DNA from: an uncultured Clostridia bacterium
GTDB lineage: Bacteria; Bacillota; Clostridia; Christensenellales; CAG-917
Assembly: GCA_934277645.1 (NCBI GenBank)
Contig: CAKQUX010000001.1
Span: forward strand, 386,110-450,109
Direction: 5' to 3'
DNA: 64,000 bases
Position numbers and translations under genes: made by a program. The notes below the pieces were generated by a model. The model saw only the letters and a program-made list of their open reading frames with translations. It had not been told where the DNA came from and did not search any database. How positions within the stretch are numbered: position 1 is the first letter of the stretch; each line of letters begins with the position of its first letter. Below are positions 1 to 64,000 of this stretch, in pieces.

Positions 1-1434
1 ATCTCCCTCCGTTTCCGTCTTGACAATAACCGAATCGCCAAGCACGTCGCAACTTATGCCCGTGATAACGCTCGACATACTTCTGTCGAAACTTTCCGCA
101 ATACGCAAAATAACCGAAAGCTTTTTGATTGCGTCAAGGTCGTCGACCGTCAACATATCTTTGTATTTGATAAGTTCTTCACGACTGAATTCCGCCTTTC
201 TGTGTCCGCCTGCGACAAACGACGCAAGCACCAAGTCTTTATGCGGAACTCCGTAAAGGTTGCTGTTCAAAATGATATAACTGCTGTGTTTTTCGTGATG
301 ATAGTATTTGATGCGCATTCCGCTATCGTGCAAAAGCGCGGCGATTTTAAGCACTCTTACGTACATTCTCGGCAACTTGTGCAAAACTTTGAGTTGTTTG
401 AAAAGTTGAATAGAAAGATTGTAAACGTGTTCTGCGTGCGTTTGGTTGATATCGAAATACGTCATAAGCGTATGCAAGCTGTGTCCAAGCACGTCGCTGA
501 GCGGTTTTTCCGCAATTCCCGGAACTGCGTAACGGAACATTGCGCCTTCTCTAAGACCGCAACCCGAAATCGTAATTTTTTGGAAATCGAGATATTTAAC
601 GACCGCATTGATTGCCGAAAGCGCGCTCGGAAAAATGTCCGCGCGTCCGCTCGACAAACCTTTAATTTTCATAGTGCTGTTAAGATCGAGCGATTTCATC
701 GTGTTATAAATTTGCTCAAACTCACCGATAGGCACTTCATAATTGTGCGTCATATTGAACGGATACTTTCTGACCATTCTGCTGATTCTTCCAAGGTTTC
801 TGAAAGAACCGCCGACGCCGACAAGTTGAGTATCCGGTTCGATTGTTTTGAGCCAAGGAATTTTTTCAAGATGCTCGGTTATGAAATCTTGAATTTTTTG
901 ATTTTTCACTTGCGGTTCTTCCGAATCGTTTTTGAACAAATCGGTGAGCGTAACCGCGCCGTAAGGAAGCGATTCGAAATTTATAAGGTTTCTGCGGTTA
1001 TAATAAATAAGATTGATACTGCCGCCACCGATTTCCATAATAAGTCCGCGCGGAATATCCATACTGTTTATAACGCCTTGATATACAAGCATCGCCTGTT
1101 CTTCAATAGACAAAACTTTGATTTTGATGCCGCAAGTAACCGCGACTTCGTCAAGGAAGCTCTTTTGATTTTTTGCTCTTCTGATTGCCGCCGTAGCGTA
1201 AGCGTAAATTTTATCGATGTGGTTTGCGTCGCAAAGTCTTCTGAACATCGTAAGCGTTTTAATGGCTTGCGCCACTCTTTGCGGCTTCAAAAAACCATCG
1301 CCGTCGAGATCCTGACCGAGCCTGACGCTTTCTTTAAGTTCGTCGAATACGACGAAATATCCCCCTTCCAAGATATTTACCAAAACCATTCTCGCCGAAT
1401 TCGAGCCGATATCGATAATTGCAATTTTTTCCAT
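1..1434 (-). CDS. ppx: Ppx/GppA-family exopolyphosphatase / pppGpp phosphohydrolase with HD-type C-terminal region (3' end runs off the left window edge)
   Basis: It is absent from the ORF track because it has no in-window stop. Reverse-complement translation from the ATG at 1434 gives MEKIAIIDIGSNSARMVLVNILEGGYFVVFDELKESVRLGQDLDGDGFLKPQRVAQAIKTL, a canonical Ppx-GppA N-terminus. The frame stays open to base 1 and contains ..HHEKHSSYIILNSNLYGVPHKDL.. near 240-300. The + ORF 202..1476 is its antisense shadow. Confidence 0.8.
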   Translation of the reverse strand, partial: MEKIAIIDIGSNSARMVLVNILEGGYFVVFDELKESVRLGQDLDGDGFLKPQRVAQAIKTLTMFRRLCDANHIDKIYAYATAAIRRAKNQKSFLDEVAVTCGIKIKVLSIEEQAMLVYQGVINSMDIPRGLIMEIGGGSINLIYYNRRNLINFESLPYGAVTLTDLFKNDSEEPQVKNQKIQDFITEHLEKIPWLKTIEPDTQLVGVGGSFRNLGRISRMVRKYPFNMTHNYEVPIGEFEQIYNTMKSLDLNSTMKIKGLSSGRADIFPSALSAINAVVKYLDFQKITISGCGLREGAMFRYAVPGIAEKPLSDVLGHSLHTLMTYFDINQTHAEHVYNLSIQLFKQLKVLHKLPRMYVRVLKIAALLHDSGMRIKYYHHEKHSSYIILNSNLYGVPHKDLVLASFVAGGHRKAEFSREELIKYKDMLTVDDLDAIKKLSVILRIAESFDRSMSSVITGISCDVLGDSVIVKTETEGD

Positions 1435-1578
1435 TTAGTTCTTCTCCAAACTGCTTTCGTTAATTATTCGATGTAATTATATCACACCGAAAACGCCGTT
1501 TCAATAGCAAATTGATTTTTTCGCCACTTTTTTTAACTGTTTTTACATCGTTTATAGTAAATATTTTTCGCAAAAATG

Positions 1579-1619
1579 CAAAAAAAAGAACTTGCCAAAT
1601 TTCACTTTTGCAAGTTCTT
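1579..1619 (-). terminator. Rho-independent terminator of the rnf operon
   Basis: On the minus strand a 10-bp stem (aagaacttgc / gcaagttctt) is followed by a T-run (plus-strand A-run 1579-1587). It lies about 90 nt downstream of the rnfB stop. Confidence 0.6.
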
Positions 1620-1705
1620 GCTTGTTTTTAACACTATTTTCCGCCTTTTTATCGTTATAAACGGTTCTTCGTTTCGGCATCGATTTTTACCGAAATCGAA
1701 TTTTG

Positions 1706-2551
1706 TCATTTTTGCTCGTCGCAGATTTTTATACACTTCGACGGGCATTTTGCGGCGCAAATTTTGCAACCGTTACACTTTTCGTAGTCTATAACAGGCA
1801 AATCGTTCACCATGGTGATAGCTCCGCTCGGACATTGCTTTGCGCAAATTCCGCAACCGATACAGCCTTTTTTGCAAAGATTTCTGACTTCTTTGCCTTT
1901 AAGACAGTTTTTGCACGCAATATAAACAACCGCTTTTTTAGGAATTCTCGCAATAAGGTGCTTCGGACAAACGCCTATGCACTTGCCGCACTTTATACAC
2001 ATATCTTCCTTTATCAATGCGTAGCCGTCCTGACCTACTTCGATTGCGTGAGTAGGACAAGCATCCGTGCAAGTACCCATTCCAAGACATCCCCAGTCGC
2101 AAAGTTTTCGTCCGCCTGCGAGCATTTCCATAGAACGGCAATCGCCGTATCCCATATAGTCGTACTTATCTACGGCGTCGTTTCCGCCGCAACAACAAAC
2201 GACCACTTTCGTTTCTTCGCCGCTACTCGACAAACCGAGAATTTCGGCAATTTCGTCCTTATTTGCTTTCGGAGTCGCATTGCAAGCGCTAAGCTCCGCT
2301 TTGCCTTCGACCAATGCCTTAGCAAATGCCGAACAGCCTGCATAACCGCAACCGCCGCAATTTGCTCCCGAAAGTTTCTTTTCTATTTTTTCGATTCGGT
2401 CGTCTTGCTTTATCGCAAGTTTTCTTCCGAGCACGGCAAGCAACACCGAAAACACCGCCGCAAGAGCAAGCAATATAAGCGCGGAATACAAAATCGTAAG
2501 TTTGTCTACCGCCGACAAGAGATTTTCAAATGAAACTAAACGCATTTCCAT
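1706..2551 (-). CDS. rnfB: Rnf electron-transport complex subunit B (Fe-S protein)
   Basis: It has an N-terminal TM helix, a CGGCGYAGC cluster motif and several ferredoxin motifs (CIKCGKCIGVCP, CIGCGICAKQCP, CNGCKICAAKCP). It is the last gene of an rnfCDGEAB array. Confidence 0.9.
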   Translation of the reverse strand: MEMRLVSFENLLSAVDKLTILYSALILLALAAVFSVLLAVLGRKLAIKQDDRIEKIEKKLSGANCGGCGYAGCSAFAKALVEGKAELSACNATPKANKDEIAEILGLSSSGEETKVVVCCCGGNDAVDKYDYMGYGDCRSMEMLAGGRKLCDWGCLGMGTCTDACPTHAIEVGQDGYALIKEDMCIKCGKCIGVCPKHLIARIPKKAVVYIACKNCLKGKEVRNLCKKGCIGCGICAKQCPSGAITMVNDLPVIDYEKCNGCKICAAKCPSKCIKICDEQK

Positions 2552-2561
2552 ACAGTCACCT

Positions 2562-3149
2562 CTAACCTACCATACCCGAGAACGCGACGAATCCCATACT
2601 CATTATGCAAGCGGTTATAAGAGTAATCGGAAAACCCCTGAACGGCTTCGGCACGTCGGCATATTCGAGTTTTTCTCTTATGCCTGCAAGCAACAAAATC
2701 GCAAGCGTAAAGCCAACGCCGCTGAAAACGCCGTTAAGGAAAAACTGCAAAAGGCTGAGTCCCGTCGCAACTCCGTATGTGTTTACGTTTAATATCGCAA
2801 CGCCTAAAACCGCGCAGTTTGTGGTGATAAGCGGCAAATATACGCCGAGTGCGGAATAAAGCGCAGGCGCGAATTTTTTAAGCACCATTTCTACAAGCTG
2901 AACGAGCGCCGCAATAACCAAAATGAAAGATATGGTTTGTAAGTATTCGACGTGCAAAGCGACAAGCAACTTTTGAACGAGCCAAGCGAATATCGACGCA
3001 ACGCCCATAACGAATATAACAGCAAGCCCCATTCCGAGAGCCGTGTCCGTCTTCTTGGAAACGCCCAAAAACGGACAGATGCCGAGAAACTGACTAAGTA
3101 TAAAGTTGTTGACAAAGATTGCCGAAATTATCAAAACTAAAAATTCCAT
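2562..3149 (-). CDS. rnfA: Rnf complex subunit A (polytopic membrane protein)
   Basis: This 195-aa hydrophobic protein begins MEFLVLIISAIFVNNFILSQFLGICPFLGVS, typical of RnfA/NqrE. Its operon position fits. Confidence 0.9.
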   Translation of the reverse strand: MEFLVLIISAIFVNNFILSQFLGICPFLGVSKKTDTALGMGLAVIFVMGVASIFAWLVQKLLVALHVEYLQTISFILVIAALVQLVEMVLKKFAPALYSALGVYLPLITTNCAVLGVAILNVNTYGVATGLSLLQFFLNGVFSGVGFTLAILLLAGIREKLEYADVPKPFRGFPITLITACIMSMGFVAFSGMVG

Positions 3150-4027
3150 TATTTCTCCTCCTTGTCACTTGCGATTTCCGCTGCGTTTCCGCCCGAAGCG
3201 ATTGCCGATTTATCGTCTTTTAAGTTTGCCGAAGTTTCATCCGTCACGGTGGCGGCTATTTTGCTACGGCTGACGGTTTCGCCCTGTCCGAAAGCGTCGG
3301 ACAATCTTTCTGCTTTCTCTATGGTTTCAATCATCTGAACTTCCTTTTGCGACTTTAACTCTTTACGCTTTTTCGTGTAATCGCCGATAGCGTTGATTGC
3401 CGCCATCATAAGACCGAACACCAAGAAGCCGCCTGCAGGAAGTATGAATATGTTCATCGATACGCTTTCCAAAGCCGCGATTTTTACGCCCATTTTAAGT
3501 CCTGCAAGTTCGCCGTAAAAAAGCGTGCCTGCTCCGAAAAACTCTCTTATGAGTCCCATAAGCATAAGCGAACCCGTAAAGCCTAAGCCCATGCCCAAGC
3601 CGTCCAAAGCCGAATCTATGACTTTGTTTGTCGAAGCAAACGCTTCCGCGCGAGCAAGAATTATGCAGTTTACGACTATAAGCGGCAAATATATACCGAG
3701 CGACTCGTACAGCGCAGGGATAAATTTTTGAAGTATCATCTGCACAAGCGTTACGAAAGTCGCAATAATCACAACGAACGCAGGAATACGCACCTTGTCG
3801 GGAATAACTTTCCTGAGCAAAGAAACAAGCATATTCGAGCATATCAAAACGAACGTGGCGGCAAGCCCCATACCTAAGCCGTTTACCGCGCTGCTCGTAA
3901 TCGCAAGCGTAGGACAAGTTCCGAGAACGAGTCTGAAAACGGGATTGTTGGTTATTATGCCGTTTGCGACTATTCCGCCCTTTTGTTTAAGGCGAGGCAA
4001 GAAATTTCCGTTTGTCTTAGTTTTCAT
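3149..4027 (-). CDS. rnfE: Rnf complex subunit E with a long charged C-terminal tail
   Basis: It carries the RnfE/NqrD core motif NNPVFRLVLGTCPTLA. The last ~75 aa are a non-membrane Lys/Glu/Ser/Ala-rich extension. Confidence 0.85.
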   Translation of the reverse strand: MKTKTNGNFLPRLKQKGGIVANGIITNNPVFRLVLGTCPTLAITSSAVNGLGMGLAATFVLICSNMLVSLLRKVIPDKVRIPAFVVIIATFVTLVQMILQKFIPALYESLGIYLPLIVVNCIILARAEAFASTNKVIDSALDGLGMGLGFTGSLMLMGLIREFFGAGTLFYGELAGLKMGVKIAALESVSMNIFILPAGGFLVFGLMMAAINAIGDYTKKRKELKSQKEVQMIETIEKAERLSDAFGQGETVSRSKIAATVTDETSANLKDDKSAIASGGNAAEIASDKEEK

Positions 4028-4650
4028 TTCGTCGCCCCCTTGTTTTCATATTGCATATAGCTGTATGCGACCGCCTTTAAAGCGCTGAGCGCGCCTTTCG
4101 TCGTTTTCGTTGCGCCCGAAACGTATGCTCCGTCCTTTTTCGCTTCGCCGCCCGACGCTGTTATCGAACTTACGTCTACGTCGGACAAAACGATGCCTTT
4201 GTACTTGCTTAAATTTGTATCGCTAAGCACTTTGCTTCCGATTCCGCTTGTTTCCGAACTGCTGTAAACCGAAACCGAATCGACAACGCCGTCCGTCACC
4301 GAAAACAAAAGTTGAACGGTTCCGGAATATGCGCCGCTTCCTGTGGCAAGATAAACAATGGTTTTTATTTTTCCTTTCGCCGCCGTTTCGTAAACGACAA
4401 AACAACTGTTTACGTAGCTTTTTTCGCCGCTCTTGTTTATAACTCTTTCGTTCGCTTTTTCTATTTGCGAACTGCCCACTCCGTAAGTTTCGCCGATTTT
4501 TTCGAGCATAGCGACGTCGGGGTCAACGTAGGTGAAAAAGTTGACGACACCGAGCAAAACGCCTGCAACGAGCGCAATCGCAGTGAGCACTATTATACAC
4601 TTCAAAATGTCCTTTGTGGATTCGCTCATAGCTTTTTTCATCTCAGCCAT
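4024..4650 (-). CDS. rnfG: Rnf complex subunit G (FMN-binding)
   Basis: It has an N-terminal TM helix and an FMN-attachment-type motif, YVSGATKTTKG, near the C-terminus. It overlaps rnfE by 4 nt. Confidence 0.85.
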   Translation of the reverse strand: MAEMKKAMSESTKDILKCIIVLTAIALVAGVLLGVVNFFTYVDPDVAMLEKIGETYGVGSSQIEKANERVINKSGEKSYVNSCFVVYETAAKGKIKTIVYLATGSGAYSGTVQLLFSVTDGVVDSVSVYSSSETSGIGSKVLSDTNLSKYKGIVLSDVDVSSITASGGEAKKDGAYVSGATKTTKGALSALKAVAYSYMQYENKGATK

Positions 4651-5791
4651 TTACGCCTCCTTCGGAAGAAGTTTCGTCGTCAGAGCCTGCCGCTTTTTCG
4701 GCTTTTGCCTTTTTCTTTTCTTCCCTTTTAAGTTTTATCTCGTCGATTACATCCTTTATCGTCTTTGCAGGAGTGCCGAAAGGTCTGACTTTGATTTTGT
4801 CAAGAAGCGGCGTTACGATATTCATCAAAAGAATGGCATACGAAACGCCCTCGCTCATGGACGAGAAGCGTCTGATAAGAACCGTCAAAAATCCTAAGCC
4901 GACGGAATATATGACGACCGCCACCGTCGTGTTCGGACTCGTCGCATAATCGGTTGCCATAAAGAATGCGCCGAAAAGCAAACCGCCGCCCAAAAGATAT
5001 GACCAGATATATTCGCCGACGTATCCGCTGTTTGCATAAAATATTGCGGTGAAAAGAATCGTCGTACCTATGTATATGACAGGAATCTTCCAATCGATAA
5101 CTCGACGAACGAGAAGATAAACGCCGCCGATTAAAATGGCGAGCGACGAAACTTCGCCTGCGCTTCCGCCGATTCTGCCAAGGAACATATCAGACGCTTT
5201 AATGCCGAGCGTCGGATTTGTGCCTGCCTCGAAAGCCGACTTTACGCCTGCCAAAGGAGTAGCACCCGTAACGGCTTCGGGAAGCGACGGGAACGTGCTT
5301 CCGAACGCTTCTTTAAAATACGAAAACAAGCCTGCTCCGCCCGTCTGACTCCAATCGACAGGTAAAACGAACGAAGTCATAACGCTCGTCCAGGCAAGCA
5401 TCAAAAATATTCTTGCGGTAACGGCAGGGTTTGCAAAGTTTCTGCCGATTCCGCCGAAAAGCATTTTTACAATGACAATTGCAAAAACACCGCCCACGAC
5501 GGGAACGTAAATAGGCACGACAGGCGGCAAATTCAAAGCGAGAATTATGCCCGTTACTATTGCCGAAAGGTCGCCTATCGACTGTTCCTTTTTGCGGATT
5601 TTGTTGAACAAAAATTCCGACAAAACGCAAGTTCCCACACTGAGCAACGTGATTAAAAGCGGATAAAAACCGTAAATCGCAACCATAGCGATGACGGCAG
5701 GCATAAGCGCAATTATCACGTCGAGCATAATGTTTTTAGTAGTCTTGGCGGAAGTTATATGGGGCGATGAAGACATTAAGTACTTACTCAT
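4643..5791 (-). CDS. rnfD: Rnf complex subunit D
   Basis: This polytopic protein has the NqrB/RnfD-like motif AVTGATPLAG. Its start overlaps the rnfC stop (ATGA). Confidence 0.9.
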   Translation of the reverse strand: MSKYLMSSSPHITSAKTTKNIMLDVIIALMPAVIAMVAIYGFYPLLITLLSVGTCVLSEFLFNKIRKKEQSIGDLSAIVTGIILALNLPPVVPIYVPVVGGVFAIVIVKMLFGGIGRNFANPAVTARIFLMLAWTSVMTSFVLPVDWSQTGGAGLFSYFKEAFGSTFPSLPEAVTGATPLAGVKSAFEAGTNPTLGIKASDMFLGRIGGSAGEVSSLAILIGGVYLLVRRVIDWKIPVIYIGTTILFTAIFYANSGYVGEYIWSYLLGGGLLFGAFFMATDYATSPNTTVAVVIYSVGLGFLTVLIRRFSSMSEGVSYAILLMNIVTPLLDKIKVRPFGTPAKTIKDVIDEIKLKREEKKKAKAEKAAGSDDETSSEGGVNG

Positions 5792-7083
5792 TTTTCTCCC
5801 CCTTCTTTGATTATTTTCTTTGCGAGTCTTACAGCCGACAAAAGCGGACGCTTTGCAGGACAGCTATAAGAACAAACTCCGCATTCGATACAACTGAGCG
5901 GATTCATTTCTTTCAATTTTTCGGTGTGAGCGTTAAGCACCATAGCTTCGATTTTGCTCGGATTAAGACTCATTGGGCAGCCTCTTACGCAACTTCCGCA
6001 GTTTATGCATTGCGTAGGCTTGCTTACGTTCACTTGTTTTTCGCTTAAAAACAAAAGCGAAGAAGTTCCCTTTGTAGTCGTAGGAAGAAGATTGCTTTCG
6101 GAAAAGCCCATCATAGGACCGCCCGATACGACCTTTCTGGTCACGTCGGGAGAAACCGAGCCTAAAACTTTTTCGTAAAGAAATTCAAAACTTATTCCGT
6201 TGCGAACGAAGTAGTTGCCCTTCTTCTCGATGCCGTCGCCCGACAAAGTCATCGCGCGCATATAGCAAGGTTCGCCGTTATCCACTGCTCGGCAAACAGA
6301 ATATGCGGTATGTACGTTTGCGACCACCACGCCGACGTCCATAGGCAACGCGCCCGTCGGAACAATGCGTTTGGTGATTGAATAAATAAGTTGTTTTTCG
6401 GCTCCTTGCGGATATTTCGCTTTTAAAGCGACAATCTCTATATCACTCGGCGCGACCGTTTTTAAAAGTTCTATCGCGTCTTTTTTATTGTTTTCGATGC
6501 CTATATACGCCTTTTCGACGCCAAGAACGGTTTTTATATACTCTGCGCCCTTTAAAATCTCTTCCGACTTTTCAAGCATAAGTCGATAGTCGCAAGTGAT
6601 ATACGGCTCGCATTCCGCACCGTTTATTATAAGCGTATCCACGGGTTTCGTCGGCGAAAGTTTGACGTGAGTCGGGAAAGTAGCGCCTCCCATTCCGACT
6701 ATGCCTGCTTCTCTTATTCTTTCGAGAACATTCTCTTTTGTCGGCTCGGTTATCGGTGACAAGGAAACGGAATCGTATTTGAAGTCGTTTTCTATTTCGA
6801 CGTGCATAACTTTTGCCCCGACGGCATTAGGGAGTTTTTTAAAACCTTTTACTATGCCTGAAACGGACGAAAAAACGTTTGCCGAAACAAAACCGTTCGC
6901 TTCGCCGATTTTCGTTCCGACCTTTACGCTGTCGCCTTCTTTTACGACGGGCTTTGCAGGTGCGCCGATATGTTGAGCAAGAGAAATCGCCAAAATTTGC
7001 GGAGCGTCGAATTCCGCAAGCGGCATATCTTTTGTGTATTTGCTTTGCGGCGGATGAGTTCCGCGTCTGAAAGTTCTAAGCAT
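5788..7083 (-). CDS. rnfC: Rnf complex subunit C (start re-assigned to Met64 of the listed ORF)
   Basis: From the ATG at 7083 it reads MLRTFRRGTHPPQSKYTKD. It also has GMGGATFPTHVK and two 4Fe-4S motifs, CINCGSCVRGCP and CIECGVCSYSCP. The 63 codons upstream in the ORF track translate an intergenic tandem repeat and are not coding. Confidence 0.9.
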   Translation of the reverse strand: MLRTFRRGTHPPQSKYTKDMPLAEFDAPQILAISLAQHIGAPAKPVVKEGDSVKVGTKIGEANGFVSANVFSSVSGIVKGFKKLPNAVGAKVMHVEIENDFKYDSVSLSPITEPTKENVLERIREAGIVGMGGATFPTHVKLSPTKPVDTLIINGAECEPYITCDYRLMLEKSEEILKGAEYIKTVLGVEKAYIGIENNKKDAIELLKTVAPSDIEIVALKAKYPQGAEKQLIYSITKRIVPTGALPMDVGVVVANVHTAYSVCRAVDNGEPCYMRAMTLSGDGIEKKGNYFVRNGISFEFLYEKVLGSVSPDVTRKVVSGGPMMGFSESNLLPTTTKGTSSLLFLSEKQVNVSKPTQCINCGSCVRGCPMSLNPSKIEAMVLNAHTEKLKEMNPLSCIECGVCSYSCPAKRPLLSAVRLAKKIIKEGGEK

Positions 7084-7147
7084 AAAACACTCCGATGTTA
7101 AAATTAGCCTTAGCACGCCGTTTCGCGTACATATTGCTATATAAAAT

Positions 7148-7176
7148 ATTTTATTATATCCAAACGGCAATGTCAA
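7148..7176 (-). promoter_or_regulatory. Candidate sigma-A promoter of the rnf operon
   Basis: On the minus strand, TTGACA (7176..7171) is followed by a 17-nt spacer and TAAAAT (7153..7148). It lies ~65 nt upstream of the rnfC ATG. Confidence 0.45.
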
Positions 7177-7221
7177 AGGTATTTTCTCATTAAACGGCAA
7201 TGTCAAAGGTATTTTCTCATT
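7162..7221. repeat. Perfect 30-bp tandem duplication (2 copies)
   Basis: The unit aaacggcaatgtcaaaggtattttctcatt occurs at 7162..7191 and again at 7192..7221. Each copy carries the TTGACA -35 hexamer on the minus strand. Confidence 0.9.
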
Positions 7222-7268
7222 TGCCACGCCCAAAAAATGCTCCGACTTGCAAATTAAATCGAAAAAGG

Positions 7269-7646
7269 TCAACGTTTCTTTTTTGCCTTTAAATATTCGA
7301 TTAGCTTTCCTGCAAGCCCCACGACGGCAAGCACGATAAGGAAATATCCGAACGCCTTTTTCAGCATATCTCCGTCAAGTCCCGTAGCCAAAAAAGACGA
7401 TAATATCGCCATTCCGACGGCAGGCAAAAGCACGAACAAAACTCTTTTCACTTCGACGAGTTTGTTCTTAAAATGTAAAAACAGGCATACTACGCTCATC
7501 GGAATAAACGCAACCAGATTTATGAGTTGACTTGTCTTTTGCCCCACGTCAAGAAAAATCGTAAGCAACGGAACAAGCAACGTTCCGCCGCCCATTCCCA
7601 TTCCGCCAAGCACACCGCCTATGATTCCTGCCAATAAATAAATCAT
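7269..7646 (-). CDS. TSUP (TauE/SafE, DUF81) half-size membrane protein, C-terminal-half equivalent
   Basis: This 125-aa protein has 4 predicted TM segments and the motif GGMGMGGGTLLVPLL. Its start overlaps the upstream stop (ATGA at 7643..7646). Confidence 0.7.
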   Translation of the reverse strand: MIYLLAGIIGGVLGGMGMGGGTLLVPLLTIFLDVGQKTSQLINLVAFIPMSVVCLFLHFKNKLVEVKRVLFVLLPAVGMAILSSFLATGLDGDMLKKAFGYFLIVLAVVGLAGKLIEYLKAKKKR

Positions 7647-8041
7647 CTTATCATCTGAAAACCGGCAAACGCCATAAGGAAATAAAAACTCACGACGAGT
7701 GACGCCGTATTGAGTTTTTTAAGGAGCAAAGCTCCCAAAATTCCGCCGATTAAAACTCCTAACAGTATTTCTAAAAAGTTGTCGCCGATGCTTACGGATT
7801 TGCCGTAAATAATCGAACTTATTATCGACAGCGGCAAGATTATAAGCAAAGCGGTCGCATGCGCTTTTTTCTCTTCGAGTCCCATAATAAACGTAAGAAC
7901 GGGGACGGCAAGCATACCGCCGCCCGCCCCGAAAAAGCCGTTTGCGAATCCCACGGCAAGTCCGCCCAAAACGGCATAAAAATTCTGCAATCGCTTCTTC
8001 TTCGGCGACTCTTCGAAATATTTGCGCTCTAACATTTCCAT
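7643..8041 (-). CDS. TSUP (TauE/SafE, DUF81) half-size membrane protein, N-terminal-half equivalent
   Basis: This 132-aa protein has the motif GFFGAGGGMLAVPVL and is hydrophobic throughout. Confidence 0.7.
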   Translation of the reverse strand: MEMLERKYFEESPKKKRLQNFYAVLGGLAVGFANGFFGAGGGMLAVPVLTFIMGLEEKKAHATALLIILPLSIISSIIYGKSVSIGDNFLEILLGVLIGGILGALLLKKLNTASLVVSFYFLMAFAGFQMIR

Positions 8042-8083
8042 AATTTAAAGTCTTGCCAAAATTCAGAATATTATAAAAAATGT

Positions 8084-8112
8084 TTGCCAAAAATTCCTAT
8101 ATATTATATAAT
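8084..8112 (+). promoter_or_regulatory. Candidate sigma-A promoter of the 1,500-aa surface protein gene
   Basis: TTGCCA (8084..8089) is followed by a 17-nt spacer and TATAAT (8107..8112). It lies ~100 nt upstream of the ATG at 8212. Confidence 0.5.
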
Positions 8113-8211
8113 TTTAAAGTCTATATAATATATAACATATTGCGCTATGAAGCTTAACTGTTTTACTGTTTTGCCGACGGCGACAGACAAATAACTTGAA
8201 AAGGTAAGGCA

Positions 8212-8289
8212 ATGAAGAAAAAGAACTTAATTATCAAATTAGCTTTATTCGTGCTTTTGCTCTCTCTTTCCTTTATGCTCGTTGCTTGC
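8212..8289 (+). other. Signal peptide with lipobox (LVAC, Cys26)
   Basis: It has a positively charged n-region (KKK), a hydrophobic core and L-V-A-C followed by G. Confidence 0.75.
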
Positions 8290-11200
8290 GGCGAAACCGA
8301 AAGCAAAGATAAAGGCAGCACGACAACGCCAACTATCGACTACACGAAAGATCTTTTAATCGAAAATTCCGATTTCGTAGTAGCCGATTCTTCGGCAAGC
8401 TATCCGCGCACTGCGGGAAAGTGGACGGGAGCCGTTTTCAGCTCTAACCTTCCAAGCGGCGTTACGGCAGGCATCATCGACGTTTCGGACGATAAGTATG
8501 CGGCAAACAAGTCTACTTGGGACAATCTTTCAAATCCGGGAAAAGCAGACGGCTCGGCAGACAACCGTATGCTTATGATTTATATGCCGAAAAAGGCAAA
8601 CAGCACCGACACAAAACACGGCAACACTGCTTACGGATATACGTCCAATTCTTTCACCATTCAGAAAAATACCTACTACAAATTTACCGTATCGGTTAAA
8701 ACGGTAAATCTTGACGGCGGCACGGACAAGGGCGCAAGAGTTTATCTTTCGTCAAGCGCATTTGCAGAGTTTTCAAGCATAGATACAAACGGCGAATGGA
8801 CAACCTACACGGCTTACATTCAAGGTAGCCAATGGCAAGACAGCACTCTTACCGTGAACCTTTCGCTCGGCTATTATTCTTCGTCGATAACCGCAAATCA
8901 ACTTACCACGGGTTACGCTTTCTTCGATAACGTAAAACTTGAAAAGATGACCGAAAAGGACGGCAAGTCGGCGGCGGCTCAATATGCGGAAGCAGGCGTA
9001 AACGAATACACTCAAAAAATCACTTACTACGTTCCGAACGGCGATTTCGATTACGGCACTCTCGCAAGCGGCTCGTCAAGCGCGCTTCCTTCGCTTTGGT
9101 CTTCGGTCACGGGCGGAAGCAACACTTCTTTCTCCGCTCCTACCACATATCGTTATAACGGCATAGTGGACACCGAGCCAAACAACTTTAAGGAGTTACA
9201 ATCGAAACTCGGCACTTCGAGATATATTTACAAAAAGTATTTAACCATAACAAAAGCCGCTTACGATGCGCTTTCGGATGCCGACAAAGCAAAATACGCT
9301 TTAGTTGCAGGCACCGAAGTTTATAGAAATATCGAAGATTCGGACAACGTCGAAGCGGTCAACTATTACTCGCTCGTCACAAATCCGGGTACCGTTAACG
9401 GTTTGTCGCCAAAAGTCTATATGCTTTCAAACACCTATATGACCGCTCAGGGCATTAAGTCGAGCAGCCCTATCGTCGTTGAAAAAGGCGGCTACACCAA
9501 GGTTTCCGTTTCCGTCTACACTCAACACATTTTCGGCGCAGGCGTGTCCATAAGACTTACGGGCAACGGTGACGATTTCGCATTCCAAAACATTTCAAAG
9601 CCTACGACCGCTCTCGAAACGATTGACGGCAAGGAAATAGACGTTTACCAAGTTACAAACTCTAAAACTAACAGCACGATTTTCTACAACAGCAACGGCG
9701 AAGTCGTGCCTGAAAGCTACTATATGGACAGAGCTGGCTCAACGGGCGGTTGGGTAACCTACTCTTTCTACGTCAAAGGCAATGCCTATATGGACACGAG
9801 CTTCAACGTCGAATTGTGGCTCGGCACAGGCGATACCAGTGAAAACACCGAAAAAACAATTTCTTCATTCTCTTCAACAGGATACAGCTCAAAAACCGAT
9901 TTCAAGACCTACACTGCAAACGGTACGTTCGCAAAAGGTTGGGCGTTCTTTGACGGCGTAAGCGTTTCAAAGATTTCAGAAACGGAATACAACGCAATCG
10001 GAGCAGCGGCAATGGAATATTCTTCGTCTAAGGCAGATAGAATCGTAGACGGAACAACCACAGACGCAAAAATCGACCTTAGTATCGCAAACGGGCTTAC
10101 CGCAAACGCAAACTTTGAAAATGCGGTTAAGAGCGACGGCAACAAAAACTTCGACGAAAAGACGCTCGGAACGCCTGTCGATTGGAAGGCAAACGTAACG
10201 GACGGTAAAGTCGACGGCGTATTCTTGTCGAACGATACGGTCGCAGGAACAATCGACGTGAACTCTTTTGACTTCGCTTCATTAAACCTTACAAACCCGA
10301 AACTCCCTTACGATTTCGGCTCAAGCAAGGTTTATATGGTCTACTCTAATTCAAACATAAAGTACACCTTGCAAAGCTCTGCTTTTACCCTCACGCAAAA
10401 TAATTGCTACAGGATTACCGTATGGCTTAAAACCGACAATGCGTCAAGCGGTATCAGAGTAAGCCTTATTGACGCCGACACCAAAGAAACTCTTAAATCG
10501 TCGTCTGTCGTAAACAGCAAAGACGTAGACAACGACTACAACAACGGTTGGATTGATTATTCGTTCAATATCCGCGGATACTCGAATAAAAATCTAAACG
10601 CTACTCTTTTGCTCGAATACGGCTACGGCACAAGATGGAATGCTTCAACGCTTAACAAAGGAGCAGGTTATTTCGCAAACGTCAGCGTCGTAAACATTCC
10701 GCTTTCAACCTATACTACGCTTTCAAGCAACACCAGCTATTCGACAAGCCAAAGCTACGAAACAACGGAAACGTCAAAGACTATCGCAAACGGTTCGTTC
10801 GGACTTTACGACCTTAGCAAAACCGAAGGCATTGAGGGCGGAAAACTTTCGGGTGACGTCGGTTACGTTAAAAACTGGACAAAGAGCGACAACAAAATCG
10901 ACGCAATCAAATCGGGCGTTATCGGTTTCAACACTACCGACGGACTTAAATATACCGTAGAAAGCGGAAGCCAAATCGCAAACCTTCAAGCGAAATACTC
11001 GCTTTTGAACACACTCGGCACGGCGTCAAGCAGTATCTATGATTCGTGGGAAGCTCCAAACGGCGGACCTAACGCTCTTTTAATCGCAAACACCGATGCG
11101 GCAAACAAGCATGCTGTAGGCTATCAATCAAGCTCTATAAGCCTTAGCGCAAACTCTTACTACAAAATAAGCGTTTGGGCTTATGCTGACGCAGGCGTAA

Positions 11201-12714
11201 AATACAGCGTTTACCTTGACAGTGAAAACACGGTAACGAACTTCTTTGACGAAGCTCCTGCAATCTCTAAAACAACGACCGTAGCGGGCTGGACGGAATA
11301 CGTATTCTATATTCAAGTCGGTCTTAACTCCGCTTCGCTCAATCTAAATTTGTGGCTCGGCGATAACGCTAATATCTTCAACTATTCAAACAAGGACGAC
11401 GCCAAAACAAACGGCTACGTCGTGTTCGATTCGGCTGTTTGCCAATCTATAAATTCTGAAGAATTCGTAGCGGCGGCGCAAGCCGAAAATTCACGCAAGA
11501 TGTCGTTCGTAACCGACGGCTTCGACGCTCAATCGACAAACGCCGAAAGCAAGTCAACTTTGACAAGCGCAACCGGTTGGACGGGCAACGCAGGCACGAA
11601 CTGCGTTAAATCGAACACCAAGAGCGGTATCTACTACTTCTCGGGTGTCGGCGGCGACTATGAAATCAGCGACTTGTTCGGTTTGGACCTTAAAGGAACA
11701 ATCAACCTTACGAGCGGCACGCATTACAAAAACTCGGCAAAATCAAGCGACTTCATCTTGATTGGCGACACAACGGGCAAGATTTACAGCGACCCTGCCT
11801 GCACCACTCTCGCCGACAACGGAATTTATTACAAGAAGTCGGACACCGAAGTCATAACCCTTGCTACAACCACGAACGACGACAAGGAAACCGTTCTTGC
11901 TAAATACGAACTCAACACCGAAGAGCGTGAGGCTTCGTTTATTAACTACAACGACCTTAAAACGCACAGCGGCAAATATGCGCTTGCAATCAACAACGTA
12001 GAAAGCAGTTCGTATTACTACACAAGTTCGAGCTATTCTCTCGCAAAAGAGAGCATTTACAGAATTTCGGTTTTCGTAAAAACGAATATGCTCGAAGAAG
12101 GTAAAGGCGCATTTATCAAACTTACGTCGAGCGGACTTGACTATGCCGACGCAAAGAAGACGTTCTCGAAAATTGTCGCAAACGATTGGACGGAATACGT
12201 CTATTACGTCAAAACTGCAGACGCAGCCCTTAGCGGACTTACCGTTTCGTTGGGACTCGGCGAAGTCGACGACGATGACAACCCTACGCTTTTGACAAAA
12301 GGCTATGCGCTTTTTGATGATTTCAAAATCGAAAAAGTATCCGAAACCGAATTCGACGGCATTGTCGAAAACGACAACGTTAAGAAATTCACCGCAAAAG
12401 ATTCCGACATTTCAATCGGCGGCGACGACAATGGCGATGACGGCGGAAGCGAATATAAACCTGACCTTACCTACTTGTGGTGGATGATTCCTACGATTAT
12501 TCTTGCTGTAGCAACCATTATCGTAATCGTCGTATTCGCAGTCAGAAAGTTCAAGCAAAAACATCCTAAGAAGCAAGAGGTCGAAGCCAACTACGAAACC
12601 GATGCAACCACCACGGAAGCAGTCGAACGCAAGCAAGACCTTTATAAGAACAGCTTCGATGAAAGCAACGGCGTAGTCGAAGAAAAGAAAGCAAAGAAGT
12701 CAAAGAAAAAATAA
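8212..12714 (+). CDS. Large surface protein: lipoprotein signal, five CBM4/9-like jelly-roll repeats, C-terminal TM anchor
   Basis: The N-terminus is MKKKNLIIKLALFVLLLSLSFMLVAC|GE. There are five diverged units ending GYAFFDNVKLEKM, GWAFFDGVSVSKI, GAGYFANVSVVNI, GYVVFDSAVCQSI and GYALFDDFKIEKV. A C-terminal hydrophobic helix is followed by a Lys-rich tail. Confidence 0.85.
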   Translation: MKKKNLIIKLALFVLLLSLSFMLVACGETESKDKGSTTTPTIDYTKDLLIENSDFVVADSSASYPRTAGKWTGAVFSSNLPSGVTAGIIDVSDDKYAANKSTWDNLSNPGKADGSADNRMLMIYMPKKANSTDTKHGNTAYGYTSNSFTIQKNTYYKFTVSVKTVNLDGGTDKGARVYLSSSAFAEFSSIDTNGEWTTYTAYIQGSQWQDSTLTVNLSLGYYSSSITANQLTTGYAFFDNVKLEKMTEKDGKSAAAQYAEAGVNEYTQKITYYVPNGDFDYGTLASGSSSALPSLWSSVTGGSNTSFSAPTTYRYNGIVDTEPNNFKELQSKLGTSRYIYKKYLTITKAAYDALSDADKAKYALVAGTEVYRNIEDSDNVEAVNYYSLVTNPGTVNGLSPKVYMLSNTYMTAQGIKSSSPIVVEKGGYTKVSVSVYTQHIFGAGVSIRLTGNGDDFAFQNISKPTTALETIDGKEIDVYQVTNSKTNSTIFYNSNGEVVPESYYMDRAGSTGGWVTYSFYVKGNAYMDTSFNVELWLGTGDTSENTEKTISSFSSTGYSSKTDFKTYTANGTFAKGWAFFDGVSVSKISETEYNAIGAAAMEYSSSKADRIVDGTTTDAKIDLSIANGLTANANFENAVKSDGNKNFDEKTLGTPVDWKANVTDGKVDGVFLSNDTVAGTIDVNSFDFASLNLTNPKLPYDFGSSKVYMVYSNSNIKYTLQSSAFTLTQNNCYRITVWLKTDNASSGIRVSLIDADTKETLKSSSVVNSKDVDNDYNNGWIDYSFNIRGYSNKNLNATLLLEYGYGTRWNASTLNKGAGYFANVSVVNIPLSTYTTLSSNTSYSTSQSYETTETSKTIANGSFGLYDLSKTEGIEGGKLSGDVGYVKNWTKSDNKIDAIKSGVIGFNTTDGLKYTVESGSQIANLQAKYSLLNTLGTASSSIYDSWEAPNGGPNALLIANTDAANKHAVGYQSSSISLSANSYYKISVWAYADAGVKYSVYLDSENTVTNFFDEAPAISKTTTVAGWTEYVFYIQVGLNSASLNLNLWLGDNANIFNYSNKDDAKTNGYVVFDSAVCQSINSEEFVAAAQAENSRKMSFVTDGFDAQSTNAESKSTLTSATGWTGNAGTNCVKSNTKSGIYYFSGVGGDYEISDLFGLDLKGTINLTSGTHYKNSAKSSDFILIGDTTGKIYSDPACTTLADNGIYYKKSDTEVITLATTTNDDKETVLAKYELNTEEREASFINYNDLKTHSGKYALAINNVESSSYYYTSSSYSLAKESIYRISVFVKTNMLEEGKGAFIKLTSSGLDYADAKKTFSKIVANDWTEYVYYVKTADAALSGLTVSLGLGEVDDDDNPTLLTKGYALFDDFKIEKVSETEFDGIVENDNVKKFTAKDSDISIGGDDNGDDGGSEYKPDLTYLWWMIPTIILAVATIIVIVVFAVRKFKQKHPKKQEVEANYETDATTTEAVERKQDLYKNSFDESNGVVEEKKAKKSKKK
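12475..12543 (+). other. C-terminal transmembrane anchor of the 1,500-aa protein
   Basis: The helix LWWMIPTIILAVATIIVIVVFAV is followed by RKFKQKHPKK and a charged tail. Confidence 0.75.
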
Positions 12715-12771
12715 TCACTAAACTTTGAATCGTTAAAGTGATTAACTTATCAATGACTTAATGGTTAAACT

Positions 12772-12804
12772 AAAAAGGCGAGATAAAATCTCGCCTTTTG
12801 TTTT
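12772..12804 (+). terminator. Rho-independent terminator
   Basis: The hairpin ggcgaga-taaaa-tctcgcc is followed by ttttgtttt, about 60 nt after the stop. Confidence 0.7.
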
Positions 12805-12866
12805 GCCTTTTTTATTTATTACTTACTTTTTTATTTATTCATTATTTGCTTCTCGATTTATTCCAC

Positions 12867-13050
12867 TTTTAATCCTACTTCCGTTTTGCCGTTGTTTCGT
12901 TAAACCTTAATTTAAACCATATTGACATTTTAACTGTTCAATTTTAAGTTCTATTTCCATTTTACTGCGGTTTTCGTTTTAACCTTGGTTTAAGTCATAT
13001 TGCCGTTTTAACTTGTTTTATTTTAAGTCATATTTCCGTTAAAATTTATC
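12867..13050. repeat. Degenerate ~75-79-bp tandem repeat, about 2.4 copies, intergenic
   Basis: Units start at 12867, 12942 and 13021 (ttttaatcctacttcc / ttttaagttctatttcc / ttttaagtcatatttcc). By-eye identity over the full units is ~80%. Confidence 0.7.
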
Positions 13051-13196
13051 TTTATCACAATTAGTTCCTTTGTCAATGTATAACCAGTGTCACGCATATA
13101 GCCGATTTAACATATAGCTTGATTTAATTCCCGATTTTATTACCCTAAAAAATTTGCGGCGTTCTAAAACAGACAATTTCCGTCATACAATTCACT

Positions 13197-13472
13197 ATGA
13201 TTATTTATAAGGTTGAACAAAACGATACCATATTTAAAATAGCTCAAAAATTCGGCTCGACCGTGGCAAAAATCAAAGAACTGAACAACATTTCCGAAGT
13301 CCGCTACGGCGAACGAATTTTAGTGCCTACCCCGAGCGGAAAAGATTATACGGTTGGACCTTTTGAAACGCTGTCATCGATTTCAAAAAAACTTGACGTA
13401 AGTCTTGACAGCCTTACAAAAATTAACGGAAACGAAGTCAAAATCGGCGAAACAATAAAATTACCGCTTTAA
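13197..13472 (+). CDS. Small protein with two LysM peptidoglycan-binding repeats
   Basis: The two LysM-like segments are YKVEQNDTIFKIAQKFGSTVAKIKELNNI and YTVGPFETLSSISKKLDVSLDSLTKINGN. There is no signal peptide. Confidence 0.8.
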   Translation: MIIYKVEQNDTIFKIAQKFGSTVAKIKELNNISEVRYGERILVPTPSGKDYTVGPFETLSSISKKLDVSLDSLTKINGNEVKIGETIKLPL

Positions 13473-13487
13473 ACTTTAAACGCAAAA

Positions 13488-15041
13488 ATGAGTAAAAGTC
13501 AAAATAAAATTTTTAAATCGGTTGCGGTTGTAACCATTTTTGCCGTGATGACAAGAGTCATTTCTTTCTTGTTCAAAATTTATCTTTCACGGGCGTACGG
13601 AGCGGAAACGGTAGGACTTTATCAAATATGTCTTTCCGTGCTTTTGCTATTGCTTTCAATTTCCGTTGGCGGAATGCCTACCGTTTTGTCACGAAAAATT
13701 GCCGAAGCCGAAACGTTCAAAAATTTCAAACGACAAAATGCGCTGACGTTCGCATCGATTTTAATCGGACTTTTAACGTCGGGGATTATCATTGCAATAT
13801 GCTTTTTGATGCGCTCGCATCTAAATTTGATTTTTAGCGATGCACGCGCAGGCGACTTGTTCCTTATTATGCTTCCCGCTCTTATCACGTCGACGATATA
13901 CTGTTCGATACGGGCGTTCCTTATGGGCAAAAAAAAGTTTTTCGCTTTTTCCGTCACGGAACTGTTGGAAGAAATTTTAAAAATTATATTCACGGTTTTG
14001 TTTGCGACCTGCGCCGTATCTTGGATTAGCGGAGCTACGGCAATAGCCGTCGCATTCCTGATTGCCGACTGTGTTTGCGCCTTAGTGCTTGTCATAGTAT
14101 TTTTCGCAAGTGGCGGAAGGATAGCCAAGCCGCAAGGCTTTTTAGAACTTACTAAATCTTCGTTGCCGCTTACCACACTCAGAATTTCCACCGGACTTGT
14201 CGCTTCCCTGACCGCAATAGTAGTTCCGCTTATGCTGACTAAAAACGGGCTTTCTTCAAACGAAGCGACCGCGCTGTACGGCGAAGTGTCGGGAATGGCT
14301 TTGCCTTTAATCACCGCGCCTACGACGATTATCGGTTCGCTTGCAATCGTTCTTTTGCCTGACATGGCAAAAGCAAACGTCCTATGCGACAACAAAGACA
14401 TCGAAAACAAACTCGGCTATTCCCTTATATTTTGCACTTACGTTTGTTCGGCGGCATTTATCGCCTTTACGTCGCTCGGTGTAGAAATCGGCGAGTTGTT
14501 CTTCGGAAATAAAGAAGCAGGCCGTTTCGTTTCGATTTGCGCATCTCTTATGTTCTTTATCGGCGCAAACCAAACGACAACGCCCGTCCTTAACTCTCTT
14601 GGGCTTGAAAACAAAACGCTAAGGAATTATATAATAGGACTTGCCCTGTTCATTCCGCTAATTCTCGTTTTGCCTAAATTCGTAGGGGTTTATTCAATCG
14701 CCATAGCAAACGGCGCAATGCTGCTCGTAAGTTGCTTATTAAACTTTCTCACGCTCAAAAAACGCGGAATAAAACTTAACTACAAATTGAGAAATCTGTT
14801 TATGGCGGCTCTTACAGCGCCTTGTATACTGCTGTCGAATTTTTTGAGAGGAATCTTGAAAAATTATCTTACCGATTTCTTCGTCATTTTGTTTTGCTCG
14901 ATTGTCGCAATCGGCTTGTATACGCTTGTCATCACAGTGTTTAAGGTTATGCCGATTAACTTTTCGTTCAAAATCAGACGCAAGGACAAAAAAACCAAAC
15001 TCACCAAAAGAAAAACAAGAAAACAGACGCTTGCGGTTTAA
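13488..15041 (+). CDS. MOP-superfamily flippase (SpoVB / MurJ / polysaccharide biosynthesis protein-like)
   Basis: This 517-aa protein has ~14 predicted TM segments. Its N-terminus, KSVAVVTIFAVMTRVISFLFKIYLSRAYGAETVGLYQ, is typical of the SpoVB/MurJ-like family. Confidence 0.75.
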   Translation: MSKSQNKIFKSVAVVTIFAVMTRVISFLFKIYLSRAYGAETVGLYQICLSVLLLLLSISVGGMPTVLSRKIAEAETFKNFKRQNALTFASILIGLLTSGIIIAICFLMRSHLNLIFSDARAGDLFLIMLPALITSTIYCSIRAFLMGKKKFFAFSVTELLEEILKIIFTVLFATCAVSWISGATAIAVAFLIADCVCALVLVIVFFASGGRIAKPQGFLELTKSSLPLTTLRISTGLVASLTAIVVPLMLTKNGLSSNEATALYGEVSGMALPLITAPTTIIGSLAIVLLPDMAKANVLCDNKDIENKLGYSLIFCTYVCSAAFIAFTSLGVEIGELFFGNKEAGRFVSICASLMFFIGANQTTTPVLNSLGLENKTLRNYIIGLALFIPLILVLPKFVGVYSIAIANGAMLLVSCLLNFLTLKKRGIKLNYKLRNLFMAALTAPCILLSNFLRGILKNYLTDFFVILFCSIVAIGLYTLVITVFKVMPINFSFKIRRKDKKTKLTKRKTRKQTLAV

Positions 15042-15140
15042 CACCGCAAAAAATCATTTTCGGCTTAACTATTCTCACGATAACTCACGCAAAAACAAAA
15101 TAGCACGCATAAATATTGCGGCTGTTTTCAAACTAATGAT

Positions 15141-15854
15141 ATGTTAAACAATTTCTTACGATGTATAGTTTTATATTTGGTTCTGCTCGTCGCAATGCGT
15201 CTTATGGGGAAAAGACAAATCGGCGAGCTTCAACCTTTTGAGTTTGCAATAACGTTAGTCGTTGCCGATCTTGCCTGCATTCCTATGCAAGACAACACGA
15301 TGCCTATTCTGTACGGCATTATTCCGATTTTCACGTTGCTTGTTTTCCATATTCTCATCACAAAGATATGCGTAAAAAGCGTGCGTTTTCGTAGAGTTAT
15401 CAACGGAAAGCCGACCGTAATAATAAGCGAAGGAAAACTCGACGTCAAGGCTCTTAAAAAGCTCGATATGAACACAAACGACGTACTCGAAGCGTTGCGT
15501 TGCGCAGGTTATTTCAAACCGGGTGACGTAGAATGTGCGGTTGTCGAAACGAACGGCACTGTTGCCGTTTTGCCTAAATTCGCAAACGCGCCCGTCACAA
15601 ACGCCGATATGGGTATCGAGGGCGGACAAAACGACTTGCCTGTCACGGCGATCGTCGAAGGAGTGTTTTTAAAAGACAATCTCAAACAAAACTCGGTAAC
15701 AATCACAAAAGAGCAAATATGCGCGCTTCTCGACAACGTAGGGCTCAGACAAAAAGACGTGTTCCTGATGTCGCTCAGCGGTGAAAACGCATTCATTCAG
15801 CCATATTACGGCGACCCGATAAACCGTAGCATACAGGAGAGTCAAAATGAGTAA
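15141..15854 (+). CDS. DUF421 (YetF-like) membrane protein
   Basis: The signature LVLLVAMRLMGKRQIGELQPFEFAITLVVADLA is followed by a soluble C-terminal domain. Confidence 0.75.
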   Translation: MLNNFLRCIVLYLVLLVAMRLMGKRQIGELQPFEFAITLVVADLACIPMQDNTMPILYGIIPIFTLLVFHILITKICVKSVRFRRVINGKPTVIISEGKLDVKALKKLDMNTNDVLEALRCAGYFKPGDVECAVVETNGTVAVLPKFANAPVTNADMGIEGGQNDLPVTAIVEGVFLKDNLKQNSVTITKEQICALLDNVGLRQKDVFLMSLSGENAFIQPYYGDPINRSIQESQNE

Positions 15855-16227
15855 AACGATTATTGCAATAGTAATTTTGGCGCTTTTGATAACGGGCGGA
15901 ATTTTAGACAATATGAACGTCGATAAGGTTTTCGACCAATTCGACGAAAAATTAAACAGTCTTAAAACGTTAGTCGAAGCAGAAAATAAAGAAGAATCGA
16001 TAAAACAATTAAAAGAAACCACCGCATGGTGGGACGACAAAAAAACAAAGATGGAATTTTACAGCTATTCGCAGGATTTAAGACTTATATCGTCTTGCCT
16101 TGGCGAAACGCTCGGCAGTCTCGAATGCGAAGACTTTCAAAATGCGCTTTCCAAAGTGGAATCGCTTTTGACAATCTCCGCAAACACTCGCGACATATTA
16201 GGCGTCAGGATTGAAAATATCGTCTGA
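15847..16227 (+). CDS. DUF4363-like small membrane-anchored protein
   Basis: It has an N-terminal TM helix and a helical domain containing WW. It overlaps the DUF421 gene by 8 nt, which is the usual pairing in Clostridia. Its 3' end overlaps the murC 3' end convergently by 23 nt. Confidence 0.6.
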   Translation: MSKTIIAIVILALLITGGILDNMNVDKVFDQFDEKLNSLKTLVEAENKEESIKQLKETTAWWDDKKTKMEFYSYSQDLRLISSCLGETLGSLECEDFQNALSKVESLLTISANTRDILGVRIENIV

Positions 16228-17479
16228 CGACTTCGTCGAGATTTCCTGCGCCCAAAATCAAAATCTTGTCATATTCTTTCAAAACCTTTTGTTCGTCAAA
16301 AAAGTTATATACTTTTCTTTCCGAATCGAAGTATTCGCCGCCTATCGCCTCCGCAAGGGCCTTTGCGTCAATCCCGTCCGACGGCTTTTCTCTGGCAGCA
16401 AAGGTTTTATATACGGCATAGCCGTCAAGCATCTTTAAAGCATTTTTAAACTCTTCAAAAAAGCCGGCAGTTCGCGAATAGGTGTGCGGCTGAAATATAC
16501 CGAACACCTTTCCGCAGCTCTTTGCGACTTCTATAGTGCGGCTTAGCTCCGTCGGGTGATGCGCATAGTCGGAGATAACCCCTACGCCGTTTAACTCGCC
16601 CACCTTCTCAAAACGCCGCTTTACGCCCGTAAAGGACTCAATCGAATTTTCGATGCTTTTGTCTTTCACACCGAATAGCCTTGCGACTTCTATCGCAAAG
16701 GCGACGTTCTCTGCGTTATGCTTCCCCATAAGTTCCGACTTTACGTTTATACCCTTATATGTGAAATTCAATTTGCCGTCGCATTCACCGTTAAACTCAC
16801 ATTTCGGATGCAAAACGGCAGACGATAGGTTTTTAAACTTTTTATAATCGTCTTTTCTTATTACGAGTTTTCCGCCCGTTTTAATTCTTTGGGCAAATTC
16901 TTCAAATGCCGAAACGTAACTTTCGTCGGTGGGATAGCAATCGGGATGGTCACGCTCTACGTTGAGGACGACTGCAACATCGGGCGCAAGCGACAGAAAA
17001 CTTTTTTTGTACTCGCACGCTTCCGTGACAAACACTTCGTCGCCGATAAACGAATAGTCGCTCTCGCCGCCTATATGACTTGTAACGCTTATGCCGCCGT
17101 CTTTTAAAATATGACTTATAAGCGCCGTAGTGGTAGTTTTGCCGTGCGCGCCCGCAATAGCCACCGTTTTTTTATGAAGCGAAGCAATATATCCCCAAAA
17201 ATCGCACCTTTCATAGCAAGTCTTTTTTATAGCTCTGATTTTTATCATTTCGGGGTCACTTTCTTTTATAGCCGACGAATACACGACATAATCGAAATTT
17301 GTAAAAAACGGCCTTGGAGAATAGTAAATTTCTATTCCGCTTTTTTCAAGCATATCGGTTACCGAACTTCTCACAGCGTCATAACCGATTACCGTTGCAC
17401 CCCTGCTCAGAGCAAAAAGCGCAAGTTTTGACATACTAACGCCGCCGATTCCTAAAAACAATATCCTTTCTTTATACAT
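16205..17479 (-). CDS. murC: UDP-N-acetylmuramate--L-alanine ligase (Mur ligase family)
   Basis: It has LFLGIGGVSMSKLA and the P-loop AIAGAHGKTTTTALI. The start is set at the ATG at 17479 (MYKERILF), which is preceded by GAGG with a 6-nt spacer. The ORF track starts 4 codons earlier. Confidence 0.75.
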   Translation of the reverse strand: MYKERILFLGIGGVSMSKLALFALSRGATVIGYDAVRSSVTDMLEKSGIEIYYSPRPFFTNFDYVVYSSAIKESDPEMIKIRAIKKTCYERCDFWGYIASLHKKTVAIAGAHGKTTTTALISHILKDGGISVTSHIGGESDYSFIGDEVFVTEACEYKKSFLSLAPDVAVVLNVERDHPDCYPTDESYVSAFEEFAQRIKTGGKLVIRKDDYKKFKNLSSAVLHPKCEFNGECDGKLNFTYKGINVKSELMGKHNAENVAFAIEVARLFGVKDKSIENSIESFTGVKRRFEKVGELNGVGVISDYAHHPTELSRTIEVAKSCGKVFGIFQPHTYSRTAGFFEEFKNALKMLDGYAVYKTFAAREKPSDGIDAKALAEAIGGEYFDSERKVYNFFDEQKVLKEYDKILILGAGNLDEVVRRYFQS

Positions 17480-17552
17480 AATAAGCCTCATATCAATATA
17501 TGCCGACTAGACGGCCTATTTAACTTATTTTGGTAAAATTTAAAATTGGGTA

Positions 17553-17581
17553 TTGAAATGTTGGGATTTTTATATTAAAAT
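17553..17581 (+). promoter_or_regulatory. Candidate sigma-A promoter of spoVG
   Basis: TTGAAA (17553..17558) is followed by a 17-nt spacer and TAAAAT (17576..17581). Confidence 0.45.
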
Positions 17582-17612
17582 ATAATTACCAAAGATAAGG
17601 ATGGTATTAGTT

Positions 17613-17882
17613 ATGTTGAACATTACAGACGTAAGAGTCAGACTCGTCAAAAAGGACGATGCAAAACTTAAAGCAGTTGCTTCAATAGTTGTTGACGATT
17701 GTTTCGTCATTCACGACATCAAAATAATTGAAGGCACGGAAGGCAACTTTATTGCAATGCCATCCCGCAAGACACCGGACGGCGAATTTAAAGACATTGC
17801 TCACCCAATCAATCCGGAAACAAGAGAAATGATAAGAAAGAAAATTTTCGACGCATACGAACTTGCGCTCAAAGAGCAATAA
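17613..17882 (+). CDS. spoVG: Septation protein SpoVG
   Basis: The sequence [63 protein letters not shown] is strongly SpoVG-like. The start is taken at Met5 of the listed ORF. Confidence 0.9.
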
Positions 17883-17892
17883 GAATTTTAAA

Positions 17893-17932
17893 ACAAAAAA
17901 CCACCGACTAAATCGGTGGTTTATTTTTTTGG
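17893..17932. terminator. Bidirectional rho-independent terminator
   Basis: The hairpin ccaccga-ctaaa-tcggtgg is flanked by an A-run and a T-run. It sits between convergent spoVG and the AMP-ligase gene. Confidence 0.75.
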
Positions 17933-17955
17933 CATTTATTCGTTATTTCTTTTAG

Positions 17956-19470
17956 CTAATTAAAATACTTATAATCGAGTTTGCCCATATCGGTTATCGG
18001 CATCTCGTCTATTTGTTCGATTGTTTTCGGAACGTTCCAATGCGATAAATTTGCCTTTATCGTTCCTATAATCTTTTTAGACAAATCGTCGTCAATCAAA
18101 GCGTCGCCTTTCAATTCGACGATTAAATGCACGTAAGGCTTTTTGCCATGATATCTGCAAATAGCGCAACTGTTTTCGACTTCTTCAACCGAATTTACAA
18201 CTCTTTCGATTTCTGTCGGGAAAACGTTTATGCCCGAAATTTTTATAAGTCTTTTCTCTCTGCCCTTAAAAAACAAATAACCGTCTTCGTCCATAGAAGC
18301 AAGGTCGCCGCTACGCAAATATCTTTTGCCATCCGTTTCAAAAAACACGTCGCTGTCACCGAGATAGCCGCGCATAAGCTGTTCTCCCGAAAAGCACATT
18401 TCGCCTATTTCGTCAACGCCTACTTCGTTTCCGTCTTTCATCAGTTTCATATCGACTCCTATAAGCGGCTTGCCGATAGACCCGAACTTGTCGCCCGACA
18501 AATTCAAAGTGCAAACGCTTCCCATTTCGGTCAATCCGTAGCCCTGAATAATCTTTGCCTTGCTACCTGCTTTTTCCAAAAGTGCGTGCGCTTCCTTTGT
18601 GAGTTCTTCGCCGAGCGAATCGCCGCCGACGTAAATATGTTTTACGCTTTTTAAACACTCGCCGAAATTCTTTTGCCTGACCATTTTTGCGAGCATATTA
18701 GGTATGACGTTCATGCAAGTAACGTTGTTCTTTTTTATGATTTTCAGCGACTTTGCCGCATTGAAAGACGGAACAAGACAAAGCGTCATTCTCGTACACA
18801 TGCTTGAATGTATGGTTGCTGCAAGTCCGAAGCCGTGAAACACGGGAAGCACCGCAAACATAGAGCATCTTTCGTCATAAGGGTCGCCGAGCGTTTTAAG
18901 CATATCATAAACAAGCGCGTTTATGTTTTTGTTTGTCAATATACTCGTTTTAGGCGCGCCCGTCGTTCCGCTCGAATGCATAAAAATCGCAACGTCGTTT
19001 CCGTCGCTGTGATAAGGAGTAAATTTTGCGGTTTTTTTAAGCCCGTAAAACTTTCCGCCGAAAATCGAGCATATAACCGCCTTCACGTTGCCGAGCAATT
19101 TTTTATACTTAAAATAATTCACTTCGCACAGCAAGCAAATTTTCGGATTTGTAAGATTAAGTTGCGATTTGAAAATTTCGGGATTGCTTTTAGGATAAAT
19201 AACGCTGACCGTTGCGCCTATTCTGTTGGCGGCATAAAGAGCCACAAGAGCTTGCGGAATGTTCGGCAAGCACATTGCGATATTGTCCCCTGCCTTAATT
19301 CCCATGCGGACAAATGAGCCTGCGACGTTGTCAACGTCCTTCAAAAATAAAAACAGCTCACGCTTTTTCCGTCCGTAAGCGTAAGCATTACCGTAAAAAG
19401 TAGAACGATAAATTCGCATATAGTCGAACATCGTTCTGCCAGTATTTTCAAACTCACCCAAATAACTCAT
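17956..19470 (-). CDS. AMP-dependent synthetase/ligase (acyl-CoA synthetase-like adenylating enzyme)
   Basis: It has the AMP-binding motif HSSGTTGAPK, plus GYGLTE and the C-terminal GDL..DEDGYLFF.GR.K. Confidence 0.85.
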   Translation of the reverse strand: MSYLGEFENTGRTMFDYMRIYRSTFYGNAYAYGRKKRELFLFLKDVDNVAGSFVRMGIKAGDNIAMCLPNIPQALVALYAANRIGATVSVIYPKSNPEIFKSQLNLTNPKICLLCEVNYFKYKKLLGNVKAVICSIFGGKFYGLKKTAKFTPYHSDGNDVAIFMHSSGTTGAPKTSILTNKNINALVYDMLKTLGDPYDERCSMFAVLPVFHGFGLAATIHSSMCTRMTLCLVPSFNAAKSLKIIKKNNVTCMNVIPNMLAKMVRQKNFGECLKSVKHIYVGGDSLGEELTKEAHALLEKAGSKAKIIQGYGLTEMGSVCTLNLSGDKFGSIGKPLIGVDMKLMKDGNEVGVDEIGEMCFSGEQLMRGYLGDSDVFFETDGKRYLRSGDLASMDEDGYLFFKGREKRLIKISGINVFPTEIERVVNSVEEVENSCAICRYHGKKPYVHLIVELKGDALIDDDLSKKIIGTIKANLSHWNVPKTIEQIDEMPITDMGKLDYKYFN

Positions 19471-19727
19471 TTTCCACCCTTACGTTTAGTATAAAAAAAT
19501 AAAAACGATAAGTCAATAACATACGACGATTATTACGATAATTAAACAAACAATTTGTCAAAATTATTGCATCGAATTTTTATATTTTATAAAAATTTTT
19601 TACGACTTTTTTTACGTACTTTAAGATAGTCGCAACTTAGTCGTATGATTGGCAGACTACTCGCAGTCAATCGAACATAGTCCTGTTATTTTACATAACT
19701 AAATGCGCTACATTATGTCGGGCAAAC

Positions 19728-19749
19728 AAAAAACGCCGCAACAGCGACG
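19728..19749 (-). terminator. Weak candidate terminator downstream of the OCD-family gene
   Basis: On the minus strand cgtcgc-tgtt-gcggcg (one G-U pair) is followed by TTTTTT. Confidence 0.35.
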
Positions 19750-19944
19750 CTTCGTTTGTTTTTATCGGCAATGGTTGCCGAACTTTTAGTTTCGCTCAAT
19801 AATTATTTTGTTTTTCTTAGAGTAAAACTTTCCATTTCGCTTAGCAATAAACTTTTTGTTCGACGCTAAAACTTTTAATCTTGTTTAAAAAAGTTTTAAT
19901 CTTTCTGAAAAAAGGTTTTGTTGTTTTTAGCTTATCTCCTACGA

Positions 19945-20841
19945 TTACTTTTTCTCATTTAAAAGTTCGGTTATGCGTTTTGAATAATACAAATCGTGAA
20001 TTGCGAGTCCGATATTATAAACCAAAATTCTTTCGTCATCGCTTTCTCTGCCCTTTTTCTCGCCCGATAAAACGTCGGCTATTTCCGCAAACGACTTGTA
20101 CTTGTCGAAATATTTAAACTCGTGCAAATGCCCCGTGTCATCACCGAACACTTTGTCGAACGTCAAATCGCATCCCATAAATCCGCGAGTGTGAATCGGT
20201 ATAATCGTACAACCTTTCTTGTACGTTTTCTCGTCGCAAAAATCGCCGTCCATATAAGACACCGCAGAGAAAATCAAATCGCTACCAGAGAAAGTATCGA
20301 CATAATTGTCACATAAGACGAATTCGACGTTTTTGATGTCATTGTATCTTTCTACAAATCTTTCGCCCTCGCCCATAAAATTGTAAAGTTTTACGACCAA
20401 TTTTCTGTCCGAAAAAATATCGAAGAAAATGTCTGCTGTATGACGCATTATGTTTCCGAGTCCGATCATCGAAACGGTAGAAAAATCTTTTCTTGCAATA
20501 AGCATTGCCGAATGAACAGCAACCGCGCCCGTACGCATTGCGGTAATTTCGTTTCCGTCCAAAATAGCGTCCATAAGTCCCGTAGAATATTTGTACAACA
20601 AAATCTTTGCGTCGAGAGCAGGAACTCTGTCGACATAGCGGTTGACAAGTTTCACGCCTGCGACGTCAAGCGGCTCCATAATCGCCGGCATAGTGTTGTA
20701 AAAAACTCCGTTTTCTTTTTTAATGCTGATTTTAGGCGGCAAGTCATATTCTTTTTTATGTCTTAAACAAATGTCTACCCATTCGACTTTTTGTTTAGAT
20801 GAAATGTTTAACGCCTTTATTTGTTCGTCTGTGATAATCAT
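19945..20841 (-). CDS. Ornithine cyclodeaminase / mu-crystallin family NAD(P)-dependent enzyme
   Basis: It has the EITAMRTGAV motif and the Rossmann segment VSMIGLGNIM. Its start overlaps the upstream stop (ATGA). Confidence 0.7.
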   Translation of the reverse strand: MIITDEQIKALNISSKQKVEWVDICLRHKKEYDLPPKISIKKENGVFYNTMPAIMEPLDVAGVKLVNRYVDRVPALDAKILLYKYSTGLMDAILDGNEITAMRTGAVAVHSAMLIARKDFSTVSMIGLGNIMRHTADIFFDIFSDRKLVVKLYNFMGEGERFVERYNDIKNVEFVLCDNYVDTFSGSDLIFSAVSYMDGDFCDEKTYKKGCTIIPIHTRGFMGCDLTFDKVFGDDTGHLHEFKYFDKYKSFAEIADVLSGEKKGRESDDERILVYNIGLAIHDLYYSKRITELLNEKK

Positions 20842-22649
20842 ACAAGTTCCTTTTTCAACGCGTCTATCAAAACGTTGTTGTCGTGCGTATCTCTTACTGC
20901 GATTCTGACGAAGTTCTTACCTTCAAAATAGTTTTTAGACGAAAGGTCCTTCATAAGAATGTTATATTTATCGAGCATCTTTACACACAAATCGTAAGAA
21001 GAGGTTTTTCCGAGGTCTGCCATAATGTAATTAGCTTCCGAAGGATATACCTTTATCGATTTAATCTTTTTAAGTTCTCCAATCATTCTTGTACGCTCGT
21101 CGGCGATTTTGTCGCAAGCCGAAGAATAATCTTTTGCATAAAGGTTGTAAATTTGCAAGTAATATTCCGCAAAGCTGTTTATATTCCAGACTTGCATAAG
21201 GCTTCGCAAGTTCTTCAACAATTCTTTGTCATAGCTTGCCAAAATGCCGAGTCTGAGTCCCGGAACGCCGTAAGACTTGCTTATGCTCTTAACGACAACC
21301 AAATTGTCGTATTCTTTCAAAATCGCATTGTCCAAAAGCGTAAATCTTCTGTCGCTGACTGCAAAATCGACAAACGACTCGTCAACGACAATTCGGCAGT
21401 TGTTTGCCTTTGCCACTTTAACAAGTTCGATAAGGTCGCCTTTGTCAATCAAATATCCGCTTGGATTGTCAGGGTTTACGAGCATCAACGTATCGACCGA
21501 TTTTGTCATCTCGGCAAGATAGCTTACGTTGTGCGCATAATCCCACGCCGAGTTGTCGATTTTGACAAGTTCCGCGTGTCTGAAACATCTGACGTATTCG
21601 TTAAACGTCGGAAGTGCAACCGCTACTTTGCCCGTAAGATATTCGCCCAATACGTTTATAAGTTCGGCAGCGCCGTTTCCTACAAGCATACTGTCCATAT
21701 CGACGCCAAAAACTCTTTCGGCGTTCATGTTTTGCATATTGAGTCCCGACGGATAATCGCAAAGTAAAACAGGAAATTCTCTTTGCAATTTTTCCACCAT
21801 TCTCTTAGGCGGGAAATACGGATTTACCAAATAGCAGAAATCGAGCATTCTTTCATAACGCCAGTAGCCGCCGAATTTCGACATTACAAGATTGTACTTG
21901 TCCTTGCCTTTGCTGAACATAACGCTTGAAATGTCATAATCTTGCGCGTCGTCGATTTCATACCACGGCATATCGCCGATATCGTATCCGTAAATGCGGC
22001 TTTCGGACAAAGGTGAAATGACTTTCAAAACGGTTTCGTAATAGCTGTTAAGTCCGTACGCTTTCATATAGGCTTCAAGGAAAGGAATATAAATCTTTTT
22101 GTTGAATTCCTTGCTGAGCTTATAAATGTTTACCGTTTTATAATACTGTTCGCCGCTTGCAAAATCCATATCGATTTTATCGACAAACTGAACGATATCG
22201 TTTTTCTCGTCAAGAGTGACGCAAGTTCCGTCCATCCAGCTTGCATATTTAGCGACTGCGGCAATAGTCGGATGCGGATCGTCCACAAGTTGCTTTACGA
22301 TTGAAGTATCGTAAATAAGGTCGGATTCCATAAGAATGATATCGTCCTCGACAAGATAATCTTTTGCCATATAGAACGAGTAGATATTATTGCTTATCGC
22401 ATAATCTTTATTGTCGATAAATTTAAACTTAACGTTTGAATTTTTATAATTGCTCTCGATATACTTGATAAGATTGTCACCGCAATAACCCACGACGATA
22501 ATCATCTCTTTTATGCCTGCCATTTCAACGGCTTCTATAGCGCGGTCGATAAGTTTTTTACCTGCTATTTCAACCATACATTTTGTATTGTTGTTAGTAA
22601 ACTTGCCTAAGCGCTTGCCCATTCCGGCAGCCAACATAAGTGCTTTCAC
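20838..22649 (-). CDS. Bifunctional LicC-like nucleotidyltransferase (N-term) / HisC-CobD-like class I/II PLP enzyme (C-term)
   Basis: The N-terminal half has MKALMLAAGMGKRLG..SNNIYSF. The C-terminal half has NPDNPSG, VVDESFVDF and SISKSYGVPGLRLG (the PLP lysine motif). Confidence 0.8.
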   Translation of the reverse strand: MKALMLAAGMGKRLGKFTNNNTKCMVEIAGKKLIDRAIEAVEMAGIKEMIIVVGYCGDNLIKYIESNYKNSNVKFKFIDNKDYAISNNIYSFYMAKDYLVEDDIILMESDLIYDTSIVKQLVDDPHPTIAAVAKYASWMDGTCVTLDEKNDIVQFVDKIDMDFASGEQYYKTVNIYKLSKEFNKKIYIPFLEAYMKAYGLNSYYETVLKVISPLSESRIYGYDIGDMPWYEIDDAQDYDISSVMFSKGKDKYNLVMSKFGGYWRYERMLDFCYLVNPYFPPKRMVEKLQREFPVLLCDYPSGLNMQNMNAERVFGVDMDSMLVGNGAAELINVLGEYLTGKVAVALPTFNEYVRCFRHAELVKIDNSAWDYAHNVSYLAEMTKSVDTLMLVNPDNPSGYLIDKGDLIELVKVAKANNCRIVVDESFVDFAVSDRRFTLLDNAILKEYDNLVVVKSISKSYGVPGLRLGILASYDKELLKNLRSLMQVWNINSFAEYYLQIYNLYAKDYSSACDKIADERTRMIGELKKIKSIKVYPSEANYIMADLGKTSSYDLCVKMLDKYNILMKDLSSKNYFEGKNFVRIAVRDTHDNNVLIDALKKELV

Positions 22650-22814
22650 TATTTATCCTCCGATAGTAACTTAATACTTTTTAATTATATCACCACACCT
22701 GATTTTACGCAATAATTTTTTATCGTATACGCAACGACTTTAAAACGCTCAAATGTCATAGGGCAACCGTTGCATTTCAAATCCTATCGATAAATCTCAA
22801 TGCATTCACGTCGC

Positions 22815-22945
22815 GTTTTTAACTCGCCAAGTTTAAATTGCCGCATTTTAAAATCGCCGCTGTTTTAGTCGTCTCTTTTCAAATTGTCGCATATTTAACG
22901 CCGCGGCTTTTAGTCACTACTGCTTTTAGTCAACATGTTTTCAAC
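22815..22945. repeat. Degenerate ~13-17-nt periodic T-tract/GC-clamp motif, about 9 copies
   Basis: The copies read tttttaactcgcc, gtttaaattgccgc, attttaaaatcgccgc, tgttttagtcgtc, tcttttcaaattgtcgc, atatttaacgccgc, ggcttttagtcac, tgcttttagtcaac and atgttttcaac. Confidence 0.4.
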
Positions 22946-22967
22946 AGATTCAGCGCTAAAAAGCGTA

Positions 22968-22998
22968 TAAAAAAAGCTACGCAATGCGTAGCTTTTTT
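22968..22998 (-). terminator. Rho-independent terminator of gap (palindromic, usable in both directions)
   Basis: The hairpin agctacg-caatg-cgtagct is flanked by an A-run and a T-run, 17 nt after the gap stop. Confidence 0.7.
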
Positions 22999-23014
22999 AT
23001 GCTTTGCTTTAAGA

Positions 23015-24028
23015 TTAAAGTTCTGCGAAGTATTTGATGGTTCTGACCATTTGCGAAGTATAGCTGTTTTCGTTGTCGTACCAAGAAACAACTTGTACTT
23101 GCGTGTTGCCGTCTTCCATAGGAGCAACCATGGTTTGAGTTGCATCGAAGATCGAGCCGAATCTTGAACCGATGATGTCCGAAGAAACGATTTGGTCTTC
23201 ATTGTAACCGAACGATTCGGTTGCTGCTGCCTTCATAGCTGCGTTGATTCCTTCAACGGTTGCTTGTCCTTTAACAACTGCGACAAGGATAGTTGTCGAA
23301 CCGGTTGGGGTAGGAACACGTTGTGCAGAACCGATAAGTTTGCCGTTAAGTTCAGGGATAACAAGACCGATAGCTTTTGCAGCGCCGGTGCTGTTAGGAA
23401 CGATGTTCACAGCAGCTGCTCTCGAACGACGAAGGTCGCCCTTTCTTTGTGGTCCGTCAAGAGGCATTTGGTCACCGGTGTAAGCGTGAACGGTGGTCAT
23501 GATACCCGACATAATAGGCATATAGTCGTTAAGAGCCTTAGCCATAGGAGCCAAGCAGTTCGTGGTGCAAGATGCAGCAGAAATGATGTTGTCTTCCTTT
23601 GTCAAGGTCTTGTGGTTTACGTTGTAAACGATGGTTGGAAGGTCTTTGCCTGCAGGAGCAGAAATAACAACCTTACGAGCACCTGCGTTGATGTGAGCTT
23701 GTGCCTTTTCTTTTGAGGTGTAGAAACCTGTGCATTCCAAAACTACGTCTACGCCGATTTTACCCCAAGGGCAGTTTGCAGCGTCTTTTTCTGCGTAGAT
23801 TTTGATTTCTTTTCCGTCAACAATGATTGAGTCCTCGGTTGCTTTAACTTCGTGACTGTTTGCATAGTTGCCTTGAGTTGAGTCATACTTCAAAAGATGA
23901 GCCAACATGCTTGGGCTTGTCAAGTCGTTGATTGCGACTACTTCATAGCCGGCTGCACCGAACATTTGTCTGAATGCAAGACGGCCGATTCTTCCGAAAC
24001 CGTTGATAGCTACTTTAACGTTTGCCAT
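23015..24028 (-). CDS. gap: Glyceraldehyde-3-phosphate dehydrogenase, type I
   Basis: It has [13 protein letters not shown], the active site SCTTNCLAP and WYDNE. Confidence 0.95.
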
Positions 24029-24068
24029 TTATTTTTTTCCTCCAAAAAAATGTTTTCCTTTTTTTACT

Positions 24069-24097
24069 ATTCTATAATTTTTTATCGATTAAGACAA
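24069..24097 (-). promoter_or_regulatory. Candidate sigma-A promoter of gap
   Basis: On the minus strand, TTGTCT (24097..24092) is followed by a 17-nt spacer and TAGAAT (24074..24069). Confidence 0.4.
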
Positions 24098-24144
24098 GCA
24101 TTTTAACAAAGTTTTTAATATTTACAAGTTTTTTTATACTTACG

Positions 24145-24210
24145 TTTTACTTATGCGCTGTATACGCTTTACTTGCGCTTTATTTATGCTTTACTTGCGT
24201 TTTACTTATT
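24145..24210. repeat. Six tandem 11-bp units (phased T/A-tracts) upstream of the gap promoter
   Basis: The units are ttttacttatg, cgctgtatacg, ctttacttgcg, ctttatttatg, ctttacttgcg and ttttacttatt. The exact 11-bp register was read off the sequence. Confidence 0.6.
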
Positions 24211-24324
24211 AGCCTTAAATAGCTTTTTAAATTCTGCCCTAAGCCGTCCGCCTATAAAGCGAACAGCTCCCCTATCTCCGTTTACTTGCCTAACCTGCCG
24301 CTTATTCTGCGATAAATTTAAAAC

Positions 24325-25443
24325 CTATTTAAGGTAATCGGGGTTAAGTCCTTTAAGTTCAGGAATAACGAAAAGCCCGTTTTTGCGAATAAGTTTGTCG
24401 TCAAAATAAATTTCGCCGCCGCCGTATTCTTCCGTGTGAATCTGAACCAAATCCCAGTGAATTGCGCTGACGTTGCCGTTCCAAGCGTCTTCGTAGCAAG
24501 CGCCCGGAGTGAAGTGAATCGAGCCTGCGATTTTTTCATCGAACAATATGTCGCCCATCGCCTTATTGATATAAGGGTTTACGCCGAGAGCAAATTCGCC
24601 AACGTACCTTGCGCCTTCGTCCGTGTCGAAAACCTCGTTGATTTTTTCACGGTGGTTTGCGTCCGCTTTGACAATTTTTCCGTCCTTAAATTCAAGTCTG
24701 ACGTTTTCGAACATCGTGCCGTTTTCGATTGAACCTACGTTGTAGCTGATAACGCCGTTTACGCTATCGCGAACGGGCGCAGTATAGACTTCGCCGTCGG
24801 GAATATTGCAAAGTCCTGCGCATTTAATTGCAGGGATATCTTTTATCGAGAAAGTAAGGTCTGTATCTTTTGCGACTATTCTGACCTTGTCCGTCTTGTT
24901 CATAAGTTCGACAAGCGGGTCCATCGCCTTTGACATTTTTGCATAATCGAGATTGCAAACGTCAAAATAGAAATCTTCAAACTTTTCGGTACTCATCTTA
25001 GAGAGTTGGCTCATTCCTTCGGTCGGGTAGCGAAGAATAACCCACTTCGTTTTTTTGACTCTTATGTTGTGATGAACGTTTTGCGCGTAAATCGAACTGT
25101 AATCCTGCATTTGGCTTGCCGATATATCGCTGAGTTCGAAGCTGTTCTGACCGCCGCGAATACCGATATATGCGTCCATTTGCGACATAAACTGTTCGTC
25201 GTGTTTCGTCAGAATTTCCCAATATTCTTTTGAAGACCCTTTCAAAATTTCTCGCTTTATACGATTGTCCGACATAAATACGAACGGATATCCGCCGACT
25301 GCATAAACTTCCCTGACGATATGAGCGACAAGTTGATAATCAACGCCGCTGAAATCGATCCAAACTTTCTCGCCCTTTTTTACTCGACAAGAATAGTTGA
25401 CAAGATTTTTTGCTAATTTTTCAAGTCTTACGTCTGTTAACAT
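24325..25443 (-). CDS. Aminopeptidase, M29 family (AmpS/PepS-like)
   Basis: The 372-aa length and the N-terminus LEKLAKNLVNYSCRVKKGEKVWI are typical of thermophilic metalloprotease M29. A GGAGG ribosome-binding site is present. Confidence 0.8.
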   Translation of the reverse strand: MLTDVRLEKLAKNLVNYSCRVKKGEKVWIDFSGVDYQLVAHIVREVYAVGGYPFVFMSDNRIKREILKGSSKEYWEILTKHDEQFMSQMDAYIGIRGGQNSFELSDISASQMQDYSSIYAQNVHHNIRVKKTKWVILRYPTEGMSQLSKMSTEKFEDFYFDVCNLDYAKMSKAMDPLVELMNKTDKVRIVAKDTDLTFSIKDIPAIKCAGLCNIPDGEVYTAPVRDSVNGVISYNVGSIENGTMFENVRLEFKDGKIVKADANHREKINEVFDTDEGARYVGEFALGVNPYINKAMGDILFDEKIAGSIHFTPGACYEDAWNGNVSAIHWDLVQIHTEEYGGGEIYFDDKLIRKNGLFVIPELKGLNPDYLK

Positions 25444-25789
25444 AACGCCTCCTAATTTCGCTTATATTGTATATCAATCCGTGGCAAAATTCAACGCTTT
25501 TACAAGATTTAAAATTTAACCGTCGCTAATTATTTTGCCGTCTAAAAAATCGGTTCTTCAAAAAATCGAAACTAAAACCGTCATTTTTTGCTTTTGAAAG
25601 CAGTTTGCATAAACCGCTAAAAAAGCACGCCGCTTGCGTATTCCGTTTGTCTTTATCTTTATAATTCGGCTTTAAATATAATCTTGACTTCTACAAAAAA
25701 TTTAATCATTTTGACGAAAACTTATTAAAACGTTTGTTTTATTTCATATTCTGCGGTAAAATAAAGAAAAAAAGTTATCGGAGGTTTTT

Positions 25790-26752
25790 ATGCCACTCGT
25801 TACATCAACGGAAATGTTCAAAAAAGCATACGAAGGCGGTTATGCAATCGGTGCTTTCAACGTAAACAATATGGAAATCGTCCAAGGTATCACGGAAGCC
25901 TGTAAAGAAGAAAAAGCTCCTGTCATTTTGCAAGTCAGCAAGGGCGCAAGAGCTTATGCAAACCACACCTACCTTGTAAAACTTGTCGAAGCGGCAGTTA
26001 TCGAATGTCCTGAAATCCCTGTCGTTTTGCACCTTGACCACGGCCCTGACTTCGAAACATGCAAATCGTGCATCGACGGCGGCTTTACGTCTGTTATGAT
26101 CGACGGTTCGGCTCACTCGTTCGAAGACAACATCAAACTTACAAAGCAAGTCGTTGAATACGCTCACGACCACGGCGTAGTAGTCGAAGGCGAACTCGGA
26201 ACTCTTGCAGGCATCGAAGACGAAGTCAGCCACGCTGTCGGTTCGTATACTCGCCCTGAAGAAGTCGAAGAATTCGTCACCAAGACAGGCGTTGACTCTC
26301 TTGCAATCGCTATCGGAACCAGCCACGGCGCATACAAGTTCAAGCCTGAACAATGCACCTTGAACGAAAAAGGAATTCTTGTTCCTCCTGCTCTTCGTTT
26401 CGATATTTTGGAAGAAGTTTCAAAACGTCTTCCTAACTTCCCTATCGTTTTGCACGGCTCGTCGAGCGTTCCGCAAGAATATGTCAAAATGATAAACGAA
26501 AACGGCGGTCAAATGCCAAATGCTATCGGCGTTCCTGAAGAACAATTGAGAGAAGCTGCAAAACTTTCGGTTTGCAAAATCAATATCGACTCCGATTTGA
26601 GACTTGCTATGACCGGAACAATCAGAAAGTTCTTCAACGACAATCCGTCGAAGTTCGACCCTAGAGAATATCTTAAACCTGCAAGAGCAAACATCAAAGA
26701 ACTTGTACGTCACAAGCTCAGAGACGTTCTCGGCTGCGCAGGCAAGGCATAA
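25790..26752 (+). CDS. fba: Fructose-1,6-bisphosphate aldolase, class II
   Basis: It has GYAIGAFNVNNME, LHLDHG, EGELG and IAIGTSHGAYKF. Confidence 0.95.
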   Translation: MPLVTSTEMFKKAYEGGYAIGAFNVNNMEIVQGITEACKEEKAPVILQVSKGARAYANHTYLVKLVEAAVIECPEIPVVLHLDHGPDFETCKSCIDGGFTSVMIDGSAHSFEDNIKLTKQVVEYAHDHGVVVEGELGTLAGIEDEVSHAVGSYTRPEEVEEFVTKTGVDSLAIAIGTSHGAYKFKPEQCTLNEKGILVPPALRFDILEEVSKRLPNFPIVLHGSSSVPQEYVKMINENGGQMPNAIGVPEEQLREAAKLSVCKINIDSDLRLAMTGTIRKFFNDNPSKFDPREYLKPARANIKELVRHKLRDVLGCAGKA

Positions 26753-26813
26753 TTTTAAATCTATCAAAACGAATTTTAAAGTTCGGTTATTTAGATTGTT
26801 AAAGACCAAAATT

Positions 26814-26843
26814 AAAAGGCTAACGAAAATTCGTTAGCCTTTT
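26814..26843. terminator. Rho-independent terminator (bidirectional)
   Basis: The hairpin ggctaacga-aaat-tcgttagcc has flanking A- and T-runs. It sits between convergent fba and the membrane-protein gene. Confidence 0.7.
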
Positions 26844-26943
26844 AGATTGCTTTTCAGATTACTTTGAATGATAAATTTATTTCCGCATTTTAGCGTCGGT
26901 TGTTAAACGTCCTATAAAGTGTTTATTTAATTACACTTAAAAA

Positions 26944-27771
26944 TCAGCAATTATCCGTGCTGTCCGACTTTGCGGCAAGTCCGATTTCGACGGCGTCTTC
27001 GGAAGGGTGGTTCTCCGAATTGTCATTTCCGACCGTTTCGTTTGTTTCGCTTTCAGCCATTTCAACGCTTTGCGCTCCTATGTTCTCTGCCGTTTCATCG
27101 CTTAAAACCTCGTCGGCGTTCTCAACGACCTGTACTTCGGCAACCTTTTTCTTTTTGTGTTTTACAACGGCAACCACAAATGAGACAACAAGACAAACTA
27201 CGACAAGCGCTAAGAATATCCACAAAACAATGTCCACGTATTTAATAGGAATAAACGCAGTGAGCAAAGTGAGTACGCTTGCGGCAAACAAGTTTCCGAT
27301 AAAAATAGCAAGCGCGGCTTTCCATATTTTTATGTCCATAAACGCGCCAACGCCGCTACCCGTCCAAGCCCCCGTAAAAGGAAGCGGAACGCCTACAAAA
27401 ACGGCAAGTCCCAAAAACTTCTTTGTGTCGGCAGACGCCTTTTTCGTCGCTTTACGCTTTTCAGCTTTATCGTTTACGCCCTGTGCCTTTGACGAGAACA
27501 ACTCTTCAAAAAAGTTCGCGATTTTTCCGAAAACTTTCGTCTTTTTGAGTTTGTTCAGGATAGGTCTTAAACACAAAAGCAACGGGATTATAACTACGCT
27601 CGAACCTGCAAGGCAAACGAACATTCCCGCAATTTTCGATATTCCCGTCATTCCGCCCATAAGTATGATTGCGCCTCTAAGTTCAATAATAGGAATTATT
27701 GAAACAAGAAACAACGTCAAATAATTGTTGTTTGTCCACGATTGGAAAAATTGTACGATGGCGTCAGTCAT
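26944..27771 (-). CDS. Small multidrug export-like membrane protein (COG2426 family) with acidic C-terminal tail
   Basis: It has the IIPIIELRGAIILMGG motif and multiple TM segments. The start is set at the ATG at 27771, preceded by GGAGG. The listed ORF adds 17 unsupported codons. Confidence 0.65.
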   Translation of the reverse strand: MTDAIVQFFQSWTNNNYLTLFLVSIIPIIELRGAIILMGGMTGISKIAGMFVCLAGSSVVIIPLLLCLRPILNKLKKTKVFGKIANFFEELFSSKAQGVNDKAEKRKATKKASADTKKFLGLAVFVGVPLPFTGAWTGSGVGAFMDIKIWKAALAIFIGNLFAASVLTLLTAFIPIKYVDIVLWIFLALVVVCLVVSFVVAVVKHKKKKVAEVQVVENADEVLSDETAENIGAQSVEMAESETNETVGNDNSENHPSEDAVEIGLAAKSDSTDNC

Positions 27772-27844
27772 AAAACCTCCTCTTGCCAAGAAAAGTATAT
27801 ATATTTTATTGCTTAAAGTCAAACAAATAGTTATAATATTCCGT

Positions 27845-28606
27845 ATGAGTGCATATAGCTTACAAAGTATTTTGAGTGGCCTTAGAAAGGCAGTAACCGA
27901 CTATAAAATGATTTCGGACGGCGATCACGTTGTCGTAGGTCTTTCGGGCGGAAAGGACAGTATAGTCCTTGTTACGGCTCTTAAAGCCTATCAAAGATTT
28001 TCGCCTGAAAAGTTTTCGCTTACCGCCGTAAACATAAATATCGGATTTAAAGACACAAAAGAAGAGGAAGTCGAAAGGCTTAAAGCATATCTTGCCGATA
28101 TCGACGTGCCGTTTATTCGCGAAGATACGCAAATCGCGCAAATCGTCTTCGACGAAAGAAAAGAGTCAAACCCTTGCAGCCTTTGCGCAAAAATGCGTCG
28201 CGGAGCTTTAAACGACGTCATAAACAGAATAGGCGCAAACAAACTCGCCTTGGGTCATAATGCCGACGACGTAGCCGAAACGCTTTTGATGTCGCTTATT
28301 TTTGAGGGCAGATTGTCTACTTTTCAACCCGTTTCTTATATGGACAGAAGCGGCGTTACGCTCATTCGTCCGCTCATTTATATCGACGAATGCGACGTAA
28401 AATCCATTGCAAACAAAATGAATATGCCGATTGTTCACAACCCTTGCCCGTCGAATTTCAATTCACGCAGGCAATGGGCAAAAGACAAAATCTCCGAACT
28501 CGGAAAGGAAATCCCTTTTGCAAAAGACAGAATAAAAAGCGCGATTTTCCACCCCGAACGGAACAACCTTTGGGTCAAGCCGACAGACGAAAACGGCAAG
28601 GACTAG
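27845..28606 (+). CDS. ttcA: TtcA-family PP-loop ATPase (tRNA 2-thiocytidine biosynthesis-like)
   Basis: It has the PP-loop VVGLSGGKDS and the motif SNPCSLCAKMRRG. The start is set at the ATG at 27845 (MSAYSLQS). Confidence 0.8.
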   Translation: MSAYSLQSILSGLRKAVTDYKMISDGDHVVVGLSGGKDSIVLVTALKAYQRFSPEKFSLTAVNINIGFKDTKEEEVERLKAYLADIDVPFIREDTQIAQIVFDERKESNPCSLCAKMRRGALNDVINRIGANKLALGHNADDVAETLLMSLIFEGRLSTFQPVSYMDRSGVTLIRPLIYIDECDVKSIANKMNMPIVHNPCPSNFNSRRQWAKDKISELGKEIPFAKDRIKSAIFHPERNNLWVKPTDENGKD

Positions 28607-28661
28607 CGATGCATTAAGCAAAACAAGCAGCGATAAATCGTTATATCATTCGTTATATTAT

Positions 28662-28689
28662 AAAAAAAGAGCCGTTTCGGCTCTTTTTA
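28662..28689. terminator. Bidirectional rho-independent terminator
   Basis: The hairpin agagccg-ttt-cggctct has flanking A- and T-runs. It sits between convergent ttcA and the M23 peptidase gene. Confidence 0.7.
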
Positions 28690-28702
28690 TAATACGGATT
28701 TT

Positions 28703-29389
28703 TTATTTTTCGTTAAGCACTAAAACCTCGATCGGGTTGATAAGCTCGCCGTTTTTATACACTTCGAAATGAAGATGATTGCCGTCAAGGCACTCGGTGC
28801 CCATACTGTCCGACATAGTTCCGATAACGTCGCCGCCCTTCACGGTGTCGCCGACCTTAATCGGGGTTTCTGCCGCAAGCGAACAGTATTTCGTGACAAT
28901 GCCGTCTTCGTGTTCTAAAGCGACGTAGTAGCCGTCAAGCATATTATAATCGATTTCTTTTACAACACCGTTTGCCGAAGCGTAAACGTTGTTATCGGTT
29001 TCGCTCTTAAAATCCATAGCTTCGTGTGTTTGATATTTGTTAAGCGATTGATTGTAGAACACCGACGATGCCGAATATTCGTTTGTAACCGAGCCGTTTA
29101 CAGGAACGTTGAATACCGTTTTTTGTTTTTCAGGCTCTTTGTCCGGTTCGCTAGGAGTTGGTTTATCTTGCTCGCCGTCGCTTGGTTTATCTTGTTCGCC
29201 GCCGCCTATCGTCGTTTTAGAATCGTCCGTGATACTGATATTCGTATCTTGTCCTTTCTTGCTTTGCGATACGGCGACGCCGACCATCGTGGCGACTGCG
29301 CCTATACACAAAACAATCAGGAAATAGTAGCCGTTCTTTTTAAAGAACGCTTTAACTTTTGCCCACTTTTCTGAATTGTTTTTTTCCAT
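28703..29389 (-). CDS. M23 (LytM-type) peptidoglycan endopeptidase with N-terminal membrane anchor
   Basis: It has a TM helix (YYFLIVLCIGAVATMVGVAV), a Pro/Asp/Glu/Lys linker and the M23 motifs HEAMDF and GNHLHFEV. The start at 29389 is preceded by GGAGG. Confidence 0.85.
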   Translation of the reverse strand: MEKNNSEKWAKVKAFFKKNGYYFLIVLCIGAVATMVGVAVSQSKKGQDTNISITDDSKTTIGGGEQDKPSDGEQDKPTPSEPDKEPEKQKTVFNVPVNGSVTNEYSASSVFYNQSLNKYQTHEAMDFKSETDNNVYASANGVVKEIDYNMLDGYYVALEHEDGIVTKYCSLAAETPIKVGDTVKGGDVIGTMSDSMGTECLDGNHLHFEVYKNGELINPIEVLVLNEK

Positions 29390-29537
29390 AAAACCTCCGC
29401 TGTGGTGATTATTGACAGCGGAAAATTTTTTATACACGATAAATTAAATTTTTTGTACTCTTGTATGCTAGCCCACGACTGCGATTCTATGAACCGTCTG
29501 CATAACATTGTTTTAACAATCGTTTTGCAAGAACCTT

Positions 29538-29570
29538 ATAAAAATAAAGGAACGCTGTTCGGCGTTCCTT
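29538..29570 (-). terminator. Rho-independent terminator after the SSS transporter gene
   Basis: On the minus strand aaggaacgc-cgaaca-gcgttcctt is followed by TATTTTTAT. Confidence 0.6.
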
Positions 29571-29654
29571 AGCTACTACTCGATAAATCAAAATTTATAA
29601 ATTTAATTTTCCGAGAAACTTAATTCGATTATTCTTTATCTTAGTTTTGATATG

Positions 29655-31349
29655 CTATTTTATATCGTTAATATCGGCTTCGTTTTCGATTTGTTCGGTC
29701 TTATCTCTGCTATCAAGCATTGCTTCATAACTTTCACACTCTTCGACTACTCTGCCGTTCATTTCTTCGACGTCGATTTCCTTAGGCTCAAAGAAAACCT
29801 TGTCCAAGGTCGCCTTGCTTACGGCGCACTTTTTATCGAAGATTACGCTGAAAACAGGAGTCACGATAAGCGAAGTTATCATATCGATAACGCCGATAAG
29901 CGGACTTCTGCCGACGCCGACTTTTATCGCTTGTCCAAAAGATATGCCGTCGGGTGACAAACCGTATCCCAAAGCGAATATCAAAATTACGGTCATAACG
30001 AGTGACGCAATAATAGAAGCGTACGCGCCTGCTTTATTCATTTTTTTGAAATACAGCCCGAAAACGTACGGACCGATAAAGCAACCTGCAAGCACACCCC
30101 AGCTAAGCGACATTAAGGTGACGATTGCGTCGATTTGTACGATTGCAAAAACCGCGCTGAGCGCAACGAACACAAGGCATAAGCAGCGAAGCAAAATGTT
30201 GGTGTTCTTTTCAGGAAGTTTCGGCTTGACGTAACCTTTAACAAAGTCCATAGTTACGGTTGACGACGAAGAGAGCGACAATGCCGCAAGAGTCGACATA
30301 CTTGCCGAGAAAAGCAAAACGATGATAAGTCCCAAAAGAGCCGACGGCAAGTTTTTGGTTATCATTTCGGGAACGAGCATATCGGTGTTAGAACCGAGCT
30401 GCGCAAAGCGTTCCGCCGACACGAACTTTGTTACGAAACTACCCATAAAGTATGCGCCGCCACCGACGATAAGCGAAAATAAGGTTGAAATTATCGTTCC
30501 CTTTTTGATAGCGTCGTTATCTTTTACGGCATAGAATTTATGTATCGATTGCGGCAATGCCCAAATGCCGAACGACGTCAAAAGAGTTATGATAATAACG
30601 TTGAAAAGCGGACTGTCGATAAATCTTCCGCTTGCCGAATTTGCAGTAGGAATAAGTCCCTTCCCGCTGTCGGCAATAGATTTTAAACCTTCGCCCCAGT
30701 TCATATTTCCGTTTCCGAGCAATACGAAAACCGCCGTCACGATTCCCACAATCATTATACAGCCTTGAATAAAGTCGGTAATACTCGTTGCGAAATAGCC
30801 GCCCAAGAAAAGGTACAAAGCGGTAAGAACTGCAAGAATCAAGATACACCAAACCGATTTAAGTCCGAAAACCGATTCAAAAACGTATCCGAGTCCTTGA
30901 TAAACCGATGACGAATAAGGAATAAGAAAAATGAAAATAACGATAGACGCAATAAGTTTGATATGTTTGCTGTCATATCTTTTTTCAAAGAAATCGGGCA
31001 TTGTTTTTGCGCCGATATTGTTAGTCATAATTTTAGTACGACGAGCAAGCACAATCCAAGCGATAAGCGTTCCGAAAATCGTATTGCCTATGCCTATCCA
31101 AATTGCGGATAGTCCAAAACTCCAACCGAACTTGCCTGCGTATCCGACAAATACGACCGCCGAAAAATAAGTTGCGCCGTATGCAAACGCGGTCAACCAA
31201 CCGCCGACGCCCTTTTTAGAAAATAAAAACTCGTTGACCGACGAACTCTTTCTTCGGCAGACTATCGAAACGACGATAATCATCAAAATGTAAAGAGCAA
31301 AAATTATGTATGCGGCAACGTTTGTGGCAGAAATCGAAAAACTAAACAT
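29655..31349 (-). CDS. Sodium:solute symporter family (SSS) transporter with ~60-aa acidic cytoplasmic tail
   Basis: This 564-aa protein has ~13 TM segments and SSS-like segments (GGWLTAFAYGATYFSAVVFVGYAG). Confidence 0.8.
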   Translation of the reverse strand: MFSFSISATNVAAYIIFALYILMIIVVSIVCRRKSSSVNEFLFSKKGVGGWLTAFAYGATYFSAVVFVGYAGKFGWSFGLSAIWIGIGNTIFGTLIAWIVLARRTKIMTNNIGAKTMPDFFEKRYDSKHIKLIASIVIFIFLIPYSSSVYQGLGYVFESVFGLKSVWCILILAVLTALYLFLGGYFATSITDFIQGCIMIVGIVTAVFVLLGNGNMNWGEGLKSIADSGKGLIPTANSASGRFIDSPLFNVIIITLLTSFGIWALPQSIHKFYAVKDNDAIKKGTIISTLFSLIVGGGAYFMGSFVTKFVSAERFAQLGSNTDMLVPEMITKNLPSALLGLIIVLLFSASMSTLAALSLSSSSTVTMDFVKGYVKPKLPEKNTNILLRCLCLVFVALSAVFAIVQIDAIVTLMSLSWGVLAGCFIGPYVFGLYFKKMNKAGAYASIIASLVMTVILIFALGYGLSPDGISFGQAIKVGVGRSPLIGVIDMITSLIVTPVFSVIFDKKCAVSKATLDKVFFEPKEIDVEEMNGRVVEECESYEAMLDSRDKTEQIENEADINDIK

Positions 31350-31351
31350 TT

Positions 31352-32143
31352 CTACCCCTTCATAAGCGGAATAATGTCTTTGACTTTATCGAGCATAACG
31401 TCAGGTTTAATTTCCGACTTGTCCGCCATTTCCTTTGTAGTTTCGCCCGACAAAACCAAAATCGAAACAAATCCGCAGTTTTTGCCAAAAGCTATATCGG
31501 TGTAAAGTCTGTCGCCTACCATAGCGATTTGCGACGGAGGAAGGTTGTATCTCTTTGAAATTCTGTCGCCTGCAATAGAATGAGGCTTGCCCATAATATA
31601 TTCGGGAACTCTGTCCGTCGTAAGTCTTATTGCCTCGATAAACGCGCCTACGTCAGGCATAGGACACTCTTCGGCAGGACAGTTGAAGTCAGGGTGAGTA
31701 GCGATATAAGGAATGCCCTTTTTGATAAATTTGCAAAATTGATAAAGTCTGTCGTAAGTCAAAGTCGTATCGAAACCTAAAACCGCAATGTCAGGGTCTG
31801 TATCGGTAAGCTCGATGCCGTAAAGCAAAAATTCGGAGCGCAAACGTTCGTTGCCCAAAAGATAAACCTTGCTTCCTCTGAAATGGTCCAAGATATATTC
31901 GCAAGTTACTTGTCCGCTTGTGTAAATTTCGTCCGAGTATACCCTAAGACCGAGATTGTTAAGTCTTGCGATATAGTCGGTGTGCATTCTGGACGAATTG
32001 TTCGTAAAAAAGCAAATACGTTTGCCCATTTTTCTGAGTTCGTTTACGGCTTCGAATGAACCTTCGATTTCGTTGTCACCGATATAAACCGTTCCGTCAA
32101 GGTCAAACAAAAACAATTCGACGTTTTTAATATCTTTTGTCAT
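31352..32143 (-). CDS. HAD-IIA family phosphatase (NagD/AraL-like)
   Basis: It has HAD motif I (FLFDLDGTVY) and GDRLYTDI. The start is set at the ATG at 32143, preceded by AAGGAG. Confidence 0.8.
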   Translation of the reverse strand: MTKDIKNVELFLFDLDGTVYIGDNEIEGSFEAVNELRKMGKRICFFTNNSSRMHTDYIARLNNLGLRVYSDEIYTSGQVTCEYILDHFRGSKVYLLGNERLRSEFLLYGIELTDTDPDIAVLGFDTTLTYDRLYQFCKFIKKGIPYIATHPDFNCPAEECPMPDVGAFIEAIRLTTDRVPEYIMGKPHSIAGDRISKRYNLPPSQIAMVGDRLYTDIAFGKNCGFVSILVLSGETTKEMADKSEIKPDVMLDKVKDIIPLMKG

Positions 32144-32156
32144 TTTAACTCCTTTG

Positions 32157-33344
32157 TTAAATATAATCTTCAAGCGCGCCCGTAGCTTTCGCATAACCGA
32201 GCAAGCCTTTTGACGTTTCGCCTGCAAGAGCCATTATCGAAAGCAACTCTTTTGAAGAAAAATTCTCTTTAAGCCAAAAACCTGCGTCGTCGTAAATTCT
32301 GCGCCAACGCCTTTGACTTGTCGAATAATCTATTTCTTCAAGGCAAGAGAGCAAATCGAGCCTATATTCTTCTAATATATATTTAATTCTAAAATAGCTG
32401 TTCACGGTTAAAAAGTCAATTCTTTTTAATAACAAATTGAATGAAAGCCCGCATTTCTTTTCAAGAAGCTTCATCGATTTGATTTTGTCGGGCGGCAATA
32501 ATACGTCGTAAGCCGACGAACTTAAAAAGCACTTGTAGTATCCCCAAAGAACGTACGACGCAATAAACATATATTCTCCGCGTCCCCTAGTCTTGTCGGT
32601 GAGTTGCAAAATCTCGCAAAAAGTCTCGACTCCGCCTTTGAAATTTTCGTTTCTTTTCCTTTCGGACAAGTTTAAAAGATACCAGAACAGCTCGTCGACG
32701 TTCGGCGATAAGTCGATTGTCTGTTGCTTTATCGCGCGTTTAAAAACTTCCGATATGCTCTCGCCGTCACGGAACCCTAAAAGCGACTTCCCCGACGTTT
32801 TGTCGGCAACGCATTTCTCGAAAATTTTAAGCCTTTCCGCCAAAGCTATTCCCCAACCTGCCGCGAGCAATGGTTTCGGGCAGTCTTCGAGCACGGCAAT
32901 ATCGGCAACGATTAAACTTGCGATTTTAGCGTCGGGCGTTTCGCCTGCGCCGTAAAGAAATCTGTCACTGCTCGGAGCCGTAACGAACAATGCGAAATCC
33001 ACGTTCAAAGAGGTTGCGACCGCGCTGCAAATTTTTGCCGCTCGTTCCGTTCCGACGCCGATGACGTATCTGACGTATTCGGGAATTTGTTCTGCCGCCA
33101 CAAGCGATTTTTCATCGCTTAAACCGCTATCGAGCTTGCATTCGTACACGTCGATTTTACCCGTTTTCAAGTTTGCTAAAACCTTTTCGGCAACTCGAGC
33201 TTCGTCACCGTAATATAAAAACGCAACGTGTCCCGCTTTAAACTCATCGGGAATAAGCGACGGCAAAACCGACGCCATGTTTTCTCCGAGATATACGTCC
33301 GCATTTCCTATTTTTTCATATTGCACTCCGCCAAAATCAGTCAT
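32157..33344 (-). CDS. DHQS-like / glycerol-1-phosphate dehydrogenase-like fold protein with degenerate cofactor and metal motifs
   Basis: The segment VIGVGTERAAKICSAVA...FVTAPSSDRF parallels the GGG..D.aK and PT.aS.DG layout of Fe-ADH/G1PDH enzymes. The glycine motif is degenerate, and the whole protein has a single His. Confidence 0.35.
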   Translation of the reverse strand: MTDFGGVQYEKIGNADVYLGENMASVLPSLIPDEFKAGHVAFLYYGDEARVAEKVLANLKTGKIDVYECKLDSGLSDEKSLVAAEQIPEYVRYVIGVGTERAAKICSAVATSLNVDFALFVTAPSSDRFLYGAGETPDAKIASLIVADIAVLEDCPKPLLAAGWGIALAERLKIFEKCVADKTSGKSLLGFRDGESISEVFKRAIKQQTIDLSPNVDELFWYLLNLSERKRNENFKGGVETFCEILQLTDKTRGRGEYMFIASYVLWGYYKCFLSSSAYDVLLPPDKIKSMKLLEKKCGLSFNLLLKRIDFLTVNSYFRIKYILEEYRLDLLSCLEEIDYSTSQRRWRRIYDDAGFWLKENFSSKELLSIMALAGETSKGLLGYAKATGALEDYI

Positions 33345-33550
33345 AAATAACCTCGCTTACTATCATATTCGATGCAACTTTAACATAACGACAAACGAAT
33401 ATTTCAATAGCTTTTGACGGCATTTGTCGACTATTTAAATCTTTTGTTAAATGCTCTTTTTGTCTTTATACAATCAAAAACTCAAAACGTGAACGAAGCG
33501 ATTTTAAGGTTAAAGCAATATGAAAACTTTTCAACAAATACAAGCGGCAT

Positions 33551-33579
33551 AAAAAAACTCCCTTGCCTGAGCAAGGGAG
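33551..33579 (-). terminator. Rho-independent terminator
   Basis: On the minus strand ctcccttgc-tcag-gcaagggag is followed by TTTTTTT, 7 nt after the stop of the XRE-cupin gene. Confidence 0.75.
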
Positions 33580-33585
33580 CCGAGC

Positions 33586-34143
33586 TTATTCGTTTATGAC
33601 GGTCAAAAACTTTGCGTCTTTTCCGTCCATTGCAAGCTGAGCATGTGGCAGTGACGGGTCGAAATAAATCGAATCGCCTTCACGAAGGAAATAATCTTTG
33701 TCACCGACAATGACTCTGAGTTTGCCTTCCAAAACGAAATTGAACTCCTGACCGCCGTGCATAACGAGTTCGGGAGTGTCCGTCGGCGCAATCGTGACGA
33801 GCATCGGATTCATCGACTTGCATTTGAAATCAGCCGCAAGCGACGTAAAAGAATAGCCGTCGTAACGATTGACCGAAACGCCCTTTCCGTCGTAAACGAC
33901 GACAGCCGTTTCTTTTGTCGGCATAACGCCGTCCAAAACGTATTTCGGTTCCGTTCCCAACAAACTTGAAAACTTATAAATAAGGTTTATCGGCATTTCT
34001 TTTTCGCACGTTTCGTAGGCGACGTATTCGGCTTCGGGGATATTCAGCATATCCGCAATGTCCGCCGTCGAATAGTCGGAAAACGTTCTGAGTTCGACAA
34101 GTCTTGCCGCTACTTTTGCATAATCTTCAATATTTCCTGCCAT
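33586..34143 (-). CDS. XRE-family HTH transcriptional regulator with C-terminal cupin domain
   Basis: The HTH segment is STADIADMLNIPEAEYVAYE and the cupin segment is GQEFNFVLEGKL..GDSIYFDPSLPH. Confidence 0.85.
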   Translation of the reverse strand: MAGNIEDYAKVAARLVELRTFSDYSTADIADMLNIPEAEYVAYETCEKEMPINLIYKFSSLLGTEPKYVLDGVMPTKETAVVVYDGKGVSVNRYDGYSFTSLAADFKCKSMNPMLVTIAPTDTPELVMHGGQEFNFVLEGKLRVIVGDKDYFLREGDSIYFDPSLPHAQLAMDGKDAKFLTVINE

Positions 34144-34159
34144 AATCGATTCCTAAAAA

Positions 34160-34360
34160 TTATTCAGCGATAACTTTGTTAAGCGCGTTAACGAGTTCTT
34201 CGATATCGATGCCGTGAACTGCCGCAGCTTCTTCAAGAGTTTCGTTGTGCGCGATAGCGCAACCCAAGCAATGCATACCGAATTGCATAAGAGTGTCGGC
34301 GATTTTTTCTGCGTCGCCAAGAGTCAAAAGGTCTGCAATCAACATATCTTTTCTTACCAT
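34160..34360 (-). CDS. DUF1858-type small protein (hybrid-cluster-protein-associated redox disulfide domain)
   Basis: This 66-aa protein has GMHCLGCAIAHNETLEEAAAVHGID. Confidence 0.7.
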   Translation of the reverse strand: MVRKDMLIADLLTLGDAEKIADTLMQFGMHCLGCAIAHNETLEEAAAVHGIDIEELVNALNKVIAE

Positions 34361-34446
34361 AACTATATCTCCTTTAATCTTTTAATTATTATTTGCAGAA
34401 AGCGAACAAATAACCGCTATAGTTTTTGCCGCCCTTTGCCGCACAT

Positions 34447-34475
34447 ATTATATGTCATAAAAATTTTACTGTCAA
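34447..34475 (-). promoter_or_regulatory. Consensus sigma-A promoter for the DUF1858 / XRE-cupin unit
   Basis: On the minus strand, TTGACA (34475..34470) is followed by an exactly 17-nt spacer and TATAAT (34452..34447). Confidence 0.6.
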
Positions 34476-34492
34476 TCGAGGCGCAAAGCTAA

Positions 34493-35554
34493 TTATCCTA
34501 AAAGTCCCGAAAAACCGAACAACCATACAAGCAAAGCGGCAAGTCCCAGTCCTAAAAGAACAAGCAATAAAATCTTGAAGAAAGATTTAGGCGTTTTTCC
34601 GTAAGCCTTGCCCGTTCTTGCATTGACAAAATGCATATAGTTCTTTTTGCGATAATGATATGCAAAAATCCAGATAGGAACAAACACGTACTTAAACTTG
34701 ACGGGGTTGTAAGTCGACGAAATGTTGATATAGTCGAGAACGTCATAGCTGTATTGCGACAAAATGCCTTTTTTGATTGCGGCATCCATCATATTTTTTG
34801 CCGTTCCGAACGATTCTTCAAGCGACGTATTGTATCTTTCAGCTTGCATACCCGCAACGTATTTGCTGTCGTATGCGACTTGGTTTGCATAGTCGAAAGG
34901 TGCAAGTTTAGAAAGGTCCTTTTGCGTCAGGTGCGAACTTGCTTCAACCGCAACGCTGTTGAACGTTTGGCTGAAATTGCCCGAAATGTATTTATATCTG
35001 ACTCTTCTTTCGGTGCGCTTGTTTTCGCCGCTTCCGACCGTGACGTAATAATATTCGCCGATTCGACCTTCATACGACGAACTTGTGTTTGCGTCGAACA
35101 AAAACACAGGGGTATAAACACCGTTGCATTTGTTCGGATCAAAGCCCTTTTTCAATCGAAGCGGAGCAAAAAAGTTTTTCTTTATGGACTTTCTTGCAAA
35201 ATCGCTCGCTTCTTCCCTTGTGACTTTGAACGGCAAAATGCTGTCGGGTTTAAGTCCCGGGAGAGTGTCCGTTTTTTGAACGTTGGTTGCGCCGCAAAAC
35301 GGGCAAACGACCGACGTGGAAAAATCGGAAATTTCCATTTCGCTGTCGCAGTTAGGACATCTGACGACTAAGCCTTCGAAACTGACGGCTCCTTCGTTTT
35401 TAAAAGTGTAATAATCTCTTGCCGCAGTAGCTTTTGCTTCGACCGTCTTTGACGAGCCGCAATAAGGGCAAGTAAGACGACCGCTTGCGATGTCAAACGA
35501 CATATCGGCGCCGCAAGCCTCGCATTTTACGACTTCGGATTTATCTCTTGACAT
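34493..35554 (-). CDS. Zinc-ribbon membrane protein (YdjG-like partner of the SPFH protein)
   Basis: It has two CxxC..CxxC ribbons (CEACGAD..CPYCGS and CPNCDSE..CPFCGA) and a C-terminal TM helix (ILLLVLLGLGLAALLVWLF). The start is either 35572 or the TAATG-coupled ATG at 35554. Confidence 0.65.
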   Translation of the reverse strand: MSRDKSEVVKCEACGADMSFDIASGRLTCPYCGSSKTVEAKATAARDYYTFKNEGAVSFEGLVVRCPNCDSEMEISDFSTSVVCPFCGATNVQKTDTLPGLKPDSILPFKVTREEASDFARKSIKKNFFAPLRLKKGFDPNKCNGVYTPVFLFDANTSSSYEGRIGEYYYVTVGSGENKRTERRVRYKYISGNFSQTFNSVAVEASSHLTQKDLSKLAPFDYANQVAYDSKYVAGMQAERYNTSLEESFGTAKNMMDAAIKKGILSQYSYDVLDYINISSTYNPVKFKYVFVPIWIFAYHYRKKNYMHFVNARTGKAYGKTPKSFFKILLLVLLGLGLAALLVWLFGFSGLLG

Positions 35555-36693
35555 TAAAGTTTTTCTCCGCATTCAGGGCAGAATTTTGCGCCCGATTTTA
35601 CTTCGGCTCCGCACTTAGGGCAAGCCTTTTGAATTTTTGCTCCGCATTCAGGACAGAACTTTGCCGTGGACTTTATTTCCGCTCCGCACTTAGGACATGG
35701 CATCATTCCGATAACGGTTTGTTTTGCGCCACATTCAGGACAGAACTTTGCGCCCTTTTTGATTTGCGCGCCGCACTTTGAGCATTTGCCCATTTCGACC
35801 TGAGAAGCGGTAGCTGCCTTAGGTTGTTGGTTGAGCGTTCCGAATTGTTGCGCCATCATTTGTCCCATAGCAATACCTGCGCTCATATTCATGCCCATAT
35901 CGGCAGCTCCGCCACTCGACGGTTTTGCCGCCATATCGCGCATGGCTTTCGTTGCGTTGTATTGTTGATATTCTCCCATCTTGTCGCTAAGAATTCCGAT
36001 TGTCGAACGCTCGTCAAGAGCCTTTTCGACCTCAGGCGGAAGCGAAAGATTTTGAATTGTAACTTGCGTAATTTCGATACCGATTTCGGCAAAGGTTGCG
36101 CTTGCGATTTCTTTTGTCTTGTCGCCGATTTCGAGATAGCTCGAGCAAAGGTCGAGAGCAGGAATTTTGCTTTCGCCGATGCTGTCGGTCAACGTTGCGA
36201 GGATTCTGTTTTTAAGGTGATTTTCGATATCGGCGGTCGTAAACGATTTAACCGTTCCGAAAATCTCACGCATAAACAAAGCGGCGTCGCTGACTCTGAA
36301 CGAGAAGTTGCCGAATCCGCGAAGTCTGATTGCGCCGAAGTCGGCGTCACGCATCATGATAGGATTTGTCGTGCCGAATTTGACGTTTGTAAATTGTTTG
36401 GTGTTTACAAAATAGACGTCTGCTTCTTTCGGGTTTTCAAATGCGTATTTCCAGTTGCAGAGTTTGGTAAGAATTGGAATATTGCCCGTGTCGAGCGAAT
36501 ATGTGCCGGGCGCGAAAACATCGGCGATTCTACCCTTTGAAGTGAATATTGCAACTTGCGATTCGTTTACGACAAGTTTAGAACCCTTCATAATTGCATA
36601 TCTGTCGTCCACGATATAACGATAGACGATTGTTGTATTCGAGTCATCTTTCCATTCGATAACTTTAAGTAATTGCTTTTTTAAAAAGCCCAT
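35554..36693 (-). CDS. SPFH/band-7 superfamily protein of the COG4260 / YdjI type with three C-terminal zinc ribbons
   Basis: The N-terminus is MGFLKKQLLKVIEWKDDSNTTIVYRY..GSKLVVNESQVAIF. The C-terminus has three copies of C.KCGA.(I/V)K.(G/T)AKFCPECG(A/E)K. Confidence 0.75.
   Translation of the reverse strand: MGFLKKQLLKVIEWKDDSNTTIVYRYIVDDRYAIMKGSKLVVNESQVAIFTSKGRIADVFAPGTYSLDTGNIPILTKLCNWKYAFENPKEADVYFVNTKQFTNVKFGTTNPIMMRDADFGAIRLRGFGNFSFRVSDAALFMREIFGTVKSFTTADIENHLKNRILATLTDSIGESKIPALDLCSSYLEIGDKTKEIASATFAEIGIEITQVTIQNLSLPPEVEKALDERSTIGILSDKMGEYQQYNATKAMRDMAAKPSSGGAADMGMNMSAGIAMGQMMAQQFGTLNQQPKAATASQVEMGKCSKCGAQIKKGAKFCPECGAKQTVIGMMPCPKCGAEIKSTAKFCPECGAKIQKACPKCGAEVKSGAKFCPECGEKL
35557..35790 (-). 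repeat. Three tandem zinc-ribbon coding repeats (also recognisable at nucleotide level)
   Basis: The repeats are CSKCGAQIKKGAKFCPECGAK, CPKCGAEIKSTAKFCPECGAK and CPKCGAEVKSGAKFCPECGEK. Confidence 0.85.
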
Positions 36694-36789
36694 TTTGACC
36701 TCCGTTACTTTAAAAAGTAAATTATTTCTTTGAGTGCATTATAACATAATGCGGTTTAATTTTCAACAAATTTTGTAAATTTTTTATTC

Positions 36790-37806
36790 CTACAAAAATT
36801 TGGTCATTAGCATAAGCACGGGAATAGTCACGACGCAGAAAAGCGTTGACAAAAGTATAGTGTTTGCCGCCACTTTTTTGTTGCCGTTGAATATCTCCGA
36901 AAGGTTAAGATTGACGGAAGCGCAAGGCATTGCCGACAAAATGAACAGAGTGATTTTTAAAGTTCTGTCAATCGGCAAGAAATAGCAAACCGTGAACATA
37001 ACGAGCGGAAGAACGACTATTTTCGTGAGCGCGCTTATATAGACGTAGCCGTTCGTAAAAAGCTCTTTAAACGGCGCCGCGCCGAAACGCATTCCGAGAA
37101 TGAGCATACACATAGGCGTTGTCATATCCGCAAGAAGACCTATGCCCTTCATAGCCGCGGCAGGCAATTTTACACCGGTGAAGAACAGCGGAAGCGCAAT
37201 CACAAGCGTAAGCGTCGGCGGATTCAAAATCGCACGCTTTATCGAAACGTACTTCCTGTCGCCCGTGATGATATATGCGCCGACGGTCCAGCAAAGCAAA
37301 TTCATCGCCACGATAAACACGGCGGTGTAAGTTATAGCTTCGGGATAAGACGGCAAAAGCGCTTTGACAACGGGGATGCCCAAAAAGCCGACGTTCCCGA
37401 AAACCGAACAAGTCGTAAGCACTCTCATTCCCTTGCCTTTCATAACTTTTTCTTCGCTGTTTGAAAAAGCAAAATCCTCGACGTTCGTTTGCAAAAATCC
37501 GCTCACCTTTTTAGGTGCAAGACGATTGTAACTTTTAAAATAAAACAAAACGAGCACGGCAATCAAAAAGAGTTGCACTCCAAACGACAAAGCCACGGCA
37601 ATGCCGAGATTTTTTAAAATGGATGGCGTATAAGCCGTACTCAAAAAAGAGTTGAACGTCAAAAACGGTTGATTGACGTAAAGCAAAACCTTTGCGAAAT
37701 ATTTAATCGCGTCTTGCTTGACAACCTTCGCTTTTATTAAGATATAACCGGGAATTGCCATTACGACAAGCAATAAAACGTTTACGGCAGTAAGTCCGAA
37801 ATCCAT
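36790..37806 (-). CDS. AEC (auxin efflux carrier) family membrane transporter
   Basis: This polytopic protein has ~10 TM segments. The start is set at the ATG at 37806 (MDFGLTAVNVLLLVVMAIPGYILIK), preceded by AGGAG. The listed ORF adds 35 unsupported codons. Confidence 0.75.
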   Translation of the reverse strand: MDFGLTAVNVLLLVVMAIPGYILIKAKVVKQDAIKYFAKVLLYVNQPFLTFNSFLSTAYTPSILKNLGIAVALSFGVQLFLIAVLVLFYFKSYNRLAPKKVSGFLQTNVEDFAFSNSEEKVMKGKGMRVLTTCSVFGNVGFLGIPVVKALLPSYPEAITYTAVFIVAMNLLCWTVGAYIITGDRKYVSIKRAILNPPTLTLVIALPLFFTGVKLPAAAMKGIGLLADMTTPMCMLILGMRFGAAPFKELFTNGYVYISALTKIVVLPLVMFTVCYFLPIDRTLKITLFILSAMPCASVNLNLSEIFNGNKKVAANTILLSTLFCVVTIPVLMLMTKFL

Positions 37807-37895
37807 ATCTTGTTTACACTCTCCTTTTGTATAGACATATCTGCAACCATGCATTTGCGACAAAGTCGTATGCGCAAATAAATATCTTTGCAAAC

Positions 37896-37924
37896 ATTTT
37901 AATATTTGCAAAGTTTACTGTCAA
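37896..37924 (-). promoter_or_regulatory. Near-consensus sigma-A promoter of the AEC transporter gene, bracketed by TTTGCAAA palindromes
   Basis: On the minus strand, TTGACA (37924..37919) is followed by a 17-nt spacer and TAAAAT (37901..37896). The palindrome TTTGCAAA occurs at 37887..37894 and 37905..37912. Confidence 0.55.
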
Positions 37925-38228
37925 CGATTTTTTTATTGTTAAACAGCCTATCGTATATCTTTTTAGTTATTGCTTTTTCGTAAGCGTCTTTATGTTTTAA
38001 ACGATTATAAAGTTCAAAATTATAACCAATTATTGCGCACAGAATTATCAGTCTAAAACGGCTATAAAGCTAAAAGGTTATTAAAATAAACTCTTATCAA
38101 ATCAAAAACACGTTAAACTAAAACTATTATGCCAATCGGTTATTAACCTGAAAATTTGTTACGGCAAAAATTATTAAAATAAAAATCGTTATAGTAAAAC
38201 GCCGAAACAAATAAACCGGCTAAAAGAA

Positions 38229-38260
38229 AAAGCCTATCGCTCTTGCGATAGGCTTTTTGC
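38229..38260 (-). terminator. Rho-independent terminator of the giant gene
   Basis: On the minus strand a 10-bp stem (agcctatcgc-aaga-gcgataggct) is followed by TTTTTCTTTT, ~28 nt after the TAA at 38290..38288. Confidence 0.8.
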
Positions 38261-38287
38261 TTACTCGGTTGCCGTTTGGCAATCGAT

Positions 38288-41200
38288 TTAGTTGTTGCTT
38301 GTGACGGTGATATAGCTTGTGCTAAGTCCGTTGTTCGAGCCGTTGCCGTAACCGTTAGGAATTTCGGCGCCGGCTTTAAGAACTACTCTGCCGTTGACTT
38401 TGTAGTCGCTTGTAAGCACTCTTGTAGTAAGGACTCTGCCACTCTTATCTACCATTACGCCGAATATCGGTTGCAAGTAGTAAACGACTTTTCTGTTGCC
38501 CGAGAACTTAGGCAAGTAGTACTTCTCGTCTGCCGCAGAAATCGAAACGTTGTAGGTTGCAACTACTTGGTTTCCTGCCTTGTTGTAAACTTGGGCATAT
38601 CCGACGTATGCAACAGGCTTTCCGCTGTACTGAGTCAAGACGTAAGTCTTCGAGTTGGACGTTCCGCTAAGAGACGTACTTGTGGTCATAGTCGTTGTCC
38701 AAGCCGCAAGTTTTACGTCAACCGTAACACGTTGTTGCGAGCCGACTTTAATCGAAGCTAAGTAGCCCGTCTTTGCTGTCGATACAAACTCATACTTGAA
38801 GCTCGAAGGCATTGAGGTTTGTACGTAGTTGTACGACTTGCTTGTTGACGCTGCTGTTCCGAAGCTCGTTCCGTCATATTTTTGTTGCGCGAACGTTACG
38901 GTGTAACTTGTAGGCAACGTGTAGCTGTTTACGCTGAACGGAGTTACCGTGAATGCGGTAGCCGCCTTGCCCGTTGTCGTATTTACGTTCGTCGTATAGT
39001 TCGTGCTTGCAAGTTTTGAAATCATCATCTTGTAAACGTAGTACTTAATTTTGATTTCTTGTTTCAAGCCGCTCGGAACGGTAAGTTGAGCCGTGATTTG
39101 CGTTTCGCCGCCAACGTATGACGGATAGAATGCCGAGTAGTCCCAAACAAGTTTGTAAGTACTGCTGCTTTCCGTGAACGTTTGAGCTACGCCGTTCGAT
39201 ATCGTGTAAAGCGATGTCGGCATCGTAGGTCTTGTGTAATTATACGGGTCAATGTTTGAAATCGTTCCCGTGTATTTCGTGAAGCTGTCATACGATTGCG
39301 CTCCCGCAAAACCTGTTTGCGACTTAATCGACGAGTTGTTGTCCATATTGAACGTAATCGTTCTGTCGATATAGTCGACGATTTGCGTTACGTTAAGTTC
39401 TTTGAGTTCGAACTTATACTTGCTTACGTCGTATTCGTTGCTTGAGCCGATGACGACCTTAGTGTGTCCTTCGCCACCCGTCATATCGATTTCAAGGTTG
39501 TTGAAGTTCCATGCGATGCTTACTTCTTGAGTCCATTCGTTTGTGCCGTCCGTAAACTTAGCCGTGACTGCATTCGGGAAGTACTTGTCCGCATTGGTCG
39601 TTGTGTACTTTTCGTCTTTCCACGGGTCGAACTTAGCGCCGCTTCCTATGCCGACAGAAGACTTAAACACGTTGTTTGCCGTGGCGTCGGTCTTCGCAAA
39701 TTTTGCCGTACTCCAATCGAAATTCACGAAAGTCGATTGAACAATCTTGACAGGTGTGCGATAGCTTGCTGCGATCTTGTCGTTTCCGAATTTGACTTTT
39801 GCGTAAGTCGTTCCGCCGACAGCCGAGTAGCTAACGTCGCTAAGATCCCATTCCGTTACGTCAAGGTTGAACGCAACGTTGTAAACGTAGATATAATCGA
39901 AGTTACCGCTTCCACTGCTTTCATAACGACGAGTGATAGGGTCGATTCTATAAAGGATTGCGTCACTAGGTACGGTTGCCGTTGTGATTTTTGTTTCGCC
40001 CGACGTTGTGAGCGTCTTATATCCTATATAGTTTGCAACGTAGTTTGTTTTGATCCATTGACCGTCAAGGTAAGCGGTTATGCCGTTTGCATAATAAGTA
40101 TACTTGCCATCGACGTCCCTGCTATCGACAAACGGGTTGTAAACAGTCTTTTGCGAGCCGTTCATCGTGATAGCCGTGCCGCTTGTCGTAGCGTATGGAT
40201 AGAACTCATAGTTATAGTTCGTGTCGAGCGACTTCGAAGCTACGTCAGAGTTAAATCTCGTAAGATTAAAGCTCTTTATAGCGAGGTCAAGGTCAAACTC
40301 GTCAACGATAATCACGCTGTTTTCGTCATACTTGAATTCACCGTTATAAATGTTATTTTCGACGCTTCCGATGACGATAGACGCTTTAATCGTAGCCTTT
40401 GTCGTGGTCAAGCCGTCTGCCTTTTCAGGGACGTTACTCCAAACGATGTTGTACGTCATAATCTGTCCGTCCGAGAACGTAACTTTGACCGTCGTCGGGA
40501 ATACGTCTGTCGAGTACGTATACGGGTTTCTGAATTCGAGCTTCGAAATTTGGTTCGTCTTGTTGTCGTACGTTACAGTCATCATTTGGTCGAGAACCGC
40601 ATCGTCCATAAAGATATATTGTTTGCTCGTTCTGTACTCGTAGTATTTAAGTTGATCGTACTTGCCGTCGGTGATAAGTCTGATTTCGGCAATCGTTCTG
40701 TTGATCAAGTAAACAGGAATTCTGACTTCCAAAACCGCGCCCGATTCTGCCGTAAGCGTGACCATATTATCAGGCCATTCGAAGCCTTCGCGGCTTGTCT
40801 TGACGGTTTTGAGAATGTTTGCCTTGTTCGTCCAGTTTGCGTTGAAATTGACTTTTCTGTCCGCAATTTTTTGTACGTCAAACGCAACTTTGCCTTCACC
40901 GTTTACATAGCTCTTGACTTCTTCGTTTGCGATAAGAACGTCAAGGTTTTCCTTGAATGCGTCTTCCGAGATACCGCGATACGGGTCGAAGATGAGCGAA
41001 CGGTCGGTTACGTTTGCGACTTTCTTAACCGAGCGGTCAAGGAAGTAAACTTTAATCGTCTTTTCAATCACGCATTGCTCGCTTTGAATCTTAACGACGA
41101 TTTCTTGCGAAGTTCCGAAATACTTGTTCGGAGCGGTGAGAACGTCGCTCGGAAGTTGATAGCTAAGCGTTGCCAAGACGTCCATAGTGATTGCGCCCTC

Positions 41201-44200
41201 GCCTTCACCGATAGTTACGTTCTTTTCGTCAACTACAAAGTTGTTATCAAAGAGCTTTTTGACAAATCCTTGCGTGACTTCGTCTGGTGTTATGTCGTAA
41301 ATTCCAAGCACGTCGTAAACGTATGCTTCGTCGATATATTTCTTGAATGCTTCTTCAAGAATTTGCGCCTTGTCTACGCTTTCGATTGTAAGCGAGCTAG
41401 GTATATCGGTGAATACGAGTTCGCCGTCTTCCTTTGCATAACCATAACTTATAAAGTCTTCGCCAAAGCTGTTTTCGGTCGTGAAGCCGTTAAACGAAAG
41501 TCTGATCCAAGCATTTATCTCGCCACGGTTTTCAATTCCGTTTTCGTCGTATGCGACTTTATCCTTAGCGTTTGCTTTAAGCCACTCCACAGTTACGTTG
41601 TCAATCGTCTTATTTCCGCTTGCCGTCTTGACTACGACCGATGCCGTTGTAGGCAAGCCTTTGAAGAAGTCGGCAGCTTTAAGCGTGTAAGTTCCGCCAA
41701 AGTCTTGACCGCCGAGTTTGACGATTTCAAAATCGTAATAATATACGAAGTTGATGCTCTTTTCGATGCCTGCCATCGTAGCTTTGCGTGTGAACGGATA
41801 GCCCTTCGAGCTGTCATAGTCCGCTCCGCCGTTTGCTCTGATGTAGGCAATGATTTCGTCGGCGGTAGGCGCGCTGAGTCTGTCCCAAGTTACAGGAACG
41901 TTTTCATACGTAGCGCCGTTTTCGCCATTGACTTTGATTGTTCCCTTATTAGGAAGTTCGAACTTGCCGAACGCCATAAATTGATAGGTCTTTGCCGCCG
42001 CGGTTTGAGCTTCGGCAGATACCAAAGCCTCTCCGCTTGCTTCGCCGCCGTTTAAATCGGTTTCGAACGCAAGGTCGAAGTCAAAGTCAACGTCCTCGCC
42101 GTTCTTGTCGACGTTTTCAAGAATAATCTTGATTGTGAGCGTTTGTTCAAGAGCTGTTCCGCTATAGAGGGTAACCAATCTTTCAACGTACTTCGTTCCG
42201 TCCTCGGCAGTGAGATATTCTTCCGCCTTAGGGCTTGTTTCGGTGTTGAACTTGAAGTCTGCTACTTCATATTGGTTTCCACGGCAAACTGCAAATGCCA
42301 TGGTTGGAACGGTGAAGTTCGAAAGCACGTCATAGCGATATTCATATTCACCCGTTTCGGCGTTTTCGGTTACTTTAACAGAGCCGTCTGCAAATCTAAG
42401 AGCCGATACTTCGTAAGGCGTTACGCCAAGCGTCAAGTCAAACTCTCTGTTTCCGACAGTGACTCCGATTGTGACCTTATCGGACTTGAAGTTGGTGATA
42501 AATTCACCCTTCTTGTTCTTACCGACAAGGTTGTCAATGTTAAAGTGTCTGACGTATGCAGGAATTTCGGTTGTAACGACTCCGCCGACAAGAACCTCTT
42601 TGTTAAGTTTGACGGTTACTTTTCTGTCGGTATTGCCCCAATATCCGTTGTCAGCCGCTTCGCCGAAGATTGCGTCGAATGCGCTCTTGTAATCTTTATC
42701 GGTGTAATAACGATAGATATCAATCGTATTGCCGATAGCTTCGAATGCGCTGTTAAACGTGATGGCGTTGTTGCCAAGCGTTTCGAGTCCGTATTCGGTT
42801 GCGTTGATAGTAATCTTAATAGCTTGCGAAGTACCCTTATAGCTTGCAATCGGAGTAATTCCGTCTGCGCCCATAACGACTTGATACTTGCCGTCGACTA
42901 ATTCGACTTTGTCAGCTCTGACTTTTGCATAGAACGTGCCGCCCTTGAAGATATTGTCAACTTTCTTCGTGCAAGCCGAGTCGCTGTAAAGTTGCATGTT
43001 GTCCCAATCAAGGCTCATCTTGTGCGTTACGTTGCCCGCAAACGATACGTCAATGACTTTCAAAGCATCGTTTGTAAACCAGTCAGGATTGAGGCTATCC
43101 TCGACCGCAATCGCCGTTCCCTTTGCCGCCATCTTCTTGACGGTTATCGGAAGCGAAACGTTTTGGAATCCGTAGTTCTTTGTTCCGAGCGTTACGCCGA
43201 GTTTAAGTTTGCCCGAACCGGTGTAGCCCATATAGGTCAATTCTTCTGCATTTACGCTTGGAATGTTGTACTTCATATCTTGACCGAGCGTATAGGTTAT
43301 GCTCTTTGTAGAGTTGCCCTTATCCATAGTAGCCGAAAGCGTATTTCCGATTGCGGCTTCATCGATAGTTGCATACTTGTACGGGTCAATTTGAACGTCC
43401 GCTTTTCCGAATTTCTCGAATGCGGTAGGAGCGACCTTAATTCTGAATTTAAGCGCTTGATATACCCAGTAGCCGTCAACGCCGTTTACGGTGCCTGCGA
43501 CGTATTTCGTCGTAGCCGTGTCGGTCGGATAGCCGCTGAAGTATTCGCTTGCGAAGAAGGTCTTGCTGTTTCCGCCTCCGACGTAACCCGTAACGATGAC
43601 GTCAATGCCCTTGAAGTAATTCCAGCACTTGTTCGTTTGATCGTAAAGCGCGTCGATTGCGTCTTTAAGAGGTTTAAGTCCCGAGCAATCGTCTTGTCCG
43701 CCAAGACTCCAGCTAAGGTCAAGCTTGTAGCTTTCAACGTCTTGTTCGACGCCGTCGATTTCGTAAGGCGCATAGTTACCTTCGAGTCTGTTCATAGACT
43801 TGATGTATGCGTACAAGTCGAACGCATAGTTTGTGTAATTTTCTGCCGTTACTTTTGAAACGTCTACAAACGAGCTGCCTTGTCCGTCCGTAACCAAGAA
43901 CTTGTTCGTGCCGTTCACGAAGCCGCCCTTCTTTACGTCGTAGCTTACAAGTTTTGCGCTGTCAAAGCCTTGCAACGTATCGACGGAGTAATCGAGAGCG
44001 CCGCTGCTGTTTGCATAAGCAAACTTAGTGACGTTGCCGACCTTGTAGTTCTTAATCGGAATTTCAACCGATTCGGTGTAAGTTCCGCTAAGACCCCAGC
44101 TGAACGTATAGCTGACTTTGACCACGCCGCCTGCAAAGTCGTAAACGAAGTTCTTTTCGTTCCACGTTATCTTGCCGACAGGATAGTTTGCGGTAACTCC

Positions 44201-47200
44201 CGTGAACGTGTCTTTTCCGCTTGCGCTTGTAGCAACCGTGCCCGTAAAGCCGAATGCCGTCTTCAAATACTTAGCGTATTCGACGTAAGCGGCTCTTCCT
44301 GCCGTGCCGTATTCCGCATAGTCCGCATAGTGCGTGCTGAACGTATACGCGCTGCCGTTTTCAAACGTAATTTGAACGTTTTCAGGAAGCGTTACGTTGA
44401 ACGCTGCGTTGCTGACAGCCGTGCCTTTCGAGGTGTCGTTTGCCTTCATATCGATGACAAGGTCTTTTGTCAAAATCTTGCCACTCTTATACGTAAGTCC
44501 CGAAATCGACGATACCGAGTAGCTGTTTGTCGTGTAAACAGGTACGACGTATACGACTTTGTTCATAACGTAGCCGTAGACGTAGCCGATAAGTCTTTCC
44601 GTCTTGCTGTGCGATGTCGTAAGGTCAACGCTCGACGCGTCCCAAACGATTGCAACGCCGCCGTTTTCGTCATAGCCCGACTTGCCTGTGTATTCGTCCT
44701 TCGTGCCGTCGCTGAAATATGCGTTAGCAATTTGTGGGAAGAGTTTTTCGTCGGTGAAATACTCTGCCGTAAGGAATATCGATTTCTTGGCCGAGCCGTA
44801 AATTGCTTGTGCTTCTCTTGTAGACGGGTCAAGAAGGTTAATTCTTGACGGAACGCTTGCTTGTCCGCTAGGAATCGAAACCGTTTCGACTTCGCAGAGC
44901 GAAAGAAGGTTGTCGCTTGCCGTCGTAGGTTGAATTATAAGTTGCAAGTAGTTCGAGCCGTTGCTTGTCGTCGTCGATCTCGACGCGTCGATGTAAAGTT
45001 CAATTGCCTTGATGCCGCCGTCAACGCCCGTTCCCGTGTTAGTGAGCGAGTCAATGTAGATGAGAGCTTTTGCCGAGCTGTTTGCATAAGGAAGCGGAAG
45101 CAACGAATCGAGCAAGTAGCTGATTTCTTTAATCTCAGTATGTGCTGCCGCGCAAATGTTGCCGGCGACGCCGCCCATATCCGAAATAAGCCAAGGCATG
45201 AATGCGGCAGGCATTGCGTTTGCATAAGGCTCGACTATGTTTCTTCTCGCCGTCGAGCTTGAGGCGTTTTCGACTGCCGTAAGCAACGCCTTTGTGGTCG
45301 TGTACTTGTTTCCGCCGCTTCTATAATCATTCATACGACTGACAAAGTCGTCGTTGTTGATCATCGAAACTATCATATAGAAGAGATAGCTGAGAAGATC
45401 GTTGAACGTGTCTTTATCGAAGTTGATTTCAACCGTCGAATATCTGAGGCTGTTGCCCGACGCGCTGAACTTGCTTCCGTACGGTGACCAGCTTACTTTG
45501 TTCGTGCCGAAAAGTTGAACGTTAAGGCTCTTGATAACGTTGTTGATTTTCGGCATCCATTGATATTCTTTCTCTTCATCCTTGTCGTTTGTCGAATAAA
45601 TTTCGCCGAACTTTCCGTTTGAAGGATAGTTGAAGTAATCGTTGTTACCTTTAAGTATATCCGTTATGGTGAATATCTTGCCCGTAGACTTGTCGCCGAT
45701 GTAGCTTCCGAGGTTCAACGGGTCAAATATTCCGACGATTGCGCCTGCAAGTCCACCGAAGTTGCTTGCAATACCTGTGAGAGCTACGTTGCCGTTAAAG
45801 ATATAACCTTCAAGAGAATAATTGCTGCTTCTCATAGGGTGCTTTGCGCTGATTGCAAGTTTCAATCTGTCAAGCGTTGCGCTCTTGTCAATCGACTTGC
45901 TACCCTTTGTCATGGTGATCGAAACGGTGCTTCCGGCTTTATCGCTCTTGCCGCCTGCGCCCCAACCCGAGAACAGGTTGACGTTTGTAACGACTCGGCT
46001 ATCAGAAGTCTTTTTGCTGTAAACGATGCTGAGCGTCGGATCCATGCTGTCGATAAGTTGTTGAACGATGCCGCCGACCGAAAGCGTACCCATATCGAGC
46101 GCTCCATAACCCGTCTTCAATTCGTTTACAAGATTTTCGACGTCGATAAGTCCTGCCTTTTCGCCGAACTTAACGCTGATTCCGCTGATGTTTGCGCCGA
46201 TGTTTGTTCCCTTGTTGTCAAGAGCCATTTCAAAGGTCGCCGATTCAAGTCCGTTGTCAAAGTTGACCGAAATCGCGATATCGCCGAACGGAGGATTTCC
46301 TGCCGTTCCGAAATCGACGTTAAGCATATCGAAGATACGCTCAATGAACGACGAGTTGAAGTTGATACCGATGCTCGTTTCTTCCAAAAGAAGTTCACCG
46401 GAAACAACCCCCATATCGATTGCGCCCGTGGCTTGCGTTTTAGCTTCGTCGGTGGTTTCGGCATAGCCTGAGCTTTGCGCTTCGACTTTTCCGCTGTTTC
46501 CGCCAAGAAGTCCGACAAGACCCGAAAGTTTGACTTTGCCCAAACCGAATGCGGTAAGGTCGATATAGAATGCGTCGTTAAACAAACCTGTCTTGCTGTT
46601 GATAATGTCTCTGTTTGTATCCGCTCCGCTGCCCGCGCTACCGCTGAGTTTCGAAGAACCTAAGTAGTAAAGACTGAGGAATTGGCTGTTGAGCGGTTCG
46701 CCAAATCTTACGTCGATCTTCATATCGCTGTAAACGATGCCACCCATATTAAGTGTGCCTGCCGACGTAAACATTGCCGCAAGATTGATATCGAGCTCTG
46801 CGTCCATAATGAGCGAGAGAATGCTTGGCAAGTAGAAGTTGAAGCTGCCGAGCTTGTTCATATCGGAATCGAGCAATTTGCCGAGAGTGTTTCTTACAAA
46901 CTTGCCGAGCCAGTTTGCAAACGTGCCCTCTTCGTTGGAGGTGTTAGAAGTGATTGTCACTTCGCCCGACAATTTAAGGCTGAGCTTTTCGACCATAAGT
47001 TTCTTATTGCCTATGTCGAACACTACTGTGTATTGGTCAAGTTCCGACTTATTAGGCAGTTTGCCCGTGCCTTTTGCCAAATTTGCGTTTGCGACGGTTC
47101 CGTCATCATTGAATTGATATGCGACTTTTGCACCCGTATCGACTTTAAGGTCGTCGATATCTATCGACGCATAGAAGCTATCGTTCATTTTTGCAAGGAT

Positions 47201-50200
47201 AGTCGTCGTAAGCGAAGTGTCGCCTTCGTTTGCCGAGTTGTGAACGGTTGCAAGTTTGAGCATAAATTCTGCCGCTGCGGAGCTACTGAATATTTCCTTC
47301 TCTTCCTTGCCGTCCGCTCTACGATAGAAGTTTACGATTTCGTTGATTGCCGCCGTGTTGATTGCAACGCCCAAGTATTCAGGCTTGAACATAATGAGCG
47401 CGTATGCAAGTTGGTGCATCGTAAGTCCTGCCGCTTCGCTAAGCGATGAGGTCGATGCTTCCGAACTATTGAGCAATCCGCCAAGCAATCCGTTAAGCAT
47501 TGTCGCTACGTCAAAGTTAGAGATCGCAATTCTTCCGTCATTGCCGAGCAAGAAGTAAGCGTCAAGATAAATCGTGTGTCCTTGATACTCGCCGTTTGCA
47601 TTAAACGAAGGAGCGACGTAAAGCGACAAGAAGCGTTCGCTTACGCCTGTATCCTTATTCTTCTTGTTAAGAGTAAGAACGGCTTCCATCGTTTCAGGAT
47701 GTTTAAGGTCTAAGTAGACGTACATTCCGATCGTAAATTCCATATCCATATCGTTTTTGATACGAACGGTTACGTTGGTGTTTGCAAGCGAACTATCATC
47801 GCCGAAGACAAGTCCTGCAAGACCGCTAAGGTCAACGATGTTTGAAAGTCCCTTGTCGTCGAGAGCCGCAGCGTGGAAGGAAATTCCGCCTTCGAACGTG
47901 AGGTTAAGCTCCATATCTTTAAGGGCGTTGAAGTTCGTCGTCGCCATAAAGACGTAGTTGCTACCTTCAGGGTGCGTTTCGTTTGCGCCCAAGGTTTCGC
48001 CGTCGGTGTAGATTCTCGTTGCAACGTACGTAACGTCGTTTTCAACGTACGATACACTGGATTTCTCTATGTCATATTCGAGCTTAATGTTGTTAAGTCC
48101 GACCGCAAGGCTGAAATCTGACGGTTTGACGTATGCGCCTGTGCTGTCAAGTACTGCGATATAGAGCGTCTTAGCGGTGAAGTTTTCTGTGCCTGCAGTT
48201 GCGACAAACTTATCAATACCGCTATTAAATTGAGCTTCGGTCGTTTCCGAGTTCGGATATGCCGCCTTGAAATCGGCATACGTAGCATATTGGACGTAAA
48301 GTTTGCTAAGCGAGAAGTAATTGCCCGTATATGCGCTCTTATCCAAATCGGACGTTACGAGTCTGAACGTACCCGTTGCGGTTTGTTTGTTTCCTGCATT
48401 GTCATAGTAGTAAACAGTGCCGCCGTCGGTTGTATCGAGATAGTAGTTGCCGTGCTTGTCGTCTACGGTGAAGACGTAAAGCGTGCCGATCGTGTCTGAG
48501 GTTGCTTTTCCGAACAAGTTGTTCGTATAGCCGTAAACGCCTGCGTTTTCAAGGTCGCTTGCGTCGAACGCCGCAAAGCTGTAACGGTCGCCCTTCCACG
48601 TCGTATCCGATTCGCCGAGCCACATTTCTTTCGGCATATATTCTCTTCCGCCGGCAACGGCAAGCGAAAGGTCGATACCTACGCTGAATCCGTCGTTAAG
48701 GCTAAGCGTAATACCGCCGTCATCGATTTGCGGCAACTTAACCATATCTCTGAGAGTTTGGTTTTGAGTAAGGAAGCCAAGGAGCGAGTCGAACATAGTG
48801 CTCATAAAGTTGACTCTGACTTCGCCTTGCAATACTTGAATTTCCTTAAACATAACTTTAAGGACGTTGAGTATATCGCTTCCGAAGATACCTGCGCTGC
48901 CTTCTTCGCCGTCAACGAAAGTGCTTGCCGACGAAATAGCTTCGTCTGCGATAACTGCTTCTTTGTCGTTGTTGACGATACCGCTTATGTCAAGTCCTTC
49001 AAACTTAATCTTGTTGAACGCTTCGCCAAGTCCCATACGGCTTCCGAGGTCTTCAAAGTCGACGTAAAGCGAAATCTTTCCTTCTTCGTCGAAGAGAACG
49101 GTTACGTTTACGTTGATGTCTTGCGCCGCTCCGCCGTTTGTAGGGTCTTTATCGTAAGGCAACAAGTTGGAGTTGACCGTCATAATAAGGTTGATTTGCG
49201 CTCCGCCGAGTTTTTCGACAAACGTAAGTTTGTCATTCATAAACTTAGCAAGGTCAACGTAAGCCGAAAGAGTTGCCGTGAAGTAGGTGTTGTTGTCTTG
49301 ACCGATTTCCTCGATTTTTTCCGAAAGTGACTTGATGTAAGCCATAACTTCCGCATCGAGAAGCGCGCCGAACTCTTCGCTGAAGTTGATGATACCTGCA
49401 AGAACTTCAAGACTTACGTCAAGTTTTGCGCTGAGTTCCGCCTTACCCCAGTTGATGTCGAATGCGTCCGCAAATTGCATTTCGCCGCTGAAAATCTTAG
49501 CAAGGTCAACGCTTGCGATAAGTCTGAACTTGTTTCTGCATTCCTCATTCGTCATAAGGTCTTTTGCGTTGTCGCTGTTGTCGTCAAAGATGTTGACGCG
49601 AAGTTTACCGTCTTCGGTGAGATATTCCTTGCGGTACAAGTCACCCGTAAGTGATGTAATCGACTTAGCGTTTCCGTAATATCCCGCCTTGTTGCCGAAC
49701 ATCATGTGGCTATGCTTCGTGTCGATGCCGAACACCGAGAAGTTTACGTCAAGAATTTCGGTTTCGCCCGTCGTGTCGTAAATCTTGACTCCGAGGAAGG
49801 TCGAGCCTTCGCCCTTTGCGACCGACATTCCGACGTAAGGAACCATATTCGGAAGGTTTTCAAGCATATCCGCAATGGTTTCTTCGCCCGTAATTTCGGT
49901 GACAATCATTCCGATAAGTTTCGACGAAATCGAAGCGGTAATCATATCGAGAACAAAGTCGATATAGAAGCCTGCCTTGTCACGGTCTGCGCCTCGAATC
50001 GTTCCGTCTGCTTGTCCTGCTTCGTTGCCTTTAAGAAGGTTTGCAACGATAACTTCGACTGCGTCTGCTCCGAGATCTATCTTGAAGAAGCCGCCGTCTG
50101 CAAGGAAGAACGAAAGGTCAACGTATACGACGCCGTCGAGATAGTAAAGTCCGATAAATTGTTTGTCACGGCTGCCGTCGTCCTTTGTCGTCCAGATGTC

Positions 50201-53200
50201 GATTGCAAGGTCGAGGTTGTGAAGTTTAATCATATCGGTAATCTTTCCGCCGTTAAACAAGCTCATCGGATCAATATCGACGTCGAGATTGAGAGCAATC
50301 GAATATCCGAACGTATTGTTGAGCTTCTTACCAGGTTCGCTGATTGTGAGAGCCGTGGTAAGTTCGCCGAATACCGAGTAAAGAACTTTGCTGAGTTCGG
50401 TTGATGAATAGTCGCCGCTAAGGCTGAACGTTCCGCCCAAAACCATCGAAACAGACGAGATTTCGGTTACGTTCATATATCTGAGTTCGTCGTAGCGGTC
50501 AAATGCGACAATAGCGTTTGTCTTAACGTCATAGTACGCAAGGCAGAAATACTCGTCGCCTGCTTTTGCATAAAGCGAAGTGTTTTCGGTTGCCGTTCCG
50601 CTAAATGCGCTGAACTCACCACTTTCGTCCATTGTGTACCAAGCGATAGCCGTGTCGAGAATAAACGTCTTGACAAGGTCTGCTCCGCTCTTTGTGACAA
50701 TGACTTTACCGACTTTGGTCGTAAGGTTTTCGTTGATTTCGCCCTCACCCGTGCCGAGTTTCTTGCCGCTCAAATTGACGCTCGAAATGCGAACTTCAAG
50801 TTCGTCACCGACTTTAAGGCCTTCGCTGAGTTCGCCGTAAACGGCTTTGTTGTAATATGCGAAAGTTCCGTCAGCCGTCTTTACGTAAAGCGGCGAGTTG
50901 AAGTAGTCGTTCAAAATGTCGTTGTAAACGTATTCGCCTGCGTCGTAGCCATAGAACTTGTCAGCCGTAATCATTGACGTGAGCGAGTTTTCACGAACGT
51001 ACTTGTTTCTGATGACGTAGCCGTTTTCGTCATAGTGTCTGACGAAGTCGAATCTGAGCCATCTGTAATAGCTTACTTTGCTTGTGAGCGTGCTGTCCGT
51101 TATTTGCAATGCGCCCGTGCCGTAATAGTTAAATCCGACAGTTTCGGTAAGTTTGCCTGCGCTAAGGTCGGCAGCACTATAAAGTCTGATGAAGAACTCT
51201 TGTTTTGTCTTATCAGATCTTGTGTATTCGATAAGAAGCCATTCGCCGTCGTCGTCTTGCGTCGCAACGTTTGCGTTTGCGGTGTATACGGCTTGATATT
51301 TGTCGTATGCGCAAATCTTGCCGTCGAAGCGGTTTGCGATAAGGCTTGTTGCGTCGCCGAACGAACCGCTGATCGAATAACGGTTTGCATTTCTGATTGC
51401 AACTTTATATCCGCTTGCCGAACCGTCGGCAATCGTCATTTGAATGGTTGCGTGGCTTACGCCTTGTTCGCTGTCGACGTCTTCACCGAAGCTCTTTCCG
51501 TTTACGCTAAGGCTGCTAAGCTCGCCTGCGTTAAGAGCCATCGTTCCGAAGTTGTCGATAATATCATACGTCATCGACGTCGGGAACGTGTCTGCGCCGT
51601 TCGATGTGTACGAATACTTAGTAAAGCTAAGTTTTGGCGACTGAATGTCAACGCCGATATAGTTGTCGAATACGTAAAGGAGCAATTCGACAAGCGGTGC
51701 CAAAGCGTCGTCGTCAACCGTGACCGTGAACAAGCGTCTTGCGCCGATTTCGGTCTTGAAGTCGTCGATGCTGTCGTACGTCTTGGTTTGTCCGTTGCAA
51801 GTAATGACGTAGCTCGAACCTACTTTTACGATATGTACTCTGTAAATATCGTAGGTAAGATAATCTTCGCCTGCAACGTTGGATACGTACTCTGCGTCCG
51901 CAACGGTGCTCTTTAACGTGAGATACGATTGTCCGATTGTGGCGAGATATTCGTTAAGTTTTCCACCGCTATAGAAGACGTTGTCGAAATAATCGAGCAA
52001 CTCTTGTCCGCCCGTCGGAATTTGATTGTTAGTTCCTGCTGTGATATGTGCCTTTTCTGCCGCCGTAAACTTGACAAGCTGAGTGTTCTTGTCAATAAAT
52101 ACGTAGTTACCCGTGTCGCCCGTTCTAGGAAGGACGGCATAAACAAGACGACTTTCATCGGTTACGAATTGTTCGTAAGTAATTTGCGCTCCGAACTCAT
52201 CCGTCAAAATTTCCGTCGGATTTGTCGAAAGTCTGATGCCTCCGTTTACGTCGGTATTGCCGCTTGCATCAAGGTCGGTGTTAGCGTCGTTTGTAACGAG
52301 CGAGTCAAACCTATACCTCTTTGCGTCAGTGTTAATTCTAAGATACGAACGCTTGTTGAAGTCAAAGTCAAACGAGAATGACGTATCTTCACCCGTTACC
52401 AAGTCTGCAATGACGTTGAGGTAATTTGCGTGAAGCATAATCGAAATATAGTTCGACGTAACTTGCATGCCGTAAAGGAACGATCTGATATATTCGCAAA
52501 TGTTGTCAGGCAACAACGGAAGCGAAATCTTTGAACCTGTATTGTCATCCGTGTTATCGTCGCCGGTGTTATCGCCACCCGTCGTATCGTCCGTGGTGCT
52601 TGCTTCGCTGTTCTTATCCTTATTGAAGAGTTTGTTTCCAATCTCCGTAAGAGTGAAGCTGTCAACGGTGTAAGCCGCAAGACCCAATCCCGTCAAGTCG
52701 ATGTTAAGACCGCCAGGAACAAAGCTGTAAACGCCGTATTCGTTTTGATAGTAGTTTACAGGGTCATAGCTGTAACGATCTGCGCTGTAACGGTCGGTGT
52801 CGCTAAGGTCGAGTTTCTTGCCTTCCGCCGCATATTGTCTTTCAAGTTCTTTTACGTTGAAGAACTCTTTGTTCAATATGTCGTAAGCATAATCGCCGTA
52901 CGGGTTGACGAAATAGTGCGACCATTTGTCTTTGCTTGCCGTGTTACCAAGTTTTTCGTGGTCGACGACAGCCATATACTTGCCGTTTGCGTCGGTGTAA
53001 TATCCCTTATAGTTCTTGCTGTAACGAATGCCTGAGTAAGAATCGACGTTGTCCTTATACGGGAAGTACTTGATAAGTCCGTATTCTGCGCCCGTTCCCG
53101 AAATGTATTGTTTTTCGATATCGTCATAGCGGTAGCGAACAAGTTCGGTGCCTTCGGCGTTCCATTCGTACTTATCTTTGTTTGCTTCGTCGTATTCGTC

Positions 53201-56200
53201 AACCTTTACGTACTCGTTGTATCCGTCAATCGTGACGTAATCGCAAACGAGCGCATAGTTTCCGCCTGCGAAATACATTCTGACAAGAGTGTTTTCCTCG
53301 GTGGTTACGGTTTGACCTGTCGATGCGTCATAGCTGCTACCCTGCGTTACGATTTTGAATTCTGCGTTTACAAGGCTCAAAATCTTGACTATGTCAATTC
53401 CGCCACCCTTAAGCGTATCGAACAATAATTGAAGATCAAGGTCGCCCTCGCGCCACGTCGGTTTCTTTTCGCTATCTTCCGTCGTGCCTGCAATCTCTTT
53501 GTCAAGAATTGTCTTTCTGATAGAGTTGATGATAGAAGCGAGCTTGATGTCTATCTTCATATCGAGATAGGTCTTTCTGTTAAGGTAGTCGCCCGTTTCG
53601 TCCATAACCTTAATTATACCTTCAAGGTCTGCAAGTGACTCGTCTTGGAAGAAGAGTTGTACCCATTCCGACAAATCGAGGTCACCGCCTGCAAGGTAAG
53701 TCGTAACGTCGATTCTCTCTTCGATAACGACGTTTTCGATTTCCGAGTAAAGCGTGTAGTCTTTAATCGCGTCGTCGGTAAGCGGTCTGGTACGGTCGGT
53801 TTGCGCAAATTTAAGGCTTACGTTGTTGATACCGAGGCTGAAGTTAACCTCTTTTGCGTAAGTGTCATAGTTTGCGCTTTCACCTTCCACAAGGATATAG
53901 TAAATCGTCTTTGCGCCGTCTTTCTCAGCAGCCTGCAATGCGGCGTTAAACTCCGTAGTGCCGTAGGCGTACGGTGTAAATCTGCTACCCGTCGTAATTG
54001 CGGTGCCTCTGACGAAAATATTGTTTGCGCTGTCGAATGCCCAGATTCCGTCAGGGTCTTCGATGAAGAGCATAAGTTTTTCCGCTACGCCGTCCTTTTT
54101 AAGTCCGTTCGCTTCTTGAGCCGCTTCGATTGCGGTTTTTGCTTCGTCAGTAAGGTTGTTTTCGCCGTCAAAGAGATTTTCAATCTTAACTTGAACGTAC
54201 TTGCTGCCTGCAGGCATTCTGAACGAAATTTCTGCGCCGATTTCGGTCGCTTCGAGATCGTCGAGCGAAACTTTAACGTCGGCAAATCCGCTGTAATCGA
54301 TTCCTTCATAGATGAAATCTTTAAGCGATACGTCGCCGAATTTGATAAGTCCCAATGCAAAATCGATAAGTTGTTTACCTATTCTGACTGAGAAGTGTTT
54401 GTTTGAAAGCAAAATTTGGAGTGCCACGTTGTAGTCAACGTCTGCGCCGCCTGCTTCATTTTGAATTTGTTCCGAATTGTAAACGTCGTCGCCGAATATC
54501 TTAACGAGCAAATCGTTAAGCGTGTCGGTGATAAAGTCAAGTTCGTTGATAACCATCTTAGGCAGACCGAGTTTTTCTGCATCTATATACAACGAGCCGT
54601 CTTGATAGTAAACACCAATGAATACTTCTTCGACGTCGACAGCCGAAATGTCGATAAGCTCGGCTTTGAGTTCCGACTTGGAAAGGTCGCTGAAATCGAG
54701 AAGTGCGCTTACGCTCATTCTGAAATCCATCTTGGTTACGCCTGCGGTATATTCAGGAACTTCTACGACAACTCCGCTTATGTCACCGACGATTCCGCTG
54801 AATACCCTACCAAGGTCAACCGTTCCGGCAGTAAACTCGCCGTGCAATCTGACGTCAACGCTTGCGCCGACGGTGGATTTGGTGAACGGAATAGCTTCGT
54901 TGATATCCTTCGGAAGAAGCGATGCGGTCGAACCGAATCCGATGTTAAGTCCGCCAATGCTTACGCCGAAGCCGAACGTACCCGCCTTAACTCCGAGCGT
55001 GATTCCGAAATCGGAAATCGAAGTATACTTCGTCGACTTACGCATATATTCGCTTTGCGTAATATCGAACGTGTAGCTTCCGTAATTCTTGCCATCGTCG
55101 TTACGCAAATCGTACTTGCTACCCTTTACAGAGTAGTCGAGAACGTATTTGACACGCGCGCTGTAACTTGCTTTTTGTTGCGCTGTAAGGCTCGACCAAA
55201 GAACGTAGCCCTCGGTTGTGTTGACCCACCAGTAGTTTTCCATAAACGCACTGCGGTCTGCGCTGCCGATAAGCTCCGAAAGGTACTTGTCTGCCGTAAG
55301 TTTATAATCTTTAAATTCGTCGTACGCAACGTATGCAGGATACGTATAGGTTTCGTCTGCATCGTAAGTGAATACGTCCAAAATCGCAACGTAACGCATG
55401 CTCGAAAGAGCCGCTTTAAGTTCGTCGGTAAGTACGCTGTAAATGACGTACTTTTCGCCGCCTATTTCTACTGCGATATTTTCATATGCGGCAAGTTTAT
55501 CTTCATTGCCTTTATATTTAACGTATGTGCCGACAATCTTTTCTTCATAGTTTTGCTTTCCGACGTTTGCTTCAGCTTCCGTCTTAACAATGACGTTGTT
55601 TACGGCTTTGCTGTAGCGGTGGTTGTGCTTACTGCTGTCATACGTTTCGTATCTGACCGTGCCGTCGGTATTTGTCGTCTTTCCGTAGTAGCCGTTGATA
55701 TCTTGAACGTAAAGTTCGTCGGCGTGAGCTACAAGATAGCTGAACAAATAGTAGTCCGAAACTTTTTGATAACGAGTGCTCGAAGCAAATTGTTCTTTCT
55801 TTTCGGCAGTAAGGTTATCGTAAAGTACGAAACTTCCGATTGCTCCGTAGTTAGCTTGTTCGGTTTCGTTCAAAGCGTCGTATGCCGATTTCGTAATCGT
55901 GTTTCTTACGCCGCTTGCGTTGCTGCTTGCAAGTTCGACGTAATATTCAACGTTTGAATTGTCGAAGATATAGTCGCCGCTTTCGTATTCACGGAAGTAA
56001 GTGATTTCGGTATATCTTTCTTCGTATGGCAAAACCAACGAGTATTCAGCGGCAACCCACTTGTACTCGCCCTTTTCGGCTTTATAGTATCCCTTGAAGA
56101 AGAAATACTTATAGTCGCTGTCTGCGCCGGAAATCTTGTAAACTTCTTCGTTTGCTTGAAGTTTTGCAACGGTGTCGAAATCGGAAACTTTAACTTTTTG

Positions 56201-59200
56201 TCCGATATCGGTCAAGTTGACGCACTTGACGTTTTCGACGTTCGCCGCAGTACGTTGCGAGATAGGGATTACAGTCGAACCCGTTTCGTCGCTGTACCAG
56301 ATATAGTTGTTAAGGTTGTAAACAACGTTGTTGTAGCTGAAATAGAATACGTCGGTGTTGTTTACGTCCGTTTCCGCATTCTTAGATGCGATAGACGCAT
56401 TTGCAAAGTAGCCGTAGCCGTATCTATCGACGCTCCAATCCGATTCGATTCCGTCACTTCCGACGTAAATCGCTCTGAATGCTTGGTTGCTTACAACGTC
56501 GAACTTGTCTGCTTTTGCATACAAGCCCGTGTCGTTTTGATGCCAACCGTAGTTGTACGTTTGGACGCTCGAAAGGTCAACGGCCGTTCCGTCGATGTCA
56601 ATCGAAACTACGCCGTTTGCTCCCATAACGTAATTTGTCAAGTCATAATACGTATCGCCTATCTTGACGTATCTACCGATGGTATTGGTCAAGTTGAGCG
56701 CAACGTATTCCGAACCTATTGCAACGTATTTGCCCGTATCAGCGTTAGACACCGTGCCGCTTTCGTCATTATAACGGCTGTGAGTCGAAACGTTGTAATA
56801 CAATCCGTCGCTACCCTTGACGATGAAATACAAGTTTGCAGGAATAATTGCAGACGCAACGTAATCGACTTCTTTTTCAAGTCCTGTGCCGTATGCGTAA
56901 TAGCCCATCGTATAACGCAAGTTTTTGTTCTCGTCTTTTAAGAGATCTTCGCTCCAATCGAGTTTTTCGTAATAGAGACCGCCCGAAACTTTAAATTCGC
57001 CGTTTTCGTTTTCATAGTAGACGTTGGTATCGATTGCGTGACGCTTGTAATACTTAAATTCGCTTGCAAGGTAAATGAGCGTAGCGTCACCGTTTACGAT
57101 ATAGTAATCGCCGTTCGTATCTTCCACGCCTTCGACATTGCAAATTGCAATCGACGAAATCATAACGTATTTATTGTTAGCTTTGTCATAAGCGTAATTG
57201 TTTGTAGCGTTCGTAAGAACGTCAATCATATCGCTTATTTCTTCATAACTACGACTAAAGCGTTGATCTTTGCAAATCTCCGAATAATCGATAAGTTCGT
57301 GGCTGAACTTGCCCTTGTCAAGGCTAAGCGACAAGTTGAGCACGTCGAATATATCTCCGATATCGCCGAGCGTCGGCATAATCATCGAAAGGATAACCGC
57401 AAAGAAGCTCTTTGTCAAAACAAGTTGAATTGCAGGGTCCGAGATGATAAGTTCCAAAACAGCTTGGTTTGCCGCATCCGACGAAACGTCGCTCGTCAAT
57501 GCTTCAGTTCTGTCTTTGATGCCGCCCGAAATTTCATCCGCTTTGTCAACGACGTCGCTTATGGCGTCGTCTGCTTTATCGATGCCCTTAATGACGTTTT
57601 CGATAACGCTTACGATATGCGGAATGTAAGCTGCAGGAGCGCCTGCAAAAAGTTTTCTTCCGTCAAGATACAACGTATCCTGAGCAAGATACAAACCGCC
57701 TTTAACGATAGCGTTTCCTTCCGAATCGTATTTATAATTTCCGTAAGTGTCGAGTTCCAAAAGTTCAAGCGAAATTTCAAGAGAACGAAGTTCGCTCTTG
57801 TTGAGGAAGTCGAGAATGCTGTATTGTTTCTTATACGTTCCGTTTTCTTTATCTTCTTCGTAGGTCGTTTCGATAACCTTACCGTTTTCATCGACTTTTT
57901 CGACCTTCGAATACTTCGTGCCTTTATACTTTCTGCCCTCGTTTTCTGCTCTTGCTTCCCAATCGCTGATAAGTTCATAGCCGTTTGCCGTGAAGTAATC
58001 AAGGAACAAATCGCCAAGGTTGAAGTTTGCGCCGATTCTTACGCCGACCGCGCTATAGAATTGTTGGTCAGCCATAAGCGAAACGACCATGTCTCCGAAG
58101 TACTGAGCAAGCATATCCGAAGAATTGAGGAATTGCGACAAGTCGTAGCTTGCACTGCCGTCTGCGCTTACGTAAAGTTTGCCGTCAACCGAAAGGTTGT
58201 AGGTTTGCGACGTGAATTTCGTAAGGTCTGCAAAGTCGTTAGGCGTTACTCCGACTCCGAGAATAGAAGTCGTTGCGCCGATATCGATTGTAAATGCGGC
58301 GGCAAGAGCAAGTTTAAGTTTCAAGCCGTCGGCAGTTTGCATTCCGACCGAAATAGACGGTTTGCCGTCGAAATCGTCGTCTGCGAGTTTAAGGAAAAGT
58401 CCGCTCGTGCTTTCGTCAAGATTGAATCTGCTAAGGTTTACCGAATTGTCACTGAACAATGCGATGACCGCTTGAAGCATATCGCTGTTGAACATAATGT
58501 CGAACGAATCGAAAGTTTTGAGCGTTGCGCCGCTTCTGAGTTTTGCCTTTACGACTACCGTCTTTACGATAGCATTCAAAACCGCGGCAACAAGTTTTGT
58601 GCCTTTAAGTTGTTCTTTTTCTTCGTCGGTCGTGCCGGCTTCTTCTTTATTGCCACCGCCGATCATATCGAAGATAAAGTCTGCGCTGATCTTTGCTCTC
58701 GGTCCGTCAATTCCTTTAAGGTCTAAAAGCAAATAGTTGTCTACAAGATAAATACCTACGGTCTTTCCTGCGATAGCTTGACGGTTGTGATCCATAGCGC
58801 AAAGTTCGATACCGAATTCGCACGCTTTAAGAAGTTGATCGATGGAGAAGTTTCCAAGGAAATCTTTAAGCTCCATACCGCCGTCGATAACGCTGTAAAT
58901 TCCGAGTTTTTGAAGGTCGATGTTACCTTTAAGAGTAAGGATAAGCGTCGTGTCAACCATATCGTCAACGTAGAACTTGAACGCAATAGTTTTAAGCAAA
59001 TCTTTAAGCGAAACTTTGTTTGCGCCCGAACCGAACGAGAAACCTTTTATAAGGTTGTTTATGAAATCGAGGTTCAAAGTTGCGTCGAGAATTTCTTGGA
59101 ACTCTCTCGGCACTCTTTGATACGTTCCGTTTTCGTCTTGAATGAAGTGTACTCCGTCCGATGCCAACGAGTATCTGTCCGACTTAGGAACACTGCCCGA

Positions 59201-62200
59201 TGCGATTTGAGTTTGCGTCATCTTGACAAAAGTTGCGTCAAGCGAGTAGTTGAAATAGAAATCGAACGCAAACGTGATACACGGATTGTCGTCGAAGTTG
59301 TTGAGTGTCGAATTGCCGTTTTTGTCGACACCTGAAGTAAGACGCGTGATAGCGTCACTGAGTTTTTCGCCTACGCTTTGCAATCTTTCATAGGTATCGA
59401 GCAACGAGATAGGCAATTTTTCTCCGCCTATTTCGACGTAGTAATTTGCCCAAGGATTGGTTTCGCCTGCTTTTACAGGGTCACCTGTGAGCGGATTAAA
59501 CGTGTCGCCGACCTTTTCAAAAACGTTTTCGCGAGTAAGTTTATAGTAAACGTCCGTGTTCGATTGTCTGACGTAGTAGCCGATAAAGTTATCTACTTCG
59601 TTGAAGTCTATTTCGGCATAACGGTCTTTTGCCGCACCCGTTGCAAGGTATGGTCTTACAATCGAAAGGCTTACCGACAAAATCTTGGAATCGAGTCCGA
59701 CAAGAATTTGCGGGATTGCGGTGTCGATCGTAAATTCGGCAGACAAGCCGAGATCAACAGGATTGCCGTTTTCATCAACCATCTTGCTGAGAATGGTGTC
59801 GATGTCGACTTGTTCGTCTTCCGGCTTTCCGTTGTTAAGAACGAAGTTGATAATTGCTATTATAAGGTTTTGTGCAAGCGTGATAGAAATTTCTTTGCTT
59901 GCAAGAGCGATGACGGTTTCGAGAGCTTCTTTAGCTTTGTCGCCGCCCTCTTCTCCTTCATCCGAAATTTCGGCTTCACCGTCTTGCGTGACCGAAGTCG
60001 TCAATTTCTTGACGAGCCCGTTTATCGTATCGCTGACGATTGTGCCGACGTCGATATTGTTCATAACGAAGTTGTCTTCGCTAAGCGCGCCGAGTTCGAC
60101 GTAAAGGTCGGTGCCTAAAATGTAAACGCCGAACAAAACTTTGCCCGTGGTCTTATCGCGAAGGACGAGATAAAGTTGAGTGTCGTTTTTACTTTCGGTG
60201 TTGATGCTGGCTTCGATTTCGAGAGCCATATCGAGATAAATGTCTTCTTTAATGTCAAGACCGAAGTCAAGAGCAAGGTCGGCAACCAACGCTTTCAAAT
60301 AGCTGTCGATTTTGATAATGCCGTCCTCTTCTTCCTGAGAGTTTTTAAGTTGTCCTTGAATGTCGATAGCAAAACTAAGGCTGAACTGCGACAAGTTTTG
60401 AAGAGCTATGTAGTCGGTTCTGTTTATGTCTTTACCTATCGATTGTCTGTTGAAAGATATTGTAGGTTTGACGATTGACAAGGTTACCTGCAACGGATCG
60501 ACGCCCACAGACAGTTCAAGGTCTTGCGCCGCCGTGTTAAGTTGAACATACGAACGGTCAGGCGTAAGCTCGATCATAGGTTTAAGCGTCTTCGTTCCGT
60601 CAGGATTTACTTGATAAAGCGACGGAATGAATTGTGCAAGCAATACGGCAACGAACTTCGACGAGAAGTTGACAAGAAGCGTATCTTCTTTAAGCGTAAT
60701 CGCGCTAAGTCCCGTGCCGAGAATGACTGCAAGAAGATTGAGCGAATCGTTAGATGCAGTAGTATCCTCACCTTCGCTTCCTACTGCTTCGTCGGCGAGT
60801 TCATAGCACTTGACGTAAAGGACTTTCGACAAACCTGCATAAGTTGCGGTAATTGTGACCGAACCTGCCTTTTTAGCCGTGACGACAACGCCGCCTGCCG
60901 CCGTAACGGTTGCAGTTGCAATGCTTTCGTCTGACGATACTACTTCGACCTTGCCTGTAGGATTGCTGAACGGTACCCACGGTGTTCTCGAAGAGTCGCC
61001 TACTTTGATTTCACGAGAAACGGCGTCTACAACGGTAACTTTGATTTTCTTGGTTACGGTAGCTCCCTTTTCATCGGTATAGGAAACCGTAAGAGCAACT
61101 TCGCCCTTAGCTTTTCCGTTTACTTTGATTCTGTTTCCGCCAACGATTTCGGTAGTGGCAACGGTTTCGTTTGCGCTTTCGACTTTAAGTCCGGCAATGC
61201 TGCCGTCTTCCGCTTTCTTTGCGTCTTCGAATACGTCGTCGGAAATGAAAGTTTCAGCCTCGCCGAGAGCAACGCCCATATCGAAATCGTACTTGGTTTC
61301 AAACATACCCAAAATCTTGCCGATATCGAAACCGTCAAGCATAATGTGAGTATTTTGCCAAATTCCCAAATCTATATCGAGGAAGAGCGTGCTGTAAGGT
61401 TGTCCGAAGTTGTTGTTTCCTTGATATACAAGATACAAGCCCAAAGCCTTCTTGCTCGTAGAAAGTCCGACCTTTCCGTCCCAGATTTCGATTGCGAGAT
61501 CCGAGTGGGTAAGAATATATTCGATATTCATAAGGTTTTTAAGGTCAAACGTCTTTTCCTTAATATTGATTCCCGAAAGGTCGAGTCTCAAAAGAGCCGA
61601 AATCTTAAATCCGAGTTCGTCGCTGATCTGCGCAGGAATTTCAAACGCAAGCATAAGTTGATAAAGCAAACTTTCAAGAGCAGGAGAATCCGTCTTGTAA
61701 AGGCTTTCAATCCAGCTGCCTACGTCCCACTTGCCCGCATCGCTGTGCGAATCGCTTTGATATGCGTATGCGCCGAGCGAACCGCTAAGCTCTAAATAAA
61801 GTCCTTCGAGATTGATTGTTCCGTCGTCGTTAAACAAAGCGACGTTGACGTAACCTTCGCCGATTGCCTTGTCGAGACCTTCGATGTCGATTTGCGAGAA
61901 TTCGACTTTCGGAGCGTTAAGGTTAAGCGAAACGGCGATCATATCTTCATCTTTTTCGTTCTTAATTGCAAGCGAGCCTTTAAGACCGCTGTCGTAGTGC
62001 GTAACCACGCCGTCCACTACCTCGTCGGTATCTTTGTAACGAAGTTCAAGCGATGCCGAGATGCCGGCAAATCCGAGACCGAGTTTATTGAGAACAAGTT
62101 CTGTCAAACCGTCTGCGACTTCGACAAGGATTCTCGAATCGGACATTGCGACCGAAAGAAGAATTGCAAGGTCATAGTTTTTGATATTTCCGTCTTTGTC

Positions 62201-64000
62201 GGTATATTTGGTATCGAAATCGATTGTAGCCGTAGTACCCGCTTCAGGGTTTGCAGGCTTAATCGATTGAAGCCAGTTGTTGCCGAGAATGACTTGCATC
62301 AAAAGTTCAAAGAGATTTACTTCAAGTGCAATCTTTTCAAGTCCCAAGTATTCGACGTCGACGTACATCATTCCGCCGATATAGTAAAGTCCGAGAACGG
62401 TCTTATAGCTTGCTCCGCCGTCAAGCGTGCGTTGCAAGTTGAGCTTGAATTGCGTCTTGTTGTTTGCAAACATCGAACCTGTTTTGACCATCTTTCTGTA
62501 CGTTTCTTCGTCTCTCAAGAATTGGATGAGCGGCGTAAGGTCAGCCGAAAGTTGAAGGTCGTATTTGTATGTAATGTCGATATTTTCTTCAACGACAAGC
62601 GATTTGATTTGGCTGTCGATGACAATTCCCAAAGTGTTGAGAAGTCCGGCAATGCCTTGGTCAAGGTCGACTTGACCTGCCTTGATGTTAAGGTCAAGTT
62701 CGCCGTTCATTCCGACGTAGAAATACGGCGATTCCATAAAGTTTGCGTATCCGCTTTCGCAATACATGCCGTTTGCGTCAACGACGTATCCGATAAGTTT
62801 TCCGTCTTCCGTCGTCTTTCTCGAATATCTCGTTCCGGAGTATGCCGCGCTTTCTTCGTCGCTGAGTCTGCGATACTCAGGAGCTTCCATTCTGTCGATA
62901 GATGCCTTAACCGTAAGGTCGCTTACGGTAAAGTTCATATCCATACGGTTACCTGACGAAAGGTAAAGGTTGACTTTCATTTCGTTGAAGTTGAGTCCGT
63001 CGCCTAAGCTAAGTCTCAAACCGCCGACCATAGAGTCCGTATTGCCGATAATAAGTTTGTCGCCAAGACCTAAAACTTTGAGCAATTCGGAAACAAGGCT
63101 ACCTGCAAGATAAATTTCAAAGTAGTCCGCGCCAAGGTCTGCGCCCGAAATTACAGCCGCGATAATCGCAGGAATGTTGACTGCGGATGTTTCCGCCTCG
63201 GCGGTAGTTTCACCTTCGTTCGATTTATCTTTGATAAAATCGGTAAGGTCGATTTTGACTTTTGCGATGTTATAGAATGATAAATCTAAATATATTACTT
63301 TATTTATATAATAAAGGTCGATGTACGTTTCTCCGCTGACAGCGTTGCTGATGCTGAGATGCACTTCGCTCTTCAAGAAATCTTTAAGATTGATATTTCC
63401 TTCGATGCTGAACACGAATTTATCTTGCGTCGTGTTGTCGAGCTTCATAAGAAGTTGAAGAAGCATCGTCGTTTTTGCGTCGATATCTTTGTACGTAATG
63501 TCGGTGAAATCACCGCTTGCCGTGTAAAGGTCGAATTCGCCTTTAAGCGAAACGTAAATTTCTTCCAGCTTAAACTTGCCGTCGTCGTCTTTCGCAAGGT
63601 CGAGATAGCTCGATTTTTTAGCTTCGACGTTACTCAAAACTTCCGACATTTCTTTGTTGCCTCTCATTGTCGTAAGGCTACCGTAGAAAACGTTTGCACT
63701 GATTCTTGCACTGAAACCGTCAAACGGTTCGGAAAGGCCTACACGCAAAACGAAGTTCGCACCGGTAAGTTCGTCTCTTTCAAGCGAGATAGAAGCGTTG
63801 TCAATAGGAAGTTCCGCCTTAGGGTTGAACATCTTTACGATTTTGTTCAACGTGCTGCTTGTAAGAGCAAGGTTGAAACGTTTAAGGTTGAGCAATCCTT
63901 GTTCGCCCATAACGATTTCGATATTCGAAATGACTTCCGCAATAATCGACGTAAGGTTCGACGTGTCGATAGCCGCCGATGACGCTTCGCTCGTAAGAGT
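38288..64000 (-). CDS. Giant (>8,570 aa) modular, apparently non-enzymatic protein; 5' end outside the window
   Basis: The frame is stop-free over 25,713 nt. The first in-window Met is at 63910, but the 30 upstream in-frame codons (TLTSEASSAAIDTSNLTSIIAEVISNIEIV) are also open. It has its own terminator. Composition and repeat logic are coherent along the whole length. Confidence 0.9.
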   Translation of the reverse strand, partial: TLTSEASSAAIDTSNLTSIIAEVISNIEIVMGEQGLLNLKRFNLALTSSTLNKIVKMFNPKAELPIDNASISLERDELTGANFVLRVGLSEPFDGFSARISANVFYGSLTTMRGNKEMSEVLSNVEAKKSSYLDLAKDDDGKFKLEEIYVSLKGEFDLYTASGDFTDITYKDIDAKTTMLLQLLMKLDNTTQDKFVFSIEGNINLKDFLKSEVHLSISNAVSGETYIDLYYINKVIYLDLSFYNIAKVKIDLTDFIKDKSNEGETTAEAETSAVNIPAIIAAVISGADLGADYFEIYLAGSLVSELLKVLGLGDKLIIGNTDSMVGGLRLSLGDGLNFNEMKVNLYLSSGNRMDMNFTVSDLTVKASIDRMEAPEYRRLSDEESAAYSGTRYSRKTTEDGKLIGYVVDANGMYCESGYANFMESPYFYVGMNGELDLNIKAGQVDLDQGIAGLLNTLGIVIDSQIKSLVVEENIDITYKYDLQLSADLTPLIQFLRDEETYRKMVKTGSMFANNKTQFKLNLQRTLDGGASYKTVLGLYYIGGMMYVDVEYLGLEKIALEVNLFELLMQVILGNNWLQSIKPANPEAGTTATIDFDTKYTDKDGNIKNYDLAILLSVAMSDSRILVEVADGLTELVLNKLGLGFAGISASLELRYKDTDEVVDGVVTHYDSGLKGSLAIKNEKDEDMIAVSLNLNAPKVEFSQIDIEGLDKAIGEGYVNVALFNDDGTINLEGLYLELSGSLGAYAYQSDSHSDAGKWDVGSWIESLYKTDSPALESLLYQLMLAFEIPAQISDELGFKISALLRLDLSGINIKEKTFDLKNLMNIEYILTHSDLAIEIWDGKVGLSTSKKALGLYLVYQGNNNFGQPYSTLFLDIDLGIWQNTHIMLDGFDIGKILGMFETKYDFDMGVALGEAETFISDDVFEDAKKAEDGSIAGLKVESANETVATTEIVGGNRIKVNGKAKGEVALTVSYTDEKGATVTKKIKVTVVDAVSREIKVGDSSRTPWVPFSNPTGKVEVVSSDESIATATVTAAGGVVVTAKKAGSVTITATYAGLSKVLYVKCYELADEAVGSEGEDTTASNDSLNLLAVILGTGLSAITLKEDTLLVNFSSKFVAVLLAQFIPSLYQVNPDGTKTLKPMIELTPDRSYVQLNTAAQDLELSVGVDPLQVTLSIVKPTISFNRQSIGKDINRTDYIALQNLSQFSLSFAIDIQGQLKNSQEEEDGIIKIDSYLKALVADLALDFGLDIKEDIYLDMALEIEASINTESKNDTQLYLVLRDKTTGKVLFGVYILGTDLYVELGALSEDNFVMNNIDVGTIVSDTINGLVKKLTTSVTQDGEAEISDEGEEGGDKAKEALETVIALASKEISITLAQNLIIAIINFVLNNGKPEDEQVDIDTILSKMVDENGNPVDLGLSAEFTIDTAIPQILVGLDSKILSVSLSIVRPYLATGAAKDRYAEIDFNEVDNFIGYYVRQSNTDVYYKLTRENVFEKVGDTFNPLTGDPVKAGETNPWANYYVEIGGEKLPISLLDTYERLQSVGEKLSDAITRLTSGVDKNGNSTLNNFDDNPCITFAFDFYFNYSLDATFVKMTQTQIASGSVPKSDRYSLASDGVHFIQDENGTYQRVPREFQEILDATLNLDFINNLIKGFSFGSGANKVSLKDLLKTIAFKFYVDDMVDTTLILTLKGNIDLQKLGIYSVIDGGMELKDFLGNFSIDQLLKACEFGIELCAMDHNRQAIAGKTVGIYLVDNYLLLDLKGIDGPRAKISADFIFDMIGGGNKEEAGTTDEEKEQLKGTKLVAAVLNAIVKTVVVKAKLRSGATLKTFDSFDIMFNSDMLQAVIALFSDNSVNLSRFNLDESTSGLFLKLADDDFDGKPSISVGMQTADGLKLKLALAAAFTIDIGATTSILGVGVTPNDFADLTKFTSQTYNLSVDGKLYVSADGSASYDLSQFLNSSDMLAQYFGDMVVSLMADQQFYSAVGVRIGANFNLGDLFLDYFTANGYELISDWEARAENEGRKYKGTKYSKVEKVDENGKVIETTYEEDKENGTYKKQYSILDFLNKSELRSLEISLELLELDTYGNYKYDSEGNAIVKGGLYLAQDTLYLDGRKLFAGAPAAYIPHIVSVIENVIKGIDKADDAISDVVDKADEISGGIKDRTEALTSDVSSDAANQAVLELIISDPAIQLVLTKSFFAVILSMIMPTLGDIGDIFDVLNLSLSLDKGKFSHELIDYSEICKDQRFSRSYEEISDMIDVLTNATNNYAYDKANNKYVMISSIAICNVEGVEDTNGDYYIVNGDATLIYLASEFKYYKRHAIDTNVYYENENGEFKVSGGLYYEKLDWSEDLLKDENKNLRYTMGYYAYGTGLEKEVDYVASAIIPANLYFIVKGSDGLYYNVSTHSRYNDESGTVSNADTGKYVAIGSEYVALNLTNTIGRYVKIGDTYYDLTNYVMGANGVVSIDIDGTAVDLSSVQTYNYGWHQNDTGLYAKADKFDVVSNQAFRAIYVGSDGIESDWSVDRYGYGYFANASIASKNAETDVNNTDVFYFSYNNVVYNLNNYIWYSDETGSTVIPISQRTAANVENVKCVNLTDIGQKVKVSDFDTVAKLQANEEVYKISGADSDYKYFFFKGYYKAEKGEYKWVAAEYSLVLPYEERYTEITYFREYESGDYIFDNSNVEYYVELASSNASGVRNTITKSAYDALNETEQANYGAIGSFVLYDNLTAEKKEQFASSTRYQKVSDYYLFSYLVAHADELYVQDINGYYGKTTNTDGTVRYETYDSSKHNHRYSKAVNNVIVKTEAEANVGKQNYEEKIVGTYVKYKGNEDKLAAYENIAVEIGGEKYVIYSVLTDELKAALSSMRYVAILDVFTYDADETYTYPAYVAYDEFKDYKLTADKYLSELIGSADRSAFMENYWWVNTTEGYVLWSSLTAQQKASYSARVKYVLDYSVKGSKYDLRNDDGKNYGSYTFDITQSEYMRKSTKYTSISDFGITLGVKAGTFGFGVSIGGLNIGFGSTASLLPKDINEAIPFTKSTVGASVDVRLHGEFTAGTVDLGRVFSGIVGDISGVVVEVPEYTAGVTKMDFRMSVSALLDFSDLSKSELKAELIDISAVDVEEVFIGVYYQDGSLYIDAEKLGLPKMVINELDFITDTLNDLLVKIFGDDVYNSEQIQNEAGGADVDYNVALQILLSNKHFSVRIGKQLIDFALGLIKFGDVSLKDFIYEGIDYSGFADVKVSLDDLEATEIGAEISFRMPAGSKYVQVKIENLFDGENNLTDEAKTAIEAAQEANGLKKDGVAEKLMLFIEDPDGIWAFDSANNIFVRGTAITTGSRFTPYAYGTTEFNAALQAAEKDGAKTIYYILVEGESANYDTYAKEVNFSLGINNVSLKFAQTDRTRPLTDDAIKDYTLYSEIENVVIEERIDVTTYLAGGDLDLSEWVQLFFQDESLADLEGIIKVMDETGDYLNRKTYLDMKIDIKLASIINSIRKTILDKEIAGTTEDSEKKPTWREGDLDLQLLFDTLKGGGIDIVKILSLVNAEFKIVTQGSSYDASTGQTVTTEENTLVRMYFAGGNYALVCDYVTIDGYNEYVKVDEYDEANKDKYEWNAEGTELVRYRYDDIEKQYISGTGAEYGLIKYFPYKDNVDSYSGIRYSKNYKGYYTDANGKYMAVVDHEKLGNTASKDKWSHYFVNPYGDYAYDILNKEFFNVKELERQYAAEGKKLDLSDTDRYSADRYSYDPVNYYQNEYGVYSFVPGGLNIDLTGLGLAAYTVDSFTLTEIGNKLFNKDKNSEASTTDDTTGGDNTGDDNTDDNTGSKISLPLLPDNICEYIRSFLYGMQVTSNYISIMLHANYLNVIADLVTGEDTSFSFDFDFNKRSYLRINTDAKRYRFDSLVTNDANTDLDASGNTDVNGGIRLSTNPTEILTDEFGAQITYEQFVTDESRLVYAVLPRTGDTGNYVFIDKNTQLVKFTAAEKAHITAGTNNQIPTGGQELLDYFDNVFYSGGKLNEYLATIGQSYLTLKSTVADAEYVSNVAGEDYLTYDIYRVHIVKVGSSYVITCNGQTKTYDSIDDFKTEIGARRLFTVTVDDDALAPLVELLLYVFDNYIGVDIQSPKLSFTKYSYTSNGADTFPTSMTYDIIDNFGTMALNAGELSSLSVNGKSFGEDVDSEQGVSHATIQMTIADGSASGYKVAIRNANRYSISGSFGDATSLIANRFDGKICAYDKYQAVYTANANVATQDDDGEWLLIEYTRSDKTKQEFFIRLYSAADLSAGKLTETVGFNYYGTGALQITDSTLTSKVSYYRWLRFDFVRHYDENGYVIRNKYVRENSLTSMITADKFYGYDAGEYVYNDILNDYFNSPLYVKTADGTFAYYNKAVYGELSEGLKVGDELEVRISSVNLSGKKLGTGEGEINENLTTKVGKVIVTKSGADLVKTFILDTAIAWYTMDESGEFSAFSGTATENTSLYAKAGDEYFCLAYYDVKTNAIVAFDRYDELRYMNVTEISSVSMVLGGTFSLSGDYSSTELSKVLYSVFGELTTALTISEPGKKLNNTFGYSIALNLDVDIDPMSLFNGGKITDMIKLHNLDLAIDIWTTKDDGSRDKQFIGLYYLDGVVYVDLSFFLADGGFFKIDLGADAVEVIVANLLKGNEAGQADGTIRGADRDKAGFYIDFVLDMITASISSKLIGMIVTEITGEETIADMLENLPNMVPYVGMSVAKGEGSTFLGVKIYDTTGETEILDVNFSVFGIDTKHSHMMFGNKAGYYGNAKSITSLTGDLYRKEYLTEDGKLRVNIFDDNSDNAKDLMTNEECRNKFRLIASVDLAKIFSGEMQFADAFDINWGKAELSAKLDVSLEVLAGIINFSEEFGALLDAEVMAYIKSLSEKIEEIGQDNNTYFTATLSAYVDLAKFMNDKLTFVEKLGGAQINLIMTVNSNLLPYDKDPTNGGAAQDINVNVTVLFDEEGKISLYVDFEDLGSRMGLGEAFNKIKFEGLDISGIVNNDKEAVIADEAISSASTFVDGEEGSAGIFGSDILNVLKVMFKEIQVLQGEVRVNFMSTMFDSLLGFLTQNQTLRDMVKLPQIDDGGITLSLNDGFSVGIDLSLAVAGGREYMPKEMWLGESDTTWKGDRYSFAAFDASDLENAGVYGYTNNLFGKATSDTIGTLYVFTVDDKHGNYYLDTTDGGTVYYYDNAGNKQTATGTFRLVTSDLDKSAYTGNYFSLSKLYVQYATYADFKAAYPNSETTEAQFNSGIDKFVATAGTENFTAKTLYIAVLDSTGAYVKPSDFSLAVGLNNIKLEYDIEKSSVSYVENDVTYVATRIYTDGETLGANETHPEGSNYVFMATTNFNALKDMELNLTFEGGISFHAAALDDKGLSNIVDLSGLAGLVFGDDSSLANTNVTVRIKNDMDMEFTIGMYVYLDLKHPETMEAVLTLNKKNKDTGVSERFLSLYVAPSFNANGEYQGHTIYLDAYFLLGNDGRIAISNFDVATMLNGLLGGLLNSSEASTSSLSEAAGLTMHQLAYALIMFKPEYLGVAINTAAINEIVNFYRRADGKEEKEIFSSSAAAEFMLKLATVHNSANEGDTSLTTTILAKMNDSFYASIDIDDLKVDTGAKVAYQFNDDGTVANANLAKGTGKLPNKSELDQYTVVFDIGNKKLMVEKLSLKLSGEVTITSNTSNEEGTFANWLGKFVRNTLGKLLDSDMNKLGSFNFYLPSILSLIMDAELDINLAAMFTSAGTLNMGGIVYSDMKIDVRFGEPLNSQFLSLYYLGSSKLSGSAGSGADTNRDIINSKTGLFNDAFYIDLTAFGLGKVKLSGLVGLLGGNSGKVEAQSSGYAETTDEAKTQATGAIDMGVVSGELLLEETSIGINFNSSFIERIFDMLNVDFGTAGNPPFGDIAISVNFDNGLESATFEMALDNKGTNIGANISGISVKFGEKAGLIDVENLVNELKTGYGALDMGTLSVGGIVQQLIDSMDPTLSIVYSKKTSDSRVVTNVNLFSGWGAGGKSDKAGSTVSITMTKGSKSIDKSATLDRLKLAISAKHPMRSSNYSLEGYIFNGNVALTGIASNFGGLAGAIVGIFDPLNLGSYIGDKSTGKIFTITDILKGNNDYFNYPSNGKFGEIYSTNDKDEEKEYQWMPKINNVIKSLNVQLFGTNKVSWSPYGSKFSASGNSLRYSTVEINFDKDTFNDLLSYLFYMIVSMINNDDFVSRMNDYRSGGNKYTTTKALLTAVENASSSTARRNIVEPYANAMPAAFMPWLISDMGGVAGNICAAAHTEIKEISYLLDSLLPLPYANSSAKALIYIDSLTNTGTGVDGGIKAIELYIDASRSTTTSNGSNYLQLIIQPTTASDNLLSLCEVETVSIPSGQASVPSRINLLDPSTREAQAIYGSAKKSIFLTAEYFTDEKLFPQIANAYFSDGTKDEYTGKSGYDENGGVAIVWDASSVDLTTSHSKTERLIGYVYGYVMNKVVYVVPVYTTNSYSVSSISGLTYKSGKILTKDLVIDMKANDTSKGTAVSNAAFNVTLPENVQITFENGSAYTFSTHYADYAEYGTAGRAAYVEYAKYLKTAFGFTGTVATSASGKDTFTGVTANYPVGKITWNEKNFVYDFAGGVVKVSYTFSWGLSGTYTESVEIPIKNYKVGNVTKFAYANSSGALDYSVDTLQGFDSAKLVSYDVKKGGFVNGTNKFLVTDGQGSSFVDVSKVTAENYTNYAFDLYAYIKSMNRLEGNYAPYEIDGVEQDVESYKLDLSWSLGGQDDCSGLKPLKDAIDALYDQTNKCWNYFKGIDVIVTGYVGGGNSKTFFASEYFSGYPTDTATTKYVAGTVNGVDGYWVYQALKFRIKVAPTAFEKFGKADVQIDPYKYATIDEAAIGNTLSATMDKGNSTKSITYTLGQDMKYNIPSVNAEELTYMGYTGSGKLKLGVTLGTKNYGFQNVSLPITVKKMAAKGTAIAVEDSLNPDWFTNDALKVIDVSFAGNVTHKMSLDWDNMQLYSDSACTKKVDNIFKGGTFYAKVRADKVELVDGKYQVVMGADGITPIASYKGTSQAIKITINATEYGLETLGNNAITFNSAFEAIGNTIDIYRYYTDKDYKSAFDAIFGEAADNGYWGNTDRKVTVKLNKEVLVGGVVTTEIPAYVRHFNIDNLVGKNKKGEFITNFKSDKVTIGVTVGNREFDLTLGVTPYEVSALRFADGSVKVTENAETGEYEYRYDVLSNFTVPTMAFAVCRGNQYEVADFKFNTETSPKAEEYLTAEDGTKYVERLVTLYSGTALEQTLTIKIILENVDKNGEDVDFDFDLAFETDLNGGEASGEALVSAEAQTAAAKTYQFMAFGKFELPNKGTIKVNGENGATYENVPVTWDRLSAPTADEIIAYIRANGGADYDSSKGYPFTRKATMAGIEKSINFVYYYDFEIVKLGGQDFGGTYTLKAADFFKGLPTTASVVVKTASGNKTIDNVTVEWLKANAKDKVAYDENGIENRGEINAWIRLSFNGFTTENSFGEDFISYGYAKEDGELVFTDIPSSLTIESVDKAQILEEAFKKYIDEAYVYDVLGIYDITPDEVTQGFVKKLFDNNFVVDEKNVTIGEGEGAITMDVLATLSYQLPSDVLTAPNKYFGTSQEIVVKIQSEQCVIEKTIKVYFLDRSVKKVANVTDRSLIFDPYRGISEDAFKENLDVLIANEEVKSYVNGEGKVAFDVQKIADRKVNFNANWTNKANILKTVKTSREGFEWPDNMVTLTAESGAVLEVRIPVYLINRTIAEIRLITDGKYDQLKYYEYRTSKQYIFMDDAVLDQMMTVTYDNKTNQISKLEFRNPYTYSTDVFPTTVKVTFSDGQIMTYNIVWSNVPEKADGLTTTKATIKASIVIGSVENNIYNGEFKYDENSVIIVDEFDLDLAIKSFNLTRFNSDVASKSLDTNYNYEFYPYATTSGTAITMNGSQKTVYNPFVDSRDVDGKYTYYANGITAYLDGQWIKTNYVANYIGYKTLTTSGETKITTATVPSDAILYRIDPITRRYESSGSGNFDYIYVYNVAFNLDVTEWDLSDVSYSAVGGTTYAKVKFGNDKIAASYRTPVKIVQSTFVNFDWSTAKFAKTDATANNVFKSSVGIGSGAKFDPWKDEKYTTTNADKYFPNAVTAKFTDGTNEWTQEVSIAWNFNNLEIDMTGGEGHTKVVIGSSNEYDVSKYKFELKELNVTQIVDYIDRTITFNMDNNSSIKSQTGFAGAQSYDSFTKYTGTISNIDPYNYTRPTMPTSLYTISNGVAQTFTESSSTYKLVWDYSAFYPSYVGGETQITAQLTVPSGLKQEIKIKYYVYKMMISKLASTNYTTNVNTTTGKAATAFTVTPFSVNSYTLPTSYTVTFAQQKYDGTSFGTAASTSKSYNYVQTSMPSSFKYEFVSTAKTGYLASIKVGSQQRVTVDVKLAAWTTTMTTSTSLSGTSNSKTYVLTQYSGKPVAYVGYAQVYNKAGNQVVATYNVSISAADEKYYLPKFSGNRKVVYYLQPIFGVMVDKSGRVLTTRVLTSDYKVNGRVVLKAGAEIPNGYGNGSNNGLSTSYITVTSNN
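38291..44923 (-). other. C-terminal array of ~2,200 aa of Ig-like (Big_4-like) units of the giant protein
   Basis: The recurrent pattern is (L/F)P..V.V.F(S/T)DG....(V/I).(V/I).W, for example FPTTVKVTFSDGQIMTYNIVWSNV, FPNAVTAKFTDGTNEWTQEVSIAWNF, ANAYFSDGTKDEY..VAIVWDASS and VPVTWDRLS. Confidence 0.55.
55061..57223 (-). other. Tyr-rich hairpin-like insert region of the giant protein (residues ~2230-2950)
   Basis: It contains many short units such as NGDYYIVNGDATLIY, VYYENENGEFKVSGGLYYEKL, GDTYYDLTNYVMGANGVVSI and KYFFFKGYYKAEKGEYKWV. Confidence 0.6.
60800..61189 (-). other. Two tandem Big_2-type bacterial Ig-like domains inside the giant protein (residues ~908-1037)
   Basis: The two domains read LKVESANETVATTEIVGGNRIKVNGKAKGEVALTVSYTDEKGATVTKKIKVTVV and KVEVVSSDESIATATVTAAGGVVVTAKKAGSVTITATYAGLSKVLYVKC. 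Confidence 0.7.

Follow-up and report, generated by a model that had tools for sequence, protein, structure and literature searches.

The stretch of DNA analysed here (64,000 nucleotides, hereafter the window) carries on its minus strand a single reading frame of 8,570 sense codons, stop-free from base 64000 down to 38290..38288. In frame 0 the terminal TAA at 38290..38288 is the one stop in 8,571 codons, while frames 1 and 2 over the same stretch (38288..64000) contain 266 and 551 stops respectively, which excludes a frame left open by chance and bears out the preliminary description of an uninterrupted ORF of more than 8,570 codons. Since the frame is still open at base 64000, the giant gene extends past the window. 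Comparison with contig k141_337999 (511,103 bp) of ENA ERZ27286994 gave 100% identity over 21,017 nt, and the gene call on that contig has a product of 9,118 residues; the window therefore holds residues 549-9118, with the first 548 codons beyond base 64000 and the N-terminus 1.6 kb past the window edge. Extending the gene upstream, as had been proposed, thus yields a 9,118-aa product, and the missing 548 residues, with their signal peptide, can be read in a 96%-identical orthologue. In all, the ORF accounts for 94% of the gene, at its 3' side; the gene is real, 27.4 kb long and monocistronic and belongs to a gut Christensenellales (Clostridia) bacterium. The gene and its terminator are:

38288..64000, minus strand: coding sequence, residues 549-9118 plus the stop codon (frame, ENA contig, dN/dS of 0.13)
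38227..38258, minus strand: intrinsic terminator hairpin, then a T-run, about 30 nt past the stop (read directly from the sequence)

The terminator consists of a stem AAAAAGCCTATCGC, a loop AAGA and a stem GCGATAGGCTTTTT followed by CTTTT (38258..38227, minus strand). Missing from the output of a consensus scanner, it was found by direct reading, in agreement with the earlier placing of a terminator shortly past the stop. The next gene had been given a promoter of its own and a spacer of 376 bp. A promoter-like site, TTGACA-17-TAAAAT at 37924..37896, does lie ahead of it, but its start is probably ATG 37806 rather than TTG 37911, which makes the spacer about 480 bp. An orthologue of the giant gene has its own promoter-like site and RBS upstream, and an Rfam search of the 1.2-kb upstream gap of an orthologue returned nothing credible.

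We found intact syntenic orthologues on 47 independent metagenome contigs, many of them labelled human gut, and at all 47 loci the ORF is uninterrupted across the fetched DNA (1,900-6,400 aa). Near-identical full-length copies of 7,100-7,900 aa occur in clusters of 9-30 from separate assemblies. Against orthologues that are 92% and 72% identical the dN/dS ratio is 0.134 and 0.125, respectively, and the GC content of the gene is that of the rest of the window. Frameshifts or stops, which were to have undone the claim, are absent from dozens of independent assemblies.

An exhaustive representative search retrieved 117 cluster representatives at E<=1e-3, each with 9-14 module copies. Many representatives have 6,500-7,900 aa, and the giants span 6,500-9,100 residues; the alignment is colinear end to end at 21-36% identity. 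As a member of a sizeable family the giant protein is not unique. At one conserved chromosomal position the neighbouring genes are 45-55% identical between genomes while the giant protein is 23-27% identical, so that it diverges about twice as far as its neighbours, a pattern typical of exposed surface proteins. Our literature searches found no description of the family, which is widespread, uncharacterised and unannotated, and its module matches no known domain.

The first ~6,400 residues contain at least 11 diverged copies of this new α/β module, which makes up 70% of the protein length and has the core GLYY…LYxDL with an acidic loop. Copies of the core motif were detected with an iterated HMM. 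They are mutually about 15-25% identical, and copies 1 and 2 lie outside the window. The remaining copies and the larger insertions are as follows:

63236..63475, minus strand: core-motif copy 3, residues 724-803 (iterated HMM, domain E = 5e-25)
62309..62542, minus strand: core-motif copy 4, residues 1035-1112, '…VLGLYYIGGMMYVDVEYLGLEKIALE…' (iterated HMM)
61415..61573, minus strand: core-motif copy 5, residues 1358-1410 (iterated HMM)
60596..61003, minus strand: lineage-specific insertion of two Big_2-like Ig segments, window residues about 1000-1135 (Pfam and eye)
60047..60280, minus strand: core-motif copy 6, residues 1789-1866 (iterated HMM)
58673..58864, minus strand: core-motif copy 7, residues 2261-2324 (iterated HMM)
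55055..57247, minus strand: Tyr-rich insertion 1, largely lineage-specific, residues about 2800-3530 (composition, occupancy)
54530..54733, minus strand: core-motif copy 8, residues 3638-3705, among the best-conserved stretches (iterated HMM, occupancy)
50495..52147, minus strand: Tyr-rich insertion 2, poorly shared, residues about 4500-5050 (composition, occupancy)
50072..50299, minus strand: core-motif copy 9, residues 5116-5191 (iterated HMM)
47513..47776, minus strand: core-motif copy 10, residues 5957-6044 (iterated HMM)
46523..46768, minus strand: core-motif copy 11, residues 6293-6374 (iterated HMM, conservation)

Copy 11 is the family's most conserved stretch ('YYLGSS…FxDAxYIDxxGLGLGKxK'), copy 4 is modelled as a β-meander plus helix at a pLDDT of about 80-87, and the whole module around copy 9 (4930-5202) matches module 845-1122. 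The modules combine amphipathic strands with very hydrophobic helices, and every one of them is broken up by disordered acidic loops. Of the two Big_2-like segments, one matches Pfam Big_2 below the cut-off (E = 1.8e-4, 21.9 bits against 22.8) and the second was recognised by eye; most homologues lack this insertion (occupancy 0.15). Tyr-rich insertion 1 holds 43-58 Tyr per 500 residues, has a homologue occupancy of 0.04-0.36 and matches no family in Pfam or NCBIfam. Comparison of the protein with itself detected no sequence repeats within the Tyr-rich insertions.

The modules are followed by a conserved centre and an array of Ig-like domains:

44045..46897, minus strand: conserved central region, residues 6250-7200 (occupancy, AF2 model)
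38291..44656, minus strand: array of Big_4-like Ig domains, highly diverged, at the C-terminus, residues about 6997-9118 (signatures and profile)
39500..39604, minus strand: Big_4, the sole Pfam domain above its curated cut-off, window residues 8133-8167 (Pfam)

Besides the last module and the first Ig-like domain, the central region has a β-rich part and a helical bundle. Across 8 full-length homologues its occupancy exceeds 0.9 and its identity is 23-43%. The signature 'V.V.f.DG……V.W' recurs some 10 times over the final 2,100 residues (n=10 for 'V.W' between residues 6997 and 8830), and an iterated profile finds 5 Big_4-like copies here and 3-7 per homologue. The Big_4 match (PF07532) scores 27.5 bits, above the cut-off of 22.1, with E = 2.2e-6, and homologues reach 32.5 and 29.6 bits. 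Self-comparison of the protein detects no repeats between most of the C-terminal domains.

Together, Pfam and NCBIfam cover less than 2% of the protein length; the NCBIfam search was empty, and sequence and profile searches of the PDB gave no significant match. Structure was modelled on two AlphaFold (AF2) tiles, the second from a 13-row alignment, with mean pLDDT of 59.5 (model 1) and 53.9 (model 2, central region, its helical part at 73-87). Both show mixed β/α modules with disordered loops; because both are of low confidence, the fold proposed for the module and the idea of 'beads on a string' are provisional. Three Foldseek searches with these models (PDB twice, BFVD once) returned nothing at E<=1e-3.

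These results agree with the preliminary description of an undescribed giant envelope or extracellular protein outside the named families, to which the orthologues add a lipobox, and the length is not covered by repeats of any characterised adhesin family. That most of the length cannot be placed in a named family is true of the main module but not of the C-terminal quarter, where Big_4 Ig-like domains are recognisable though very diverged. Fold search placed neither tile. The description 'beta-type throughout' was only partly right, since both models hold many helices and show a β/α mix rather than an all-β protein. The composition is indeed enriched in Tyr (6.2%) and Asn (6.3%), but Leu, the commonest residue at 8.5%, was left out of the list Y/N/D/T/G/S/K/V. 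The estimate of roughly 20 Cys compares with 21 counted in 8,570 residues. Motif and Pfam scans concur that RTX, LPXTG sorting, dockerin, C-terminal TM and NRPS/PKS signatures are absent. One Walker-A-like string, 'GWGAGGKS', had been overlooked; it lies in a non-conserved loop and is not kept in homologues, so the protein has no conserved Walker A.

The 96%-identical orthologue (P0001) starts with MKRKLVLILTVILLAVIVGTILTAC followed by GE, that is, with a lipoprotein signal peptide ending …LTAC before G. Defining the lipobox as a signal peptide ending [LVI][ASTVI][GAS]C, as in bacterial Lgt/Lsp substrates, we found L-x-[AG]-C in P0002, P0003 and every full-length homologue inspected; in the protein studied here these residues lie outside the window. 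No TM-like segment was found besides the N-terminal signal peptide, the only other hydrophobic stretch scoring 1.93 and not being TM-like. Export and surface anchoring are expected from this combination, and the giant protein is, judging from the orthologues, probably lipid-anchored at the cell surface. A sortase substrate is rejected because there is neither a C-terminal LPXTG sorting signal (the protein ends …GLSTSYITVTSNN) nor a C-terminal hydrophobic segment; the sole LPxTG string, LPRTG at residue 4505, is internal and has no TM segment after it. The motif scan found 0 RTX motifs and neither HExxH nor a dockerin-like motif, nor was there any sign of a catalytic domain. With no Pfam match and the Walker-A-like string not conserved, an RTX protein or an NRPS, PKS or P-loop enzyme is likewise rejected.

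Giant fibrillar adhesins of Gram-positive bacteria, such as Ebh of Staphylococcus aureus, and other stalk-plus-tip surface proteins are the nearest known systems. The giant protein resembles them as a multi-thousand-residue, predicted exported surface protein made of a chain of repeated domains, some of them Ig-like, and in being acidic, fast-evolving and poor in Cys. It differs in its putative N-terminal lipobox anchor where they have a C-terminal LPXTG or TM segment, in repeats that are about 15-25% identical instead of near-identical tandem copies, and in a main module that is in neither Pfam nor NCBIfam. Surface proteins with Big_4 (PF07532) share with it one domain above the Pfam cut-off and the signature found about 10 times near the C-terminus, but here Big_4-like segments are a small part of the whole. 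Giant Clostridia gut proteins have been described with RCC1, Listeria-Bacteroides, YG, dockerin and LRR repeats or domains, and Omnitrophota giants with many TM regions and a divergent SecA-DEAD helicase domain (West-Roberts et al. 2023, bioRxiv 10.1101/2023.11.21.568195). The present family shares with the former the class Clostridia, mammalian gut metagenomes and giant size in predicted surface proteins, but is almost without those known repeats: its known domains are Big_4 only, plus a sub-cut-off Flg_new (26.2 against 27 bits) in one distant member. Unlike the Omnitrophota giants, it has one N-terminal hydrophobic segment only and no helicase match in Pfam.

On balance we favour a surface fibre or adhesin of giant size that evolves fast; the adhesive role is put forward from topology and by analogy. 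In the Lgt/Lsp pathway the lipobox Cys is lipidated and the signal peptide cleaved. In the giant protein the Cys would be diacylglycerol-modified and the signal peptide cleaved after export, which would leave the protein held at its N-terminus on the outer side of the cytoplasmic membrane. Each α/β module would run from a β-meander ending in GLYY…LYxDL through an acidic disordered loop to a strand-helix element, and at least 11 modules with the large Tyr-rich insertions may form a long segmented stalk through and past the wall, displaying the conserved centre and the distal Big_4-like Ig array far from the cell. The most likely role would be that of a surface fibre binding particles, mucus, glycans or other cells, and/or of a protective coat. 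The counts fit a fibrillar-adhesin stalk (at least 11 module copies and 5-10 Big_4-like copies), whereas for a binding domain the Pfam and NCBIfam searches (E<=1) gave no adhesive family and the fold searches no significant match.

Within the human gut flora, the Christensenellales are heritable, associated with health and for the most part uncultured. In at least one of their clades, about 27 kb of the genome appears to be given over to a large, conserved and fast-evolving surface protein, which is a natural candidate for contact with particles, mucus, phages, the immune system or partner cells. Big_4 aside, the family escapes every domain library tried, and its GLYY…LYxDL module, with 117 cluster representatives and up to 14 copies per protein, defines at least one new domain family.

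A single copy at a fixed locus across the clade could equally mean a structural or housekeeping role in the envelope. The protein may be a coat, spacer or sheath, a lipid-anchored substitute for an SLH-anchored S-layer, that sets wall or capsule architecture or shields the cell. Widely diverged genomes have one orthologue each at a fixed, syntenic chromosomal place; this, along with strong purifying selection, conservation of much of the length end to end and the want of a recognisable adhesive tip, speaks for such a part, which we regard as possible though unlikely. Its fast divergence and large lineage-specific Tyr-rich insertions are more typical of proteins facing ligands, phages or immunity, and nothing points to lattice formation. 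This reading overlaps that of a surface fibre or adhesin, and sequence alone cannot separate the two.

It is conceivable, if doubtful, that the first ~6,400 residues form a new modular superstructure, either a membrane-tethered chain of 'sheet-wraps-helix' cavities or a continuous groove that moves or stores hydrophobic molecules across the thick envelope of a bacterium with one membrane, or a clade-defining surface organelle on which small-genome gut Christensenellales depend for a life attached to other cells. The family would then represent a new class of protein architecture and not another adhesin.

We consider it improbable that the protein spans the envelope to carry or conduct lipids or other hydrophobic cargo, with 'sheet wraps helix' modules like LolA and LprG or a bridge of the AsmA/TamB/VPS13 type. 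Like the LolA/LppX/LprG and AsmA/TamB types it is predicted to be lipid-anchored and, in the low-confidence models, has curved antiparallel sheets with helices; the amphipathic strands and very hydrophobic helices of every module point the same way. The best Foldseek matches, all non-significant, are structures in which a curved antiparallel sheet accommodates a hydrophobic ligand: for model 1, hot-dog thioesterases, BFA1 and DUF3598, and for model 2, LprG and LprF (TM up to 0.39 on target, probability 0.44-0.57, E = 0.07). The LprG match (3mh8_A), to a model of mean pLDDT 53.9, has E = 0.067, probability 0.57, TM 0.37 on target and an rmsd of 10.5 Å. Against a conduit, no Foldseek match reaches E<=1e-3 (E>=0.067 and TM<=0.39 for those of the LprG type), β-taco/AsmA/TamB/VPS13-type structures are absent from the Foldseek lists obtained with these low-confidence models, no AsmA, TamB, Chorein, LolA or LppX model matches in Pfam at E<=1, and hhalign of the module region with E. 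coli TamB gives a probability of 0.2%. Disordered acidic loops moreover interrupt all modules. Bacteria of this clostridial order are usually regarded as having one membrane only, so there is no second one to bridge.

Delivery of a polymorphic toxin or another contact-dependent effector is very improbable: size, surface location and rapid evolution would be compatible with it, but homologues share a conserved, Ig-like C-terminus (31% identity at residues 8801-8900) in place of a variable toxin tip, Pfam and NCBIfam show no toxin, Rhs/YD, PT-HINT or immunity-gene signature, and the gene downstream is a conserved transporter. Although the sequence was assembled from a metagenome and a MAG labelled Acidaminococcus contains one of the orthologues, intact, selected and colinear copies in dozens of assemblies, conserved chromosomal synteny with housekeeping genes and the absence of any match in plasmid and phage searches leave a negligible chance of a mis-assembled, chimeric or decaying ORF or of a mobile-element or phage gene. 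The only DNA tandem repeat that TRF reports in the giant gene is a 2-copy 27-mer, as expected from the earlier view that the gene is not a simple tandem repeat, and the case shows that short reads suffice for the reliable assembly of giant genes whose DNA is free of repeats.

The reverse complement of 38288..64000 reads through 8,570 sense codons to a single stop, the TAA at 38290..38288, which bears out the single uninterrupted ORF of the preliminary description; the other two frames contain 266 and 551 stops. The frame is still stop-free at base 64000, the window edge. The window matches contig k141_337999 (511,103 bp) of ENA ERZ27286994 at 100 % identity over 21,017 nt, and the gene call on that contig gives a giant product of 9,118 residues. 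When the window ORF is completed with the 548 N-terminal residues found in P0001, an orthologue of 96 % identity, the length is again exactly 9,118 residues, and this agreement indicates that the window carries residues 549-9118 of a 27.4-kb gene.

On the coding strand a canonical hairpin and T-run at 38258..38227, read directly from the sequence, matches the terminator proposed earlier. On the orthologue contig the giant gene is preceded by about 100 nt by a TTGACA-17-TAAAAT site and has a ribosome-binding site (GGGAG) ahead of its ATG. The giant gene looks monocistronic. Upstream of the orthologue start codon lies a 1.2-kb non-coding gap (6979..8147 of locus L001; GCA_022768415.1, JALELE010000139.1), in which a GC-rich run of CGTG/CGCG-type repeats in alternation (ACGTGCGCCCACGCGCACACACGTGCGTACGCGTATATGCG) separates the promoter-like site from the ribosome-binding site; Rfam gave nothing credible there, the top match having E = 0.038, under the gathering score. 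Opposite the giant gene, dozens of long antisense ORFs, mostly with TTG or GTG starts, occupy 39464..63982 (plus strand), the largest encoding 863 aa at 39464..42055 (plus strand). They are probably a by-product of the giant gene's codon usage and could be mis-annotated by ORF-calling pipelines.

The gene is under purifying selection, with dN/dS of 0.134 against a 92 %-identical orthologue (locus L004; 1,832 codons) and 0.125 against a 72 %-identical one (locus L003; 3,580 codons), and neither has a stop over the compared codons. When the best-conserved stretch was used to scan metagenome contigs, 47 loci were recovered. Human gut metagenome is the label of many of them, and in all 47 the ORF is unbroken across the fetched DNA, mostly at 5,000-6,400 aa. 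Cluster look-ups show that giant proteins of the family have been re-assembled repeatedly at near-constant length: one cluster holds 19 members of 7,264-7,268 aa, another nine of 7,879 aa, and a third 30 of mostly 7,104-7,128 aa, one of which occurs on 26 contigs of up to 1.04 Mb. Taken together, the dN/dS values, the unbroken ORFs and the recurrent same-length assemblies rule out an artefact, chimera or pseudogene for practical purposes.

An exhaustive HMMER search with an 11-copy profile against 1.84 billion cluster representatives defined a family of 117 proteins at E<=1e-3, of which 18 reach E<=1e-30. Lengths of 6,500-7,900 aa with 9-14 matched stretches are common among them, and the 9,118-aa protein is the longest member seen. 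By BLAST it is colinear end to end with members P0005 and P0121 (30-36 % identity) and 21-27 % identical to six other proteins of 7,300-7,900 aa. Members are named 'hypothetical protein' at source, distant ones 'carboxypeptidase-like regulatory domain-containing protein', and we found no description of the family in the literature searched.

The nearest matches among genome records are MAGs that bear the names Christensenellales bacterium, Bacillota bacterium and uncultured Clostridia bacterium. The MAG with the 96 %-identical orthologue is labelled 'Acidaminococcus sp.', while its neighbours and other close relatives fall in Christensenellales/Bacillota/Clostridia MAGs; the contig is probably mis-binned or the MAG mislabelled. 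In close relatives the upstream order is phosphoglycerate mutase, HGSNAT/acyltransferase, GH20, PIG-L deacetylase and then a gap of ~1.2-1.7 kb. Downstream, all divergent loci inspected among the metagenome loci L006-L052 share a triad of AEC/Mem_trans transporter, SPFH/Band_7_1 protein carrying three zinc ribbons and zinc-ribbon protein, located in the window as follows.

34493..37806, minus strand: downstream triad, syntenic with the metagenome loci

At divergent loci the neighbours are 45-55 % identical to those of the window and the giant protein 23-27 %. Judged by these comparisons, the giant genes are orthologous and occupy a single ancient locus, with the giant protein diverging about twice as far as its neighbours. 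The giant gene and the triad may be functionally linked or merely share a conserved gene order. Plasmid and phage database searches gave no matches. The next gene, previously placed at TTG 37911, more likely starts at ATG 37806, since the ENA record calls a 338-aa product; a near-consensus TTGACA-17-TAAAAT at 37924..37896 (minus strand) overlaps that TTG.

The N-terminus of P0001 (MKRKLVLILTVILLAVIVGTILTAC|GE) is a lipoprotein signal peptide, and every full-length homologue inspected has a lipoprotein-type start. Beyond this signal peptide, no TM-like segment was found in the 9,118 residues. A profile search located a core of ~90 residues 11 times, made of alternating-polarity strands, a terminal 'hGlYYxxxxLYvDLxxlG…kIxl' and then a helix.

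Features of the giant protein (minus strand)
Residues 76, 380, 724, 1035, 1358, 1789, 2261, 3638, 5116, 5957, 6293: starts of the core copies
Residues 804-823, 1886-1910, 2328-2350, 4340-4374, 5205-5225, 6388-6410 (window ~44771..63235): low-complexity loops
Residues ~1550-1680: Big_2-like pair in an insertion
Residues ~2800-3530 and ~4500-5050: Tyr-rich insertions

Core copies share 11-26 % pairwise identity, and longer profiles show homology of whole modules of ~280-300 residues (e.g. 845-1122 with 4930-5202 and 5243-5451). After seven of the 11 cores an acidic or Thr/Ser/Gly-rich loop of 16-25 residues, disordered in the AlphaFold2 models, comes within 40 residues. The position of the low-complexity loops directly after cores is conserved and their sequence is not; among them is a 'TTDDTTGGDNTGDDNTDDNTGS' run that spans 35 residues. 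The loops could serve as hinges, as sites of glycosylation or in cation binding.

Large insertions between modules are poorly shared with homologues. The best-conserved region of the family, residues 6250-7200 (43 % identity over 6301-6400), contains a helical bundle with a model pLDDT of 73-87. A 'V.V.f.DG……V.W(D/N)' signature recurs about ten times between residue ~6997 and the C-terminus. One C-terminal copy exceeds the Pfam Big_4 cut-off, Big_4 is the only Pfam match in homologues, and a profile iterated from this match finds five copies here and 3-7 per homologue.

The absence of tandem DNA repeats (TRF), the list of missing motifs (motif scan) and the estimate of about 20 Cys (21 counted) all held from the preliminary description. 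Minor corrections concern its Y/N/D/T/G/S/K/V-rich composition, Leu being the most frequent residue, and its 'beta-type throughout', the AlphaFold2 models being α/β. The GC content of the gene (0.45-0.48) is near that of the remainder of the window.

Pfam and NCBIfam cover <2 % of the giant protein, Pfam has no match in six shorter members, sequence and profile searches of the PDB were empty, and hhalign against E. coli TamB was negative. AlphaFold2 tiles gave pLDDT 59.5 (residues 549-1448, 23 aligned sequences) and 53.9 (6250-7200, 13 sequences), and Foldseek with these models (pLDDT <60) against the PDB (twice) and BFVD returned nothing at E<=1e-3. The best matches, none of them significant, are hot-dog thioesterases, BFA1, DUF3598 and LprG/LprF, all with curved antiparallel sheets around helices or ligands; they may offer a lead on module topology and no finding.

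The giant protein thus combines an export signal, a modular α/β-plus-Ig architecture, purifying selection yet fast divergence and a conserved locus, and its function is one that we infer. It is probably a surface fibre or adhesin-like protein. Once lipidated, its N-terminus would tether it to the outer face of the membrane; the chain of modules, with its flexible acidic loops, would form a long segmented stalk, and the conserved centre, Tyr-rich insertions and distal Ig array would be held far out from the cell, to bind or to serve as a coat. The reading as a structural coat overlaps with the fibre or adhesin-like one and is considerably less likely, and a carrier of lipid or hydrophobic cargo is improbable. 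We give next to no credence to a toxin vehicle or an artefact.

Surface proteins of giant size are already a known kind in bacteria, and size alone has precedent; giant Clostridia proteins from gut metagenomes, made of known repeats, have been noted (West-Roberts et al. 2023, bioRxiv 10.1101/2023.11.21.568195). This family differs from such proteins in its predicted N-terminal lipid anchor, its lack of near-identical repeats, a module that makes up ~70 % of the length and has no counterpart in the Pfam, NCBIfam and PDB libraries searched, and a single syntenic orthologue kept throughout a clade that comes largely from human-gut metagenomes. The giant protein clearly merits structural and experimental follow-up.

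The window also contains an rnf operon, murC, spoVG, gap and fba. By eye from translations, the rnf operon is complete (rnfB-A-E-G-D-C, 1706..7272, minus strand), and two small genes for TSUP/TauE-like membrane proteins come after it, unremarkable surroundings in the genome of an anaerobic member of the Clostridia. A 1,500-aa ORF at 8212..12714 (plus strand) encodes a second orphan surface protein. Pfam assigned it no family at E<=1e-3; it has a signal peptide of the lipoprotein type (…SFMLVAC|GE), a C-terminal TM segment, a Lys-rich tail and a five-fold internal pattern, each unit with a 'GYAFFDNVKLEK'-like end.

Follow-up and report, generated by a model that had tools for sequence, protein, structure and literature searches.

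The stretch analysed here (hereafter, the window), 64,000 nucleotides from an uncultured Clostridia bacterium of gut type, contains one very long reading frame on the minus strand in which diverged repeats had been noticed, raising the question of whether these constitute a genuine module and what kind of protein they build. To begin with, the extent of the gene was considered. The program-listed open reading frame (38288-63910, minus strand) had been counted from Met 63910 as the protein start; however, the frame continues open to base 64000, so this residue is an internal methionine and the real start lies outside the window. The full protein has 9,118 aa, with ~548 codons beyond the window and ~578 residues preceding Met 63910. 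As the gene's own N-terminus lies beyond the window, it was inferred from relatives with 95-96% identity. In locus L002 (95% identical), 578 further residues precede the position of Met 63910; the start there shows an SD sequence together with MKRKLVLILTVILLAVIVGTILTAC|G, and P0001 (96% identical) has the same N-terminus. The extra ~578 residues of these near-identical relatives correspond to a lipoprotein signal peptide and two further modules, while the window holds the tail of module 2 and modules 3-14. The sequence LTAC|G, found in both P0001 and L002, matches the lipobox pattern [LVI][ASTVI][GAS]C, and the giant lipoprotein is thus predicted to be exported by a lipobox signal peptide. Among the 36 signal-like N-termini of the family, 30 showed a strict lipobox and 5 more ended in F-A-C. 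The protein is acidic (net charge of -417) and poor in Cys (0.2%), and no transmembrane (TM) segments were found apart from the N-terminus. Moreover, the C-terminal region contained neither an LPXTG/sortase anchor (the C-terminus reads ...STSYITVTSNN) nor any hydrophobic segment, as the 19-mers of highest hydrophobicity were all post-linker elements of the modules. Beyond the stop codon (38288), no clear terminator was seen on the minus strand.

The preliminary description had proposed at least 11 copies of an unassigned module, each marked by a signature string. All 11 strings were found in the translation of the minus-strand frame 38288..63910, spanning window positions 46505-63331, with first residues (Table 1) falling 3-6 below the residue numbers originally given. 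The 11 copies were all confirmed, but the count was incomplete, as the total is 14 modules. Self-BLASTP of the giant protein gave no off-diagonal match, which indicates strong divergence between the copies (17-28% identity), and its C-terminal third gave no internal matches either. A leave-one-out test was read against controls, using an HMM of the 90-aa core and 51 locally shuffled or reversed sequences. Eight copies scored 7.7-34.8 bits, compared to 2.9-6.1 bits for the best controls, while on this window-internal evidence alone the copy at aa 1717 was marginal and those at aa 2069 and 4945 failed (Table 1). An independent HMM was built from 461 modules of distant relatives, leaving out this protein and its relatives above ~33% identity, and recognized 11 of 11 copies at 44-114 bits, against a maximum of 7.9 bits in the shuffled and reversed controls. 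A chance or compositional artefact, with alike amphipathic strings recurring in a long beta-rich frame, would agree with the missing self-BLAST match and with the two copies failing the leave-one-out test. However, it is refuted by the independent HMM scores and by the one-to-one orthology of modules between relatives, with 518 modules occurring in ~95 proteins, and it retains practically no probability.

Table 1. Features of the giant lipoprotein gene in the window (residues counted from Met 63910; scores in bits).
Feature	Window position	Strand	Residues (aa)	Signature, first aa	Independent HMM	Leave-one-out	Remarks
Giant lipoprotein gene	38288..64000	minus					5' end cut by window edge; 8,570 codons visible
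Module 2, C-terminal tail	63563..63901	minus	4-116				HMM columns 181-269, 12.2 bits
Module 3	62783..63577	minus	112-376	194	108	19.1	
Module 4	61802..62752	minus	387-703	504	114	21.3	
Module 5	60401..61816	minus	699-912 + 1039-1170	822	49.6 + 18.1		
Two Big_2-like Ig domains inside module 5	60797-61174	minus	~913-1038				
Module 6	59573..60430	minus	1161-1446	1258	92.5		
Module 7	58184..59104	minus	1603-1909	1717	65.5	5.0	Leave-one-out marginal
Module 8	57155..58222	minus	1897-2252	2069	56.9	2.6	Leave-one-out fails
Tyr-rich insert, modules 8-9	54905..57154	minus	2253-3002				11.6% Tyr; no Pfam match
Module 9	54071..54904	minus	3003-3280	3096	112	34.8	
Module 10	52115..53758	minus	3385-3555 + 3718-3932				~160-aa insertion in Tyr-hairpin turn
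Module 11	49589..50482	minus	4477-4774	4584	101	27.1	
Module 12	48545..49456	minus	4819-5122	4945	44.2	-3.2	Leave-one-out fails
Module 13	47081..47944	minus	5323-5610	5426	67.9	16.3	
Module 14	46091..47008	minus	5635-5940	5743	92.1		~30-aa insertion in hairpin turn
C-terminal non-module region	38291..46090	minus	5941-8540				Thr/Val/Tyr-rich; Big_4-type Ig-like domains near end

Several modules deviate from the plain plan. The weak copy suspected near residue 3546 turned out to be a genuine module 10, interrupted by its insertion and recognized by the independent HMM in two pieces, aa 3720-3909 (columns 105-264) at 43.6 bits and aa 3385-3461 (columns 2-80) at 7.6 bits, the latter not above the best control (7.9 bits); it maps to module 10 of the relatives P0007 and P0008. 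Module 5 likewise consists of two complementary HMM pieces, split at the linker position by two Big_2-like Ig domains, for which the match at aa 980-1023 was sub-threshold (20.3 bits; Pfam cutoff 22.8). The tail of module 2 covered columns 186-288 in a second scan with the family HMM, relatives had a spacing of 130-370 aa between modules 8 and 9, and module 14 mapped to module 14 in 5 of 5 relatives tested. Regarding the C-terminal region, it was colinear with relatives up to aa ~8494, and its Big_4 match (28.6 bits, best stretch near aa 8103-8137) lay above the Pfam cutoff of 22.1. Both Big_2 and Big_4 are accessory domains, separate from the module. The window also encodes a 1,500-aa Pfam-less ORF that is unrelated to the module.

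The relatives were collected by an exhaustive profile search of 1.84 billion proteins, which yielded ~93 of them (clusters at 50% identity), mainly from uncultured Clostridia/Christensenellales assemblies. As far as this search goes, it shows a family apparently confined to organisms of this type. Word-indexed searches found two close relatives and no others with aa 1-1400, and nothing new with the 9-copy core alignment or the two-module alignment. Exactly 14 module matches were found in 15 of 17 full-length relatives, and these modules correspond one-to-one to those of the window protein at ~25% identity, with best scores of 110-319 compared to second-best scores of 61-118 in the case of P0007 and P0008. 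Furthermore, BLAST against P0003 was colinear across 7,434 aa. The protein is thus made of 14 ancient modules, positionally orthologous between relatives, followed by ~2,600 beta-rich residues with Big_4 matches. The fixed count together with the extreme divergence of the copies points to one integrated structure, unlike recently amplified adhesin repeats, and the maintenance of 14 modules down to ~22-25% identity suggests that length or architecture is under selection. The gene products of relatives carry CarboxypepD_reg, SdrD_B (weak) and Big_4, while Pfam scans of their N-terminal and internal fragments gave no matches. In subfamily B, which includes P0018 and P0035, neighbouring modules adjoin tightly, their HMM envelopes overlapping and flexible spacers being absent.

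Each module is a beta-rich unit of ~290 residues, and the order of elements described initially reappears in the family profile: an S-E-L turn, an alternating strand, a Tyr hairpin, a G-L-x-K strand, an acidic linker and a hydrophobic element. The long strands (12-14 residues) are strictly amphipathic in every module, with L/I/V on one face and S/D/E/N on the other, and the polar face of the meander carries a conserved Tyr-Tyr/Asp-Lys cluster (profile columns Y108, Y115, D117 and K125), K127 also belonging to this recurrent surface cluster. The acidic loop contains a conserved E-A-x-T-A-A-D/E motif and accommodates two entire Ig domains in module 5. It is followed by a very hydrophobic strand/helix element of ~30 aa (Kyte-Doolittle up to 1.93), and the remainder comprises three to four more strands and a Tyr-rich hairpin connector, locally grown into inserts of up to 750 aa. 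Covariation was analysed by mean-field DCA (Meff ~258), which yielded no more than local hairpins plus a few contacts of medium range. The hairpins, between columns 86-91 and 106-111, 105-110 and 113-118, and 113-118 and 124-129, support an antiparallel arrangement of the proposed three-strand meander, the strongest coupling being D117-K125 (z of 9.6). The hydrophobic element after the linker was also coupled to the meander, suggesting that this element may pack on the meander to form a closed core. No internal duplication between the N- and C-terminal halves of a module and no 5-strand sub-repeat were detectable by hhalign, in a weak setup where the first sequence set the columns.

These observations bear on the proposal that the array resembles a beta-solenoid fibre, each module being a stack of parallel beta-coils. 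The regular hydrophobic/polar alternation and the Gly/Asn/Asp-rich turns would fit such a fibre. However, the strongest ladders in the covariation describe antiparallel hairpins closed by short turns, the structure predicted by AF2 consists of hairpin meanders with helices, and neither a sub-periodicity of 15-30 aa nor a match to pectate-lyase or any other solenoid was found. The antiparallel signature region and the hairpin strands of the model therefore disfavour a parallel solenoid, which we regard as very improbable.

The module remained unassigned, as first described, in all the libraries searched: it was unmatched in Pfam (hmmscan of the whole protein, E<=0.1) and NCBIfam, and when the protein halves and both profiles were compared with PDB sequences, only chance matches emerged (ferritin and RNA polymerase alpha). 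Modelling by AF2 was unusable for one module with 11 paralogues (pLDDT of 43.9), while two modules with a 21-sequence alignment reached a pLDDT of 55.9 and a pTM of 0.50, giving a low-confidence model that was mostly beta, with hairpin meanders, strands of 12-14 residues and helices (DSSP). Foldseek of this model against PDB and BFVD returned nothing at E<=1e-3. The best matches of this low-confidence query, none of them significant (E >= 2e-3, TM <= 0.31), were LolA3 (9tp6), RseB (2v42 and 3m4w), 4eg9, nitrobindin and the ApoB beta-sheet; those of the LolA/RseB type had E of 0.015-0.04 and TM <= 0.23 on the pLDDT-56 model, with non-significant Foldseek probabilities of 0.66-0.69 for 2v42 and 4eg9. 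In Pfam, LolA, MucB_RseB and related families were unmatched.

An analogy with repeating-beta-groove (RBG) proteins had also been put forward, and it gained no positive support. No Pfam match was obtained for AsmA, AsmA_2, TamB/DUF490, DUF748, DUF3971, Chorein_N, VPS13 or ATG2 with the whole protein (E<=0.1), or for the RBG families in 21 two-module segments even at E<=5, and TamB, VPS13 and ATG2 were absent from the Foldseek matches. Furthermore, instead of a TM helix or hydrophobic cap feeding a groove, the N-terminus seen in the 95-96% identical relatives has a lipobox signal peptide with its cleavage site in front of Cys. The broader idea behind this analogy is a hydrophobic conduit or carrier chain, in which the modules would be open half-barrels or beta-tacos (of the repeating-beta-groove or LolA/RseB type) whose hydrophobic faces bind lipid tails, 14 in series moving or holding lipids, lipoglycans or lipid-linked wall precursors from the membrane to the outer wall. 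The strictly amphipathic strands, the fixed and orthologous module number (VPS13/TamB-type rods also keep a conserved unit number), the location of the anchor at the membrane and the curved antiparallel lipid-binding sheets shared by the weak top Foldseek matches are in line with it, and the hydrophobic element of each module could serve as a plug, as in LolA. However, those matches were all non-significant and came from a low-confidence model, the anchor is a lipobox, the covariation of the hydrophobic element with the meander suggests a closed core, and the 5-strand sub-repeat was not detectable. Moreover, the relatives carry Clostridia or Christensenellales labels, nothing in the 64 kb pointed to an outer membrane, and 14 x 290 aa would far exceed any periplasm-type gap. 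We thus consider such a chain improbable, and still less probable its specific form, namely half-barrel or beta-taco units with removable hydrophobic plugs, linked head to tail into a ~60-nm lipid-anchored conduit by which lipids or lipid-linked glycans would leave the membrane and cross a Gram-positive-type wall. If true, a bridge-like machine for lipid transfer would have arisen independently of AsmA/VPS13 in an organism that lacks an outer membrane.

The gene neighbourhood was also compared. In five diverged loci (L002, L004, L006, L007 and L008), the giant gene is immediately preceded by a PIG-L deacetylase gene of the same orientation, these PIG-L proteins sharing only 34-53% identity, and GH20, PIG-L, ROK and HGSNAT_cat genes adjoin the giant gene in several diverged loci. 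On the other hand, the P0035 locus has no PIG-L gene and the context of P0032 is different, and the conservation of the neighbours may be due to inheritance of the gene order and not to function. Another reading takes the modules as beads on a string, that is, independent globular units binding ligands such as host or wall glycans, which would form a multivalent capture platform tied to the neighbouring GlcNAc-processing genes. It would account for these neighbours, for the polar cluster present in every module and for the under-representation of inter-module couplings in the junction DCA (31 in the top 100 vs. ~50 expected), which did not establish an inter-module interface; the second lipoprotein in the same window, with repeated jelly-roll-like units, has been counted in its favour as well. 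However, carbohydrate-binding families were unmatched in Pfam (whole protein and two-module segments), and the modules of subfamily B abut. Multivalent binders usually differ in copy number, and a fixed count with one-to-one orthology would be unusual for them. We therefore regard this reading as unlikely.

The explanation we favour, with moderate confidence, is that modules 3-14, encoded in the window, belong to a lipoprotein of ~9,100 residues from an unannotated family of such giants in uncultured Clostridia (Christensenellales-like Bacillota), and that this protein forms a lipid-anchored stalk presenting distal Ig-like domains. The protein would be anchored through a lipid on its N-terminal Cys, inserted in the outer leaflet of the cytoplasmic membrane, and the 14 non-interchangeable modules would form a single semi-rigid stalk of fixed length, passing through the wall and beyond and exposing the Ig-like array at its distal end; it would serve as a surface fibril, an adhesin or a scaffold of the envelope. 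In view of the adjacent PIG-L, ROK and GH20 genes, amino-sugar metabolism may be linked to the expression or maturation of the protein. Against this stalk speak the low AF2 confidence and the absence of significant Foldseek matches, and the under-represented inter-module couplings lend no support to rigid stacking. Furthermore, the analysis identified neither an adhesin-type binding domain nor a cell-wall anchor, nor a partner secretion gene.

Compared to known systems, giant Gram-positive repeat proteins (Ebh, SasG/Aap, serine-rich repeat adhesins and Cpe0147-type Ig arrays) are likewise thousands of residues long, acidic and Cys-poor, with Ig-like domains (Big_2, Big_4 and CarboxypepD_reg) placed after or within their tandem modules and a presumed common role in extension from the cell surface. 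In contrast, they carry LPXTG or a C-terminal TM helix instead of an N-terminal lipobox, their repeats are near-identical and variable in number, while here the copies are ~20% identical, orthologous and fixed in number, and none of their families matches the present module. RBG/AsmA-like bridges (TamB, YhdP and AsmA; VPS13, ATG2 and BLTP1) are also very long, with amphipathic beta-strand blocks separated by loops or helices, N-terminal membrane anchoring and a unit count conserved among orthologues. However, no match to them was obtained in sequence families or by Foldseek, and they are anchored by a TM helix and bear a membrane-docking domain where Ig-like domains occur here at the distal end; moreover, the present host is apparently a monoderm Clostridia, and the hydrophobic element covaries with the meander as expected for a closed core. 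The LolA/LolB/RseB-like unclosed beta-barrels, including the Gram-positive lipoprotein 4eg9, are similar in size (~200-290 aa, ~11 antiparallel strands and short helices) and were the best, though non-significant, Foldseek neighbours of the pLDDT-56 model; to our knowledge, no member is arrayed 14 times in a single chain. Literature searches on giant genes and proteins, RBG proteins in Firmicutes and AsmA-like proteins in monoderms returned no description of the family.

With ~9,100 aa, this is among the largest bacterial proteins, and some two-thirds of its length is taken up by a domain absent from public family and structure libraries. We know of little description of the cell surface of uncultured Clostridia/Christensenellales-type organisms. 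The 518 aligned modules, with their conserved Tyr/Asp/Lys residues and E-A-x-T-A-A-D/E motif, provide a ready Pfam-style domain definition, and the conserved PIG-L neighbour is a further lead.

All 11 signature strings quoted in the preliminary description as diverged copies of an unassigned module were present in the translation of the giant minus-strand ORF, spanning window positions 46505–63331 exactly as claimed. Self-BLASTP of the protein gave no off-diagonal matches, and the copies were mutually only 17–28% identical. In a leave-one-out test based on a 90-aa core HMM, with 51 controls made by locally shuffling or reversing the protein, eight copies scored 7.7–34.8 bits versus 2.9–6.1 bits for the best controls, while on this window-internal evidence alone the copy at 1717 was marginal and those at 2069 and 4945 failed. 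When 1.84 billion representative proteins were scanned with a profile of the 11 full modules, 93 matched at E ≤ 1e−3 and 22 at E ≤ 1e−30, many of these relatives being 6,500–7,900 aa long with 12–15 matched stretches, and iteration on their sequences gave 518 modules. An independent HMM, built only from 461 modules of distant relatives, scored all 11 copies at 44–114 bits each, with a control maximum of 7.9 bits. With this HMM, the weak copy suspected near 3546 proved to be a genuine module whose Tyr hairpin is interrupted by an insertion of ~160 aa, its two parts scoring 7.6 bits (aa 3385–3461, not above the best control) and 43.6 bits (aa 3720–3909). These scores and the resolved split copies therefore confirmed the repeat observation, and the chance that the copies are an artefact is negligible.

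Met 63910 proved not to be the start of the gene, because the frame stays open without a stop to base 64000 (window 63910–64000, minus strand), even though the ORF tool lists the start at this Met. The gene is thus cut by the window, and residue numbers counted from Met 63910 are ~578 too low. The sequence runs on for another 578 aa upstream in the database protein P0001 (96% identical) and at the locus L002 (“MAG: Bacillota bacterium”, 95% identical), up to an SD-preceded start that encodes a lipoprotein signal peptide (MKRKLVLILTVILLAVIVGTILTAC/GEQ), followed by two further modules. At full length the protein thus has ~9,118 aa and 14 modules, of which the window contains modules 3–14 and the tail end of module 2. 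It is Cys-poor and strongly acidic, with a net charge of −417, and carries Ig-like domains at its far end. Moreover, a strict lipobox was found in 30 of the 36 relatives with a signal-like N-terminus, and an F-A-C ending in five more.

Features of the giant gene, its module, its surroundings and related loci (aa counted from Met 63910)
Feature	Location	Strand	Remarks
Giant ORF	window 38288–63910	−	8,540 codons counted from Met 63910; flagged interval wholly inside
Signature first residues	aa 194, 504, 822, 1258, 1717, 2069, 3096, 4584, 4945, 5426, 5743	−	translation of giant ORF
Big_2-like insert, module 5	window 60797–61174, aa ~913–1038	−	Big_2 20.3 bits, just below the 22.8 cutoff
Insert between modules 8 and 9	window 54905–57154, aa 2253–3002	−	750 aa, 11.6% Tyr
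E-A-x-T-A-A-D/E examples	aa 2135–2143 (RTEALTSDV); aa 5470–5476 (NSSEAST)	−	linker of modules
Downstream genes	window 33586–37911	−	Mem_trans, then SPFH/Band 7 with triple Zn-ribbon, Zn-ribbon protein, cupin
Second large Pfam-less ORF	window 8212–12714	+	1,500 aa
PIG-L genes	L002 6003–6764; L004 6891–7700; L006 6783–7577; L007 6879–7703; L008 6307–7104	same as giant gene
Two amphipathic strands	profile columns 11–23, 58–70		long, strictly amphipathic
S-E-L turn and strand	profile columns 86–92
Tyr hairpin	module profile		Y108 76%, Y115 84%, D117 73%
G-L-P-K-I-K-I strand	module profile		K125, K127; then short helix
Acidic loop	module profile		low-complexity; conserved E154-A155 (71%)-x-T-A-A-D/E
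Strand/helix element	profile columns 173–205		very hydrophobic
Module end	module profile		3–4 further amphipathic strands, then Tyr-x6-D-x-D-G hairpin connector

Exactly 14 module hits were obtained in 15 of 17 full-length relatives, in which the first module lies ~50–90 aa from the N-terminus, or about 350–360 aa in three of them; a complete protein of 4,300 aa (P0032) is a shorter family member with 11 module hits. Modules 3–14 each best matched the same-numbered module of two relatives that are ~25% identical overall (P0007 and P0008), with best scores of 110–319 and second-best scores of 61–118, and BLAST alignments with relatives kept the same order along as much as 7,434 aa. For P0018, P0019 and P0035, which form a more distant subfamily, nothing beyond module 14 and the total of 14 was traceable. 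The 14-fold array is thus old and has been neither homogenised nor resized since. The few labelled relatives were named “Clostridia bacterium”, “Christensenellales bacterium” or “Bacillota bacterium”, with one Acidaminococcus.

The module, called unassigned in the preliminary description, had no match in Pfam (scanned with the entire protein, with 21 two-module segments at E ≤ 5 and with several relatives), in NCBIfam or in four PDB sequence or profile searches. Covariation by mean-field DCA (Meff ~258) revealed antiparallel ladders pairing columns 86–91 with 106–111, 105–110 with 113–118 and 113–118 with 124–129, the top coupling being D117–K125 (z 9.6). From these hairpin registers, Y108, Y115, D117, K125 and K127 would lie on the polar face. 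Furthermore, the meander strands coupled significantly with the post-linker hydrophobic elements, which are the most hydrophobic 19-mers of the whole protein (Kyte-Doolittle up to 1.93). No interface between modules could be established from covariation across the junctions, and hhalign of the N-half against the C-half, a weak setup, detected no internal duplication. AF2 reached a pLDDT of 43.9 for one module with 11 paralogues, and 55.9 (pTM 0.50) for modules 3–4 with a 21-sequence alignment, the latter model consisting mainly of 12–14-residue hairpin strands with a few helices and with disordered linkers. The antiparallel evidence speaks against the suggested beta-solenoid, which is very improbable. 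Foldseek of the low-confidence model against PDB and BFVD returned nothing at E ≤ 1e−3; the weak, non-significant top PDB matches were curved antiparallel sheets (LolA3, RseB, 4eg9, nitrobindin, porins and the ApoB beta-sheet). The other suggested analogy, to repeating-beta-groove proteins (AsmA/TamB/VPS13-like), gained no positive support, and the giant protein lacks two of their defining features, a family-profile match and a TM anchor. An open half-barrel architecture is still conceivable on models of this quality; a conduit or carrier chain made of half-barrels is doubtful.

Module 5 (copy at 822) is split by two Big_2-like Ig domains exactly at the acidic-linker position, so this loop is exposed and accepts whole-domain insertions. 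The insert between modules 8 and 9, which varies from 130 to 750 aa across relatives, is built here of RY…/G-x-Y hairpin-like motifs, which also make up the short connector wherever two modules meet (profile Y282, D289, G290); it loosely resembles YD-type repeats, but had no Pfam match. Within the otherwise low-complexity linker, an E-A-x-T-A-A-D/E motif is conserved (Ala 71% across 518 modules), and might be modified, cleaved or used for docking.

The G+C content is ~45–48%, and outside the giant ORF the window is ordinary bacterial chromosome, with genes that include Rnf, a Mur ligase, YetF, GAPDH, class II aldolase, SPFH/Band 7 and a sodium:solute symporter. No obvious secretion or partner genes accompany the giant gene. 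A second large ORF, unrelated to the 290-aa module, has a lipobox signal peptide (…SFMLVAC/GE), about five internal repeats of ~230 aa, each with G[YW]A[FL]FD at its end, and a C-terminal TM helix followed by a basic tail. The order Mem_trans, SPFH/Band 7, Zn-ribbon and cupin beside the giant gene is kept in P0003, P0005 and P0012. At L002 and four diverged loci, a gene for a cytoplasmic deacetylase of the PIG-L family is the immediate upstream neighbour on the same strand, its products being only 34–53% identical, with a long gap (300–1,170 nt) preceding the giant gene. Its companions are GH20 and HGSNAT_cat in one subfamily, and Transglut_core (a ~1,000-aa protein) and ROK in the other. P0035 is without the PIG-L gene, and the context of P0032 differs: its gene (L010 8001–20903) is preceded by those of an ECF sigma factor and an anti-sigma factor of the RsgI type, and followed by that of an MBG_2/MBG_3 protein of 2,384 aa. 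The PIG-L neighbourhood is a lead towards amino-sugar biology and not evidence of function. That the modules are independent domains on a string, each binding a ligand and linked to GlcNAc metabolism, is a rather unlikely reading.

Overall, the giant protein bears a lipobox, 14 ancient modules belonging to a family not described before, exposed insertion-tolerant loops and distal Ig-like domains. It may, with about an even chance, be a lipid-anchored stalk of fixed length, which would hold the Ig-like array out from the cell surface. No account of this family turned up in literature searches. Giant bacterial surface repeat proteins are a known general kind; what is new is the module, the type of anchor and the frozen 14-fold architecture. 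The family is genuinely undescribed and structurally intriguing.

Follow-up and report, generated by a model that had tools for sequence, protein, structure and literature searches.

A giant gene cut by a sequence-window edge continues to a predicted lipoprotein start 548 codons beyond it

Does the open reading frame that runs off the end of the 64,000-nucleotide stretch of DNA analysed here (the window, G000:C1:386110-450109) begin at its first visible methionine, whose ATG ends at position 63910, or is that residue internal to a longer gene? The frame lies on the minus strand, with its stop at window position 38288, and is open for 8,570 codons up to base 64000; in the genome contig it stays open for 556 codons more, giving a total of 9,126, a length for which a chance origin is ruled out. 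The initial annotation had proposed that the frame continues beyond the edge, which the contig bears out, and that Met 63910 is internal. Positions past 64000 are window-equivalents, i.e. the G000:C1 coordinate minus 386109.

38288..64000, minus strand: in-window part of the giant frame (aa 549-9118 and stop), with module units 3-14, a weak Big_2 match and a C-terminal Big_4-like region
63911..64000, minus strand: codons of aa 549-578, the tail of linker 2 (TLTSEASSAAIDTS) and, from the leading element of unit 3, its first hydrophobic helix (NLTSIIAEVISNIEIV)
63908..63910, minus strand: ATG of Met579, an internal methionine preceded by 578 open codons of the frame

The 30 codons upstream of this ATG read TLTSEASSAAIDTSNLTSIIAEVISNIEIV, free of stops and exactly as first quoted, and the 15 nt before it (AATATCGAAATCGTT) hold no Shine-Dalgarno motif; the combination of a nearby in-frame stop and a ribosome-binding site was looked for here and is absent. 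Met 63910 is residue 579 of 9,118, and it aligns with K in one full-length homologue, P0003, with M in another, P0004, and with K or M in the orthologues, in each case inside a conserved block (A.AA.DG...LI..IL.NI in the alignment of the edge string, present in 8 orthologues as well as in P0003 and P0004). Measured against an independent, 97%-identical assembly, pN/pS comes to 0.138 over aa 1-548 and to 0.115 over aa 579-1100; purifying selection acts on the gene on both sides of Met 63910. Bases 63911-64000 are an internal piece of one gene, and the cut is an ordinary window-edge effect.

Inspection of the adjacent sequence located an in-frame TAG and, 8 codons downstream of it, the first start, an ATG at C1:451753 preceded by AAGGGAGAAAGAGT.

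65748-65776, minus strand: near-consensus promoter TTGACA-17-TAAAAT, preceding the giant-gene ATG
65669-65671 (C1:451778-451780), minus strand: in-frame TAG ending the frame upstream, 8 codons upstream of the start ATG
65652-65656, minus strand: Shine-Dalgarno GGGAG, preceding the giant-gene ATG
65642-65644 (C1:451751-451753), minus strand: start ATG of the giant gene, 548 codons past the edge
64001-65644, minus strand: codons 1-548, off-window
65573-65644, minus strand: signal peptide, aa 1-24, MKRK followed by 17 hydrophobic residues
65570-65572, minus strand: lipobox Cys25, last residue of LTAC

Translation is predicted to begin at this RBS-preceded ATG, behind the near-consensus promoter and 548 codons beyond the window, in agreement with the "several hundred codons" foreseen, and a similar promoter is present at 8 of 9 orthologous loci. 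The gene thus delimited spans 27,357 nt (G000:C1:424397-451753, minus strand) and encodes an acidic protein (pI 4.55) of 9,118 residues and ~1.0 MDa, with a Cys content of 0.24%. Examination of the N-terminus, as initially proposed, found a lipoprotein signal: the first 25 residues form a predicted signal-peptidase-II signal, whose signal peptide is the sole TM-grade hydrophobic segment of the protein. P0003 and P0004 are collinear with it from residue 1 and start with lipoprotein signals, all 8 orthologous ORFs from relatives' genomes (6,397-9,284 codons) start with [KR]-rich, hydrophobic, [LVF][AVIS][AS]C signals, and the lipoprotein rule holds for 17 of 18 family proteins of >=6,000 aa.

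The stretch from the lipobox to the window edge holds two copies of a module of ~290 residues (cores aa 34-200 and 311-493), where at least one had been anticipated.

65045-65545, minus strand: module 1 core (aa 34-200), core HMM E = 3e-28
64166-65098, minus strand: unit 2 (aa 183-493), core aa 311-493, core HMM E = 2e-33
63992-64165, minus strand: linker 2
63131..63991, minus strand: unit 3, element aa 552-622, core aa 669-838 with signature IDLYYINKVIYLD, core HMM E = 9.7e-33

The edge string had been likened to the recurring inter-module element and read as the middle of a module. The likeness stood: with the edge copy left out of the seed, the best non-seed match of an element HMM was aa 552-622 (iE 0.04), and the orthologous sites matched in P0003 (iE 0.019) and P0004 (iE 1e-4). 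The placement shifts slightly: the edge falls almost exactly on the boundary between units 2 and 3, at the tail of the acidic, Ser/Thr/Ala-type linker 2 and the first helix of unit 3. With the core HMM, three proteins showed 14 cores apiece, and the nearest neighbour of each module is the same-rank module of relatives; the sequences indicate that the 14-module order is ancestral and kept in relatives.

Lgt and LspA are encoded in the genome and neither Omp85 nor LpxC was found in it at 99.67% completeness, which marks the host as a wall-bearing monoderm; PBPs are present. The protein would be exported by Sec, Lgt would add diacylglycerol to Cys25 and LspA would cut off the signal, so that the outer leaflet of the sole membrane would anchor the N-terminus. 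The 14 beta-rich modules and acidic linkers may then form a long extender through and past the cell wall, displaying a C-terminal Ig-like (Big_4-type) array at its distal end. Big_4 scores above the Pfam cut-off in the C-terminal part, the Big_2 match is weak, and no known ligand-binding domains were identified beyond weak Ig-like matches. The module matched neither Pfam families nor PDB sequences. The extender role is drawn by analogy, because two AlphaFold2 module runs gave low confidence (mean pLDDT 41.7 and 50.3) and Foldseek returned no matches. That the protein is lipidated, exported and exposed at the surface is a prediction, and it is most likely a lipid-anchored surface fibre, which may act in attachment or coat the cell. 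We regard the model as a whole, from internal edge piece and lipoprotein to 14-module extender and surface fibre, as quite probable.

The protein belongs to a so far undescribed family. Of 1.84 billion representative proteins only 84 contain its module, yet a sample of 100 genomes from the host's bacterial family showed it in 86 (68/73 among high-quality genomes). Adhesins tend to be variable and dispensable, whereas this protein is near-universal in the bacterial family and its module order is fixed, which is unusual for adhesins and favours a structural role.

Both an in-frame stop upstream of the window and a start preceded by a ribosome-binding site (RBS) were located for the giant gene. 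Its minus-strand frame is open from the stop codon at window positions 38288-38290 to the last base of the window (8,570 codons), and in the genome under study (1,504,707 bp in 22 contigs, 99.67% complete, 42% G+C) it continues past the edge, as the initial annotation had anticipated, to give 9,126 open codons bounded by a TAG at C1:451778-451780, where C1 is the contig that carries the window at 386110-450109 and C1 coordinates minus 386109 are window-equivalent positions. The start is an ATG at C1:451753 (window-equivalent 65644, or position 5644 of locus L002, whose coordinates plus 60000 are window-equivalent), which lies eight codons after the TAG and is directly preceded by AAGGGAGAAAGAGT, with a GGGAG motif and a 7-nt spacer. 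Since no ATG, GTG or TTG occurs between the TAG and this ATG, the N-terminus cannot extend further. The gene is single-copy in the genome, measures 27,357 nt (1.8% of the genome), and encodes 9,118 residues (~1,002 kDa, pI 4.55, 22 Cys), of which 548 lie beyond the window edge.

Met 63910 is accordingly internal, as had been claimed: it is residue 579, no Shine-Dalgarno motif is found in the bases before it (AATATCGAAATCGTT), and the 30 codons upstream of it read TLTSEASSAAIDTSNLTSIIAEVISNIEIV, free of stops and exactly as originally quoted. When the gene was compared with an independent, 97%-identical assembly (L015), codons 1-548 had a pN/pS of 0.138 and codons 579-1100 one of 0.115; the similarity of these values on the two sides of the edge indicates that coding constraint acts on the off-window stretch as it does within the window. 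The upstream sequence is also present in both L015 and a second independent assembly (L019, 99% identical). We therefore rejected, as having virtually no likelihood, the proposal that translation begins at Met 63910 or some other internal codon and that the open frame before it does not code, is a relic of a pseudogene, or arose in the assembly: an ATG is indeed present at 63910, and several database fragments of the family are annotated from internal Met codons, but the RBS is absent there, the pN/pS upstream is that of a coding sequence, the two assemblies carry the same sequence, and all relatives align collinearly with the 548 upstream codons, in which two significant modules and a conserved lipoprotein signal are found.

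Examined for a signal or an anchor, the N-terminus proved to carry a lipoprotein-type signal. Bacterial lipoproteins are recognized by a positively charged n-region, a hydrophobic h-region, a lipobox of the form [LVI][ASTVI][GAS]C, and a Cys at about position 15-35; residues 1-25 of the giant protein read MKRK-LVLILTVILLAVIVGTI-LTAC, in which a basic n-region is followed by an h-region of 17 residues and by a lipobox whose Cys is residue 25, in agreement with the PROSITE-style lipoprotein rule applied here. All sequence-level hallmarks of a bacterial lipoprotein are present, and lipidation is predicted. The signal peptide, with a Kyte-Doolittle value of 2.99 (next highest segment, 1.93), is the sole transmembrane-grade segment of the protein, and a multi-pass topology built from the helices of the repeat units was rejected, as these reach only 1.6-1.9 versus 2.99 for the signal peptide. 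At the C-terminus, which ends in NGLSTSYITVTSNN, LPXTG is absent, as is a second hydrophobic segment of transmembrane grade. The genome encodes both processing enzymes, Lgt (PF01790, 174 bits, C1:296471-297223) and LspA (PF01252, 105.5 bits, C5:28874-29290). Neither Omp85/BamA nor LpxC was found in the genome (99.67% complete), and two penicillin-binding proteins were, which together point to a wall-bearing monoderm, where a lipoprotein would occupy the outer leaflet of the single membrane.

The same N-terminus recurs in relatives. Two full-length homologues drawn from a collection of 5.8 billion proteins, P0003 (7,544 aa) and P0004 (7,528 aa), are ~36% identical to the giant protein, align collinearly with it from the first residue on, and likewise carry lipoprotein signals at the N-terminus. 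Among 200 genomes sampled from the same order, six of the seven same-family genomes have an orthologous open frame (6,397-9,199 codons), as does one genome of another family (9,284 codons), and all eight orthologous ORFs in relatives' genomes begin with a K/R-rich and then a hydrophobic stretch, followed by a [LVF][AVIS][AS]C lipobox. An exhaustive profile search extended this further: of 18 family proteins with 6,000 aa or more, 17 conform to the lipoprotein rule, and family proteins that do not conform are fragments called from internal Met codons, the same artefact that is suspected at Met 63910. Near-identical public proteins are annotated as 'hypothetical protein' only, one of them in a 'Christensenellales bacterium' MAG. 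Many database entries of the family (P0006, P0008, P0009, P0014, P0030, P0034 and others) are fragments, and false starts occur at internal Met codons, inside the signal peptide (P0008), and by over-extension into the leader (P0006). Fragmentary database entries of giant genes can come to carry false starts at internal Met codons, as this family shows.

Whole-protein self-BLAST was uninformative about the repeats, for which piecewise BLAST and iterated HMMs were used. A core HMM whose seeds were solely the 'hGhYYh...hYhD' regions of the giant protein itself needed four rounds to converge and identified 14 cores of ~180 residues in the giant protein, 14 in P0003 and 14 in P0004.

Cores of the giant protein (core HMM, full-length residue numbers)
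aa 34-200, core 1, wholly beyond the window
aa 311-493, core 2, wholly beyond the window
aa 669-838, core 3
aa 955-1160, core 4
aa 1255-1489, core 5
aa 1734-1914, core 6
aa 2171-2362, core 7
aa 2460-2736, core 8
aa 3574-3752, core 9
aa 3952-4074, core 10
aa 5045-5233, core 11
aa 5380-5594, core 12 (weak)
aa 5888-6086, core 13
aa 6195-6412, core 14

Each module consists of a ~180-aa core ending in G-h-Y-Y-x(3-6)-h-Y-h-D and an element of ~85 aa before it, and arrays of 11-14 such modules stand behind the lipobox. Between cores, an acidic Ser/Thr/Ala/Glu linker is followed by the ~85-residue element, in which a hydrophobic helix comes first and then a strand-strand-helix arrangement. An element HMM built from 11 copies, with the copy at the window edge excluded, recovered aa 552-622 at iE 0.04, along with the sites orthologous to it in P0003 (iE 0.019) and P0004 (iE 1e-4), and it matches after nearly every core in both homologues. 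On the strength of this match, the edge string (the 30 codons before Met 63910) is assigned to the last 14 residues of linker 2 and the first helix of unit 3. Its likeness to the element that separates modules 13 and 14 (residues ~5481-5529, full-length aa 6061-6109) was correctly perceived, and the several hundred upstream codons with at least one module that had been predicted are there, as 548 codons with the cores at aa 34-200 and 311-493. The view that the edge falls in the middle of a module has to be amended: further modules do lie upstream, but the boundary is almost exactly between units 2 and 3. The gene model is now settled, with a definite start, a predicted lipid anchor and 14 modules, and a full-length residue number equals the window residue number plus 548.

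The distribution of the module was assessed with a profile (A4) made from 12 of the giant protein's own cores. Scored against 1.84 billion representative proteins, it matched 84 at E <= 1e-3, of which 17 also pass E <= 1e-30, and the majority of full-length matches are 6,500-7,900 aa long with 10-14 matched stretches. Within the bacterial family the module was found in 86 of 100 sampled genomes, and among the high-quality ones in 68 of 73 (~93%), covering 15 of the 16 genera sampled, with open frames of up to ~10,465 codons. Outside the family, an order-level search of ~190 genomes with the N-terminal 1,000 residues of the giant protein (P0002) as query returned three weak matches only. An alignment spanning eight genera offered no segment conserved enough for a search for related loci, and a closer alignment retrieved same-genus loci only. 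In a tree of 75 cores from six proteins, the modules of the giant protein lie nearest to the same-rank modules of P0003, P0011 and P0013, and module order is kept rank by rank between proteins that are only ~30-36% identical. Paralogous modules are 13-28% identical and orthologous ones ~51%; unit 4, for example, is 51% identical to its orthologue versus 13-19% to its paralogues. Since modules group by rank, and resemble their orthologues more than their paralogues, the sequence comparisons indicate that the repeats are ancient and position-specific, unlike the recently amplified repeats of adhesins.

Known domains were sparse. Pfam searches of the whole protein gave a Big_2 score of 20.4 bits (cut-off 22.8) at ~aa 1558-1601 and a Big_4 score of 24.9 bits (cut-off 22.1) in the C-terminal part, both outside the edge region. 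Across the whole protein and 18 separately searched units there was no recurrent Pfam family, no domain homologous to the S-layer, SLH or cell-wall-binding types, and no AsmA/TamB/DUF490-type match at E <= 0.1 or 1; RTX/HemolysinCabind matches were likewise absent from the whole protein, and neither the N-terminal 1,000 residues nor the core profile had a sequence relative in the PDB at E <= 10. Word-indexed protein searches yielded very few relatives, which kept the alignments for modelling shallow. AlphaFold2 modelling of aa 26-860 from a 7-row alignment gave a mean pLDDT of 41.7 and a pTM of 0.30, and unit 4, modelled together with 18 paralogous and orthologous units, reached 50.3 and 0.40, with ~aa 1020-1120 alone reaching 63-77. 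Both models are too poor for a fold to be named from them. In these low-confidence models the units appear to consist mostly of long antiparallel strands (10-14 residues) with a few interspersed hydrophobic helices, and their best Foldseek match in the PDB had E = 0.85, with TM-scores < 0.2.

A near-consensus promoter sequence, agreeing with the consensus at 11 of 12 positions, lies 132 nt before the ATG of the giant gene and would give a leader of ~97 nt.

Features of the DNA flanking the giant gene
L002:5748-5776, minus strand, promoter TTGACA-17-TAAAAT
L002:5686-5719 (window-equivalent 65686-65719), minus strand, 34-nt perfect purine-pyrimidine alternation in the leader
L002:5800-6825 (window-equivalent 65800-66825), minus strand, A-rich sequence of the 1,181-nt upstream intergenic gap
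L002:6825-9306, minus strand, PIG-L-family de-N-acetylase and GH20 hexosaminidase
window 38265-38286, hairpin right after the stop codon, 9-bp stem with 5 G-C pairs, scored on the plus strand only

Promoter type and distance to the ATG are kept in eight of nine orthologous loci as TTGAC[AT]-17/18-TAnAAT, 83-132 nt upstream (L002, L004, L005, L006, L007, L009, L012 and L018, from different genera), and the leaders mostly begin GTAT(A)A. The same hexamer pair, TTGACA-17-TAAAAT, occurs at window 37924-37896, before the downstream AEC-transporter gene. The upstream gap is 42% A on the coding strand and holds 53 A-tracts phased at ~11 bp (autocorrelation peaks at 11, 22, 33 and 44; Fourier power 5.5 vs a shuffle maximum of 1.15), a phasing that is shared by the A/T-tracts of the same-genus loci L004 and L018 and suggests intrinsically curved DNA. 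The alternating run in the leader, CACGCGCGCACACGTGCGTACGCGTATATGCGTA, has a counterpart of 28 nt in the orthologue from the same genus and of 11-13 nt in other genera; by its composition it can be regarded as Z-DNA-prone and hairpin-capable, its folding z-scores range from -3.2 to +0.5, and Rfam returned nothing near threshold for the leader and upstream region. The hairpin after the stop codon may be the terminator of the giant gene. The genes next to it, an unrelated PIG-L deacetylase with GH20 on the upstream side and an AEC-type transporter on the downstream side, led us to reject an operon partner, and they offer no hint of the protein's function. The upstream de-N-acetylase and hexosaminidase, with an HGSNAT-type acetyltransferase on the opposite strand, constitute a small amino-sugar cluster that adjoins the giant gene.

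By analogy with known giant proteins, the giant protein is most likely a lipid-anchored surface fibre, serving for attachment or as a coat. It would be exported via Sec, lipidation of Cys25 would anchor its N-terminus in the membrane, and the module array would form a long extender through the wall, with a distal C-terminal Ig-like array at its end. Ebh, SasG/Aap and the serine-rich repeat (SRR) adhesins are, as is predicted for the giant protein, megadalton-scale, acidic, Cys-poor and extracytoplasmic proteins of monoderm hosts, likewise with many tandem beta-rich modules, which are thought to project a binding region off the cell. Members of that class, however, have a C-terminal LPXTG/sortase or transmembrane anchor and named domains (FIVAR-GA, G5-E, SRR), whereas the giant protein has an N-terminal lipobox, lacks LPXTG, and is built of a module without a Pfam match whose repeats are ancient and position-specific, not recently homogenized. 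RTX adhesins of the LapA, SiiE and MpIBP type share with it an N-terminal anchor, a repeat extender and a distal C-terminal ligand-binding region (the last as we infer it here), but these are type-I-secreted, are retained in an outer-membrane pore, and have Big/cadherin-like extenders and RTX repeats, none of which were detected in the giant protein, and their hosts are Gram-negative, unlike the present host, in which the absence of Omp85 and LpxC denotes the lack of an outer membrane. With Lgt/LspA-processed lipoproteins it shares the K/R of the n-region, the 17-residue h-region, the LTAC lipobox with Cys25, and the encoded enzymes, although these are typically a few hundred residues long, and 9,118 residues make it an extreme case among them. 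Giant genes of Clostridia encoding 10,000-30,000+ aa, with RCC1, Listeria-Bacteroides, YG, dockerin and LRR repeats, have been described (10.1101/2023.11.21.568195); they too are very large, belong to mammalian-gut-type Clostridia and have presumed surface or adhesion roles, but the family studied here carries none of those repeats. The giant protein thus resembles the Gram-positive giant surface proteins and, in polarity, the RTX adhesins, but it lacks the traits that define either group.

A structural-scaffold version of this reading is a serious rival, given that the gene occurs almost throughout the family and its modules keep a fixed order; here the protein would be a core envelope structure (a lipid-anchored sheath, scaffold or wall-organizing ruler) and not an adhesin, with position-specific roles for its 14 modules. 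We consider this unlikely on balance, though with appreciable weight: the gene is carried by 68 of the 73 high-quality genomes and by 15 of the 16 genera sampled, is single-copy, has a conserved, near-consensus promoter, and keeps its module order rank by rank at only ~30-36% protein identity, with paralogous modules 13-28% and orthologous ones ~51% identical, but homology to S-layer, SLH or cell-wall-binding domains was not found, a monomeric 1-MDa lipoprotein is an odd building block for a lattice, and the C-terminal Ig-like array resembles a binding end. Highly improbable is a third reading, in which the modules join into one uninterrupted hydrophobic beta-groove, or a barrel conduit, of the AsmA/TamB, bridge-like lipid-transfer type, moving lipids or other hydrophobic cargo outward from the membrane; the long antiparallel strands and interspersed hydrophobic helices of the models, the one hydrophobic helix per unit (Kyte-Doolittle 1.6-1.9), and the N-terminal membrane anchor would suit it, but AsmA, TamB and DUF490-type Pfam matches are absent at E <= 0.1 or 1, as are PDB sequence and fold matches (the fold comparison having used low-confidence models), there is no outer membrane for such a bridge to reach, and long, acidic, probably flexible linkers part the units, contrary to a continuous groove.

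Beyond the surface-fibre reading itself, we advance as a speculative idea, which we think improbable, that the module is a new fold and the giant lipoprotein a lineage-defining envelope organelle of reduced-genome (~1.5 Mb) gut Clostridia with a dedicated control region. Such an organelle could, for example, be a fixed-length, 14-station fibre that fastens the cells to the partner cells or host surfaces they rely on. The phased A-tract curved DNA, consensus promoter and Z-DNA-prone leader would then be the control region for its expression, and could relieve torsional stress while the 27-kb gene is transcribed and its product inserts into the membrane. With neither a Pfam family nor a solved relative, and with 84 representatives in 1.84 billion proteins, the module is a good target for structure determination. 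A single gene that makes up 1.8% of a 1.5-Mb genome is kept in ~93% of the high-quality genomes sampled from a family of gut-type Clostridia, and its product offers a way to ask how gut anaerobes with small genomes fasten onto what surrounds them.
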